Assembly (NCBI GenBank): GCA_035221665.1
Contig: CM069160.1
Span: 22,072,001 to 22,136,000, forward strand
Direction: 5' to 3'
DNA: 64,000 nt
Source: Okamejei kenojei
Taxonomy: Eukaryota
Part shown: positions 1 through 64,000 of the stretch, in pieces
Layout: every line of letters begins with the position of its first letter
Numbering within the stretch: position 1 is the first letter of the stretch
Position numbers and translations under genes: made by a program
Notes under the pieces: model-generated
Told to the model about the DNA's origin: nothing
What the model saw: only the letters and a program-made list of their open reading frames with translations
Databases searched by the model: none

Positions 1-375
1 CAGTAGACTTTCAATGGTGGCCCGGGAGAAGGTCACCAGAAGCTTCTTCTTGGTGTTGTGCCTCCCGAGAACTCTCAGGAAGTGGAGTCTCTGTTGTGCT
101 CTCTTGACGGTTGCAGTGGTGTTGACCGGCCAGGAGAGGTCCTCGGATATGAGGGCTCTTAGGAATTTGAAAGTCTGCACCTGCCCCATGTATGCAGAGC
201 GTGGGCCGGATCTTCGTTCCGTTTCCCCCTGAAGTTAAGTATTAGCTCCTTTGTCTTTGTGTCAGGTTATTTACTGAACATCAATTTGACAGTCGCTTTA
301 TCTCGTCCCTGTATGCTGACTCGTCCTCCCTGAGATGAGCCCGATGACAGTTGTGTCGTCAGCAAATTTAATAAT

Positions 376-468
376 CTGAAGTCTGAAGAAGGGTCTCTAC
401 CCGAAACGTCGCCTATCTCCATCGCTGCTGCACCCGCTGAGTTTCTCCACCCTTTTGTGTACCCTTAA
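376..468 (+). mobile_element. Short PLE 3'-terminal fragment carrying a hammerhead motif, inserted into the Rex1 RT
   Basis: Matches the end of the PLE at 43125-43219; flanked by AAATTTAATAAT (364-375) and AAATGTAATAAT (469-480). Confidence 0.85.
383..410 (+). ncRNA. Minimal type-I hammerhead ribozyme motif
   Basis: CTGAAGA-A-GGGT-CTCT-ACCC-GAAA-CG-TC: catalytic core, 4-bp stem II, palindromic ACGT stem III, GUC cleavage triplet. Confidence 0.65.
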
Positions 469-1260
469 AAATGTAATAATGGTGTTGAAAGGGTGGGAAG
501 GTGTACAGTCATAGGTGTATAAGCAGTAAAGGAGCGGACTCAGCTCACAGCCTTGAGGTGCGCCAGTGCTTACTGTGATGGAGGACGAGATATGGGGGCC
601 GGTATTAACTCTCTCTGGGCGGTTTGTGAGAACGTTTTTGATCCATGTTCAGATGGGGGAGGAGAGGCCTTGGTCAAGCAGTTTGCTGATTAAAATATCC
701 GGAATGATAGTATTGAATGCTGAGTGATAATTAATGAATAGCCTCCTCACGAGGCTTTCCCGGTGTTCCAAATGGGTTAGTGCGGTGTAAGTTGCTATTG
801 CGATGGCGTCCTCAGTGGATCTGTTATGTCTGTAGGCAAACCGATGTGGGTCGAAGGAGGGGGTAGGCTGGTTCTAATGTGATGCAGGACTAGCTTCTTG
901 TAGCACTTCATAATCACTGGTGTAAGTGCAATCGGTCTACAGTCATTCAAACCTCAGGGACTGGCTTTTTGGGAATATGAATGAGAATGGCTGACTTTAA
1001 GCAGGGTGGTGTGATAGATTGTGACGGGGAGATGCTAAAAAACTTTGTGAACTCCTGGTTATGTATTAATTGTATACGCAATTTTGACCGTTTTTGCCAA
1101 AACATAGCGGGCGATAATAACAAACGTTTTTGGTTCATTCTGTACAAAACATAATAAAATGCGTTGCAAAGAAATAAAAACAAAAGGTAATCGTGTTCGT
1201 ACATAAGGTGAACATGTCGTTGGTGGGAAAGAGCAAATTAGTCGATGATGGATCATTTAC

Positions 1261-1349
1261 CATTCCATAGAAAAACTGGCGCGACGAAGACCCATGAAAG
1301 CAGTTTATCCGAAGAACATTACCTCTTTCCTTTAACTCATTCTCCTTTT
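1261..1349 (-). CDS. Candidate coding exon 2 of an unidentified gene ((E)KENELKERGNVLRINCFHGSSSRQFFYGM)
   Basis: Pyrimidine-rich acceptor TTCCTTATTTCAG, donor GTAAAT, open frame, phase-compatible with 1909-2095; no homology recognised. Confidence 0.25.
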
Positions 1350-1908
1350 CTGAAATAAGGAAGGAAAACAATTTCAATGGTAATACACCTTACACGGACA
1401 TATCGCTAATAAAGAAGAGAATAATCCACTTCATATAAAAACATATCTAATACTAATAATTTGTTCGACATCTTCGCTTGTTAATTATTTCCATCAAAGT
1501 TCCTGGTGGTCTGGAATTGATTGCAATAATATGGAATTTGGACGAAATTGTAGAGTCTTAACATGACGTTGATGTTTCTCTGTCCTCGATAAGGTAGCAA
1601 TTACAGGATTACAGGAGACCATAACTTTACGTATGATTAAACTTATGTTAATGAAATTGTCCGTCCTAATTTAATTCTTAACTTTCAACAATCTTTAACG
1701 AGATCACCCAGTTATCGTATTCTCTGTTCCCTGCTAAATTCAAGTGGGTATTACGTTTGTAGTTGAAGTAGGAATACATTTGGCTGATGGAAACATAGGA
1801 GGCTTCAAGTTCAAGAATAAAAGCACGGCAGCAAGAGAGAACTGAATCCTCTCTTGGCCCAATCAACACCATGGTTAACTTGAGCTTCAACAACAGTTCC
1901 TAATTTAC

Positions 1909-2095
1909 CACAGTCTCTAACATCCTGGTCTCCAACATCCAGTAATTTATGAACTGCAGATTTGCATGCACGCAAGGAGCCTTGGCGTCCCTCCACTGCG
2001 GATATTTGCAAATATTCATTCGTCTTTTGGTGAATATATTTCCTCTCCTCAAGGGTCCAAACAGCAAAACTATGTATATTAAGATTTCGACTCAT
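1909..2095 (-). CDS. Candidate first coding exon of an unidentified gene (MSRNLNIHSFAVWTLEERKY...DQDVRDC)
   Basis: Acceptor TTTTAACTTTACTTAG ending at 2107, Kozak-like GCACCATGA, 62 codons plus 1 nt, donor GTAAAT; no homology recognised. Confidence 0.25.
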
Positions 2096-2579
2096 GGTGC
2101 TCTAGCCTAAGTAAAGTTAAAAACCTGCCCGGTATTTACCCTAAAGAGAGATATGAGATGCTTAGATATTTTAGCAGGAAAAGCACAACACTGTTGTGTC
2201 ACCGCGGGCAAGAAAATAATACATCTGATAACGGCACGCTTGAAACTTACTGCCGTCGTCAAATACAAAGTTAGAGACCCATGATAAAGTTGGAATAAAA
2301 ATATTTTCTGGTAATTTCCTACATCTGGGATAGAAAGTGATGAAACCGATCTGTTGATCTAGCAGCTGTTTGAATGAATGGTTACAGAATGTTGGCTAAA
2401 CGTGGATTATCTTATTTTATTCCATACAATGTTAATCTGATGATTGTACATGAAGCAAGATATGTCAGTAATTATTTATATCATATTATCTTTCATTCTC
2501 GTCTCAGCAAAAGCATAGGATCACAGCAGATCACATACGAACCTGATATTTTAATAAGACTTTCCATTTCTGTCAAGTA

Positions 2580-2700
2580 AAATAATAAATATAATGATAT
2601 TAACAACAGCAACAACGATAATACTACTACTATTGCAATTGTTACTGCTACCAGAACTACCGATACTTATATTACCATTAATAATAATAATAATAATATG
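2580..2700. repeat. Degenerate trinucleotide microsatellite ((AAT)n/(ACT)n/(AAC)n)
   Basis: Runs such as aataataataataataat and tactactact. Confidence 0.7.
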
Positions 2701-5700
2701 CGATTCGACCCTCTGCTAACTTCACTACCTGAAATCTGTATGACGTTTTTATTACATAATAAATGATATGACACCCAGTACACCAGTTGAAGTATTGCGA
2801 GTTTTAAATCAGTTAGCAGAGATAAATTTCACTCAAGCGTTCCCAGCTAACTCATATTGTTTGTGTTATTATAAAAAGGCTGATAATAATTGCAGTTTCG
2901 TAGATATAGTTAGGTTGCTTAACTGCACCGTCATCTTATTCCTAATTTGAACATCTATTCCTTTAAATGTCAATGTGAAATTTTAACGGGAGATTCAGTC
3001 CCCGTGCAGCGAGCAGCAGCATCCGATTCCCACAGCGATGCTAATCCATGCGAAACAGAGGTGTCGGATGCTCTTTTTAGCAGAGATTATTTGAATCAAA
3101 CGATTTATTATCCTGTTTACTTCAATCCGAATATCGTATTTGAGAAATTACACTCCCTTGTCCTCATTAAAACAAAATTGTGCTAACTAAAGACAGCAGT
3201 GAAGCAAATTTATTTTTTCAGTTTCTATGCATGCAAATCTCTGAAATAATCTTCCTCTAAAAGCAATGGCACGTGCACTGTGACGGTGTACGTCGATAAA
3301 TTATTGATGAATTATTTGCATGAAAAGTAAGCATGGTCAGTGTTAGTACAGTTTTCCTGCTGTACTCACATCGAGAACGGCTTATTAAATCTCTTAGTAG
3401 TATTGACTGGCTGTTTGGTATTCCTGCTCGTATTTCACCTGTTTGTACTCAAATATGTACGCATAATGAGCCATGCCTTTTTTTTATCACGTTCAGATTC
3501 GACGGGATTCCAAGTTCGTACCCAAATGACAAAATTGGCTTGTATTACCTCTCTGTTTTTCAAACATTTGATTCTCTGTAATCAAAATAAATAAACATAC
3601 GTTGTAATTAAGTCCGATTCACATCTACCGCATCGTGTCATTGGACGTTGTCTGGGCAGCTGGTGCGGGATAATGTTGAGAAGTATATTCTGCTCCCCCC
3701 AATCTTCCATTTTGCTCAATGTTTTGTACTTGATTTGGACGATTGTGTTTATATGTCGCTTAACCTGATTTAATGTTGATAACATGCAAAATAAAGCTCT
3801 TCACTTTACCTCGCTGCACGTGATAGCAGCAAACCTAAATGAAAATTTAGTTTTTCAGGCTATTGTTTTTTTAGCCCATCCATATTTAACTGCTTCGATA
3901 ATCACCTTCCTGCCTCCGATTCGAAATTGGAGATATCCGTTGATGTTGTTAAATGTTCAATTCCATTCGCCCTCCCAGTCAAAGTCTTAACCAATGATGG
4001 AGGACGGCAGCATGAAAGTCAGAGATAGGCAGATTTGTGGTAGGTGCGCTTCAGAAATGTCTGGAAATAACCGTCCCCATCCGTCTTGCAATGTAACGTC
4101 CATATTGAATTTAATTTTCATAGCGTATCCACCACAATTAATATGCAGATGACCAATGTTCACCAAGATTATAACAAAACCTTCCCCAAAATCTATGTCG
4201 CTACGAGCGAAGCTCAGAAGATGGATATCTTGTCGCAATCGGCTCCTCTCCTGATATTCCAATTTACTTCTATGGGCAAACAATTCACATATCAGGAGAG
4301 TAACGAAATACATTCACCTGCAACGATTCCCAACAAACCAGGCAGCAGATCAGCCAAAGACGTTTGCTAAATTCAGCCTAATTATTTAGTCGGTCAGTCC
4401 CAATAAATAATGCGTGTGGTGAGTGACATCGACTAATGAATATACAAATCCACATCCAATGTATTCTGTTCGCACCTTTCAAACACGTGAACTAGACCAT
4501 CAGGAATGGCTAGCACTACCGATGCATGCGAAGGCCATCGGGTGCATTTTTTGCTTTGTTTAAGTTTATCTGGACTTGAAATAATGTTGTCATGACCTTC
4601 ATTGGCACTGCGTGAACATTGGTGTGCCTCACTGAACAGCAATGTGATAGTAGATTCACCAAAATGACTGTATTGACGCAAGGTTGCTCATAACCATTTG
4701 GTAAGTGCTAGGCAGATGCTGAAAACAGAATTTGAAGTACATTTTTTTCAGATGCAGACGCTACATTTGCAGTGCGAATACTAGAAAGGCCAGATTTATT
4801 TACCTCTTTCTTGAAACTTGGTCAGTTCTGGAAAGGTAAATTGAGTTTATAAATATTGTATTGCATTCTATCGGAATTAAATTTCACCAAATTTGAAGAT
4901 AAAACTTAAATGATATTTTGGAAAAAAGGGGATGGGCAATCTGATACTTATAATGGACATATTCAATAAGATCAACCCATCACAGTTAATGACAAGATTC
5001 CACTCCTTGTTTTGATACCTTTAAAGGTCCAGCAGTCACGGTCGGGTTTACATGTCAGGCAAATGTTGAATATGTCACATTTGAATTTTTGCATATTGTA
5101 ATGATCAGATATATTTCTAAAATTGATCTGTTCAATAATAGAACTTTAAAATAGAGAGAGATGTACTAGAACATGACTCAATTATTAAGCAAAATCAAGA
5201 TAAATATAAATACCTTGAAGTCATAATGCAATTTTCCAATAAGGACCACAAAATTGGGATTGGCAGCAAAATGTCCCACCGTAAGAATCGCATATTCAGT
5301 TACCCATTTTTTATATTCAGTGCTCCAAACCCAACTAAATATCGGGGCAGACATAACGGTGCATACTGTGATGTAACTTATTTTGTACTGCAAGCAAAAA
5401 TAAAATCAAGTATGTTTTGCTCTGTGGATAACTGCATAGGTAAGAGGAAATGACATACTTTTACATTTTTGTAGTCGTCTTCCGAAGGTGCTGACATTCA
5501 AGTTTGTAGATTTCAAACTTTTGCCTACACACGTCCCATGGCATTTGACTGTGTACTACACTCTAATCTCAACACATAAATGTAGTAGTGTATAAAACAA
5601 AACGGCATGTAGCTGTCGCCGATGCCTACCGTTCGATTTTTCTTTTAACTGGTCCTCTGCTCAAACAAAGACAAGGGGAAGAACGTTGAAATAAAATGTA

Positions 5701-5736
5701 GCCGGAAATCCACCAAAGCCTGGATAGAGATTATTT

Positions 5737-6173
5737 ATAATATTGGCTTGGCGATCGTTTCGCCGAATACCTCCGCTCGGTCCGCATTACCAAACTGAAC
5801 TCCCGGTGGTTTAGCACTTCAACTCCCCCTCCCATTCCGAATCCGACCTCTCTGTCCTGGGCCTCCTTCATAGCCAGAGTGAGCACCACCGGAAATTGGA
5901 GGAACAGCTCATCATATTCCGCTTGGGCAGTCTGCACACTAGTGGCATAATCATTAAATTCTCCCAATTCCGTTAGCCGTTGCTGTCTCCTCCCCTTCCT
6001 AGCTCTCCCTCAGCCCTCGGGCTCCTCCCCATCCCGTTACCTTTATTCTCACCGCCCCCCCCCCCCACCCTCCATCAGCCTGAAGAAGGGTTTCGGCCCG
6101 AAACATTGCCTATTTCCCTCGCTCCATAGATGCTGCTGCACCTGCTGAGTTTTTCCAGCACTTTTGTCTACCT
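5737..6173 (+). mobile_element. 5'-truncated PLE (GIY-YIG C-terminus plus 3' end with a degenerate hammerhead at 6080-6107)
   Basis: LGDRFAEYLRSVR and FNSPSHS...EEQLIIFRLG homologous to the 42.6-kb copy; 12-bp TSD TAGAGATTATTT at 5725-5736 and 6174-6185. Confidence 0.85.
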
Positions 6174-6301
6174 TAGAGATTATTTTTCACCGGTACGTGA
6201 ATGTAGACTGCATTTCATATAGCCTGTTAATCCCAGTGGAGTACGTTTCGTGTTTCCTGCCTATCTGCCGAGCTTTACAGGTATTGGATAAGTTGTTGAG
6301 G

Positions 6302-6354
6302 GACAACATGCGAGGAACATTTAAACCACACGACAACATGCGGGGAACATTTAA
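6302..6354. repeat. Local tandem duplication with a 30-bp period
   Basis: GACAACATGCGAGGAACATTTAA followed by GACAACATGCGGGGAACATTTAA. Confidence 0.8.
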
Positions 6355-6909
6355 TTCTCTGACAGATTTTTGAAAACGAGTAGAAATGAAAGTGAGATGA
6401 TACATCGATTACACGACGGTTCTGCCGAAAAAAATAACGCATTTCTGCTGACTAATAATGTAACACTTGAATAAAAATTTGCAAATGAAATTGACATTTT
6501 TCTTGTGCTCTCAGTCAAGGTCTCAGTCAATGGACACAATGCATTTCAGTGGACTTTCCATATATTTTTTTAACATTTCTTAGGACTTGACCCCCGCCTG
6601 TAAACCGAAATTAACTTATTTTCACCCCAAATGGTACATTACAATTTGTATTCAATTTTAATTTGTTTTCAGTCTCCCGTTGCGACCTCACATTTAAATC
6701 GCAGTCAAAGACGAGTAGTTGTAACGGCACAAACACTTAAATAAATTTGTGCATACCTAAATTTCCACGAACTTTCTCCAAATCTAAAGTAAATAAAGGC
6801 AATTTATATTAATGTCAGAGGAAATTGCTGTCTGAGGTTAGTCAAAACTGGACCAGGAAATAATAACTGTCAAATTTACCAACTCGAGTGACATCAATCC
6901 AGAACATTG

Positions 6910-7270
6910 CATTATGACGTATGGTGAATGCAAAGATCTTTTAGAGGTGGATAAAATCATTGGAGGATTAGATCGGGTAGATCCACAGAGTCCCTTGCCC
7001 AGAGTTGGTGAATCAAATACCAAGGGCCAGGAGTTTAAGGAGAAGGGGAACATATTTATTAGGAATCTGATGGGTACGTTTTTCACACTAAGGGTGGTGA
7101 CTGTATGGAACTAGCTGCCAAAGGAGGTCGTTGAGGCTGGGACTATCCCAATGTTCAAGAAACAGTTAGACAGGTAGATAGATAGGACAGGTTTGGAGGG
7201 ATATGGACCAACCGCGGGCAGGTGGCAGGTGGGACTAGTGAGGCTGCGACATGTTGGCCGATGTGGGCGT
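6910..7270 (+). mobile_element. CR1 LINE 3' fragment
   Basis: DLLEVDKIIGGLDRVD...FFTLRVVTVWN is the CR1 ORF2 C-terminus, followed by a CR1-like 3' UTR. Confidence 0.8.
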
Positions 7271-7309
7271 TGTGCAGTAGGTCAGAACTCATCGAATCAC
7301 AAAGTGATG

Positions 7310-7640
7310 GATTAGTTTAGTTTAATTTATTGTTCCGAGACAGATTGAAAACCTGTTGTTGCGCGATAAAGACTCAGCGGAAAGACAATGCATTATTACA
7401 ATTGAGACATCCGTTGTGTGCAGCAAAACGATCAAAGGAATAACGTTTCGTGTAAGATAAAGTCCTGTAGCGTCCGTTTAAATATGGTCCGAGGGCCTCA
7501 ATTGAGGTCAATAATAGCTCAGAACCCTGGTGAAAGTATTGTTAATTTGCCTGATTACAGCTGCGACTAAACTATCCCTGAATCTGGACTGTGCGTTTTC
7601 ACACGTCTACACCTGTGGCCTGATGGGAGAGGGGACAAGA
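7310..7640 (-). mobile_element. Rex1/Babar-like LINE 3' fragment, old
   Basis: (TTTAG)n tail followed by TTTATTG; minus-strand PLLPSGHRCRRVK resembles the Rex1 C-terminal LLPSGRR motif. Confidence 0.55.
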
Positions 7641-10294
7641 TGGAGTGAGGTGGATGAGATAAAGCTAGACCCAAAGCAAGCCCTTCATCCTACGACTTCC
7701 ACGCCGACCAAGTTGGCATACGGGCTGGTCCCATTTGCCTGCATGTTTCCATTGCCATGTAAACCCTTCCTGTGCATAGATCTGATGAAGTGTACGCTTC
7801 TATTGCTTGCTCTGGTAAGCCAGCGTGAGCTCACGGATGAATTGTGTGCTCTGCCAGGAACGACTTCATCAAATTGATGGAGCATGGCCACCTGCCCTGA
7901 ATATGAAAGAGCAATGCGGTTAGATAGCTAGCCTACTCTTTGTATCGTTTGCTTACACGTTCAATGGTTCAAGTAAAATTGTAAGGATCCAGGTGCAATG
8001 CCGTAGGATAAATCAATCGTTGCAATAGACACATCCTTTCACCATTGACTGCAGTGAGACCTCAAAGTAACGAAAAACAACATAACCGTTTCAGCCAATC
8101 AACATTTCTTGATATCCAATTTTAGAACTAATAATAGCATCGCGGAGGAGAAAGTAGATACCGAATCAGCAACTGAGCTGCAGTCACGTTCGAAAGAAAG
8201 TGAACATCGATTATTGTCTCCTCAGTCGAGCATCAGGTTAGTTCTTTTTGAATGACGTGAGGTAAACGCAACAAAAAAAGACGAACCAGGATTTGCCATG
8301 GATTTCAAAAAAGATACCCTCCATGTAAGAAATCTTATTCTTCCACCAATAAGTCCTTTACATTGAAATCAATATCTACAGCTTTGGAGTAAAATAATGC
8401 AGATTCTACCTTTGACTTGGGCGACTTTGTTAACTGCAAGAAACAAATCTAATTATTCAATAGTGTATGTTGTGGAATATTCAATATCTATATACACGGT
8501 AAGATGGTGCAGAGTACCCAATTATTGTTTAATGGCTTGTTCTAAACAGGTGAAGGAACTAGCTTTTATTGCCCTCTTTCCCTTCCATCCATACCATCAC
8601 TCCGGCTTTATACTTTACTCCTCTTCTTTCGTTAGCCACCCTATTCTCTCTTTTTGACCTTTGGCTTTTAATTTTTATCAATTACTCATCACATGCGCGT
8701 ATCACCCCTCTCAGCTGTATCTACCCATGGGTTTCCATCCCTAGCCCATATCCAGCTTGCTCTCCCGCAATTCATTGCGGTTTCTAGAAAATCTAAAACA
8801 AACTGCGAGTCCTTCTCGGGATAAAGGAATCCAGGCAACTCCTTGAGTTAAAAAGACAGGAGCACCGTATTCTATTCGGGGGATTCTCTCGGGAAAACAT
8901 CCTTCATTACTAACGCGGAGTGCTGGAAAAAAAATGTCACTTAAACATTTGACAACTTTCTCTAGTGAAAGATTGCTCCCAATACAGGAGAGTGAAATAT
9001 AAGAAACTAAAAATAGTTTGAGGTTGAAAAAAGGCGAATGCTTTCATGCGATGCGTTGTGAAACATTGCACAAAATAGTCGGATAATCAAAATGATCACA
9101 ATATTCTCCAGAGAATATTTCTTCTTTTTATTGCGATTAATGTTTAAGCAGGCCGTGGAGAGAAGGATCCGCGTTCATTTTTAATATACACGTAGAGCTG
9201 ATGGAAAATAATAAAGAAAACGCCGATGTGTTTATATGTGATTTGTTACGGCATTGAAATACGTATCGTGCCGTGACAAGAGAGGTAGCATTTCCCGAAG
9301 CATACGTATGGCACAGAGACCAATCTAAAGTTGTATGCACTCGACTGAAATTTATATTGAACACTCTTTTCAACGACTCTGTATATATTTTGACAGATAT
9401 CAAAATATAACGTCTCCTTTCTTCATCAAACATAGCGCACGTTAAGAGAAAGTAAAATAAGAACAATTGATACTTTACTGAATTGTATGCGGAGGACATC
9501 ATTCGCTAAAATAAAACACATTCAAAAAGTGATTATCAGTTCTAATTAAGTCGGATATGGCAGCAGAGCCTTTTTTTTTATAAGGGAAGACATTTGTTTT
9601 GTAGCTCAAGCAGAGAAAGTTATTTCTTCGCCATCACTCAAGTTGTGATTGCGGATAATGCTGAACTGAGAATCAGCTAGCTTTTGGAGTGACTGCCCAT
9701 ATTACCTCACTGCATACAGCAAGCCTTTCGACTGTAAATATTTACTGAGCCTGTGTTCCAACCACCCGAACATTTGACTACCTTTCTTTCCCTTTTTGAA
9801 GGAAGCCAGCGAAGCACCGCATGCCTCCTCGTCACCTGTGTCACGTCCCTAGGTTATGCGTGCGGGAATGGAAGTCAATTCTGCAAGGTCCTCCGAGCAT
9901 CTTTTAAAGTGTCCGAGGTAACTACATTTATTTAAGTAATATGTCAAACAAGCGTCAATGATAATAAAGGGGAAATGTGCAAAAAAAATGTATGTGCTCG
10001 TTATTATATTATACGGTGATAGCCAATTCATAAAAATAGGCTCGAAAATAAAATATCAGTGGCCGCCCAAATCGTTTTCGCTCCTGGATTACAGTTCCAA
10101 TATATAACAAATGGGCTGTAGTTAATCTGCCGCTGGCATTAACTTGTCCAAATTAATGTACATTGGCGAGACCAGCAGCACAGGTTTATTGCACTGACCT
10201 TTCGCCCTTAGTCTGATTTTAACTCCACGTTTCTATACGAAGCCATGGAAAGTAGAGTTGACTACTTTCCCCCCTCCCGACTCCCCAAACAGAT

Positions 10295-11022
10295 GAGCGA
10301 GTGAGTGGCGTCCTTAATAGCCTTCTCTGTTTTTATTATTTGAAGTGTGTCTCGAATTTTGTTTTTATGTCTCTTGGTATATTTTACGTGGGGGATTGTG
10401 GGGGGGGGGGGGGGGGGGGGGGGGGTGGGAACGTTTTCCAGTCATTTACCTCGACAGTGATGCGAATTTTCTCCGTGTCGCAGCTCCGCCCCTCCCTCCA
10501 CCTGCGGCCTACAACGTGGAGTGCTTCGGCCTTTCCTGGAGATCGGCCCGGAGCTTCGAACCGCGGGTGCGACGCGGAATTACCGTCGCAGAGCCTGGGA
10601 TCTTTTGCCTGGAATCTACAGTTTTGGAGCTCCGACCACGGTGCCGGGGACTTTGACATCGTGAAGCAGCGATCTCCGGTAAGACGTGGCCGACTCGGGA
10701 GCTCCATGCTGCGGAGTGTTCCGATCCGCAGGAGTTTCGATGATCCTGACGAGACGGCTTGAATAGCGGACCTTCGGCAACGGCCCCGTTTAAAGGCCCC
10801 GACCACGGGTGCACAAAGATGAGTGAACATTATTGCATTCTATCACAGCGAAGAATGTTGATGTCACTGTGGTTGATCATTATGTTAAACCTTATTTCAG
10901 GTGCTGTGTTTATTTTTGCTTTTTTACTCAGTATGTTTGTATGGCAACTCAAATTTCATTGTACACAAATTGCTACATGTGACAATTAAATTAAATCTTG
11001 AATCTTGAATCTTGAATCTTGA
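10295..11022 (+). mobile_element. Non-coding GC-rich interspersed element with poly-G, a Rex1-like 3' end and an (AATCTTG)n tail
   Basis: Shares ordered blocks with 34067-34800 (GTGGCG, TTTTACGTGGGG..G-run, GTCACTGTGGT-GAT, GTATGGCAA-TCAAATT); tail aatcttg x4. Confidence 0.7.
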
Positions 11023-11499
11023 AGATAGACCCCATATCCCAGCAGGGCTGATATAAAGACATCTTGGTGAGATGAACGTCCATGACAACTTTAAATACGA
11101 GTGGAATCCAGGCTCACCGTCACAATCCAGTTATTTCACGTGTATCTCCAAGTCGTGCTCTGGTTGAGCTAATTTCTTGCTGACACCGTAGTCAGTACCT
11201 TTGAATCATAACCTTCTGCAAAGCAGCTCATTCCTTTACGGCAACTTAATTTCACGCCGAAATGTAAATCAATCCGGATAGTTTGTCGAGCTCGAATAAT
11301 ATATATTTTTCAAATTTCACTAGTGTCTTTAATACAAGCCGAGACATTGCAAATATGACAGATAACTGTTTGATCTCAGCATATCGAATGAGCTCTAAAA
11401 TTGCGACAACATATATGCAGATAATGGAAACATGAGCATTCGGTGCATCCGATGTGGCTTCCGATACATTTTGTGGACACAAATGTGCGACTGTTTAAC

Positions 11500-11660
11500 G
11501 GTTGCGCGCTGCCCGCGAAGGTCTGCTAGAGCGCCCAGTTGCTAGCCGTTTAAATCCACTTTCCCGTCCTCATACCGATCTCTCTGTTCTCATTCTACTC
11601 GACTGCCATTTTAAAACCTCACGCAAATAAGAAAAGCGCATCGACTTCCGCATGGTTTTC
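11500..11660. promoter_or_regulatory. Possible promoter (local CpG cluster with ETS-like ACTTCCG and YY1-like GCCATTTT)
   Basis: GCGCGCTGCCCGCG cluster, GTTGCTAG (RFX half-site-like), GCCATTTT, GACTTCCGC; motif evidence only. Confidence 0.25.
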
Positions 11661-14600
11661 TTACACCGTAATGGGTGAACATTAAATTGGCAAATTTCAA
11701 ATAATCCCCTCCGCATCTGCTCCGCCTGTTACATACCGAGCCCTGCCCTACCCAAGAACTGGTTCCCTGTTCTCATCATCCGCACCCATTTGCACCCATG
11801 TATAATCAACAAGTCTACAACCAACATTTAGTTTTGCTGTATGCTGTCAACTTTTCCGACTACCTCTGATTCATGATGCTAGGCATCGAACTCGAACTCG
11901 AACATTTGCTTAAACTCCCTACACCCACATCGATATTTCCTTGGAATTCAAAACAATAATCCGCAAAAGAAAATAAACTAACATAGATGTAAACTCGTGG
12001 CGGAAGCCTGTCAGGCAGAAATCATTGGAATACGTATCGATGCAAGTTAACAGAACTAAGTAATGGTTTCAAACGCTGTTTGTGCATGTTCGTATCGCCA
12101 TGCCACAGCTCTTACCGGGTGCAGCAAGATTTCTCCGAGTTCTCAGCGCATCTGTAAATAGTGTATTAAGGTGGAGAGTTAATTTTACCCATGTTACTCA
12201 CTTGCACATATATCCGGCTTTTTTTTTTAGCTTTTCCGGTCTCCATAAAGCTTCTGTGTTATTTACTTCAAAGGCGATGTATCACAACTTGTGCAATAAG
12301 GAATACAGTTTATTCATTTATTCACTCGGAAGTAGGACCTTCACTTTTGTGTCTTTAAAACGACATTCTAAAAATGGTCGAATGTGAAAAGATAGATCAA
12401 GCGACATATTTATAATTTGTCAATTATTATAAGTTCGCTATCAGTGTTAAAATAACATAGATTTTTTGTCTAGAAATGGAAATTATCTGAAAAAATCGTA
12501 AGTGATGTCGGTCTATAAGTGCAGTGCCCTTCCAGCCGACAATGGCTCACTGTTAATTCAAAGTGAAATATATGTATTCATTTCGGTAGTCCAGGGCCGC
12601 TATCACTTGATACGGACAACATTTTAGCATGGGAACGAAAACTTAAATATAAACGAAATCAGTTGATGTTAAAGGATTTAAATTTTATTTTGGAATGCGA
12701 AGCAGTTCTGCGACAAGGTTGCAGCCTATCGACGGGAATATTAAAAGCGATTTGCCATAGCAAGTAGGATATGTTGATCGAAAATGCTTGCCAGTGTATT
12801 ACGGTTAAATATATGTATTTTATGTTTTATGATCATAGTTATCGTAAAAATCACACTGGGCATAGGAAACTGCGGAATCTGAAGCTAATATATTGTTCCG
12901 CAGCAATTATTCCAGAAACTGCCTCTGGAAGATCCGGTAACCGTAATGGATTGTTCATTTACAGTCGCCGTTGGTTATCTGAATTACCCTGAGAGATTTA
13001 ATCCTGAAGATAATCCAACGCGCGAGATTACCTGAAATTACGAGACTTACTCACAGTTTAAATTTAGAAGTACATAGATAGTTTTAACTTTAAGGTGGAT
13101 CAGATTCGTTTTTACCTTTATCTCGTTGTATTAGGCTTTCTTCTATTGTGCAAAAATACATGTCACATGGTCAGTATGGAAGTCATTCGTCATTGTGAAT
13201 GGGAGTGCAGGTATAGCTAACGTTAGAAGATGACAATGCGATACTCTTGAATAAATTAATAGATTTGATAAATCGTTCATTCTATACATTTCCAGCTTTG
13301 CAATATTTAAATGCCACTGACGAATATTCAAGGAATAGCAAAAATAAGGGAAAGCAATTTCGGTATTGACATTATGTTTTACAAAACGGGAAACATTCCG
13401 GTTTAAAACAGACGTATGGCGTAATCTAATTTAAATTATCTATCTTAATGCAAGGTTGTTACTCACGTGTCACTTGTAAAGCTTGCTTCAAAGATGTTAG
13501 TTCTGAGAAATAAAATTCAAAGACCATTATAAAATGTAAAATAATGTAAGTTGCTTTCCTTGATTTATGAATATGGTTTAAGTAACTCATAGAAGTGTTT
13601 TTTTTCCACCTCAATGCACATACCTCTTTCTTTCTCATTGCATGTCTCTTCTATATGAGGGAAGGAATATTCATAGAAATAATCTTCCACCATCAGCGAC
13701 TTGAGCAACCAAAATACAATTATCTGATGACCTAACTTGCAAAGACATATATTGCAATTAGAAATTAATAAGCAATGTTTGCCTGCAGAATGTATCATAA
13801 TTTTAAAATAATGCATAATTTATTGAACGAAAGATCAGCAGATAAGAAAAGACATGCATCATCCATGAAGATGGCTTTTCGAATGTAAAGTCTGCTGCGT
13901 AAAAAAACACTCATCCACCATGAAAGGAATAAATGGTCACAACTATGAAAGTGAATGGCGCGATTTTATTATTGTACAATAGCGATAATACCCCTCAATT
14001 TACCGTTTAGTCTTTTCCTTTTTTGTTAATCAGTAAATACTATTAATTCAGATTATTGCTTCTTCCACTTCTTCGAATGAAGAACCGCGATATGGATGAC
14101 TTCGCCTATCGGTTGAAAACTAATGTTCCGTTTTGTTCATGTATATATCATATTATTCTTTTTAACACTGTTTTCAATAGATGTTTGGCGATATTACTTA
14201 ATTTCCTTTCATAGGCGTTCCTCTAAAGTCGGCTCCTGTCCACACATCATTAACTGACAGCTGCTATCAGTCTCCGGCAGTTCTAGTGATACAAAGCATT
14301 GCACGATGTGGGCCCAGGTGAACAAGGCCTTTTTCACTTAATCGAATGCCTGCATTTCCGGAAAGTTGCCAGGTAAATAGGGCTGAACAGGTGGTATTTC
14401 ATATCTGTAAATGTAAATCCGAGCAGTGGGGCCGTATCCAAAGTTTTACTTTTTCAACTGTGGTCAAGTCCACGGCCGCATTAATCTTTACAAGGTGATT
14501 CGCCGTGGCAATAGTTTATACGAATGTGCCAAAACTAACATCACGAATTTTAGATAATATGTTTGCACTGTATATGAGAAAAAAAACAGGTCATCGTTTC

Positions 14601-16574
14601 TGTTTATGACTTCCAACAGATTTATTTCATGACTTGGTTGGAAGATTTTCACATTTTCCCTCCGCTTCGCGTGACGTGAGTCTTTAATGGTATTCATCTC
14701 AGTTACATGACATAATTGCAGACGTATTTCCAATGCTGGAAAGTTGTTTGTGCTGCTGTTAAATGTAGAACTCTATGTATTGGATCAGGAAAAAGGATCA
14801 GCAACTTACAAATTCGATGAAGGAAAATTGTTTTACCATGTGGTCTTTTTGATTTTCCTACCGTAAAACATGTCCGGGTGATCGACTATTAACTGTAGGC
14901 GCATCATTTATATAAGTTGCATGTTATCAGTAGAACATGTCCTCATCGATATTTACCGCTTTCTTTAACCGTATTTTTCAAAGTCCCTGTTACCTGTTGG
15001 CTGTTTCGTTATTGATATCATCCATGAAATCCTATAGATTTTGAATGGTTACCAGATTTTCGAGGGAACCAAACACAACGACATCACATAGAAATGGAAG
15101 AAATTCAGACCATTTAGCCTGAAACCTGTCTTGGAGAAATAATCCATAGTTAAGAAATTTGAAACATGGCACTTGGTAAATAACAATTATAGTTGATCTC
15201 AATGGGTATATAATAAGGAAATCATGACTGGGACATGTCATAATTGACTGAGCTTAGCGGGAGAATTTGGTGTTTTTCGAGTTTCAGAAGACGTTAAGTT
15301 GAATGTAAAACTGTATGAAGTAATCTCATGGTTGTAAAGTGGGGAGATGGTTTAATACCGATTGGGAGAACACATTGATTTTCAGCAGTACCCGTACCTC
15401 CTTCTACATAAATCAATGTGTGCAGATATGCAGCAACGGCAAATGAGTACGAAATGAAACGGCTGGTTCCGTTTCTTCGACGAGGAATTGAGTGTAAAAG
15501 TACATATGTGTCACAGGAATGATATGTATTGAAGTGTATTTTTAATTAGCAACTGTCAATTGTTAACCGACGTATCAGCTAGGGATAATACGATAAACCA
15601 AAAATACATTTTGAAAGTTACTATAAATATACAGTAGTGAAATGAAAACAAGAATCCTTTCTCACCCGAATATTTGAGTCTTTTTTTTAGTTGCTCCATT
15701 TCTGGAAAGGAAACCAAAATTCTGTAGTATATACGCTTTGATGTACTACTCCGCCGGCATAATTTACTGTAAACACGGATTGGATCCAACCGCACTCGGT
15801 TGTAATGGAGAAGGCGTTTGCGATCGGTATCTGACCGACAGTTTTGTCCAAAGCATGGATCTACGAATTCCGAATTTTTGGTGGTTATTTGCATTTTTTG
15901 ATTTGTTGATTTGTGTAACATATGTTCACATTTTTGGCATGAGATAGAAACGCACAAAGTAACGCATTGTTCCTATATGTGTGTAAATGGTTAATTGTTT
16001 CTTTTTATTTCAGTTTTTATGTATTTGATTAGCAGAAAAAAACATTAGACAAACACCAATTCAAAAAATACCCGAGTGAGTTGAGAATCTCGTTTTGGAA
16101 TTCAATGCCTGCGACATATATAGACCCCTCCGGCACGAGCGTCGCCCCCTCTACTTTGCTGGCTGGCTATGGACCTGATTCCGGGAAACATTATCGTGTG
16201 GCTAGTCAGAAATGTGTACCGGTTTCAACATATTCATATGGTGGAAATCTATTTACACCACGAAGAAATATAAACTGTGTCTTACAGTAAATACGAACAC
16301 CTAAAGCAAACGTGCAATGAAATATGTTTGAATAACGGAATCGTCTAGTTCGTACAAGCACCGACGCATAATAATAATCATAGACTCCATAGTAGCAAAT
16401 ATATATTACATTGGATTTAGGAGACTTGGTTGATAATAATGATTTAGTTACCTCTTTTCACATTTACTGTTTCTGTTCGTGAAATAAGTTAAATAAAACA
16501 ACACGTTATTTGCTATTTTGGAGTTAAGGTCTTTATCTTTTGTTTCGTAAGATAATATTACAACGTTCCGAACA

Positions 16575-17438
16575 CATTAACCTGGCACTGAACACCACAA
16601 AGAAAAAAAGGAGCTAATACTGGACTTCAGGAGGAAACGGGACGCAGACCCGGCCCCGCTCTGCATACATGGGGCACTTATGAAAAAGGTGCAGACTTTG
16701 AAATTCCTAGGAGTCCTCATATCTGAGGACCTCTCCTAGTCTGCCAACACCATTGCAACCGTCAAGAGAGCACAAGAGAGACTCCACTTCCTGAGAGTGC
16801 TCAGGAGGCACAACATCAAGAAGAAGTTGATGGTGGCCTTCTACCGGGCGACCATTGAGAGACTGCTGACATATTGTATGTCAGTGTGGGTTGCAGGCTG
16901 CTCTGCTTTAGACTGGAAAGCGCTCCAGAGAGTGGTAAAAACTTCAGGGAGAATCACCGGCTGCCCACTGCCCTTTCTGCATTGCCACATCACGCTACGT
17001 CAGCAGAGCCACTAACATCATCAGAGCCACGCACCGCGGTCACCACCTTTTTGAACTGTTGTCCTCTGGCAGACGTTACAGGTCAGCCAAAACACGCACC
17101 TTCAGACGCAGAGAGTTTTTCCCAAAAGCAATCTTCACACACAAGATGAAAAAATACTGAGTATTATTCTTGCTGCATTTTTCCATGCTGCTACCCACTT
17201 CGCACTTTACTATCACCACTTGCAATACTGATTATTTATTTATCTTGATACCTAGTTTTATAACAACGTTTTTAATTTGTGCCCTGTGTTTTTTGTTTGT
17301 GTATTATGCACCATTGGGGTGGCAATAATAATTTAGTTTTGTGCAGTGCTTACAACGACAAATAAAGGCGCTCATTCATTCATTCATTCAGTCATTCATT
17401 CATTCATTCATTCATTCATTCAGTCATTCATTCATTCA
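16575..17438 (+). mobile_element. Rex1/Babar LINE 3' portion with (CATT)n tail
   Basis: KELILDFRRK, FKFLGVLISEDL, FYRATIERLLTYCMSVW, FELLSSGRRYRS; tail cattcattcatt at 17372-17438. Confidence 0.85.
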
Positions 17439-18099
17439 CTCCGTGGTTTAAAGAAAACTGGTTTCAGCACATTGAGAAATACCTTTTCATTTTATTTTAC
17501 ATGTATTTATTTTGGATTAACTATATGTATTTTTAAAGGGAAAGGCGAAACAATTACTTTCCGCCTCTCCCAAATGGCAATGTAAAAATTGCCTCGTGAA
17601 AGGACCTAAGGTATTTCGAAAATCTTACTTAGATTACATGTACAGATTAAATCATCATTGCATGACTAAAGAATAGATCACGCAATTAGGACAATGATAT
17701 GCACCGTCAAATAAACTAAATTAGTTTCCTAATTATGGTTGCATGTCAATCCGGAGTCGATTGATTTAAAAGGCCTCGAACGAATGATTTTCAAGGTGCG
17801 TGTCATGCCTACCCATTGCTGAAACTCCATATCTGGAATAGATATCGCAGATGCCTTTAAGATCATGCCGGTGACAATGTCATGACCATTCTAGAAGGCG
17901 GAACGGTGCTCCGAGATGCTACTAGCTTCTGAACGTCTGCGCCCATGGATGGCCACGAAGACCATCGGATGAATTGGTTTATTCGAAATTTTAAGCCAAC
18001 TGTCCTAATCAGAAAAATGAGGCAATAGAAAACAACATGGATTGTAACATAACATTTACTATCAATATTACTTTTACAAAATGCAATTATTAAATAAAT

Positions 18100-18272
18100 G
18101 ACACAACTCAGACCGTGTGTGCAGCCGTTCGTACAACTAGCTCACACCTGTAAACATCGAGCGTCGAAATTACGTCGGGGAGTGTCAGTTTGAAATTTAA
18201 GCATTCCCACTGTGTGCACATGGGTTTCTGCCGCCTTCGTGCCGTTGGGCTGAATGGCCTCCTTCTGTGTTA
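18100..18272 (+). mobile_element. Highly decayed SINE remnant with a CR1-derived tail
   Basis: TGTGTGCACATGGGTTTCTGCC (V-SINE-like) followed by TTGGGCTGAATGGCCTCCTTCTGTG (CR1-type 3' end). Confidence 0.35.
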
Positions 18273-18759
18273 TAGAAAAGAAGAAAAGCTGGGCATTGAC
18301 ATAATCATAAAACTTGCAATAATGGCGATCAACGACTTCATTAAAATTAATCCGAAACGTTTAAAAGGGTCAGCTGAAGATGACGTGAATCTGGTGGACA
18401 AAATACGACGTATACACCCGTATGCTGATTGGATAAATCCTAATTTAAGATGTTCGCTTGCCGGATATATTTTTAACCTGTTTAGCTAAGATAATATTAA
18501 AAAAATGACATAGAAACGTCCTACAACATTATCTCAAGCACAGAAACCTGGTGAATGTAAGACTGGGAATTGTATCGAATGCAATGATTTATCAGGGGGT
18601 TGATTATCAGAAATTTATTTATTTAACTTGAAAAAAGCCCCGTAATCTGTAACACCTACCGTTCTCTTGATCTCTGCGTGATTTCTCTTTAAGAGAAAAT
18701 TATTTGTCAATTACTGAACGCCAAAAAATGACATGCTAAGCGCAAAATTATTTACACGG

Positions 18760-19320
18760 GGGTACACAAAAAGCTGGAGAAACTCAGCGGGTGCAGCAGT
18801 ATCTAAGGAGCGAAGGAGATAGGCGACGTTTCGGGTAGAGACCCTTCTTCAGACTGGTCAGGGATCAGGGAAACGAGAGATATAGACGGTGATGTGGAGA
18901 GATAGGAACAATGAATGAAAGATATGCAAAAAAGTATCGATGATAAAGGGAACAAGCCATTGTAAGCTGTTTGTGGTGTGAAAATGAGAAGCTGGTGCGA
19001 CTGGGGTGGGGGAGAGAGATAGAGATAGAGGGAATGCCAGGGCCCGAGGGCTGAGGGAGAGGTGGGAAGGGGAGGAGACAGCAAGGGTTAACAGAATTGA
19101 GAACATTCAATGTTCAAGCCCATAGGATGCAGACTCCCCAAGCGGAATATGAGGTGCTGTTCCTCCAGCTTGCGGTGTTGCTCACTCTGGCCGTGGAGGA
19201 GGCCTAGGACCGAGAGGTCGGATGCGGAATGGGAGGGGGAGTTGAAGTGCTGAGCCACCGGGAGGTCGGGTTGGTTATTGCGGACCGAGCGGAGGTGTTC
19301 GGCGAAGCGATCGCCAAGCC
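18760..19320 (-). mobile_element. Young 5'-truncated PLE; hammerhead motif at 18825-18852 on the minus strand
   Basis: Near-identical to 41479-42041; encodes LGDRFAEHLRSVRNNQPDLPVAQHFNSPSH. Confidence 0.9.
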
Positions 19321-20114
19321 TACGAATCGCTTTGTAGGAAGTACTATGAGTGTCCGACAGTCGTATTAGATTTTCTAATACAAATGCGCGAAATTGAACT
19401 TAAATTCTATGTTATTGGACAATCGCATTAAAGTTTTTTTTTTCTGGTGAATATAATTAGTAAAAACGCACCGACGATAATATGTTTAAAAAATAAAGAT
19501 ATAATCGACTGGTGAGCGGGAACGATTAGGGATACGCTGCGGGAAGAAAATCGAGTTTTTTTATGCGCAGCTCTTTAATGCACGCTAGAGTATTAAACAA
19601 GACCTCACCTGCTTGTTCCAAAAACACATTTAGCTTCTTAATCGCTGATGAAACCAAAATAAAATGACATTCGTAAGAGCTGGTGCTAAACATTGCACAT
19701 AATTTGCAAAGAAATTAGTTTTCTTCAATTCAACTTATGAAAATGTGTACACATTGTGCGGCTTACTGAGAAAAGTGGGGTTATAATTTCACCAATTCAA
19801 AACTTTTTCTGAATATCTTCTATTTTTTGACCTGAATACTATTCCTATTCTCAGTACATTTGCAATGCATGCACCCATTCATCTTGTTCTTTTAATATAT
19901 CGACGCCGAACATAAACATATGAAACAACAATAAACGTTCAAAACCATAATCACACATTATTCTGGACATAGTGATATTATAAAAACACAGTAGCAATAT
20001 ACATTGTATTTTGTTTTAACTATACGTGAGACATTTGGGAAACTCCAGCAACATTTCATTTAAGACAGAAGATTATATGTCAGGCTGACGTTTCGCTGAA
20101 GAGCTGCGCTCAGC

Positions 20115-20636
20115 CCGCCAAGGCCTACGCGATCTCCAGTTTGCTTAACACTTTAATTCCTCCATTTTCATTCTGACCATCCTCTCCTGGGCCTGCTCCA
20201 CTGTCATAGTGAGGACAAACGCAGATTGGAGGAACAACACCTCATATTTCGCTTGGGCAGCTTCCAACGAAGCGGGATGAAATCTAACTTCAAGTAATGC
20301 TTGCTTTCGTTTGATCTCGTTCCAGACCACCCTGGTTCTCCACCAGTTTCACTGTCCTCCTGATTCATTTTACTGTTTGTATGCCTCGTTACCAGTTTCG
20401 CCTCAGCCAACAATGAACCATACCACATCTTGACCAGCGTCTGCTTTGATCTGTCGTTTTCACACCTTACCCTTCCATATCTCCAGATTCCCTCTCCCCT
20501 AACTCTCAGTCTGAAGAAGGGTGTCGACCCAAAGCGTCACCCAGTCCTTCTCGCCGGGGATGCTGCTTGTTCCACTGGGTTACTCGGGAATGTTGTGTAA
20601 CTCTTCAGTGTGAATCAGCATCTGCAGTTCCTTCCT
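20115..20636 (+). mobile_element. Older PLE subfamily 3' fragment with a degenerate hammerhead (20511-20538)
   Basis: LEEQHLIFRLGS motif; CTGAAGAAGGGTGTCGACCCAAAGCGTC; ends in CAGCATCTGCAGTTCCTTCC. Confidence 0.8.
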
Positions 20637-20896
20637 CCAGATTACATGTAAGGCTAACGTGGTGAATGTCGTGCAAATACCAACAGTAAATAACTTGGAA
20701 GGTTCGCACGATCAGCAACTACGTAGATATGAGGTGGGTGCAATATAGAATTCCCAATTAACGAGAATGTTGTATTTAACTGTGAATTGGCGGAAGTCTC
20801 ATAGATACTCTCAGCACAGATATTGTGGCAGGTGTTCTTCCACAGGCATACATACTTCCGGATGTCTTCACAAAAATTTGGCGTAACTCTTATGCC

Positions 20897-21480
20897 GGAA
20901 GGAACTGCAGATGCTGATTTAAATCGAAGACAGACACAAAAAGCTATAGTATTTGAGCGGTTCGGACAGCATTTCTGGAGAAAAGGAACAGGTGACGTTT
21001 CTGGTTAATAGACAATAGACAATAGGCAACATACAATGGACAATGTACAGGACTAGGCCATTCAGCCCTTCGAGCAAGCACCGCCATTCACTGTGATCAT
21101 GGCTGGTCATCCACAATCAGTACCCTTTTTCTGCCGTATCCCCATTTCCATTGGACTTCGCTATCTTCAAGAACTCTATCTAACTCGCTCTTGAAAACAT
21201 CCAGAGAATCTGCCTCCACTGCCTTCTGTGGCAGAGAATCCATAGTTTCACAACCTACTGGGTCATTTTGTTTCCTCGTCTCCGTTCTAAATGGCCTATC
21301 CCTTTCCTTAAACTTTGGCACCTGGGTCTGCACTACCCCAACATCCGGAATATTTTGGGGGAGTGAATTTCATTCCTTGCCAACGGACGTCTGAGGAAGG
21401 GTTCGAACCGAAACGTCCCCATTCTTTTTCTCCAGGGAAGCTGCCTGACCTGCTGAGTTACTCCAGCTTTTTGTGTTTAT
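20897..21480. mobile_element. Inverted pair of PLE ends (minus 20897-21006, plus ~21385-21480) interrupted by a CR1
   Basis: GGAAGGAACTGCAGATGCTG...GTGACGTTTC on the left; CTGAGGAAGGGTTCGAACCGAAACGTC...CTGAGTTACTCCAGC on the right. Confidence 0.7.
21007..21355 (-). mobile_element. CR1 3' fragment with (AATAGAC)n tail
   Basis: Homologous to 29768-30100; SLPQKAVEADSLDVFKSELDR. Confidence 0.85.
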
Positions 21481-22924
21481 ATATGGCATATCACTTGACA
21501 GGTACACGTTCATCCTTTTCAATATATGGCATGTTTCGGCAAAAACTTTAAGGGCAAGTGCCGTTCACAGTCGCACTGCCACAGTTGGCAACGTATGGCA
21601 TTAGTAGAAGTGAACTGCATTTTGGCAGGTAGTTCTCTGTGTGGAAATCTGTGTGGTTGAATACCAAAACCGCTGAGGTTGAAATTAATGCCCCTTTTGA
21701 TGACGGGGTGTGCGCAACGTTTTGTCAGATCATTACAACTTTCTTGAACCGGTCTGCGAGGTATAACTCTCTCTTTGACGTTCAATTTAGAATTTCACCA
21801 ATTGCGCTCAATTGAACCCATGCATCTCCATCCAATCGTTGAATTAAATTGGTCATTGTTAAACGTATGAATCATTACATCATTGCGAATGAATAAACAT
21901 TACATTGTACGATGTAAGACATTAACAAAGGACATATAGTTGACTGAAAAGGGTTAACAATCGCAGTATTCACAGGAATTAATAGCTCGGATGCGTGAAG
22001 TGTTTATATGGTGCTCTCGGAATAGAGGTGGCAAAACATTTTTCAGGTGATATGGATCGCGATCACCGTTCTACAGTGTTAGAGAAAATTAATATATTGT
22101 ATTGTTAGTTTGTGGTCAATCAGGCCGTTTACTTTGTCTAGGATTGTGTTTTTGTCTGGAGTCTTTTTGTGGGCAGTTTTCGGTACGAGAAATGGAATGC
22201 GTTTAAGTACATTCACTTTGTAGATGCAGGAAATTATCAGGAAGCGAAATATTAGGCAGAGCATACCCAACCTCTACCTCGTCCAATGCCAAGACCTTTA
22301 CGCAGCTATTTCAGTTAACTTGTAAGACAATTCTGACGTTCAATAAGTTAATGGTGGGGGCTCTGCGATGGTATGGCCACGAAATATCACGAAGATTAGC
22401 TTCCGCTGCCTCTTTTTCCGAGTTTGACTTGCAATTGTGTGTAATGTCATTTCCAACTACCAGCCCACGGAAACATACCATTTCGATCGCTTGCAAAAAT
22501 TTGAACGATTCTTACAACTCAATTCACTTCTGATTTTGATAGTTTGCTCAGAGCTTTAGAACCACTATACCTGTTTTCCATCAAAGTTGTCCCAGTAAAA
22601 GGCGAACTTCACTATTTAACACAATAACCGAAAGAGCACGTCTAATCACCATAATATGTCCCGCGAATTTGGCCATGTTTAAAATGTTTCATCTCTTGAG
22701 AATTATTCGAATCTGGAGAAGATGTTATCTTACCTGTGTCCTTCTCAATGAGTTCACTGTCTGCTGAGGGATTATGGAATATGTTATATTTTAGCGCAAA
22801 TATATTTACGTTAATATATTTAAGTTGTTAATGTTATTATTTGCTAGAGTTTTACATATACACTGCACAAATGGGGAGAAATAGGCAAATGGGGCAAATA
22901 ATTAGGTCAACAAAACAAATTTTA

Positions 22925-23125
22925 AAGTAGCCAGCAATAGCACATTGTGGGCTCCACCTTTCCTTGGACATCGGTGCCAGCTGTGATTTGTTCTGCATCT
23001 TTTCATACCTCTAGTTTCCCTCTTTCATGAATCACAGTCTGAAGGTCGGTCGTGATCCGAAAGGTCACCCACTCCGTTTCTCCATAAATGCTGACTGATT
23101 ACTCCACCATGTTGTGTCTATCATT
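22925..23125 (+). mobile_element. Decayed PLE 3' end
   Basis: Collinear similarity to 20400-20600, including CAGTCTGAAGG...CCGAAAGGTCACCC. Confidence 0.6.
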
Positions 23126-23509
23126 ATAGCAACCTCTAAAAAAAGTGCGCCATTGTTTAGGATAACAAAGTACTGAATTTGAATTTCAATTAAAAATGTA
23201 TTCTCAACTATATATAATGTTGACATCCCAGTGATAGTGTCACTTTCTATGTCTGTTCTTTTAAGTTATTTAGCATCTATTCTGTTTCTTTATAAAATAC
23301 TTTCAAAATAGGATAAAAAATATTGATAGATTTTGCAAATGTATCCGCAAACGACATATGTGAGGACAGCAGTGCCGGATTTTTGTGTGCATTCTTGCGA
23401 CCATCTGGAAAATAACTTGACATGAAATGAATCCTTTGATTGATGAAAAAAAACGTACTGCCAGAGATCGCTGTAAATGTATACCTCCTTGTGAATAATG
23501 TACGGAATT

Positions 23510-24380
23510 GTAGAAGGGTGAGAGAGAGGGCAGAGAGAGAGGGCAGAGAGACATAGAGAGAGAGAGAGAGCAAGGAGGGAGAGCGCAGCAAGAGTGAGAG
23601 GGAAGAGAGAGACAGAGGGCCGAGAGAGAGAAGGCAGAGAGGAAGAGGGCAGAGAGAGAGAGGGCAGAGAGGGAGCGCAGAGATAGAGGGCAGAGAGAGG
23701 GGCAGAGAGGGGGCAGAGAGAGGGTGCAGAGAAGGAGGGCAGAGAGAAAGGGAAGAAAGAAGGGCAGAGAGTGAGGGCAGAGATAGACGGCAGACATGGC
23801 AGGCACATCGATAGGGTAGAGACGGCGAGAGAGGGAGTAGACGCAGAGAAAGAGCAGAGAAGGAGACAGGGCAGAGAAGGAGAGAGAGGGCAGAGACGGG
23901 GAGAGAGGGCAGAGACTAGGGAGAGGACAGAGACGCAGAGAGAGGGCAGAGACGGAGAGAGAAGGCAGATAGAGAGAGAGAGATAGGGCAGAAACAGGGG
24001 GAGAGGGCAGATACAGAGGGAAAGGCAGAGACAGAGGCAGAGGGCAGAGACAGAGAGAGAGGGCAGAGAGAGGGTGGGAGGGCAGATACAGAGGGAGAAG
24101 GCAGAGGGAGAGGCCAGAGACAGAGATAGGGCACAGGCAGAGAGAAAGGACAGGGACAGAGAGAAAGGGCAGAGGCAGAGAGAGGGCAGAGACAGGGAGC
24201 GAGGGCAGATACACACGGAGACGGCAGAGAGTGGGAGAGGGCATGGGCAGAGGGAGAGGGCAGATACAGAGGGAGAGGGCAGAGACAGAGAGAGAGGACA
24301 GAGACAAAGAGGGCAGAGACGGAGAAGGGGGCATAGAAGGAGAGGGGAGACAGAAGGAGGGGGCAGAGGCAGTGGGAGAG
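23510..24380 (+). repeat. ~870-bp purine-rich low-complexity tract of GGGCAGAGA(GA)n-like units
   Basis: Directly visible; explains the spurious 435-aa and 440-aa Leu/Ser/Pro/Cys ORFs. Confidence 0.95.
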
Positions 24381-24761
24381 GGCTGACGCGGACTCGTGGG
24401 AAGCCGCGGCCAGGCGTCGACCCGAAAACCAGCCTCCCGACCAGGCCTCGACCAGAAAACACCGAGCAGGCGGCTGGCGGGCAGATGGCCGGGCGTCGAC
24501 CCGCGAAGGGCTCCAAGCGAGACGGCAGTCGGGCGTCGAGCAAAGAGCAACCATTTAGTCCAGGGCCAGACTTTATTTGCGGCGGCGGCGTTTTCATTAA
24601 TAATTCGACAAATAAAGCATGGCATTTTCAGATACGGTGATTTGGACTCAAAGGGAAAAATATCAACCGGAATATATAAATATTTTTCCTTACCGTTGAG
24701 TATTATGCGTTAGATGTAATAACACACATACAAACAAGATCAGGCGTTTAATAGTTGTATA

Positions 24762-24832
24762 AATATAGATGATAGATAGATAGACAGATATATAGATAGA
24801 TAGTTAGATAGATAGATAGTTCGATAGATAGT
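24762..24832. repeat. (GATA)n microsatellite running into the assembly gap
   Basis: gatagatagatagacagata... Confidence 0.9.
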
Positions 24833-25339
24833 NNNNNNNNNNNNNNNNNNNNNNNNNNNNNNNNNNNNNNNNNNNNNNNNNNNNNNNNNNNNNNNNNNNN
24901 NNNNNNNNNNNNNNNNNNNNNNNNNNNNNNNNNNNNNNNNNNNNNNNNNNNNNNNNNNNNNNNNNNNNNNNNNNNNNNNNNNNNNNNNNNNNNNNNNNNN
25001 NNNNNNNNNNNNNNNNNNNNNNNNNNNNNNNNNNNNNNNNNNNNNNNNNNNNNNNNNNNNNNNNNNNNNNNNNNNNNNNNNNNNNNNNNNNNNNNNNNNN
25101 NNNNNNNNNNNNNNNNNNNNNNNNNNNNNNNNNNNNNNNNNNNNNNNNNNNNNNNNNNNNNNNNNNNNNNNNNNNNNNNNNNNNNNNNNNNNNNNNNNNN
25201 NNNNNNNNNNNNNNNNNNNNNNNNNNNNNNNNNNNNNNNNNNNNNNNNNNNNNNNNNNNNNNNNNNNNNNNNNNNNNNNNNNNNNNNNNNNNNNNNNNNN
25301 NNNNNNNNNNNNNNNNNNNNNNNNNNNNNNNNNNNNNNN
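24833..25339. other. Assembly gap (N run)
   Basis: Continuous Ns. Confidence 1.
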
Positions 25340-28300
25340 GCGTGGTCTAGCCGCACTTTACTATGGATCTTCCTCAATATACTGAGGATAACTTTAATTT
25401 ATTTATTCGCCGTACCCGTTTCTCTCTTCAGCAGCAGGCGTTCTGAAAGAAGTAGATTTTTTAAAATGAGCAATGAAAATTGTGTTACTTCGCTATTTAA
25501 AAAAAATCCATATTGTACTGAATATTTCGATGCCTGTTACACTTATTTGCTCTTTATTTTCCCGCGTTAGAACGTGTTCTTGTTTGACCTTCTTGAACAA
25601 CCCGCTATCGTAGAAGGTTAGGGGTGCATCGTGTGCCTAGATGGTTTAAGGCTGAGTTCACATTTCCAAAATACGCAGACATTCTAGTCCTTTGCGTACT
25701 TCTGCCAAAATTCTTTACAATAAACTATAATGTTACAGCTTGTAAAACTAAACGCTAATTACAATGCGATAATATAATATCGGATTATTAGTGCCAAGTT
25801 GCAAATAAACGATTAGAAAAAAAATGCATTAAACCAAACACAATACTGGAGTTAACTTTTCCCACTACCCTTTTCAATCAAAATGAACGCCCCTTCATTT
25901 ACCACAGTAAATCTCTTAATGAAGATGGAGAAAATAACATAAATGTATTTTTAGCTTCTTTTCAGAATGACACGTTAATCCTATTGCAAAGATTATGTGC
26001 TCAGTAGTTGAAGCGAGATTAAATGCTCCAATCATGGCTGACCTGAAATACTCCATACATTTGCTTGTTATGAAGCCCACATGAAAACTTCGAGGGAATG
26101 CCAAAAGGAGTTTCGAGCGAATTGTTATCTGTTGGCTTCTCTGGAAGCGAATTGGTCTGCAATTTCTCTTGGCACTTCATCTACAACTTTTGCATGTCTT
26201 AAATTAAGTTCAGAATTAATCTTGCAATTGGTGGAACGATAAAGTGCTAACATTTTTCATGGCACAGGTATAGCTTACGACAGTTAGAGCCTCGAATGGT
26301 TAAGAACGCAACATCGTTTCCTTATTATTGTTGTCCCTGGCAAATTACAAGATTCCTTGAATTATGTTTGATAGAGTATACCTGCTTTACTTAGGCTGTC
26401 GTCCAATATGGAGATTTCTACAATGCAAAAACATAATTCGAATATACATGTATATTTGCAATTTGTAATGTACTTGCATTGATTTGCAGTCGTCTAAGAG
26501 CAAGATAACTTATTTTCGATTGTTATTGCTCGAGGTTGAGAAATCGTTGAATGTTTTATTTGATTCCTGATACGATAGTTGATATTTGGTAGCTGCAAAA
26601 TTGGCTGCAATTTGCATCACCTGTCGGTGTTAAAACGAAAAGGCACAGCGTTGAAATTCGGTGTGTCTTGGTGTAGATCAAATGGTCCCGATGTACAAAG
26701 CCAAGTGTAACATTGATACCTACAAGTCACTGAGAGTACAATCCTTGAATAATGGTAATATATAATTGTCAGTATGTGGTAGTTTCCGTGTAGAATAAAA
26801 AACATAGGGAATGCACCGTTGGAAGAATATATTTGTTGGATTTGATGGAACTCACCGTTTTCTGCTGATGCGTGAATATACAATTGAATAAAAATGTCGA
26901 ACTGATCCCGACAAAAATACCTGGTTGGAGCAACAGCGAATTACACAGTTACATCTTAGTGTAGTTAATTGCAGGCGTCTTGACCTTATTTTACCCGTGG
27001 CTTATTGAAGGTGAAATCTTCAGTTGAGTGGATTTCATGTGGTTAAATCGAGAATATACAATATATTTTAAAATATGTTTTTCTTTCTCCTGCGGATTTC
27101 GATACAATATTGCATCCAGCTTGTGAAAAAAATTGAACTGTTCAGTATTGCCCTATCGTGAAAGAAAATACACCTGATTGATCTATTACATGTATATTTT
27201 CCTGCATATTTAGACTACATTATAATTGTGCTATCTTAATCAGCATAGCTGGATATTTTGTTTTGTCTCTACCTTTTTCGGAAATCCCAGGTTCGGTCGT
27301 GCCTCTCCCTGAAGCAGAAAATAAATATGTATGCGATACAGTAGAAAAGAAAATGTGAATGGGAGTTAGCAGCAAGTGACCAATAGTACCAAAGAGATTG
27401 TGGATAAATGTGCAGCGAGAACACGGCCTTGCTTGATGTCGTTCTATTCTGAGGTTAAATGGCCAACTACAAATCATGGCAGGTATGCCTTCATGTAGCA
27501 AGAGTGGAAAGTAAACATAATTTTGAGACCAGTCACGTTCACGCTCTGTCCGCATACCTTCTCTCCAGATGAATTCGAAGGTCGTTATTGATATCATCAA
27601 ATGATAGGCACAATTGTTATTGTACTCAGTATTTGTTCATGCAAGTTACATGTCGTCAGGTACGGCGAATGCTCCTCTTGTTGAACAAACTCCATACTGA
27701 AATTATGTAGTACAATTTCGCCAATACTAAGGAAGAATTCACGAACGGCTGCTCTGATCACCTGACCAAATAGCAGATATCAAAATGACAACTTTTACAT
27801 ATAATATTATATTTGGTTCATTTTCTGCAGGTCACAATTACATAATACCTGCGTGTCAGTGGTATTTTCTCTTCTCGAATTTATGATGTAATTTGGGTCG
27901 AGTCGCATCAAATAACAGAGTGGGATGATTATGGAGTGCTCAGTGAAGGGGTTATTGATTATTGGCACGAGAGTTAGACGTCAACATTCTTACTTAAACA
28001 GAATCATCACCTAATAGATACCTAAGCCGAAAATGATTTTATTTTAGATATGAGACTGAGAACCTTTCAACCTCATCAAACAGGGGTTTGGTTATATCAA
28101 GATTTTGTTACAAAATGTCAGTACTTATTGCTAACCTTTCATTATTTTCTGTCGATATAACCAATGTGGCCCACTGGACGCTTTCGTGGGATGGGTTGCG
28201 TTTTCCTAACTTTAGCGTTGGGTATACTCATTGTTTCTGTATTCGTTTTGAAGATTTGCGTGACTGAAGTCTTACTGTTATCTCACGGAGAAAATAATGG

Positions 28301-28899
28301 TGATAACTGACAAATTAATGGCTCTCAGATTATATAGATATTGATCGTTAAACCATCTTCATTGTTAGCACGTCTCTGTTAATTTACTCTTCCGGAAGCA
28401 TGCTCACCATCTGCATTTTTCCTTGCGCATGTTTCTTCTCGTCCGTTTCCCAAAGGTAATTCAGAGAATCTGAGCTTCCGCGGCATAAAATAGAGAATTC
28501 GCGATGCAGGGGGAGTGTGTTGCATACTTCCAGTAGGGAAAGACAAAGGCATAACAGTGGAAACAATTTTAAGAAAGATAAGACACAAATATTTGACGGA
28601 TATCCCAACACAGATTTGACAGATGTTGATGAAATAGCAAGTTAAGCAAACAAAAACCTATAGAACTAATACCGCACGTATTAGAATTGATACCTTTTTC
28701 TTGCTGACCGAAAGTATTTTCTGTTGACATAAGCACAACAATCAAAATAGTAATAAGCACCTGGGGCCAAGGTACTTTGGGTATTACACGTGAAATCTGT
28801 TTCCATTCCATATATACTGTCTTCCATTCCATGCTTCCATTCTTTTCGGTTTAAATTCAAGTTACCAGATTCCACATTTCCTAATTTATACTTCCACTT

Positions 28900-29365
28900 T
28901 GTGGCCGGAAATAATTTGGAAATCGGGTGCCTATGGATTTCTGGATCAGGGTGATTTTTTTCACGAGAAGATGGGACCTGTACAAGCCGGGATGGCATAC
29001 TTAATGGCACCCACGCACATACTGGGCCGAAGGGCCATCTTTTAATCATGTATCTTTAATTTCCAAACTCTGGTAACTTACGCAGACAGATGGACATAGG
29101 TTCGAGGTGAGGGGGAAAGATTTAATAGGAATGTGAGGGAAAATGCCTACACACAATGGGTGGTGGATGTATGGAACAAGCTGCCAGACACGGTAGATGA
29201 GGCAGGGATTATCCCAACATTCAAAAAACAGTTAGACAGGAAGATGGACAGGACAGGTTTGGAGGGTTCTGCACCAAATGCTGGCAGGTGGGACTAGTGT
29301 AGCTGGGACATGTTGGCCGGTGTGAACAAGTTGGGCCCAAGAGCCTATTCCCACACTGTATAATT
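28900..29365 (+). mobile_element. Two decayed CR1 3' fragments
   Basis: TGGGCCGAAGGGCC end motif near 29025; 29085-29365 is homologous to 7020-7270. Confidence 0.7.
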
Positions 29366-29767
29366 CTGTTTCTCTTTGGAGTGTAGATTGTCGTGATGCC
29401 ATGCTTTTTCGCACATGTCATGCTAAAAACGGTATTTATGGATTAGTCACCTTTCCGCTTCAGTGCTTCAATAATTTTCTTCAATTCTGAATAAAATACA
29501 GAAACGCAGAGCATAGATTTAATTGTGAATTCTGGCCCATTTTTCCGATATAATTGATTTGTAATGCATTTTACAATTTAAAAAAGACCTCCCAATTCTG
29601 AAAATAACAAAACTGTCTACCACATGCCGAAAGGTCGAGGGGGTTATTTTAATAGGTTAATCCATGATTGTCATTAAGGATAGCCAATAGGATAATCCAA
29701 GTCATTAAGATAAAACGCGAGAGTGATATATCAACGTTCTGTCGGGATATCCAATGTCGTACATGAT

Positions 29768-32327
29768 AATAGACAATAGACAATAGGTGCAGGGGTAAGC
29801 CATTCGGCCCTTCGAACCAGCACCGCCATTCAATGTGATCACGACTGATCATCCCCAATCAGTACCGCGTTCCTGCCTTCTCCCCATATCCCCTGACTCC
29901 GCTATTTTTATGAGCCCTATCTAGATCTCTCTTGAAAGCATCCAGATAACCTGCCTCCACCGCCCTCGCAGGCAGAGAATTCCACAGACTCACCGCTCTC
30001 TGTGAGATCAATTGTTTAATCGTCTCCGTTCGAAATGGCTTATTCCTTATTCTTGAACTGTGGCCCCTGTTTCTGGACTATCCCAACATCGGGAACATGT
30101 TTGTTGCCTCTTGAGTGTCCAAGCCTTTAGCAATCTTATATGTTTCAATAAGATCCCCGCTCATCCTTTCAAACTCCAGGGTGTAAAACCCAGCTGCTCA
30201 ATTCTCTCCGCATATGACAGTCCCGCCATCCCGGGAATTAACCTTGTAAAGCTACCCTCAATAGCAAGAATGTCCTTCCTCAAAATAGGGGAGCAAAACT
30301 GCACACATTAATCCAGGTGTGGTCTCACTAGTGCTCCGTACAACTGCAGAAGGACCTTTTTGCTCCTATATTCGATTCCTCTTGTTATAAAGGCCAACAT
30401 GCCATTCGCTTTCTTGACTGCCTGCTGTACCTGCATGCTTACTTTCATAGACTGATGTACAACGACCCCCAGATCCCATTGTACTTCCCATTTTCCCCAA
30501 CCTGTCGCCAATTAGATAATAATCGAGCATGCGTCTGCCCACTCCCCCAACCTGTTCAAGTCACCCTGCATTCTCATAGATTCCGCCTCACAGTTCACAC
30601 TGCCACCCAGCTTCGTGTCAACTGAAAATTTGCTAATGTTACTTTGAATCCCTTCATCCAAATCATTGATGTATATTGTGAATAGCTGCGTCCCAGCACA
30701 GTGCATTGCGGTACCCCACTAGTCACTGCCTGCCATTCTGAAAGGGGCCCGTTAATCCCTACTCTTTGTTTCCTGTCTGTCAATCACTTCTCTATCCATG
30801 TCAGCACTCTACCCCCAATATCATGTGCCCTAATTTTGCCCACCAATCTCATATGTGAGACCTTATTAAATGCTTTCTGAAAGTCCAGGTACACTACATC
30901 CACTGGCTCTCCTTTGTCCATTTTCCAGGTTACATCTTCAAAAAATTCCAGAAGATTAGTCAAGCATGATTTCTCCTTCGTAAATCCATGCTGACTCGGA
31001 TCGATCCTGTTACTGCAATCCAAATGTTCGGCTATCTCATCTTTTATAATTGAGTCCAGCATCTTCCCCACCACCGATGTCAGGCTAACTGGTCTATAAT
31101 TCCCTGTTTCTCTCTCCCGCCTTTCTTAAAACGTGGGACAACATTAGCTACTCTCCAATCAGCAGCAGACTGTTCACTCTGCTGCCCTCCAGCAAAATAT
31201 ATCGTAGCATAAGGAGCAGAACGTCAAGGTTTTGCAACAGCTTCTTCCCACGAGCCATCAGACTCCTGAATAGCATGTAATGGGCTGCCACCATTGTCTA
31301 TTTTATCTATTTACCCATTTTATATTTTATCCATTTATCCTTCTCTTATCTCGTTGCACGGGGAGCCAAATGCAACGGAATTTCGTTTGGAATTGCGTAT
31401 ATTGATGTATTGCTAAATGATAATAAACTTTGATTGATCCACAGGGACTTATCCTGAGTCTGTAGAACATTGGAAAATTATCACCAATGCATCCAAGATT
31501 TCCAGAGCCACTTCCTTAAGTACCCTGGGATGCAGACCATCAGGCCCTGGGGATTTATCAGCCTTCAGTCCCATCAGTCTATTCAACACCAATTCCTGCT
31601 AATGTAGATTTCCTTCAGTCCCTCTGTCACCCCTGATCCGCTGACCATTACTATATCGGGAAGACTGTTCGTGTCGTCCTTAGTGAAGACAGATCCAAAG
31701 TACCTGTTCAACATCTGCCATTTCCTTGTTCCCCATAATAAATTCACATTTTTTGGTCTTCAAGGGTCCAACTTTGGTCTTAACTATTTTATTCCTCTTC
31801 ACATACCTAGGGAAGCTTTTACTATCCTCCTAGCTTACCTACGTACCTCATCTTTTCTCCCGTATTGTATTTTTGGTTATATTCTCTTGTTCTTTAATCA
31901 TCATCCAATCATCTTGCTTCTCGCTCATCTTTGCTACGTTGTACTTCTTCGCTTTAATTTTTATACTGCACTTGGCGTCCCTTGTCAGCCATGGTCGTCC
32001 CTTTCTCCCCTTGGAATCTTTCTTCCTCCTAGAAATGAACTGATCATGCATCTTCTGTATTATTCCTACAAACACCTGCCATTTTTTTCCACTGTCATCC
32101 CAGCTAGTATATATTTCCAGTCAACTTTGGCCAGCTCCTCCCTCATGGCCCCGTAGTCCCCTTTACTCAACTGCTACACTGACACCTCCGTTCTTCTCTC
32201 TCTCCAATTGTAGATAAAACCCGACCTTGTTATGGTCACTGCCTCATTAGCCTCGAGGTCCTTTCTCAAATCCGGTTCATTACATAACACTAAATCCAGA
32301 TTTGCCTTCTCCCTAGTAGGCTCCAAT
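29768..32327 (-). mobile_element. CR1 LINE ORF2 (RT and 3' end), decayed, with a nested Rex1 fragment
   Basis: QHGFTKEKSCLTNLLEFFE, VVYLDFQKAF, TSGVPQ, FTIYINDLDEG, SKFSVDTKLGG, LYGALVRPHL; (AATAGAC)n tail at 29768. Confidence 0.95.
31161..31436 (+). mobile_element. Rex1/Babar 3' fragment nested in the CR1
   Basis: LFTLLPSSKIYRSIRSRTSRFCNSFFPRAIRLLN; (TTGA)n tail; CR1 resumes after a duplicated ATC. Confidence 0.85.
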
Positions 32328-32559
32328 GACGTGGCTCATACTTGACATCTCGACAGTGACTAGCAGTGCATGATTTGGATATTGTCTGGCCGAAAATACC
32401 TTTTGCAGTATACCGGGTATCCTACAACAAATGCCTAGGCAGTTGGATCGCAATGTTAGGATTTTTTCTTAGGTTGTCGTGATGCTTTATTCGCCCGGAT
32501 TTGCTTTACTTGGTCAACTTTGAATTAATTTACCTTCAGCAAAAACAAACATAACTCAA

Positions 32560-32760
32560 GTGGTCAGGCGCTGAGGAGGAACTCAGCGGAAACAGGTAAT
32601 CAGGAAATAGATAGGCGACGTTTTGGTTAGGGATCTTTCTTCAGACTGCCAATGTTAGGGCCCGGACACATCATCAGAAGGATTCCCTCTACGGATGATG
32701 CCTGACTCGCTGAGATCTTCTAGTAGTTCGTCATTTGGTCAAGATTGAAGCATCCGTAGT
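32560..32760. mobile_element. Decayed inverted pair of PLE ends
   Basis: GGAACTCAGCGG...GACGTTTTGG...TTCTTCAGACTG on the minus strand, then GATGCCTGACTCGCTGAG on the plus strand. Confidence 0.55.
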
Positions 32761-34066
32761 GTTTACGGTTTACATAATAACACACCTTCCTCCTTTTCGC
32801 TAAGTACGGCTTCTGAAAGAAAATAATGCAGGGGGGAGAAAAATGTCAGCAATCCTCCAAATATGTCGATTTTCTTCCCCGTTGTCGGGGGCGTTGGCTA
32901 CAACGTACGTATTAAGTTACAGCATTCATAAGTAAAATAACCTTACTATGATATCTAACCAGACAATCGTTTGGCATCGTTAGTAGCTAGTTGACAATAT
33001 GCGGGGATGTTTTCCCCTTATGCCTTTACTTCTGTTACGATTTGTGGACATGCGTGTCTTTGAGAAAATGCTACAATAGAAACACAATCATATAAAGCAC
33101 GTATTAGTAATATTTGAATATCTCCCTCCCCGCATTAGTGATGTTACCCTTTACGTCTTACCTGCATTTTTTAAACTGTCCACCAAGTCTGCGATATCTG
33201 CAATGCACAGATATGACACTTGAAATGTATGCCCAAAGTCTATAGTTGTACTACCCATTGAATGGAACCCTGGATACCGAATTTGCATTGATCATTGCTC
33301 ACATTGCAAAACTTTAAAGCGAATTTACATTCAAAATAATCAGAACTAATATTGGATTAAAAGGTAAAATTAACTGTCATAACGAAACGGAGTCTTTGGC
33401 GGCATATGTTCGATAATACCGTTTTCATCACGAGGGTTAATGAAAACATTGTTTATTGATAACAGAGAAAAATAAACCTTGTTTTGAGGAAGGGTGAGAG
33501 TTTTATCTTTAAATTATTGAGCGCATAATGAAAGTCCAATGTTACACATTTAACCAATGCACCGACAGATGACAATGTGTAATGGCGTCATTCGTGCTCT
33601 CTTGCTCTGAACTAAAATGCACAATGTGCACCAGCTAAAAAACGATCTTACTCTATCTTTATGCCTTATATCTCAAATTTAGGATGGAGCCTCGTGAAAA
33701 TAATCGTCTCACTTTTCTGGCGTAATTCTATCACCATAACTTAAGAGTTATGTTATGGCAAAATTGGAATAGAATCGTACATAATTGTGTAGGACGACCC
33801 AGATAAGGACCGATTCCAAAAAATAAGCAGAATTCAGAACTTAAAAGTACCAACATAGCAATAAATTCTAGATATTTTAAGAGGATCAGGAAATTAGCAT
33901 TTCGGTCAACATCTGCTCAGAAAAATGATCACTTGACTACATTGTTGCAATAACCCAATTTCTTCACTGTGTTACAGTTTCCAAGCAACTGGGAATTCTG
34001 ATCTCCTAAGCATACTACTACATAGTCATAATGCTACGGGGAGCACAATAACATACATTATGTACA

Positions 34067-34802
34067 CCGGGTGGCGCCGTCATCTATGGCAGCCTCACCA
34101 TGTGTCTGTCTTTTCGTCTTTTTCTTAAATTATTTTTAGTGTGTTTTAAAGGTATGTTTTCATGTCATCTGGTTTGTTTTACGTGGGGGGTGGGGGAGGG
34201 GGTCGGCGGAAACATTGTTCAATCTCTTACCTTACCGGAGATAGGATTATGGCGCCCTTGCTCGAGACTGACTATGAGCCACACCGCGGGGCCGTTGCCT
34301 TAATACCGGAGCCTACAATCCCTTACCTGGGATTGACGCTCCAACCGCGGCCTGCGGATTTCAACATCGAGGAAATCGCCGTCTCGGGTAGAGGCTGATG
34401 TCGAGAAGTTTCAAAGTCGCAGGAGGTTCGACTAGACCCGACCCGGGATCTGATCGCCGGGCGCGGGAAAACTGAGATCATCCCGATGTGGGAGCGTGAT
34501 CGCCCCGACGCGGAGGGCTTGACCGCCGGTTGCGGGAGCCAAGATCGCCCCCGACAACGGAAAGTACGAGTGCCCCAACCGCGGGAAAACCAAAAGGGGA
34601 AGAAGTTTGAACTTGTTTTGCCTTCCATCACGGTGCGGAACGTGGATGAGTCACTGTGGTGGATGTTCATGTTAAAAATATATTTGGCTGTCTTGTTACT
34701 CTTTATTGGTAGTACTGTATGGCAAATCAAATTCCTCGTATGTTGCAAACATACTTGGCTAGTAAAGTACTATTATGATTATAATTATGGTAATTATGAT
34801 TA
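34067..34802 (+). mobile_element. Non-coding GC-rich interspersed element related to 10295-11022, with a (TTATGA)n-like tail
   Basis: Same block order as the 10.3-kb copy; ends GTATGGCAAATCAAATTCCTCGTATGTTGCAAACATACTTGGCTAGTAAAG plus microsatellite. Confidence 0.7.
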
Positions 34803-36854
34803 AGACATTTCTCTTCTCGATTCCGGATTTCTGATATAGGCGTACACTTTTGGTGACCAATAAAGGTTTGGTAACATAAAGCGACATACATTCGCTGATG
34901 TGGTGAATCTTAATTACTTTAATTGACTGTCTCACACTGAAGCTGATCCTTCGGCAATACACCAAAAAATGCTTATGTTGTATATTGTACAGAATACTTC
35001 AATGCACCTCGATCTACTGAAGCTACACTGGCATCGAAACAATGGTAGTATTTTGGACAGAGGTCATCCTTGGATAGTATCGGCATTGGGCATAACTGCA
35101 CGTGATCTATTCGGGCACTCTTTTGGTGGATATCACAAATTGATAAATTGCCATGATGAATCGTATACGTTAAAGCAAGCAATCCTGAAATCGGAAGCAC
35201 AGCGGATAGTTAAAGTTGAGAGGTGGTTGTGGGGAAGTGGGGAAGTGGTTGTGGAGAGGTGGTTGTGTGTTAGTCTTGATAATCAATATATTCTATTGGT
35301 TAATATGTAAACAGACGTTAATTCATGGGGTAGATTTTATTCTCTCAGATAAACAGTAGCGAGATCCGCCGCTGGCTTTTCGAATGCTGTTCAGATTTTC
35401 ATTGCAAACTCGGACAACTCAAGACATCATTCTATGAAATCTGGACCACATTTTATTTTAAAACTTGTTTTGCTGCGTTGTTTTGATAAACACTATTTGA
35501 TTTTTATTTGCAATATTTATGGACGTTATTCAAAAACTATCTTAAGATAGAAATTGCAACGGATTTTAAAAAACAAGATTGCACGACAAATAGTACGAAC
35601 TTTTAACAGATACTAGTGAATCATCCACACCTAATTACCTTTTGCGTTAAAGGATTTGAACTTTCGTTCATGTCCAATGTGCAAGTCATCTTTCTTCTTT
35701 TCATCACCATCTTCTGGTTCCGTGTTGATATATTGATCAGACGGTGCTGCCATTGCTGTGTAAAAATGAAAATGTACTGTGTTAGGTTACAATGGAAATA
35801 TTATGATTCTCTTCCTTTCTTCTCGTTTTTTAAGTATGGAACCGAAAAGAGGTGAAAAATGTTATGTTCACTCAGTAGGTTTTTGTAGGCCCAAAGCGAA
35901 AGGCACATTTTTGGGCAACATTTTAAACAATGTGCTGAAAACAAAGATTATGTAACAATTGTATTCCTGTTGTTCCGGCTAGCTGTTTTAGTTTGAAACA
36001 TTATATATCCTCGACACAACAATGAAGAGAAACACAGATAATAAATGGAAAATAACGGCTGACACCACTTACTCCATCGTACAAAGTGAAAATAGTTTTA
36101 TGTTTATATTTTGTTAGTATTTCATCAAATCGCCAAATTTGTTTGATAAATGTGCCATTGTAATATTAATAATAGTTTCCTAATATAAATGCAAAGTACA
36201 ATTATGAGGAAAGAATTCAATCTAATCTTGGCTTGCAATGATGTATTCCCAGTGAGTAAAAATTCAGCAAAGCAGCCCTTATGCTGTGCTAAGAAAAGTA
36301 CAGAACAGATACATCGATTACATAATTCAACGTATCTGTGCCAGCAAAAGCTACCACATCTGTTTCAGAAGTAAGAATTATAATGAGAAAAGTAAACAAA
36401 GTGTACCTCGTTCTTCCAATGAACTTCGTTTGTAAATCGCGAGCAATGGGTAAAACAGTGGTTATATTCACAACCGCAATTCCATATATATGTAAACCCT
36501 GAAATTCCATTGAAATACTTCATCAGATACGAATCGAACTTGCAACATTTTTAACGTAAAATTGTTGCAAACACCAGGAGGAAATGTAGTAAATGTATCA
36601 AACGATGAACAGTAATATTCATGGTCACTTCCCGTCTGTTGCAAATGGAAAATAAAACAAAGTAGAAATGCTAACACATTTCCTATACTGATTTTCAATT
36701 TAAGACGTTAAATCTAGAGATTTATTGTTATAGTCTTGTGTAGTCTATGGTACAAAGTGAATTTACAGAAAACTCTGCTTTACGTGTCGAATAGGTCAGG
36801 AGGACACATTCTTGGAAACAATGCTGAATACAAGATTCAACTGTCAGCTCCTTA

Positions 36855-37712
36855 TGCCAGTCATATACAGTAGAATCAAACTCTACGGCCAAAGTTGCCC
36901 ACAATGACCATCGTGTCCCATCCACACTAGTACCATCTGGCTGAGTTTGACCCATACATTTCCAAACATCTCCTATCCCTGTACCTGTCTACTGTAAATG
37001 TTCCATAAACGATGCGAAAATACCTGCAACAACTACCTCCTCCGTCAACTCGTTACCTACTCCCATTACCCTTTCTGTGAAAAAGGTTCCTATTTCATCT
37101 TCCCCCTCGCCTTAAACCTATGTATTATGGTTTCGCGATTGCCCTACGCTAGGGAAGAGACCCTTTGCGTGTATATGTTCTTCTCGTGATTTTCATAAGG
37201 TCGCCGCTCATCCTCCTGCACTCCAAAGAAGTGAGTCCAAGCCTGCTCAACCTTTCCGAATAGCTCAGGCATTCGATCCCCTGCAACATCCTTGTACATC
37301 TTCTCTGCACCCTTTCCAATTTGACACCATCTTCCCTATAACATGGTTCCCAGATATGAACACTACACTCTCAATGCGACCTCACCAACGTCCCATATAA
37401 TGGCAAAATGAACGCCCAATTGTTATACTTAGTATCCTGACGGATAAAGGCCAATGTGCCAAAATACTTTTTGACCACCCAGTCTTCCTGTGAAGTACTC
37501 TACCATTCGTTGTGTAGGTCCTGTCATGCAAGTCTCTCCAGAAAGTAAAATATTTCTGTATTACATTCTATCAACCATGCCTCAGCCCATCTCGCTAAAC
37601 TTTCAAGATCCTGCTGCAATTTGTGCCAATCACCTTCACCATCTACAACACTACCCAATTCCGTGTCATCTGCAAGCGTGCTAATCATACCATGTCGTTT
37701 CTCATCCAAATG
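36855..37712 (-). mobile_element. Old CR1 3' portion
   Basis: ISTLADDTELGSVVDGEGDWHKLQQDLESLARWAEAW (FADDTK motif) and CR1 3' UTR similarity. Confidence 0.8.
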
Positions 37713-39699
37713 AATTACGCATATTTATGAATATGGGCAATATTCCACGCGTTGCTCGCAATTCGCCAAGTTGTTTAAGGTGGGAATGAAAGTCTAAGAA
37801 TACGATCGAATAAAATTAAAATCAAAATAAATGGTATTTCAGAGGAGAGAGAGGAACAAAAGGTGAGAGGATGGAATTCGTCTCACACCATGAATTAAAA
37901 CGAGTACTCGTAGATTGAGGCACTTTTGTGTGCATTACCCAATGTGTAAATCGTTGTTTATCTGGAAGATATTTGTGAATTACCAGTATTTATTGTAAAC
38001 GTTAGTAGAGAATAGCGGTACGTTTCCTTATCGCATTTGAAATGCTCGATGACTTTCTATCCGGTGTGATTAACCAGCAGGTAGCAGCGACGAACACTGC
38101 AAAGTTAGGCATATAGAAATCGGATAGTGCTCAAGATATCATCCAGTGAGGAGAAAAAGATAAGCCAATTACTCGGGCTAAAACGCACATTTTTTACATT
38201 AATTTGTGGTGCATTCTAAATGCATTTTCTTGACAGAGCAAGCTACCGAGTTCATTGCCACTATATTGACTGTACTGTATTCATTTTCATTCAGCACAAT
38301 TTGACCTATTCTGCCAACAAAATGCTATAGGTTGTTTTGTTTTTTCAAGAAGATGCAGGTAGCCTCGGCATTTGAATAAGATGCAAACGTCTCGCCTTTC
38401 TGCTGGTTCCTAATAACTGAAGGTGGAACGATATTGCACACTAACCCGTCTTTCAGAGGGGTATGCACTATGCAAGTGGCAACACCACCCTTTGTAGGTG
38501 ATGCTTGAAATAATCACTGGCTGAACAACTGCTGTTATTCATTGTCTTTTGCTTTCACGAGAGGATGCACTTTCTATAAACCCAAACTGTATTGATATTA
38601 ATGGTTATTTTTTTATTCACAGTGGACTTCGGATAGCTGTTTCGACGAGGCTGTGTCAATTGGTGATTATCCGCTCCCCGAGATGTTTGAAGGTATTAAT
38701 TGCACTGAACTCACTGCAAGCTGATTACAATTACTATTACAATTCTAAAAGTCTGATTAGTGACAGACGTAATAGCAACGAATTGTATAAATGTTGCATT
38801 GTTCTAGTTATGCTTAAATTCGTCTTTTCATTGGTAAATTCTCAGATAATATAAGCAATTTTGAAATGCTTTAAATTTGGTTTCCTATATTAACATATTG
38901 TTTACCTTGGCGTTCAGTTACAGGCGGCATGCCGCAAAGCATTACCGCTTACGGCTATTTCGCTCGAGGCAAGGGATCTCACCAAATTCCACAATGCAGC
39001 GAATGTTAGTCTCTTATACAAATTAGGTAAAGAAGATGAAATATACTGTCGACAACTCTGAATGACGAGAATTCCATTTCATTAATGTCAGTGAGCTGTC
39101 GTGTAATCCATTGTCATTGCAAAGGCTGGTTCGAACCACGAATATTTACGCCCGGTGATGATTTTAAACTATCAAATCGAGCAACACGAGAATGTTTGGA
39201 CTATATAAATGTGCACGGTTCTCTCTCATATTTAGACACACAACAGTCTTAATGTCCCCTTACCTTCTCGATCGTGTACACCCCAATTACGTACCTATCG
39301 TCCTCCAAAGGTCTTTGAAGTATACTGAAGTACCCGACGTATTCGATTCTTAAATATATAAATGAAACAAAGGCAGATTCCTTTCGAGTTTGTCATTTGC
39401 GGAGCTCAATTGTTTTACAACATGTAGCAAAATATATTGCAAGTTCACATTTTATTCCAGGAAGTAAATCCCGAATGTGTCCACGTGTGTGATTGTGTTC
39501 ATGGTCACGCTAGCTCCATTGACAATTACATAAGTATAAATATATTGACATTTTTTCCATTATTTTACAATTTATAACTTGCATAGCACACAACGGTTTA
39601 ATAAATGAACCTTAAAGAAATTGCATAATTGTTTATATGATCCGAGTTAATATAAATATTACGCATTACATTATATTACAAATATTACATTATGTATAA

Positions 39700-41420
39700 A
39701 ATGTGTATATGTGAAAACATACATGCAAGACTACAAGACTGCAAGTCCAGATAAACTCGATGAATGTTTGAATAGAAATGCAGAAACAGAGAAGTTGATG
39801 TCCCACATATACAATGTTCTTCAAAACATCAACACCCCATCATCTGAGATTTACAGGCGTGCATGGGAATATGAGATGGGTCAACAAATCTCAAATCTCA
39901 AATGATATATGGGACGAAAGCTTACAATACTCCATACTTGCTCCTTAAATGCCAGACATTGCCTGATACAGTTTAAAGTGCTGAACAGGTAATACCACTC
40001 ATAAAACCAAACTGGACAACATTTTCACCAGTGTTTCCCCTCTTTGCGATAGTAATAATAATATATTTTATTGTCATTACACATAAGTGCAACGAGATTT
40101 GGTTTGCAACTTACATCCGATGTCATAAGTTAAACGACTTATAAAATTTAGGTTTAGATACCCCGATAACAAGGTTTGTGAAAATAGAATTAGAACAGTA
40201 AAACAGTCAAAACAGACTAAAGTGCAGATGTGTCTGTGCGACGTAGCCATCCGAGGGAGACATTCCATGGGGGTGGGGGGCACTCAGCAGGGCCGGTTCT
40301 GAGCCGCTATAGCTCTGGGAATTAAGCTGTTCCTGAGTCTGGTGGTGCGGGCGTAGAAGGCCTTGCAACGTCTGCCGGAAGGCAGTAGTTCGAACAGTTC
40401 ATTATAAGGGTGAGAGGAGTCTTTATGGATGCTGACGGCCTTCCTGAGGCACCGTGTGTGGTATATGCCCTCCAAGGCTGGTAGCGGTGTCCATATAACA
40501 TTTTGCTCTCTGTGGACGACGCGCTGAAGAGCTCTCCTCTCCGTCTCCGTGCAGCTGAGATACCACACAGAGATGCCATGCTCTCTGTCGTGCAACGGTA
40601 GAAGGTCGTCGGCAGCTGTTGGGGCAGACCAGTCCGTTTCAATGTTCTTAGGAAGGTCAGTCGTTGCTGTGCCTTTTTGACCAGCGCAGCGGTGTTGGTG
40701 GACCTTGTGAGGTCCTCTGAGTTGTGTGTGACCAGAAACTTAAAGCTGGGCACCCCCTTCACACTGTCCCCGTAGATTCCCCATTCTGTGACCTTTTCTG
40801 TGACCATAAGTGTCAGGTCCAGGAAGCCACTTTAACCCACAGTTATGTAATCTGTACAAAAATATATCTTTTTGGACGGAAATATACAGCGTCCTCTCCA
40901 ACCTACTGAAAATCCCATTAGAGCAACACTCAAAACTGATAATACTGGGACGATCAGAGGCATGTAGTAAATTGACTGCTTTTCAGCGACGCTCTGTGGG
41001 CTATGCACTAATCTCAGCAAAAAAACTCGTACTTAAATTCTGGAAGAATGCTGAAGTTCCTCCAGTGAATATGCGGTTTACAGAAATAAAAGACACATTA
41101 CATCTACAGAGAATTAGGTTTATCTTGAGTAATAAACTGGACCAATTTAAAAAAAAAATAAGGTCATATTTTATTGATTTTCTCGAGCAACACAATATTT
41201 GAACACAAATTCGAAATTACTCGTAGGGCTGTGTGAACGAGCGTATTGGTGGATCGACGGGTATATCTCCCCTCTTATTTTTTTCTCTTTTCTCTCTCTT
41301 CTGCTTTCTCTCTCTTTTTAATTCAATTTTCTTTTTGGAAAGTGTTAACATTGAAGCTCTTCACAAAGCTGTAAAATTATCAAGCTTTTTGTACAAATGC
41401 TTCCAATAAAACATTGAAAA
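39700..41420 (+). mobile_element. L1/Tx1-type LINE 3' portion (C-terminal Cys/His knuckle), split by a Rex1 insertion
   Basis: SLNARHCLIQFKVLNR...SPLCD|KCQVQEATLTHSYVICTKI...FWTEIYSVLS...AKKLVLKFWK; AATAAA near 41405 followed by an A-rich end. Confidence 0.8.
40052..40805 (-). mobile_element. Rex1/Babar 3' portion nested in the L1
   Basis: SFKFLVTHNSEDL, VKKAQQRLTFLRTLK, FYRCTTES, FELLPSGRR; (TAT)n tail; ATA duplicated at 40049-40051 and 40806-40808. Confidence 0.9.
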
Positions 41421-41448
41421 CACATTACACGTACAATTGTTTTTTTTA

Positions 41449-42549
41449 AAGAAGGAACTGCAGATGCTGGAGAATCGAGGGTACACAAAAAGCTGGAGAA
41501 ACTCAGCGGGTGGAGTAGCATCTAAGGAGCGAAGGGGATAGGCGACGTTTCGGGTCGAGACCCTTCTTCAGACTGGTCAGGGATCAGGGAAACGAGAGAT
41601 ATAGACGGTGATGTGGAGAGATAAGGAACAATGAGTGAAAGATATGCAAAAAAGTATCGGTGATAAAGGGAACAAGCCATTGTAAGCTGTTTGTGGTGTG
41701 AAAATGAGAAGCTGGTGCGACTGGGGTGGGGGAGGGAGATAGAGATAGAGGGAATGCCAGGGCCCGAGGGCTGAGGGAGAGGTGGGAAGGGGAGGAGACA
41801 GCAAGGGTTAAACAGAATTGAGAAAATTCAATATTCAAGCCCAAAGGATGCAGACTCCCCAAGCGGAATATGAGGTGCTGTTCCTCCAGCTTGCGGTGTT
41901 GCTCACTCTGGCCGTGGAGGAGGCCCAGGACCGAGAGGTCGGATGTGGAATGGGAGGGGGAGTTGAAGTGCTGAGCCACCGGGAGGTCGGGTTGGTTATT
42001 GCGGACCGAGTGGAGGTGTTCGGCGAAGCGATCGCCAAGCCTCCGCTTGGTCTCACCGATATAGATCATCTGGCATCTGGAGCAGCGGATGCAGTAGATG
42101 AGGTTGGAGGAGGTGCAGGTGAACCTCTGTCGGACCTGGAAGGACTGCTTGGGTCCCTGAAAGGAGTGGAGGGGGGAGGTGAAGGGACAAGTGTTGCATT
42201 TCTTGCGGTTGCAAGGGAAAGTGCCCGGGGAAGGGGTAGAGTGGGAGGGGAGGAAAGAATGGACAAGGGAGTTGCGGAGGGAGCGGTCTTTGCGGAAGGC
42301 AGACAGGGGGGGAGATGGGAAGATGTGGCGGGTGGAGGGGTCACGTTGGAGGTGGCGAAACTGGCGGAGGACAATATGTTGTATTTGCCGGCTGGTGGGG
42401 TGAAAGGTGAGGACCAGGGGGACTCTGCCCTGTTTGCGAGTGGGGGAATGGGGAGCGAGGGCAGTGTTGCGGGGTATGGAGGAGACCCTGGTGCGAGCCT
42501 CATCAATAGTGGGGGAGGGGAATCCCCGTTCTCTGAAGAATGAGGCCAT
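41449..42549 (-). mobile_element. Neptune-type PLE, 5'-truncated: RT C-terminal linker, Cys linker, GIY-YIG endonuclease, 3' end with hammerhead (41544-41571)
   Basis: ORF 41584..42549: RVPLVLTFHP, FPCNRKKCNTCP, NLIYCIRCSRCQMIYIGETKRRLGDRFAEH; an extra A at 41811 removes the native stop seen at 42888-42890 in the sister copy. Confidence 0.92.
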
Positions 42550-42570
42550 TTGTGATTGTCATTTGTGATT

Positions 42571-43220
42571 GTCCGACAGAGGTTCACCTGCACCTCATCC
42601 AACCTCATCTACTGCATCCGCTGCTCCAGATGATCTATATCGGTGAGACCAAGCGGAGGCTTGGCGATCGCTTCGCCGAACACCTCCGCTCGGTCCGCAA
42701 TAACCAACCCGACCTCCCGGTGGCTCAGCACTTCAACTCCCCCTCCCATTCCACATCCGACCTCTCGGTCCTGGGCCTCCTCCACGGCCAGAGTGAGCAA
42801 CACCGCAAGCTGGAGGAACAGCACCTCATATTCCGCTTGGGGAGTCTGCATCCTTTGGGCTTGAATATTGAATTTTCTCAATTCTGTTAACCCTTGCTGT
42901 CTCCTCCCCTTCCTACCTCTCCCTCAGCCCTCGGGACCTGGCATTCCCTCTATCTCTATCTCCCTCCCCCACCCCAGTCGCACCAGCTTCTCATTTTCAC
43001 TCCACAAACAGCTTACAATGGCTTGTTCCCTTTATCACCGATACTTTTTTGCATATCTTTCACTCATTGTTCCTTATCTCTCCACATCACCGTCTATATC
43101 TCTCGTTTCCCTGATCCCTGACCAGTCTGAAGAAGGGTCTCGACCCGAAACGTCGCCTATCTCCTTCGCTCCTTAGATGCTGCTGCACCCGCTGAGTTTC
43201 TCCAGCTTTTTGTGTACCCC
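42571..43220 (+). mobile_element. Inverted partial copy of the same PLE; hammerhead at 43127-43154
   Basis: Near-exact reverse complement of 41479-42132, lacking one CCAGATG unit. Confidence 0.92.
43127..43154 (+). ncRNA. Minimal type-I hammerhead ribozyme motif (best-preserved copy)
   Basis: CTGAAGA-A-GGGT-CTCG-ACCC-GAAA-CG-TC; stem I is only about 2 bp. Confidence 0.7.
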
Positions 43221-43679
43221 ACACATACAAATATGTTAGGTTAAAGCGATGGGAAAGCTCAATAACATTAATTGACTATCTACTTGATCTCCTCCCGTAT
43301 TTATATTCACGCACAGTGTATTAAACTATCAGTTGATAGTTCAACTGATAGTTCAACTGATCAGTTCAACCATCCAAAATTTCGAGTTCTCCCAGGTACG
43401 GTGATTGTCTGAATGGAAAATCAAAATACGCGTTTCTATTTTAGTGCAGATACACAAATTTAGTCGTATGTATTCGACATCCTGCATCAAACCTTAAATA
43501 TTTAACAGCTAAGAATGATTGACACAATACCACAAAGCATTTTGTTTTCGCAGATATTATTTCTCCAAGACTATTCTAGAGAGACGTAGATAACCGTTTT
43601 CCGCCATCATTTTGTTCTACACAAGTTTCTTTCTGTGTATACAAAGATGCAGTGCTCATTGCATTAGATTTGCCACATA

Positions 43680-45293
43680 CAGTGGCTTGCAAAAGTATTC
43701 ATACCCCTTGAACTTTTCCACACTTTGTCACGTTACAACCACAAACGTAAATGTATTTTACTGGGATTCTGTGTGATAGACCAACACGAAGTGGTTCATA
43801 ATTGTGAAGTGGAAGGAAAATTATACATGGTTTCCAAATTTTATTACAAATAAAAAACTGAAAAGTGCGACGTGCAAACGTATTCAGCCCCCCCTGAGTC
43901 AATACTTTGTAGAATCACCTTTCACTGCAATTACAGCTGCAAGTCTTTTTGGGTATGTCTCTACCAGTTTTGCACATCTAGAGACTGAAATTGCTGCCCA
44001 TTCTTCTTTGCAAAATAGCTCAAGCTCAGTCAGATTGGACGGAGAGGGTCTGTGAACAGCAATTTTAGTCTTGCCAGAGATTCTCAATTGGATTTAGGTC
44101 TGGACTTTAACTGGACCATTCTAACACATGAATATGCTTTGATCTAAGCCATTCCATTGTAGCTCTGGCTGTATGTTTAGGGTCGTTGTCCTGCTGGAAG
44201 GTGAACCTCCGCCCCAGTCTCAAGTCTTTTGAAGACTCTAACAGGTTTTCTTCCAAGATTGCCCTGTATTTGGCTCCATCCATCTTCCCATCAACTCTGA
44301 CCAGTTTCCCTGTCCCTGCTGAGGAAAAGCATCCCCACAGCATGATGCTGCCACCACCATGTTTCACAGTGGGGATGGTGTGTTCAGGGTGATGTGGAGT
44401 GTTATTTTTCCGCCCCACATAGCATTTTGCATTTATGCCAAAACCTTCAATTTTGTCTCATCAGACTAGAACACCTTCCTCCACATGTTTACTGTGTCCC
44501 CCACATGGCTTGTGGCAAACTGCAAACTGGACTTATTATGGCTTTGTTTCAACAATGGCTTTCTTCTTGCCATTCTTCCATAAAAGCCCGATTTGTGGAG
44601 TACGCGACTAATAGTTGTCCTGTGAACAGATTCTCCCACCTGAGATGTGAATCTCTGTAGCTCCTCCAGAGTTACCATGGGCCTCTTGGCTGCTTCTCTG
44701 ATCAATGCTCTCCTTACCCGGCCTGTCTGTTTAGGCGGACGGCCATGGACGGTAGGTTTGCAGTTGTGCCATACTCTTTCGATTTTCGGATGATGGATTG
44801 AACAGTGCTCAGTGAGATGTTCAAAGCTTCGGATATTTTTGTAGAACCTAACCCTGCTTTAAACTTCTCCACAACTTTATCCCTGAACTGTCTGGTGTGT
44901 TCCTTGGGCTTCACGATGCTGTTTGTTCACTAATGTTCTCTAACAAACCTCTGAGGCCTTCACAGAACAGCTGTATTTATACTGAGATTAGATTACACAC
45001 AAGTGGACTTTATTTACTAATTAGGTGACTTCTGAAGGCAGTTGGTTGTACTGGATTTTATTTCGGGGTATCAGAGTAAAGGGGGCTGAATACATTTGCA
45101 CGCCACACTTTTCAGTTTTTTATTTGTAAAAAAATTTGAAAACCATGTATCATTTGTCTTCCACTTCACAATTATGCGCCACTTTGTGTTGGTCTATCAC
45201 ATAAAATCTCAATAAAATACATTTACGCTTGTGGTTGTAACATGACAAAATGTGGAAAAATTCAAGGGGTATGAATACTTTTGCAAGCCACTG
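43680..45293 (-). mobile_element. Full-length Tc1/mariner DNA transposon (1614 bp) with long terminal inverted repeats (TIRs) of IR/DR type; transposase disrupted
   Basis: TA flanks at 43678-43679 and 45294-45295; ~213-bp TIRs starting CAGTGGCTTGCAAAAGTATTCATACCCC with an inner repeat GCAAACGTATTCAGCCCC. Confidence 0.97.
43899..44914 (-). pseudogene. Tc1 DD34E transposase pseudogene
   Basis: KEHTRQFRDKVVEKFKAG (HTH region), [48 protein letters not shown]; stops, frameshifts and a GTG start. Confidence 0.95.
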
Positions 45294-45984
45294 TATAACA
45301 TACCATGGCCTTTGTTCACCAGGCTTTAGCACGTCCAGACAACAAGATCCGCATTTGCGTTCAATATCTATTGATTCAAACATCACCGATGTGTCATATT
45401 TGTTCTAAATACATTTATATTCAGCAAAACGTGTAGCCTAAATTAAATAAATTGCGCTCAACATTTACCTCGAGATGCTTATCCCCTTCTACCACCATTA
45501 CACTAAACCTTCGATCTTACCTTTAATGTTATCCAAATAATTACAATAAGTTTCCAGCAATTCTCCTCCGTATCACGCTCTCAGTATTGCTTCAGACCTC
45601 CGTTACTTGTAAACATGGCAAGGTGCTTTCACTTCAGTTTGATAATCTCTGATTTTATCGCCAATCAATGCGCTTGTTTTACTTGAAACCAACAAAGGGA
45701 AATAGTTAGTTTGCCAATCTACAAACCAGATGCCTCCTTAAACCCGCGAATACCTATAGTGAAACCTTTCATATTCTCCCTCCGCCCTTGTAAATCTCCA
45801 AGGCATTTTGAAATCCCAGTGGCCTTGATGGCAGTATTTTACTGTTCTCGCGTGAAAACTTGATTTCCGCCTTGCGTGCCTTGCGAAGTGAGGAAGACAT
45901 ACCCGTTGGCTATCATTCCGTGGGTAAGCACACTTTCATTCACTGCGGTATTCAGCACGTCTAAAATGCGCGATTGGCAAGAAA

Positions 45985-46075
45985 CTGTAGATACTGCAGG
46001 AACTCAATGCGCCGGGCAGCATCAGTGGAGGGAATGGGCAAAGGACGCTTCGCATCGGGTCCCATATTCGTCGAA
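45985..46075 (-). mobile_element. Decayed PLE 3' end
   Basis: GATACTGCAGGAACTCA...GGCAGCATCAGTGGAGGGAATGG similar to other PLE ends. Confidence 0.45.
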
Positions 46076-46100
46076 TAATTTTCTTCCTGAAAATCGTGTG

Positions 46101-47003
46101 TCCTGGTATTTGTGAGGATTGTTTTTCAGAAGTTCAAAGGAAATTTGAAGCTTCTCAGATTTGTACTTCCGTTCTGATTTTCTGCACTCTCTTCTTAGGG
46201 CTCTGGTGGTGTCATTGAGCCACGGCCAGCCTTTAGGCTTAGGCTTTTTTATTTTAAGAGGAGCAACAGAATCCAAGATGGAAGAGGAAGTGGTGTTGAA
46301 TAAATCAATGAGATCATCAGTGGTGAGATGGAGGGGAGACGCCTCAATAGTGCAGATGTCGGAGTCGGCTATGATAGCCTCAGAGAACTTACTGGCAGTC
46401 GAAGCGTTTACGTAGCGGGAGTAGCGAGCAGGGAGATGGGATTTTGAGGGAGCGAGAGGCAGAGAGGCATCGAATATAAGTGCTCTACGATCAGACAAAC
46501 AGGCATCAATAATTTCTGTATTAAAACATGGGAGACCAGACGAAAGCACTAGGTCTAGTTTATGGTCAAGCTTGTGCGTGGGTCCAGTGGTGAATAGAGT
46601 CAGATTGAAGGACTCAACCAGGTTCATAAATTCACACACAAGAGGCTTTGTGGGACACAGACGAATGTTAAAGTTACCAAGAATCAGGACCCGGTCCAAT
46701 TTTGGCAACACGCTAGCGATAAGATCAGCAAATTGTATGATAAAGTCCTTATGCATTTTTGGTGAGCGATACACAAGAAAAAATAAAAGTGGACAGATTA
46801 GACCAACTATGTTCAAACATGGCGGAATGATCTGCGTTCAGAAGGCGGCAGTTGAAATGCTTCCTAAACACAGTGGCTAGGCCCTCACCGCGACTGGAGA
46901 GCCTAGGCAAGCTGAAACAGTTACAGGTATCAGGACAGAATACCACGAGTGGAGCAAGCTCACCAGGGTTAAGCCAGGTTTCTATAATCAGTAGGAAGTC
47001 CAA
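46101..47003 (-). mobile_element. L2-clade LINE ORF2 apurinic endonuclease region
   Basis: LIIETWL, VYRSPK, ILGNFNI, GPTHKLDHKLDLV, LSDR, PWLNDTTRALRRECRKSERKY. Confidence 0.85.
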
Positions 47004-47040
47004 GCCACGTCAGATGACGTCATTACCAGGAAGGAGTCAT

Positions 47041-47320
47041 TACCAGGAAGCAGTAAAACCTGCAAGAACGAAATACTTTTCCGGCCTAATTTCCAAAAAC
47101 GCTCATACCTCCAAGGTCATTTTTAGTACCATCACCTCTATCATATGTCCTGCCCCCAGCACCAGCTTACCTGGGTCCCCTGCTAAGTGCGAAGAATTTA
47201 CTGCATTTTCCTCCAGCAAAGTTAAGAACATCACATCGAATATTTCCCATCCCTTCCGTGACCTGGATGTCTCATTAAGAACTATGTTTTCCATGGATCT
47301 TGGACGAAGCAGTTCTAATT
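47041..47320 (+). mobile_element. Continuation of the same L2 ORF2 in the opposite orientation
   Basis: YQEAVKPARTKYFSGLISKNAHTSKVIFSTI...CEEFTAFSSSKVKNI continues the minus-strand ...NNPHKYQ. Confidence 0.8.
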
Positions 47321-50300
47321 AGTGAAGAATCGCTTTCTCCCACGGAAGAAACATGGATGGAAGTCCACAACAATCCACAAGCACATTAATCGGATCAAAC
47401 CTGACAATTACCACCGTTTTCCCTCGGCAAACATATCCTCGTCATCCTCTTGGTTGAGTCTACCTCAGGTTCCCTTTACTCCAGAGACAGAATCACCACC
47501 AATCACTTCAATTCTCGTGGCACCGACAAGTTTTGGTGATGGATAACGGCTGTTCCCACGCTATATTTCCGAGTACGGCGAAAAGCAGCGGTGGAAGAGG
47601 CGATCTTTGGCTTGAGAGAGAGAGAGAGGCGGTCCCGTGGGAGGGGGTGGGGCGTGGAGGAAGTTAAATCGGCAGCGAAAGAAGCCGGTCGGCCAGTGAA
47701 AGTAAATACATTGCGGCGTGCTTACAGGAGAGCGCGCTGCAGCAGTTATGGTGGCTGCCCAGCAGGAGGCCATAAAATGAGCGAGTGTGTGTGTGTGTGG
47801 GGGGGGAGAGGGGTTGGTGGTGAAGGATTTTATTTATAAATGTGTACATAAATATGTCTAAATGTAATGAGGAGTATACAATTAAAAGTGTACAGACATT
47901 CGGGTTTCTATTAAATTTATATTTACCAAAAAAAAAATGGGGCATTCCAGTTACCAGCGCTACCTGTAAAAGGACTCCATCTCGGTTTAGCAGAAACTTC
48001 TCTCCCCCTTCTTATCCTCATGGCTTGCTTTCCAAGGCATGATGCACGTTCAACATAAACACATCGTTCCCCCCCCCCCCTTTAGTATTTTAGGAGCGCA
48101 TCAATGTTCTTGATCTGACTGTTCATAAACCGACATGGAATTGACGTAATATCAGATTTAATACACGTTGTGCGCTTTGAAATTTCTTGGAAATCAGAGC
48201 ATTGCTTTACCTATGTACCTTGTGTTCGCTGCGACGTTTATCCCATCCCTGAATCATTCTCCGTATTCATGTCCATACCCTGGCCCGCCTGCCTCTTTGC
48301 TATCACTGTTAGGTTGCTGTAGTCTGCAATGCGCCTGCTTTGTTCTTTACCTACTTAGGCAGTTTTTTCACTGTTGCAAGATCTGTTCTTAAATCAATAG
48401 TAGGCTCATATTAACCCTTCTCTTTCTATTACCATGCATTCCCCTGGGCGTATTCGAAGCTATAATACCCATACATGCCATTGTTTATTGGTATTTGTCA
48501 GAATATTTGCTGATCTTGTTTAAGGTCGTTCTAAGCCATAGATAATGAGATGTTGACATCTCCTGTCGATCATTTGGCTCGCTGCATTATTTTTTTCCAC
48601 GCGTTCGCTCATTCTAGAGCTGCGAGACAACCTAATTCACATTATCATAGTGAATACTCGATGTCAATGAATTAATCAGGTTATCAGCCAATTTAACATA
48701 CCATGCTATAACTTGCCGATCAGTGGTTGATCCTTACTCCCGGTCCAACAGCGATTATCCGTTCAGCTCTCCGAACTCACTTTCTCAAACCCCTTCCTCA
48801 CAACATCTAATCTTCCCATCTCACAGCTGACATGCTGCCTGTCCATCTGAGTCCAGCATTTGGTATCCATCTTCGGTTTAAATCAACATCTGCAGTTCCT
48901 TCCCAAACATTCCACACTCCATATATATTTAAAAAATCCTGAATATGGGGCCAGTTATAGCGACAAAACATCACGGGGCTCTTACGAATAACGGTTCCAA
49001 ACAACCGTCATCCCCAGTGGATGATAATTAGAGCACCTGCAGAGAGAGTCTAATCACAATAATTCTAACATTTCATCTCTAAAATACGGCATCTATTACA
49101 CGGAACCGGAAACGACCAAGTGGTTCTGATTAATCGAATAATCGCAATTTTTCAACCGAATTGGTTAGAATGTATTATGTTATACCTGTTCAGAATTGTC
49201 CAATAAGACATTTAACTTTTTCTATCCTAGGCTGTTGCATGTAACGCGTGGAATATTTTGGAGCATATGTGATAATATGTGTATTTTACACGTGCAAATG
49301 GTTAGACGTCTGGAATATCACTATTTAATGTAAACAGCCGAACGCCTGTGATGGAATGTTCAAAGTTCCTCGAATTAAAAATTGGTTAATGGAGGTACAT
49401 CATTGCTGTGATTCGTTTGTGCGTTTTCTGCTTAATTCGGTCTTGAAGAGCTTGGTGTATTATTCATTCACTGTATGGTTATATAATTCATACTGCTGTG
49501 AAGTGTATAAACTTCGAAATTCTTCAGGGATTGGCGAAGGGATTACGCATCTCCGTGGATAGCAATATCTTATACAAACTCAAGATCTTAAGCTGAACAT
49601 CGCCCCCAGGCAGCTTCAGCTATCTTCGAAGAAATTATGACCACTGGAATATATCTGCCCGACATCTGTAACATGTGAGGTAAAACGGCGGATATTGGAC
49701 TAGCCAAGCAAATCCCAGGCCCCCATTCCGCTGGTAAATAGAGTGTACGTATATGTGTCTGCCACTGCTATATTTTTTCACATTCCACTAACGTCACTGA
49801 AATGATTCCATTAGGTGACTTCTTGTCCATTAGTAAAAGGCATGCAATTCGCGTTATGATTTTTATTAATATCCAAACCAGTAGAATAACATATGAAGTG
49901 AAATATTAATAGTGTCATTAAGTAAACACACATACATATAACGAAGTAAATGAATACAGTAGCATTAAACCATGCAATTGCAACCCTAAGCGGCTGCATG
50001 GATCTGTCATGAAACCAATTATATTATTTGAGAAGGATATAACGACGAGCATAAATTGAAGGTTTATTTATGTTGCAGCTAAACAGGATTCGTATATGTT
50101 AACTAAAATGCTATGTGATGTGCTCCCAATCTCCACTCAGGAATTCATCAAACATCTTTATAAATAGTCAACAATCAATTATGTACTTTAGGTGGCTTCC
50201 TGTAACCATAGAAGGAAATGATGACATTTTGCTTCCATTATTTGATCATGTTTCCGTTTCGGCTAAATGTCCATGAAGTAACGAGGCGGATTTGATGGCG

Positions 50301-51714
50301 GTTTATTCAGTTTAGGTCTCTATCGAAATTAGTTCGAATTTCACCCATTTGTGGTTAATGATTCGCATGATCGAATGCCGTGTTTTGTCATTTGAGGAAA
50401 GTTAATTTAAAAGGTCCATCTGAAGTAGAGGTAATTTCTGAATTTAACTGATTTAAATTACTTTCAAGGAATTCATAAATAATTTAAGATGCACAGAACT
50501 TTTTTTAGTTCTAAACTATATATACACGCTATCAAAAACTCGGGTATGGAATGGCATTGCTGAACATGTGGAGGAATAATGAAAATACAATGGATACGTG
50601 AGACGGCATTATCGTAGAGAGAAATGCAGTGTGCATTTCAAAAACGTTGATCACTTTTCAGAGTAGGTGAGGGTTCGTCATCTTATGATAAAGTGAACTC
50701 AATCTCCCACTCCACACTCTCCACTATCCCAGCCCGCCTCTTAATTCGGGAATTATTTAGTAATTTCGAAGAAATGTTTTCCAATGTTAGTCTTCCTTTA
50801 GCAAAAAGTGTTTGTTTGTTATCATGTTCTCATGCATAATATAGGAAATGGGAACAATTCGGTGATACCGCTATAAAGCCGCATTGGGAACACTTCCAAC
50901 GTGCCGAACATATCCAAGACAACTACATCTCTATTTCACCGAACAATATGTGTAATGCATGGTTCGCAAATATCAAAATTTCTACGTTCACATTCTGCTT
51001 CAAATAAGAAAGTACATGATGATGAAACTTTAATATCATAGCCAGCCTAAAATTCAATAGTTATTCCACACTCTCTAGCCTGAAGATTCGTTGATATCAT
51101 TAACAATAATCCGCTTCTTATTTTAGGCATCCAACCTTTCTCTGACAAAAACAGCATTGTTTCATTGTCCGGTGACAATTTCACCTTCCACTTAACAGGT
51201 AGAGCATGTTTCTTCGTAAAGCTGTTTTCTAAAACATGATTCTGTGTGTCGTTCAAAAGCACTTGGAAAAAGACGAACAGATGAACAGCTTTGCAGATTG
51301 TTTTACATAATGGAAAGCGGTACTATACTGTAATGCCAAAATGTATATAATAAAAGAGTGTTACGAGCATATTTAAAATAAAGCAAATAGATCCAGTTGA
51401 AGCAAACAGACTGTTTTCTCTTGAGCTCCGATACTGCTGTCGCATAAAGGACAATAGGGTTACATGCGTCCTGCAATTAAAAATAAGTAAAATTAGGCAG
51501 CAGGTAAAGGCTAATTTTGATTTAACAATTTTGAAAATAAAATCCTTTGAACCGACTTGGCAGAACATGACAATGTGAAATTGGAGCATTTGTGTTGTAT
51601 TTGAGAATTTAGTTTCCTTCTCCTTTGAACCAAATCTTACCGAACCAGCCTACAGTTTAGACTATCCATCCATTTTGTTACACTGGCCACTCTTCACCAA
51701 CCCGGATGCAGTCT

Positions 51715-52745
51715 GTAGGAAGAAACTGCAGATGCTGGTTTACACCGAATATAGGCACATAATTCAAGAGGAACTCAGCGGGATATGCAGCGTATCTGTG
51801 GAGAAGGAATGAGTGAGAATTTCGGGTCGAGATGCTTCTTCAGAATTATATCAGGGGAGAGGGAGATACATAGATAAGAAAGTGTACGGTGTGAAAACGG
51901 TGCATCGTTAGCTGGTATAAGGTAACATCAAAACAAACAGCGATATAGACAATAGGGAATAGATAATAGACAATAGAAAACAGGTGCAGGTGTAGGCCAT
52001 TCGGCCCTTCGAGCTAGCACCGCCATTCAATGTGATCATGGCTGATCCTGCCTTCTCCCCATATCCCCTGATTCCGCTATCTTCAATAGCCCTATCAAAC
52101 TATCTCTTGAATGTATCCAGTGAATCGGCCTCCACCGCCCTCTGAGGCAGAGAATTCCACAGACTCTCAACTCTCTGTGTGTAGAAGTATTCCTCGCCTC
52201 CGTTCTAAATGGCTTATCCCTTATTCTTAAACTGTGCCCCCCTAGTTCTGGACTCCCCCAACATCGGGAACATGTTTCCTGCCTCTAGCGTGTCCAAACC
52301 CTTAATAATCATATATGTTTCAATTATCCTTCTAAACTCCAGAGTGCACAAACCCAGCCGCTCCCTTCTCTCAGCATATGACAGTCCCGCCATCCCGGGA
52401 ATTAATCTTGCCAACCTACGCTGTCCTTCCTCAAATTAGGGGACCAAATCTCCACACAATACTTCAGGTTTGGTCTCACTACGGCCCCATATAACTCCAG
52501 AAGGACCACTTTGCTCATGTACTCAACTACACTTATTATAAAGGGCAACATGCCTTTCGCTTTCTTCACTGCCAGCTGTACCTACAACCTCACTTTCATT
52601 GACTGATGAACAAGGACCCCTCAGATCCCGCTGTACTTGGTAAAATGTAGTAGGAGACTGAAAGTGGTCTGAGATCTGGGTAGAGAAAGGGACGGAGGGA
52701 AAGGGAAATCTAAGGATACATGAAGTTAGAAAGTTCAATGTTAAA
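51715..52745 (-). mobile_element. Older PLE 3' end interrupted by a CR1 (51945-52638)
   Basis: GGAAGAAACTGCAGATGCTGG...TTTCGGGTCGAGATGCTTCTTCAG; the PLE resumes at TAAAATGTAGTAGGAG, collinear with the reverse complement of the 20.3-kb copy. Confidence 0.7.
51945..52638 (-). mobile_element. CR1 3' portion with (AATAGAC)-type tail
   Basis: RLIPGMAGLSYAERRERLGLCTLEFRR...KGLDTLEAGNMFPMLGESRTRG; homologous to 29768-30485. Confidence 0.9.
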
Positions 52746-53097
52746 GTTACGGATGCAGTCACGGATTTCGTCCCTCGGCTGCAGTCACGGTTTTCGTCCC
52801 AAGAAGGTGGAAAGCGAGAGCAAGAGAAAGCCTCAGAAAGCAGTGAACGAATAGGTATATTAAATCGTTCTTGAAAGGGTATTTGTAATAATTGGGGCAC
52901 AACATGACATATGCCAAGGCGTTTCTACAAATGGTATATCCTCGAACCACATGGACATGGTTTTAAATTAAATCTGAGGTAAGATAAACATGAAGTGCAA
53001 ATAAAATACCTCTCGTATAGTATAGTGAATCTGGGATTCTCAATTTCGCCCCTCTGTCCATGTAGAAAATCGTAAAACGATTTAGTTTACTATTGCC

Positions 53098-53297
53098 TAA
53101 GAAGGAAATGCAGTGCTGGAAAATCGAAGGTAGGCAAAAATGCTGGAGAAACTCAGCGGGTGAAGGCAGCATGTATGGAGCGAAGGAAATAGGCAACGGT
53201 TCGGGTCGAAACCCTTCTCAGACTGAAGGTGCCTATTTCCTTCGCTCCATGGATGTTGCCACACCCGCTGAGTTTCTCCAGCGTTTTTGTCTACCTT
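53098..53297. mobile_element. Fold-back element built from two inverted PLE ends
   Basis: Arms 53128-53196 and 53230-53297 are reverse complements; the loop holds a mutated minus-strand hammerhead. Confidence 0.85.
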
Positions 53298-53369
53298 AGC
53301 TTGTTATTAACCCGTGTACCGAGTTACAGCATATAGGTTTGTTTTGCGTGCCATACATTCAAAGAACCT

Positions 53370-53555
53370 TTGCATGAATACAATCTGTGCACAGAGCACA
53401 GGTAAAGGATAGACCATAAAGGATTGATTATGCAGCTGGCCTTGCCGAGGCAGCGAGATGTACAGATGGAGTCAATGGAAGGGAGGCCTGGGCTACGTCC
53501 ACAACTCTGCAATTTCGTGCGTTCTTGCATCGAACAGTTTGTGATGCAATAGCTG
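53370..53555 (-). mobile_element. Decayed Rex1 3' fragment
   Basis: LPSIDSICTSRCLGKASCII. Confidence 0.6.
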
Positions 53556-54324
53556 GTAAAAAAAATGTAACCATATAAAACAAAACATTTTACCTGCATT
53601 CGATCTTTCCCGATCCTCTGTTGTGGCAAAGAGAAGGGAGTTGTAAACGTCGATGAGAAATATATGCTCTTCCAGAAATAACTTGTATAATCGTGTATAA
53701 TTCTTAATAATTCTACAGGGCCCAAACTATTAATTCAACTCATGCTTCTGATGTAATTATTAACCTTTAATTTAAGGTGCTAACCTCCAAGTGCAAACTA
53801 ACCCTTGCAGTTCGGTAAATTTATCGGGCGAATAAATACTTTTAAAGTTCATCTTTATATTATCTGTTTCCCTCTGTGTACCTGTGACATACGTATAAAC
53901 GGGGTAATGCTGTTTCTTGTTTTGCACAGCTATTGCTAGATTTCTCCGCGATAGATAAATCAAACGATTCACTGCCGTATATCTTAAGACATTTCTTCTA
54001 ATATCCGTCAAAGATATAAATCCCTTTCCCAAGACAGAAATCGTTGGTTATGACACTTTCCTCATGGGAATCAATAATCTTCCATCAAGCCCCCATCCCC
54101 GTAATATATTTGAACTGACATCTCATTGCAGCAAATCGGGAGAAATGAAGTTGGACGAACTGTAAACCTCTGTAGGAAAGGTTTTTCCATATTTGATATG
54201 GAAAGTTAGGGAGGACAAATATATCCACATTATAACCATCGTAGTCTTACCATTGCCCCATTAAAGATAATTTAGTTTCGTGCTGAAATCCTACCATCAT
54301 AAAATCCAGATTACTTGTCATCCT

Positions 54325-55595
54325 AGGTAGACAGAAAGGCTGGAGAAACTCAGCGGGTGAGCCAGCATCTATGGAGCGAAGGAATAGTGACGTTTCGGCT
54401 CGAGGCCCTTCTTCAGACTGATGTTGGTGTGGGGGGTGGGGGAGGGGAATGAATGAAAGAGGCGGAGACAGTAGCCCGTGAGAGAGCTGGGAAGGGGAGG
54501 GGAATGGGAGGGGAAGGAGGGAGAAAGCAAGGACTATCTAAAATTGGAGCAGTCAATGTTCATACCGCTGGGGTGTAAATTGCCGAAGCGAAATATGAGG
54601 TGCTGCTCCTCCAATTTGCCGTGGGCTCAATCTGACGATGTAGGAGGCGCAGGACGGAAAGGTTGGATTCGGAATGGGAGGCGGATTTGAAGTGCTGGGC
54701 CACCGGGAGATAAGATTGGTTAATGCGATCCGAGCGGAGGTGTTGGGCGAAGCGATCGCCAAGACCGGACTTGGTCTCACCGATGTAGAGCAGTTGACAC
54801 CAATAGATGACGTTGGAGGAGGTGCAGGCGAACCTCTGCCTCACCTGGAAAGACTGATTGGGTCCTTGGATGGAGTCGAGAGGGGAGGTAAAGCGTGTAG
54901 CATTTCCTGCGGTTGCAAGGGAAGTGTAGCATTTCCTGCGGTTGCAAGTGAAATTACCGTGGGGAGGGGGGAGTAGTTTGGGACGAATTGACCAGGGAGT
55001 TACGGAGGGAGCGGTCTCTGCGGAAATCCGGGATGGGAGGAAATGGAAAGATGTGGCCAGTGGTGGGATCCCGTTGGAATTGGCGAAAATGGCTGAGGCT
55101 TATCTGTTGTATGTGACGACTGGTGGGGTGGAAGGTGAGGACAAGGCGGAATCTGTCCTCGTTACGAGTGGAGGAAAGGGGAGTGAGAGTGAGCTGCGGG
55201 ATATAGCGGAGACCCTGCTGACAGCCTCCTCTATAGTCGAAGAGACGAACCGTCGTTCCCTAAAGGATGAGGATATCTCCGATGCCCTGGTTTGGAACTC
55301 CTCTTCCTGGGTGCACATGCGGCGTAGACGGAGCAATTGGGAGTAGGGGATAGAGTCCTTAGAGAAGCAGGGTGGGAAAATGTGTAGTCCAGATTGCAAT
55401 GGAAATCAGTGGGTTTGTAGTATATGTCGGCAATCGTCTGTCACCTGCGAAGTGACGTCTAGAAAGGGTAAGTGACGTCTATAGTGACGTCTAGAAAGGG
55501 TAAGGAGATGTCGGCAATAGTCCAGGTGAATTTCTGTGCCGGATGGACGTTAGTGGTGAAATAGATGAAGTCAGTGAGTTCTGCATGGGTGCACA
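54325..55595 (-). mobile_element. Neptune-type PLE, older subfamily (RT C-terminus to GIY-YIG and 3' end; hammerhead at 54389-54416)
   Basis: KDSIPYSQLLRLRRMC, RQRFACTSSNVIY...LYIGETKSGLGDRFAQH; internal tandem duplications at ~54895-54952 and ~55451-55502. Confidence 0.9.
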
Positions 55596-57342
55596 ATTAC
55601 ATAACTACATAAGGCATTGAATGATTTGTGCACGAAAATCAGGTCATAATCAATTTCCAAATTACACAATATCTTACCCATTATAACATACTTCGGCGTG
55701 TTTACCAGTTTTAAAATCTTCACATTTTATGTCTAAATTATGTTCCAAGTGTTATGTTGTTTCCCTGTCGCCCCGTTACATTATTTTTACAATGTCAATA
55801 TATATAGGAAAAGGGAAAATTAAGCACGCAACTATAACATAAATTAATTTAGTTCATCACCTTAATCGAACTGTCACAGACTACGCAGCCAAAATCCCGA
55901 CTCGTGTTCAGTTAAATTATCCTTGCCGGTTTCTGCTTTACATGTGCGTTTTCGTGTGAAATATATCGGAGGATTAGCCGGACATCGTTCTTGATAAATT
56001 CATGTTGAATATCAATACAACGCCAGCACGCAACGTTATAATTAAATGCCAGATGCCATAACTTACTGATAATATTTCGTAGCCTTTCAAGTTCTGTAAC
56101 ACAAAGGCACATTGCAAAGTTAGAAATTGCTGAGTACCTCCAAAGTTATTTCATCAGGGACATCAGTTACTTCCTGCATTTTCTTGTTTAGGTGTAACCC
56201 CAGTAACCTCGGCCTAACCTGACTCGATTGTTAATCTCAAATAACACGTATTGCGTGACATAGGAAGATAGATACAAATGTACGTCCCACTTGATTATTT
56301 CTGCCCATCAATCCAAATTGAATCTTACTTGACTACTATTCCCGCTTGATTGTGGCTCATTAATCGTCGTGTTTTAGCTATTACCCTCACGATTAAACAA
56401 GCCGTGTCGTTTCAACTTCAGCGTGCAGGTAGATTAATTTGAAATAGCGGCGTGGTATAGTTTTGTAGTGAAACGTAAGTGTTAACTAGTGTTTTACCGA
56501 AACTGTATTTGCTTGAAGAGCATACGTTTTAATATTCATCATGTACTCACGCTACCTGGACATCATGGTCAATGATATACTGTTTTTACTGCCACATGTT
56601 TATCATAGGTATTTTGTAACGGAAATATCAAAAGGCACGTAGATAAATCAGGAAATGCTTTACCTTCATCCTTTTGCTTAACCAATGCCTCTGACAATCA
56701 AAATAGAATATAAGATTACGTGCCATACGTGCACATTAGTCATATACTGTTATTAAATGGATGACATATAGAATGGTTTAACGTTCCATTCAGCTTCACA
56801 CGATTAATCACATGACATAGTTGACGCTACGCCTGCTTCAAAGTAGTCCTGGTTAATTTCATGCAGAATAACCTTCCGTACCATCCCATGTATTTCAATG
56901 CCTTCTGATTATATGGAATGCATGCCTTCGAATAATAATGTCAATACTCATGGTACCGTAAAAAGAAATTTAAGAAATACTTTCAAAAAACTTAAGACGT
57001 CACCTACGATATCACTACGCACCAACGGGATGAGCAAAGGAAATGCAAAGCAACCAGATCTTTAAAAGTCCAGTGACCTCGATAACTTGTCAATATGATC
57101 GATGTGCGTGCTTGCGAGTGTGCAAGTGGGCGTGTGTGTGTTGCAAATGTGTGTGTGTGATAGAAAAGTAAAACGGTGCAGTAGCGGGAAAGCAGCTTTA
57201 GTATGGTGGGCTGCACAGGTGTTGCCGCAGAGGTATTTGGGAAAAAATATAATCGGCTTTCGGATTCTATCGCGAAGGTGGAACTTTCGAAACAGCATTG
57301 TTATTTTGATTGGTCCGTTCTCCGTTAATCTCACGCATTAAT

Positions 57343-57722
57343 TTGGCGGGGTGGGATCTGCGCTGGAAGGCTCGTCGCCTGTGGGACCTCGCTCGAAGAC
57401 TCTTCGGGGCCCGCACTAAGACTCCTCGTTCGGCGGGACTCACTGGAAGGCCTGCGGGACGCGAGGAGCAAGGGTCGGTAGAAGGGTGAACCGGAGTAAT
57501 GCATCCAGCGCCTTTAAGGACGGATGTAGAAGGCGCACAGGGACAAACAATTCGCTGGGGTGGAGAGGGTTGTCGGTTCGGGGAACTGCCCCAGTACATC
57601 GCGTGCGCAGGCCAACAGGACTTCGAAAACTGGCGCCTAAAATGGCGGCGCCAGAAAGAGCTATTTATGTACAAATACTTTCACTGGGCAGTTGCATATG
57701 TGACAAGCAAAGTACCATTGGT
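57343..57722 (+). mobile_element. GC-rich non-coding insertion with a Rex1-like 3' end
   Basis: Abrupt GC rise; ends TTTCACTGGGCAGTTGCATATGTGACAAGCAAAGTACCATTG, resembling TTTCATTG...CATGTGACAATTAAA of the 10.3-kb element. Confidence 0.5.
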
Positions 57723-60091
57723 TCAGCATGGTAGCTTGCTCTTTTATATATCAAAGCCAGAAGCATTTCGCGAGTTTTGTATTCCGAGCGGAGCACATCG
57801 TTAGAAATAAGCAGGACATGCTTTATTCAGTTTATAGTTTAGCGTAATTAATGAAAGTCCACGTCCATTTTCCAAAGAAAGCAGGTGTCGCTGCTTACCG
57901 ACGTCCTTGCGAATGATTTCCAATTTGTCTAATTCTGAAATTAGAAAGTTAATTCTTTTCAGCTCTCCATATTTTTTCAACACGTACAGTACTCCCACGT
58001 AGCCACACACAGCACCCAAGACAAACATATTTTGCAATTATATCTGTTCGTACAACGTTGCACAGAGTTCCCACTTTCCAAAGTTATAAAGCTTGTTAGA
58101 CAATCACGCAGTTACCGTTAATACATGTGCCAGCATTTGTTCGCAGAGCATTACAAGGCCAAATTTGCCTTAAGTCCCAGTATGTAACCCAATAAACGGG
58201 GAAACAAAGAAAGACAATGTCAATAATGTAATTAAAAAACGTCCCTCATGTTGCGCACAATTGAAATGCACTTTTCATTCCATATTTACTTCACTGCGTG
58301 AGGTAATATGCATGGGTCCGCGTATGCACGCAAAATGTACTTCTGTAAATTTCCATTGCCCAACGACGACAGCGAACGAAATATACAGCATCAAGCGCCC
58401 TTCACAAAAAGGACCGAAATTATGTCACTGAATTTGGTGGGGAAAAGTCGATTCTCAGATCGTAAATATTACGCGGATGCACTAACCTGATTTCGATTCT
58501 TTTAAACGCAATTCTGAAAATTAAAAGTGGCATGGTATAAACATCGAAAGCAAAAAAAAACATAAAGTAGCACGAAGTTTAGCCAAATTACTGCTTATCA
58601 TCAACACCCTTCTGATTTTTATATTGATATAAACAACAATGTTGAGAAGTATAGCAGTTGAACCTTATGAAACATCTTTATTCTTGATTATGAGATTCCA
58701 AGACCTCTTAAGTTAGCTTGCAAGTAAAATAAAGCTTTAAAAGTCAATGTGTTGAAAGTGTCCCTTGGGCAACCAAATGGATTCGTACGTTGCCTTGTGC
58801 TGTGTTGTGACTGCGAGATATCAGACTGACTATAATACTAATCGATATTTTCGTCTTGTAGAGAACGGAAACGGGAAGAAACGAATGGAAAGAAACAAAA
58901 TACTGCAGTAACTCAGTATGACTTGGATGCATCCATGCAGAACATGCATGATGACATTTAGATTCGACATCGTTTTTCAGACTCAGGTCAGCGTACCAGA
59001 CTACAGCAACACCTCCATTGATGGCGGGTTTAATGGCAATGCTGGAATTGTCACTGTCTCTGCCTACCCGTATCTCCGGGCTGCTTTCATATCACGACCT
59101 TCAAGTAGTTTCGATACCAGCAGTACAAAATAAGTGTAATACTCCTTTAACCGTGGTGGCACGTAGATATGCGAACGCCAGTTAGTAGGTCTGGTGGTTT
59201 GAATAAAAATGAACTCTGCAAAGTTTCATAACCCAAGGCCTCCTCTCTCCCTTCACTTATGTTGACAGCCACTTTCAAATGTGTTTTCTTTTCCTTATAA
59301 CTGATGATCTTTACTTACCATCGTTTTTCAGATGTTCTGCAATTTCTAAAGATAATTAAGCCAGAATTATTGTCGAACAGTGAATATTGAAAGTAATGAA
59401 CGTGCAGAAAATTGCTACCATACTCAAATCATGAAGAATCTTTTCGCCACTCTCTGATTCTTTCGTACCTGCATCATTCTTCTTCAATTTATGAGCTATA
59501 AACAAAGAATAGATTTAGAACACAATAGAACACAAATAGTAAACACATTGTCATAATTTGCAGACTCTAACTTGCTTCACCCTTTTAATGACAAACCCAG
59601 CGGAAATCAAAAGCTGCAGTTGCTTTACGTATATAATCCTGGCAGATATACAGCAGCGTTGAGTGTAAAGCGAGGACGCATAGGACGTCTTGATCGTTTA
59701 ACTGAAGAGCTTCTTGCGGGGTACATTCTTTCCAGAACTATAATTATTAATTGACAACATAGGGACTGTTTTTGTAGCATGTATTTTGCCAACGATTTGT
59801 TTTCGATATGCATTTATCAAAGGCACCTAAACGTCGCAGTCTATTCTCACCTGTTTTCTCTAGCTCCTCTTTTATGTGCTCTAATTCTGAAAGAAAGAGC
59901 AAACTCTGTTGAAGAACCGTTTATTTGGCAATTTTGTATTTAATGTTGTAATTCTGTAATGCATTATAAAATAAATGGATATAAAGTCATTAAATAAATA
60001 ACTGTTAGATCTAAGAGAAGGGAGTGGGTTCCTACAATATACGAGAAATACATTTGCCAAACAAAGCCTTCGAGTAGTAGGATCATGAATT

Positions 60092-60257
60092 GAGTGATAC
60101 AGCGTAGAAAAAGGCCCTCCGGCCCGCCCACACCGGTCAACAATGTCCCAGCTACTCAAGTCCCATTTACCTGCTCTTCGTCCATAACCCTCCAAGCCTG
60201 TCCTATCCTGGTACCCATCGCCCTGTTTCCTAAAAGATGGGACAATCCTAGCCTCAT
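60092..60257 (-). mobile_element. CR1 3' UTR fragment
   Basis: Reverse complement resembles 7130-7270 and 29200-29360. Confidence 0.7.
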
Positions 60258-62637
60258 GGGGGGAGGGGGGGGTCTATGATCAAACAGACCTACTGCTCAA
60301 AATGTTACTCTGAGGGAGGTATAAACATGACAATTAATTTCTTCATTTGACAAGGCTAACTGCCCTAGAGATTCGGTAGAATAGCGACTCGGATACTGTG
60401 GGTAATATAGAGACGGTCTCTTGTTTTATTAATTCACCAATCATGTTTAACATTGTTTATTGTTGTTGTAACTACCCTTAACTAAACAGTTCCGAATTAT
60501 TGCAAAGCTGCCTGACGAGATTTCATAGGAGTTCATCAAATTATGCGAGTCGATAGTCGATAATATTTTTCCCATGCTACACATATTAACTTTGAGAGGG
60601 TGCATATTTAAAGAAGGGGGGGGGGGGGCGTTTAAAGAACAACTGCGGACAAGTGTTTCGACAAGAACGGGATGGCCTGGAATGCCCTCTCGGGCATGGT
60701 AGCGATTGATAAGTGACACGTGGACATGCGTATAGTGGAGATACATTAATCATGTGCAGACAGTTGTGTTTGGTTTACTTTGGCAACGAAACCACGCGGG
60801 TGTTAAACGGTCGTTACTGGCTTAACGTAGTCAAATACATTTCTTTAAATTAAGTGCCGCTGTGGCGTTGCCATCAATGCGTTCTTCAGGAAATGAAAAT
60901 GACTGTGGAAACTATATTTAGTGGAATTTCGAAAAACGTATCTTCGCCTGCATGCCGTTGTTGGAAAAAGCAACTGAGAAATGTCAAACAGCCGGTATAG
61001 TTTTTTTTTTTTTCAGGACGTAGACCACCATGTACAAACCAGACGGTTATCATATGTGTTGTTCATGTCCATATTATGACATGTTCATGCCAAGTAGAAC
61101 ATTTCGCTGTATTTGGACATGGTGTTATTAATTATATTTCAGGGGGCTTAAGCGTGAAATTGTGGATGTATTACCGAATTTTATTTTAACATTCCCGTGA
61201 GATATAGGAGTCACAAGAAATGGAGCATCAAATTAATGCCGATTTGCTATTCAATGCAAAATAAAAGCGCATTACTTCCATTGGGATAGCAGTGTGCTTC
61301 TCGATTAGTAGCAGCCAATTCGATCTTGCAAACTATTAATACGGCTATCAACAGAAAGGTAAAGTACTGGAGAATTCTCACCTTTAACTTTCACACTCAA
61401 AGCAGTTTCTGCAATGAAAAATATAAGAAAGAAAGACGATTACACGAAACATGTAGCCATAGGTGATAATGATACACTTCAGAAAATGATGATTGACTGA
61501 CACAGAAATTGCGTTGCTAAGTTGAAAACATTAGGTTTTCTAACATGGGTAGAAAGGCCCAACAAAATAAACGAAGTGGACCATCAGAATCAATATGCAG
61601 TATGTTATAGAATTGGAGTATGAAATGATAATGAGCTCCAAGCTTAACATAATTAATAGGTTTAGAAGTTGGCACTTCGTTCTGGGTCGTCTGTGTAGAT
61701 CGTTAATAACATTCGGGAAAAAAATTGAACAAGTTCTCATGGAAGTACCACAACCTGCGTAAGGTTAATTTTTTCAATTATTCAGTTGTGTTTTCGTCCT
61801 GGACAGATGTTCGCAGTGCTTCCCGTTTGGTGTAGAAATAAGTCAAGTACTCACAGTAGGAAAACTAATCCGGCACATTTATCATTTTCCCAAGAATAAT
61901 AAGCCATAAACAAAATTGAACATCAGCACCAGGATCTTGGAAAGAAGCGATGTTTTTTTTTCCCCCTCGTATACCACTTGTGCGAAATAAATGCATGTTT
62001 CGTTGTATCTGCCCGCTATTCTCTAGCTAAAAATGCCAGCATTGGGATGACACACGTGTAAACGGCATTTTGGTAAAATCCATGAAAGCCTACGGACCTT
62101 TCGCCTCCAGATCATCCTTGAGTTTCTTTATTTCTTTAAAAAAAGGAATGCACATTATTACAAGATATATGTATTTGTCACACTATTTTCTGTATTAGTC
62201 CATGATAATTTTGGCACAGCATACATTAGATGATAAATTCTCACGCTCACATGAAATAGGAAAATATGAATAGCAGTACTTTTCAAATTCATATTTAAAA
62301 AAATCGAAGAAATATCGAACAATGGTAAACCTGACACCATTTTTTTTAGCTTGCCTGTTTTCATTCCAACTTTATTATTTTCATTTTTTCCCCATTAAAA
62401 AAAAACGATTCCATTAATGAGAAAGATTACGTTGGTGTCAGGATCTCGTTTAATATGTGCCTTTATATAATGTAAGCAATACGTTCCAACGGCCAATTGA
62501 TTTGATGATTGTCGCTCATACCACTCTATATTTGGAGGGATATAATCGGATCAGCGGTAGCATAACGTTGATCATATCAGCCCTATCACGGACTGCTTGC
62601 TATTCCTTTCTACCACCTGCTTCTTAGACAGTAAACC

Positions 62638-62939
62638 CAGAGACTCCAACCCCAAGCACCTTCTGATCTGGAGATTCTCCCGCCTGGATCCCCTAGGAAA
62701 CTGCAGAGTCCAAACCTATGTGCGCGAAGCGCACATCACGAGCGCAAAGCGCGAAGTCCCTTGCGGCCGGGGTCCAGCTCTAGGGTTCTAGATGCTCTCT
62801 GGTGCTATTTTAGGCTTATTTTTGAGACACAAAGCCAGAGCGGGAGAAATTAAATCCCAAGCGGGAGAGCGGGAGATTTTGCGAAAATGGCCTTTCGGCG
62901 GGAGATCTCCCGCCGAAAGCGGGAGAGTTGGAGTCACTG
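62638..62939. mobile_element. Non-autonomous TIR element (MITE-like, 302 bp)
   Basis: TIRs CAGAGACTCCAAC / GTTGGAGTCACTG (12 of 13 match); flanks TAAACC / AAAACC; repeated subterminal GCGGGAGA. Confidence 0.7.
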
Positions 62940-64000
62940 AAAACCGACGATAAGTAGGTCGGTGCCATTAACTTCCTTCGAACACGACAAATATGACGAC
63001 TAACCGTTTAATGCATTTGGCGAATAAGCACTTCCTTACGTTTGCGAAGAAGTGCAGTTTTAGGATTGGGTTCCTCCCACGAGGCAATGGTACTTCGTTA
63101 GCAGGTTGACATATTCAGGAAAACGATGTACCTTGTCGATTAGTAGAATGGCCGATATGTGATGCATGCAGTAATGGGGGACTAATGTAGAAATATGATT
63201 GAATGTCAGAAGAACAGACAAGAGATATTAAATGGGCATTGTTTTTTTAAATCGTATAGTTTTTATTAATAGTATATGTTTTTTTATAAATCGTGCCAAA
63301 ACATATGGAAGCATGGAAGAAAATAAGGAAAGTGACGTATCTCCAGTTTTTCAGCCCAGAAGTCTCTTTCGTTTATCATCTCCACTCATTGCTTAAAGTA
63401 CTCATGGGCGGACAGTTTAAATAATTTCTGTGGTTATCATGAAATAAGAACCAGGAAAACATATTAAAGTTTCAAATGTAATCCCTACGTCAAGCACGCA
63501 ATAAACTGCCTTTGAGTTCTTATGCTTCCGGTGTAATATATTGTAGTTTTTGGTTTTGAAGTTAGACAAGAAACAGGGACATAATTGAATGCAATGTGTC
63601 TAATTTATGGAATGTGACATTTTAATATCGTGTCCACGACACTGAATTTCGAAACATACTATTTATTCCATAAAATGTATTTCATGACATCCATTGCTCG
63701 ATATCTGATTTGATCATGCTGACTATTCTGATTCATTCAGTTCGGCAAGTATACTTTCATCCATCCAGAAAATCGCTGCATCAGCGCCGTAGGATATAAT
63801 ATAATAGGAAAATATAAGTAACATTTATTGACCTCAACATGCATTCAGAAGCATGCTTCAAAATTTATGACGTCGTAATGCGACTATCAGCGTCATTATC
63901 TGTTACTGGAATTGTACCTCGTGTTCGGGGACATTCAAGTCATGGCTAGCATGATAATATGGTTATGTGGGCAAACCAATAAATAAAGCTCCTCTACTCA

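Follow-up and report, generated by a model that had tools for sequence, protein, structure and literature searches.

Hammerhead stubs of a Neptune-type PLE in Okamejei kenojei: probable products of internally started copying and run-off at an uncut RNA 5' end

Dispersed hammerhead motifs in a 64-kb stretch of the Okamejei kenojei genome (the window; contig CM069160.1, positions 22,072,001 to 22,136,000) are, from their sequence, minimal type-I hammerheads in the pseudo-LTR (pLTR) of a Neptune-type Penelope-like element (PLE). In most of the genome's copies the insertion is a stub of about 95 or 128 bases, which probably derives from copying that starts internally in the element RNA and runs off its uncut 5' end. 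The argument is built on the motif and its PLE context, an intact unit, genome-wide counts, two 3' ends, a pile-up of 5' ends at the front edge of the ribozyme, and read-through of the cut site. The dispersed motifs likely mark the start of the element RNA; for most copies, inertness and neutral decay are predicted.

Hammerhead motifs and PLE pieces in the window

Six motifs of the form CTGA(A/G)GA-A-hairpin-GAAA-CGTC, three on each strand, are read exactly where the preliminary description placed them: 383-410(+), 18825-18852(-), 21391-21417(+), 41544-41571(-), 43127-43154(+) and 54389-54416(-). The pattern CTGANGANGN{8,22}CGAAACGTH matches 6 times in the window, compared with a mean of 0.01 matches (maximum 1) in 100 dinucleotide shuffles of it. 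A profile HMM, which gives 0 hits in 1.064 Mb of reversed sequence, yields 18 hits: the 12 motifs already named, including all six decayed copies, and a further six at 21006-20900(-), 53228-53300(+), 58984-58887(-), 46069-45988(-), 48827-48900(+) and, weakly, 32662-32760. Rfam covariance models return 7 window hits at E<=10, none of them to a hammerhead family.

With the first C of CTGA numbered +1, the cut falls after +28. The core C3U4G5A6N7G8A9, G12A13A14, A15.1, U16.1 and H17 is present in all six strict motifs, and CTGA-GA and GAAA-GT-H are kept in 7 of 8 family consensuses, with CpG decay in two old ones. G+9 and C+20 correspond to G10.1-C11.1, and the palindromic ACGU forms 15.2-16.2, as had been stated for stem III. 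The extra A at +8, after CUGANGA, was considered as a defect and rejected as such, being a described feature of PLE hammerheads.

Stem II had been described as mostly paired with variable sequence. It is a clean 4-bp helix at 383, 18825, 41544 and 43127, but not at 54389 (two mismatched pairs) or 21391 (a deletion). Changes lie mostly in the loop or are single random ones rather than compensatory pairs, and pairing in helix II equals the independent-column expectation (226 vs 228.7, 223 vs 224.2, 236 vs 235.0, 258 vs 258.5), so that among copies no covariation is seen above independence; the helix is invariant over the 6 larger family consensuses and hence has no room to covary. A stem I of 2-3 bp holds for five motifs (2 bp in four, 3 bp at 54389), but is absent at 21391; a 2-bp helix I has a precedent in D. 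virilis (PMC4209133). In the folding ensemble helix I has a probability of 0.00 and stem II of 0.01 or less. The ACGU duplex contributes only -1.7 kcal/mol and the hammerhead-ready fold is predicted to cost about 8 kcal/mol. A single long-range helix over the core is predicted, pairing +2..+11 with +116..+125.

The pieces in the window are as follows.

380..465, plus strand: stub of the young subfamily, hammerhead 383-410 and short tail, starting 2-3 nt before CUGA, without pLTR upstream (BLAST, profile HMM)
5745..6172, plus strand: 3' end of an older-subfamily PLE, comprising the GIY-YIG end, the pLTR, a decayed hammerhead that begins at 6080 and the tail; 84-87% identical to the intact unit L055
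18760..19324, minus strand: 3' end of a young PLE with an intact hammerhead (18825-18852) and a short tail; 97.5% to L055
20089..20647, plus strand: 3' end of an old PLE; the hammerhead from 20511 is decayed (its general-base G is missing, the site being a CpG) and the tail is long
20900..21006, minus strand: long-tail arm whose start lies within stem II, pointing away from the arm at 21389
21389..21476, plus strand: stub, hammerhead 21391-21417 and short tail, starting 2 nt before CUGA
23035..23127, plus strand: decayed hammerhead and tail, pLTR remnant upstream
32575..32648, minus strand: decayed hammerhead (32617-32644) and partial tail
41449..42556, minus strand: long arm of a young PLE insertion in inverted arrangement, with GIY-YIG coding frame (41584-42558), pLTR, intact hammerhead 41544-41571 and long tail; 98.9% to L055
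42571..43219, plus strand: opposite arm of the inverted insertion 41449-43219, intact hammerhead 43127-43154 with predicted cut after 43154, short tail ending at 43219; 97.9% to L055
45988..46069, minus strand: heavily decayed hammerhead and tail (profile HMM)
48827..48900, plus strand: fragment, tail only (profile HMM)
51706..51899, minus strand: remnant of an old pLTR with a decayed hammerhead (about 51816-51843) and a long tail
53098..53299, both strands: fold-back mini-insertion; the minus arm has a decayed hammerhead (about 53195-53221) and long tail, the plus arm begins at the cut site and has a short tail
54326..55593, minus strand: 3' part of an older-subfamily PLE, whose hammerhead (54389-54416) keeps its core but has a damaged stem II; to L055, body 75% and tail 88%
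58887..58984, minus strand: heavily decayed hammerhead and tail (BLAST, profile HMM)

Many motifs constitute nearly the whole insertion rather than the end of a long PLE piece, a feature missed in the preliminary description. No head-to-tail array with a hammerhead per unit occurs in the window. Pfam searches of five window frames reveal a Tc1 transposase piece at 44469-44858 and no match for the PLE pieces.

Parent element and genome-wide copies

The placement of the motifs at PLE ends is confirmed by an intact 4-kb unit elsewhere in the genome (L055), in which hammerheads 3,955 nt apart, one in each pLTR, surround a 1,197-aa frame carrying RT and then a C-terminal GIY-YIG in one ORF. Pfam matches to this frame (PF00078, E 5e-6; PF01541, E 0.004) are both below Pfam's cut-offs; Atlas look-alikes at 0.98 carry RVT_1 and GIY-YIG. 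The frame also contains the motifs DKG, RPIVS, QGVAMG and YIDD. LIYCIRCSRCQMIYIG and CNRKKCNTC are present both in L055 and at 41584-42558 of the window. By sequence, the element has the CCHH motif with two Cys between GIY and YIG, and the CX2-5CxxC linker, as defined in PMC8557442; the element is classed from these residues as a Neptune-type EN+ PLE, by a linker common to the Neptune and Nematis clades. L055 is a partial tandem whose upstream copy reaches 803 nt before the motif and forms the pLTR. To this partial tandem are added an inverted 5'-truncated copy, seen at 41449-43219 of the window, and a one-sided 30-40-nt tail, seen in the two 3' end sites (+88..95 and +125..132) and in the mixed ends of all 13 pairs described below.

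The very large genome-wide load that had been proposed is observed: the pattern has 108,957 matches compared with 24 in the control. These roughly 109,000 core-matching motifs amount to about one in every 50 kb on each strand. One 28-mer has 48,215 exact copies genome-wide; the 28-mer just upstream of the motif has 17,417, that of the tail 47,187, and that of the ORF start 867. Among 296 clustered copies, 159 are solo, 99 have an inverted copy within 150 nt, and 38 have a pLTR upstream, the last share referring to older subfamilies; direct doublets are only occasional (L193, L065). Fold-backs as an autonomous SINE or MITE were considered and rejected, as junctions vary per copy and 0/100 share a downstream flank. 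A few fold-backs have multiplied passively inside other repeats. The family is very young, with tens of thousands of near-identical insertions as well as intact units, and each insertion records where copying started and ended.

Ends of copies and their possible origins

The 3' ends of 100 young copies, chosen by the tail 28-mer alone, fall at two sites in 98 cases (64 at +88..95, 34 at +125..132). Their 5' ends pile up at the front edge of the ribozyme, with 56 in -6..+8 compared with 8 in -300..-7 (hazard ratio 47), and the same zone holds 43 of the 74 outside detected pairs. The cut site is read through in 94 of the 100. No such pile-up was found in the literature searched. Stopping at the front edge is seen for both tail types (18/26 long-tail and 38/59 short-tail copies that reach it) and in copies chosen by the ORF start, 16 of which, out of 48, reach the motif, 10 stopping in the -6..+8 zone and 6 passing it. 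L302 is a unit-length copy starting at +5, and L301 consists of two joined pieces, each starting at +3. In each of the 13 head-to-head pairs a long end is combined with a short one (P 4e-5). Conservation between subfamilies starts at CAGT. G precedes starts at -2 in 1,271/3,580 cases (35.5% vs 28.3%) and in 13/23 independent events (P 0.004, with post hoc collapse of duplicates); among the 100 young copies the excess is not significant (9/24, P 0.21).

These ends suggest that RT would prime behind the ribozyme, at either of two fixed sites, pass the uncut cleavage site, and run off a probable RNA 5' end just before CUGA, and that the products would integrate as the stubs of about 95 or 128 bases. 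The RNA would start at about -3..+3, at an initiator-like CAGT. Inverted pairs may arise when both target strands are primed, one at each start site. Cutting would occur only as a dimer or with an element protein, by analogy with what published tests show for other PLEs. Five of the 15 ends at +9..+43 lie at +29..+33 (P 0.05), so that cutting may have affected a minority of the templates.

A more specific proposal, which we put forward tentatively and regard as somewhat less probable than its opposite, is that the PLE transcript begins 2-3 bases before the hammerhead and that the ribozyme acts as a switch at the 5' terminus: capped RNA that is still uncut would serve as template, copying from the tail sites would give 'strong-stop'-like stubs, integrating by the hundred thousand, and protein-assisted cleavage would strip off the capped leader of 30 nt, so that the RNA is retired or re-routed. 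If true, this would account for PLE hammerheads being mostly solo, and would open their role to direct test.

The best-surviving alternative, which we consider unlikely, is that RT is halted within a longer RNA by a hammerhead (or its dimer) that is folded or bound by protein. A stall is expected to give similar passage whichever probe selects the copies, and the zone is indeed passed by 6/16 ORF-start-picked and 29/85 tail-picked copies, with stop shares likewise similar (10/16 and 56/85); the motif itself also contains inversion junctions, with inverted arms making up 11 of the 15 ends at +9..+43. However, the ends lie beyond the hairpin and not at its 3' foot, the helix between +2..+11 and +116..+125 cannot form when copying begins at +126 and long-tail copies nevertheless stop in the zone, and the modest G excess suits run-off from an end.

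Copying that stops on a splicing intermediate or at a junction, at a 3' splice site (pyrimidine tract, CAG/T), is improbable. A pyrimidine tract and YAG occur in each subfamily having a pLTR, the D. virilis Penelope intron ends on the 5' side of helix I (PMC4209133), and most D. virilis Penelope transcripts are spliced (PMC2377424). Against this, the 30 copies starting at -2 share no upstream exon, their recurrent flanks being duplicated loci; no GT..AG joint to this site occurs among the joints listed for 8 runs (15 of 68, 15 of 26); and the candidate branch adenines sit just 5 and 12 nt away from the AG. These runs consist of contigs throughout; X2 is flagged as probably DNA, X1 and X6 have the same look, and low shares of the X9 type were left aside. 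A GC..AG joint of 75 nt in a single contig (X6) was set aside, having a poor donor and probably being DNA. Spliced retrocopies were rejected for want of a common upstream exon.

Least probable is the suggestion of the preliminary description that the motifs are active ribozymes and that any crossing transcript might be cleaved. The about 109,000 core-matching motifs, three same-strand motifs per strand in the window, the depletion of tandem retrozymes from introns and exons in Xenopus (bioRxiv 10.64898/2026.07.22.740005) and a pooled non-CpG core that departs less from consensus than the tail boxes (94/1,439 vs 304/3,169, P 0.0005, a comparison in which copy selection favours lower divergence) speak for it; but every core base is kept in only 45 of 388 HMM hits, CpG positions of the 3' core decay at a tail-like rate (93/356 vs 35/122 in tail boxes), as do A positions away from the alignment edge (58/714 vs 108/1,066, P 0.16), the weak ACGU duplex and costly fold described above disfavour activity, as does stem II pairing no higher than independent columns predict, 99/296 copies have an inverted neighbour within 150 nt, 94/100 templates were uncut, and single motifs in print are inactive without partner or protein. 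Cutting of host transcripts by the dispersed motifs is poorly supported, and they are unlikely to cut host RNA on a large scale.

Comparison with known systems

PLE hammerheads with the extra A and palindromic stem III have been in print since 2014, and their role is stated as unclear in the preprint of PMC8557442. In published work, the single PLE motif tested did not cleave (PMC4209133), and an Anolis PLE motif needed PLE protein to do so (PMC11167929). The published PLE hammerheads share with the present family the core, the extra nucleotide between 9 and 10.1, G10.1-C11.1, the palindromic 15.2-16.2 without loop 3, and an occurrence mostly as single dispersed motifs with opposite-strand pairs 100-700 bp apart. 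Helix II is 4 bp in the O. kenojei family vs 7-8 bp in Schistosoma families, and helix I is 2-3 bp vs 4-5 bp in Schistosoma families and 2 bp in D. virilis. The O. kenojei count compares with about 4,000 and 9,000 in print (4,000-9,000 for coelacanth and Xenopus), obtained with different search patterns. No cartilaginous fish appears in the parts of the published survey covered here or in its supplement file 2, and the survey does not map copy ends.

Poseidon PAc of Anolis carolinensis parallels the proposed copying route (Frangieh et al. 2024, PMC11167929): two internal RT starts bound a 30-40-nt tail, both target strands are extended, uncleaved RNA is the main substrate, and the hammerhead lies in the pLTR close to the ORF start. 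That start is about 130 nt past the cut site in O. kenojei, whereas it is inside stem II in PAc, and the O. kenojei protein has the Neptune/Nematis Cys linker, unlike PAc; the O. kenojei evidence is genomic. A 5'-end pile-up is not described in the parts of the PAc paper covered here.

Like the EN+ PLE insertion units of PMC3846280 and PMC8557442, the family has partial tandems, adjacent inverted 5'-truncated copies, a tail on one end only and variable TSDs; the same papers note an Inr-like motif in rotifer PLE pLTRs. Unlike those units, most O. kenojei insertions are 95-130-nt stubs or 200-250-nt ribozyme-centred fold-backs. Non-LTR retrozymes (bioRxiv 10.64898/2026.07.22.740005) are likewise short, non-coding, PLE-derived and equipped with a type-I hammerhead, but form head-to-tail arrays with a hammerhead per unit, whereas the O. 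kenojei copies are dispersed monomers or head-to-head pairs with their own junctions. The insertion record, in which templates are uncut and end at the front edge of the ribozyme, argues against the published idea of cleaved or circular RNA as the usual template, at least in the O. kenojei family. If failed copying has left most of the motifs as by-products, the load of active ribozymes is smaller than motif counts suggest.

Hammerhead load and carrier elements

Positions in the motif are counted from the first C of CTGA (+1), which places the extra A at +8 and the predicted cut after +28; in stem II, +9 to +12 pair with +17 to +20. The six strict motifs of the preliminary description lie exactly where it placed them, at 383–410 (+), 18825–18852 (−), 21391–21417 (+), 41544–41571 (−), 43127–43154 (+) and 54389–54416 (−). 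A general hammerhead pattern has six matches in the window (0.01 expected; maximum of one in 100 shuffles), and a profile HMM, seeded with ten window copies and iterated once, has 18, consisting of the six strict motifs, all six decayed copies named earlier, and six further ones. The claim that stem II pairing is mostly kept holds for four of the six strict motifs, which have a 4-bp stem II, but not for 54389 and 21391. No Rfam hammerhead model matched the window motifs.

The very large genome-wide load proposed earlier is borne out by 108,957 matches to the general pattern (control, 24), or 39.5 per Mb, and one motif 28-mer occurs 48,215 times in the 2.76-Gb genome (control, 0). In a 1.064-Mb sample (264 kb with the window inside, and 16 further 50-kb blocks), the HMM has 388 matches (reversed DNA, 0), corresponding by extrapolation to some one million fragments genome-wide; the 25 strict matches in this sample fall short of the genome mean, and motif density is therefore uneven. 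Motif counts take in passive copies, as in five of 30 loci that lie within one larger repeat. The motifs are real and very abundant members of an already known class.

The repeats of the window resemble those of cartilaginous fish. Its GIY-YIG frame, used as a query, gave 150 scored matches of 98–100% identity in the genome, and an intact unit was present in one (L055) of 20 long loci fetched. The L055 protein has a CX4CxxC linker and a CCHH-type endonuclease, features given for both Neptune and Nematis in the available part of PMC8557442.

Carrier unit and related copies
L055, reference intact unit: hammerhead, 1,197-aa frame (RT and GIY-YIG), pseudo-LTR (pLTR) and a second hammerhead 3,955 nt on; a partial copy precedes
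18760–19324, 41477–42556 and 42571–43219: window pieces with 97.5–98.9% identity to the L055 unit
5745, 20089 and 54326: window pieces, older relatives of the L055 unit
L285, L287, L291, L299 and L300 (also blocks L076–L080 and L096–L100): fold-back (head-to-head) stub with a 10-bp target-site duplication (TSD), in a multiplied repeat of at least 1.7 kb

Ends of the copies and origin of the 5′ boundary

The useful content of the analysis is a map of copy ends, through which the role of PLE hammerheads can be tested. A tail 28-mer of the young family occurs 47,187 times in the genome, and the first 100 of these copies, all from the first 5 Mb of contig C1, were extended against L055 to build this map. 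The 3′ ends lie at +88 to +95 (64 copies) or +125 to +132 (34 copies), and the 5′ ends at −6 to +8 (56), at +9 to +43 (15) or farther upstream (29, three of which reach the locus edge and were excluded from one end analysis). Only eight copies begin at −300 to −7, the per-base hazard ratio of the −6 to +8 zone is 47, and 94 copies cross the cut site. When copies in the 13 detected pairs are set aside, those starting in this zone still number 43 of 74. Genome-wide, the 28-mer at −27 to 0 occurs 17,417 times, that of the tail 47,187 times and that at the ORF start 867 times, in agreement with the map.

In the unbiased sample, 296 of the 388 HMM matches had the length needed for clustering: 38 have an upstream pLTR, 99 an inverted copy within 150 nt, and 159 unique flanks. 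Many stubs (insertions of about 95 or 128 nt) have TSDs of 9–25 bp. Head-to-head pairs combine one long and one short end in 13 of 13 cases (P = 4e-5). The window pairs 41449/43219 and 53098/53299 follow this rule too. Convergence on −3 to +5 is also seen for joints in X6, contigs (probably DNA) from another organism's sequencing run. Many ORF-start copies (L241–L270, L303–L318) have 3′ ends near +185–195 or +220, which may point to additional RT start sites within the ORF.

The 5′ boundary is probably the end of an RNA near CUGA. Among 48 of the 867 ORF-start copies examined, 16 reach the motif and ten of these stop at −6 to +8; two of the six that pass come from one tandem array. A unit-length copy (L302) begins at +5, and two joined pieces (L301) each begin at +3. 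The sequence common to the subfamilies starts at CAGT, upstream of which the pLTRs diverge; CCAGTCT and TCAGTCT match the initiator consensus YYANWYY. G precedes starts at −2 in 35.5% of 3,580 cases (28.3% expected), and in 13 of 23 independent events to which 30 loci were collapsed (P = 0.004), or 11 of 20 minus three previously seen loci (P = 0.011); the 9 of 24 in the first, 100-copy set (P = 0.21) counts against an RNA end. It is doubtful that the reverse transcriptase instead stalls at the hammerhead within a longer RNA, a reading favored by the equal share of stops in tail-picked and ORF-start-picked samples; the stops are located beyond the hairpin and are seen with both types of 3′ end. 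A 3′ splice site at the boundary is very improbable, as copies starting at −2 in the 30 loci have no common upstream exon and no GT..AG joint occurs among the joints listed.

Constraint, folding and activity

All catalytic bases are present in the family consensuses. In the six larger ones, 15 of 16 core positions are invariant versus 5 of 14 in the linker, and the tail boxes are equally fixed (18 of 18 at +103 to +120); the core is thus under constraint in active lineages, together with other sequence. Pooled non-CpG core positions diverge less than tail boxes (P = 0.0005) among copies selected for alignment through the 5′ core; for the 3′ core A positions alone, P = 0.16. The earlier suggestion that host transcripts might be cleaved now appears weakly founded, since the full set of core bases is kept in 45 of 388 copies and CpG decay is 26% at core positions versus 29% in tail boxes. 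Covariation, which had been proposed as a check, was absent from stem II, where pairing does not exceed the independence expectation. In ViennaRNA, stem II has a probability of at most 0.01, a hammerhead-ready fold costs about 8 kcal/mol, the ACGU dimer helix yields −1.7 kcal/mol, and the fold-back at 53098–53312 forms a single hairpin (−133 kcal/mol). Five 5′ ends at +29 to +33 (P = 0.05; 100-copy set) leave room for cutting of a minority of templates. At L065 (4320–4590), three hammerheads, two direct and one inverted, lie within 110 bp in a (TCTA/TCTG)n microsatellite and are a candidate natural close dimer.

In the predicted tail fold (L055 3650–3780), AGAUGCUG (+49 to +56) pairs with CAGCAUCU (+103 to +110), both invariant in six subfamilies, and the two 3′ ends sit at the feet of two predicted helices, the inner at +90 and the outer at +125, the latter of which would mask the catalytic core. 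Z-scores for folding are unremarkable (−1.5 to +0.8).

Neighboring repeats and known systems

Other repeats in the window
20900–21476: two outward-facing PLE arms, one long-tailed and one short, around a 380-bp 3′ end piece of another LINE (21008–21356, presumably CR1-like)
43677–45296: 216-bp inverted arms (91%) flanking a piece of Tc1-type transposase (PF01498, E = 5e-22, 44469–44858)
23500–24330: purine-rich minisatellite, AGAGGGC-type, period 13–19 nt
1–261, 16596–16868, 40284–40831 and 46022–47322: fragments of further LINE-type elements, which we take to be L2-like by protein motifs; no Pfam match

No TSD was seen at 20900–21476, and a later insertion, captured filler or a pair of independent events would each fit the arrangement there. 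PLE stubs often lie at microsatellite-like 3′ tails of other repeats, presumably CR1-like or SINE-like (window 51706–51945; L161, L174, L213 and L219 elsewhere).

In the open-licence literature, no report was found of 5′ ends piling up at a PLE hammerhead or of elasmobranch PLE hammerheads; the available part of one preprint covers one chondrichthyan, for tandem retrozymes (bioRxiv 10.64898/2026.07.22.740005). An antisense template is argued for in the accessible portion of PMC3846280, and a sense-template result is given in that of PMC11167929. As far as these portions go, the skate PLE, with fixed 3′ and scattered 5′ ends, is closer to the sense template of PMC11167929 than to the antisense template of PMC3846280.
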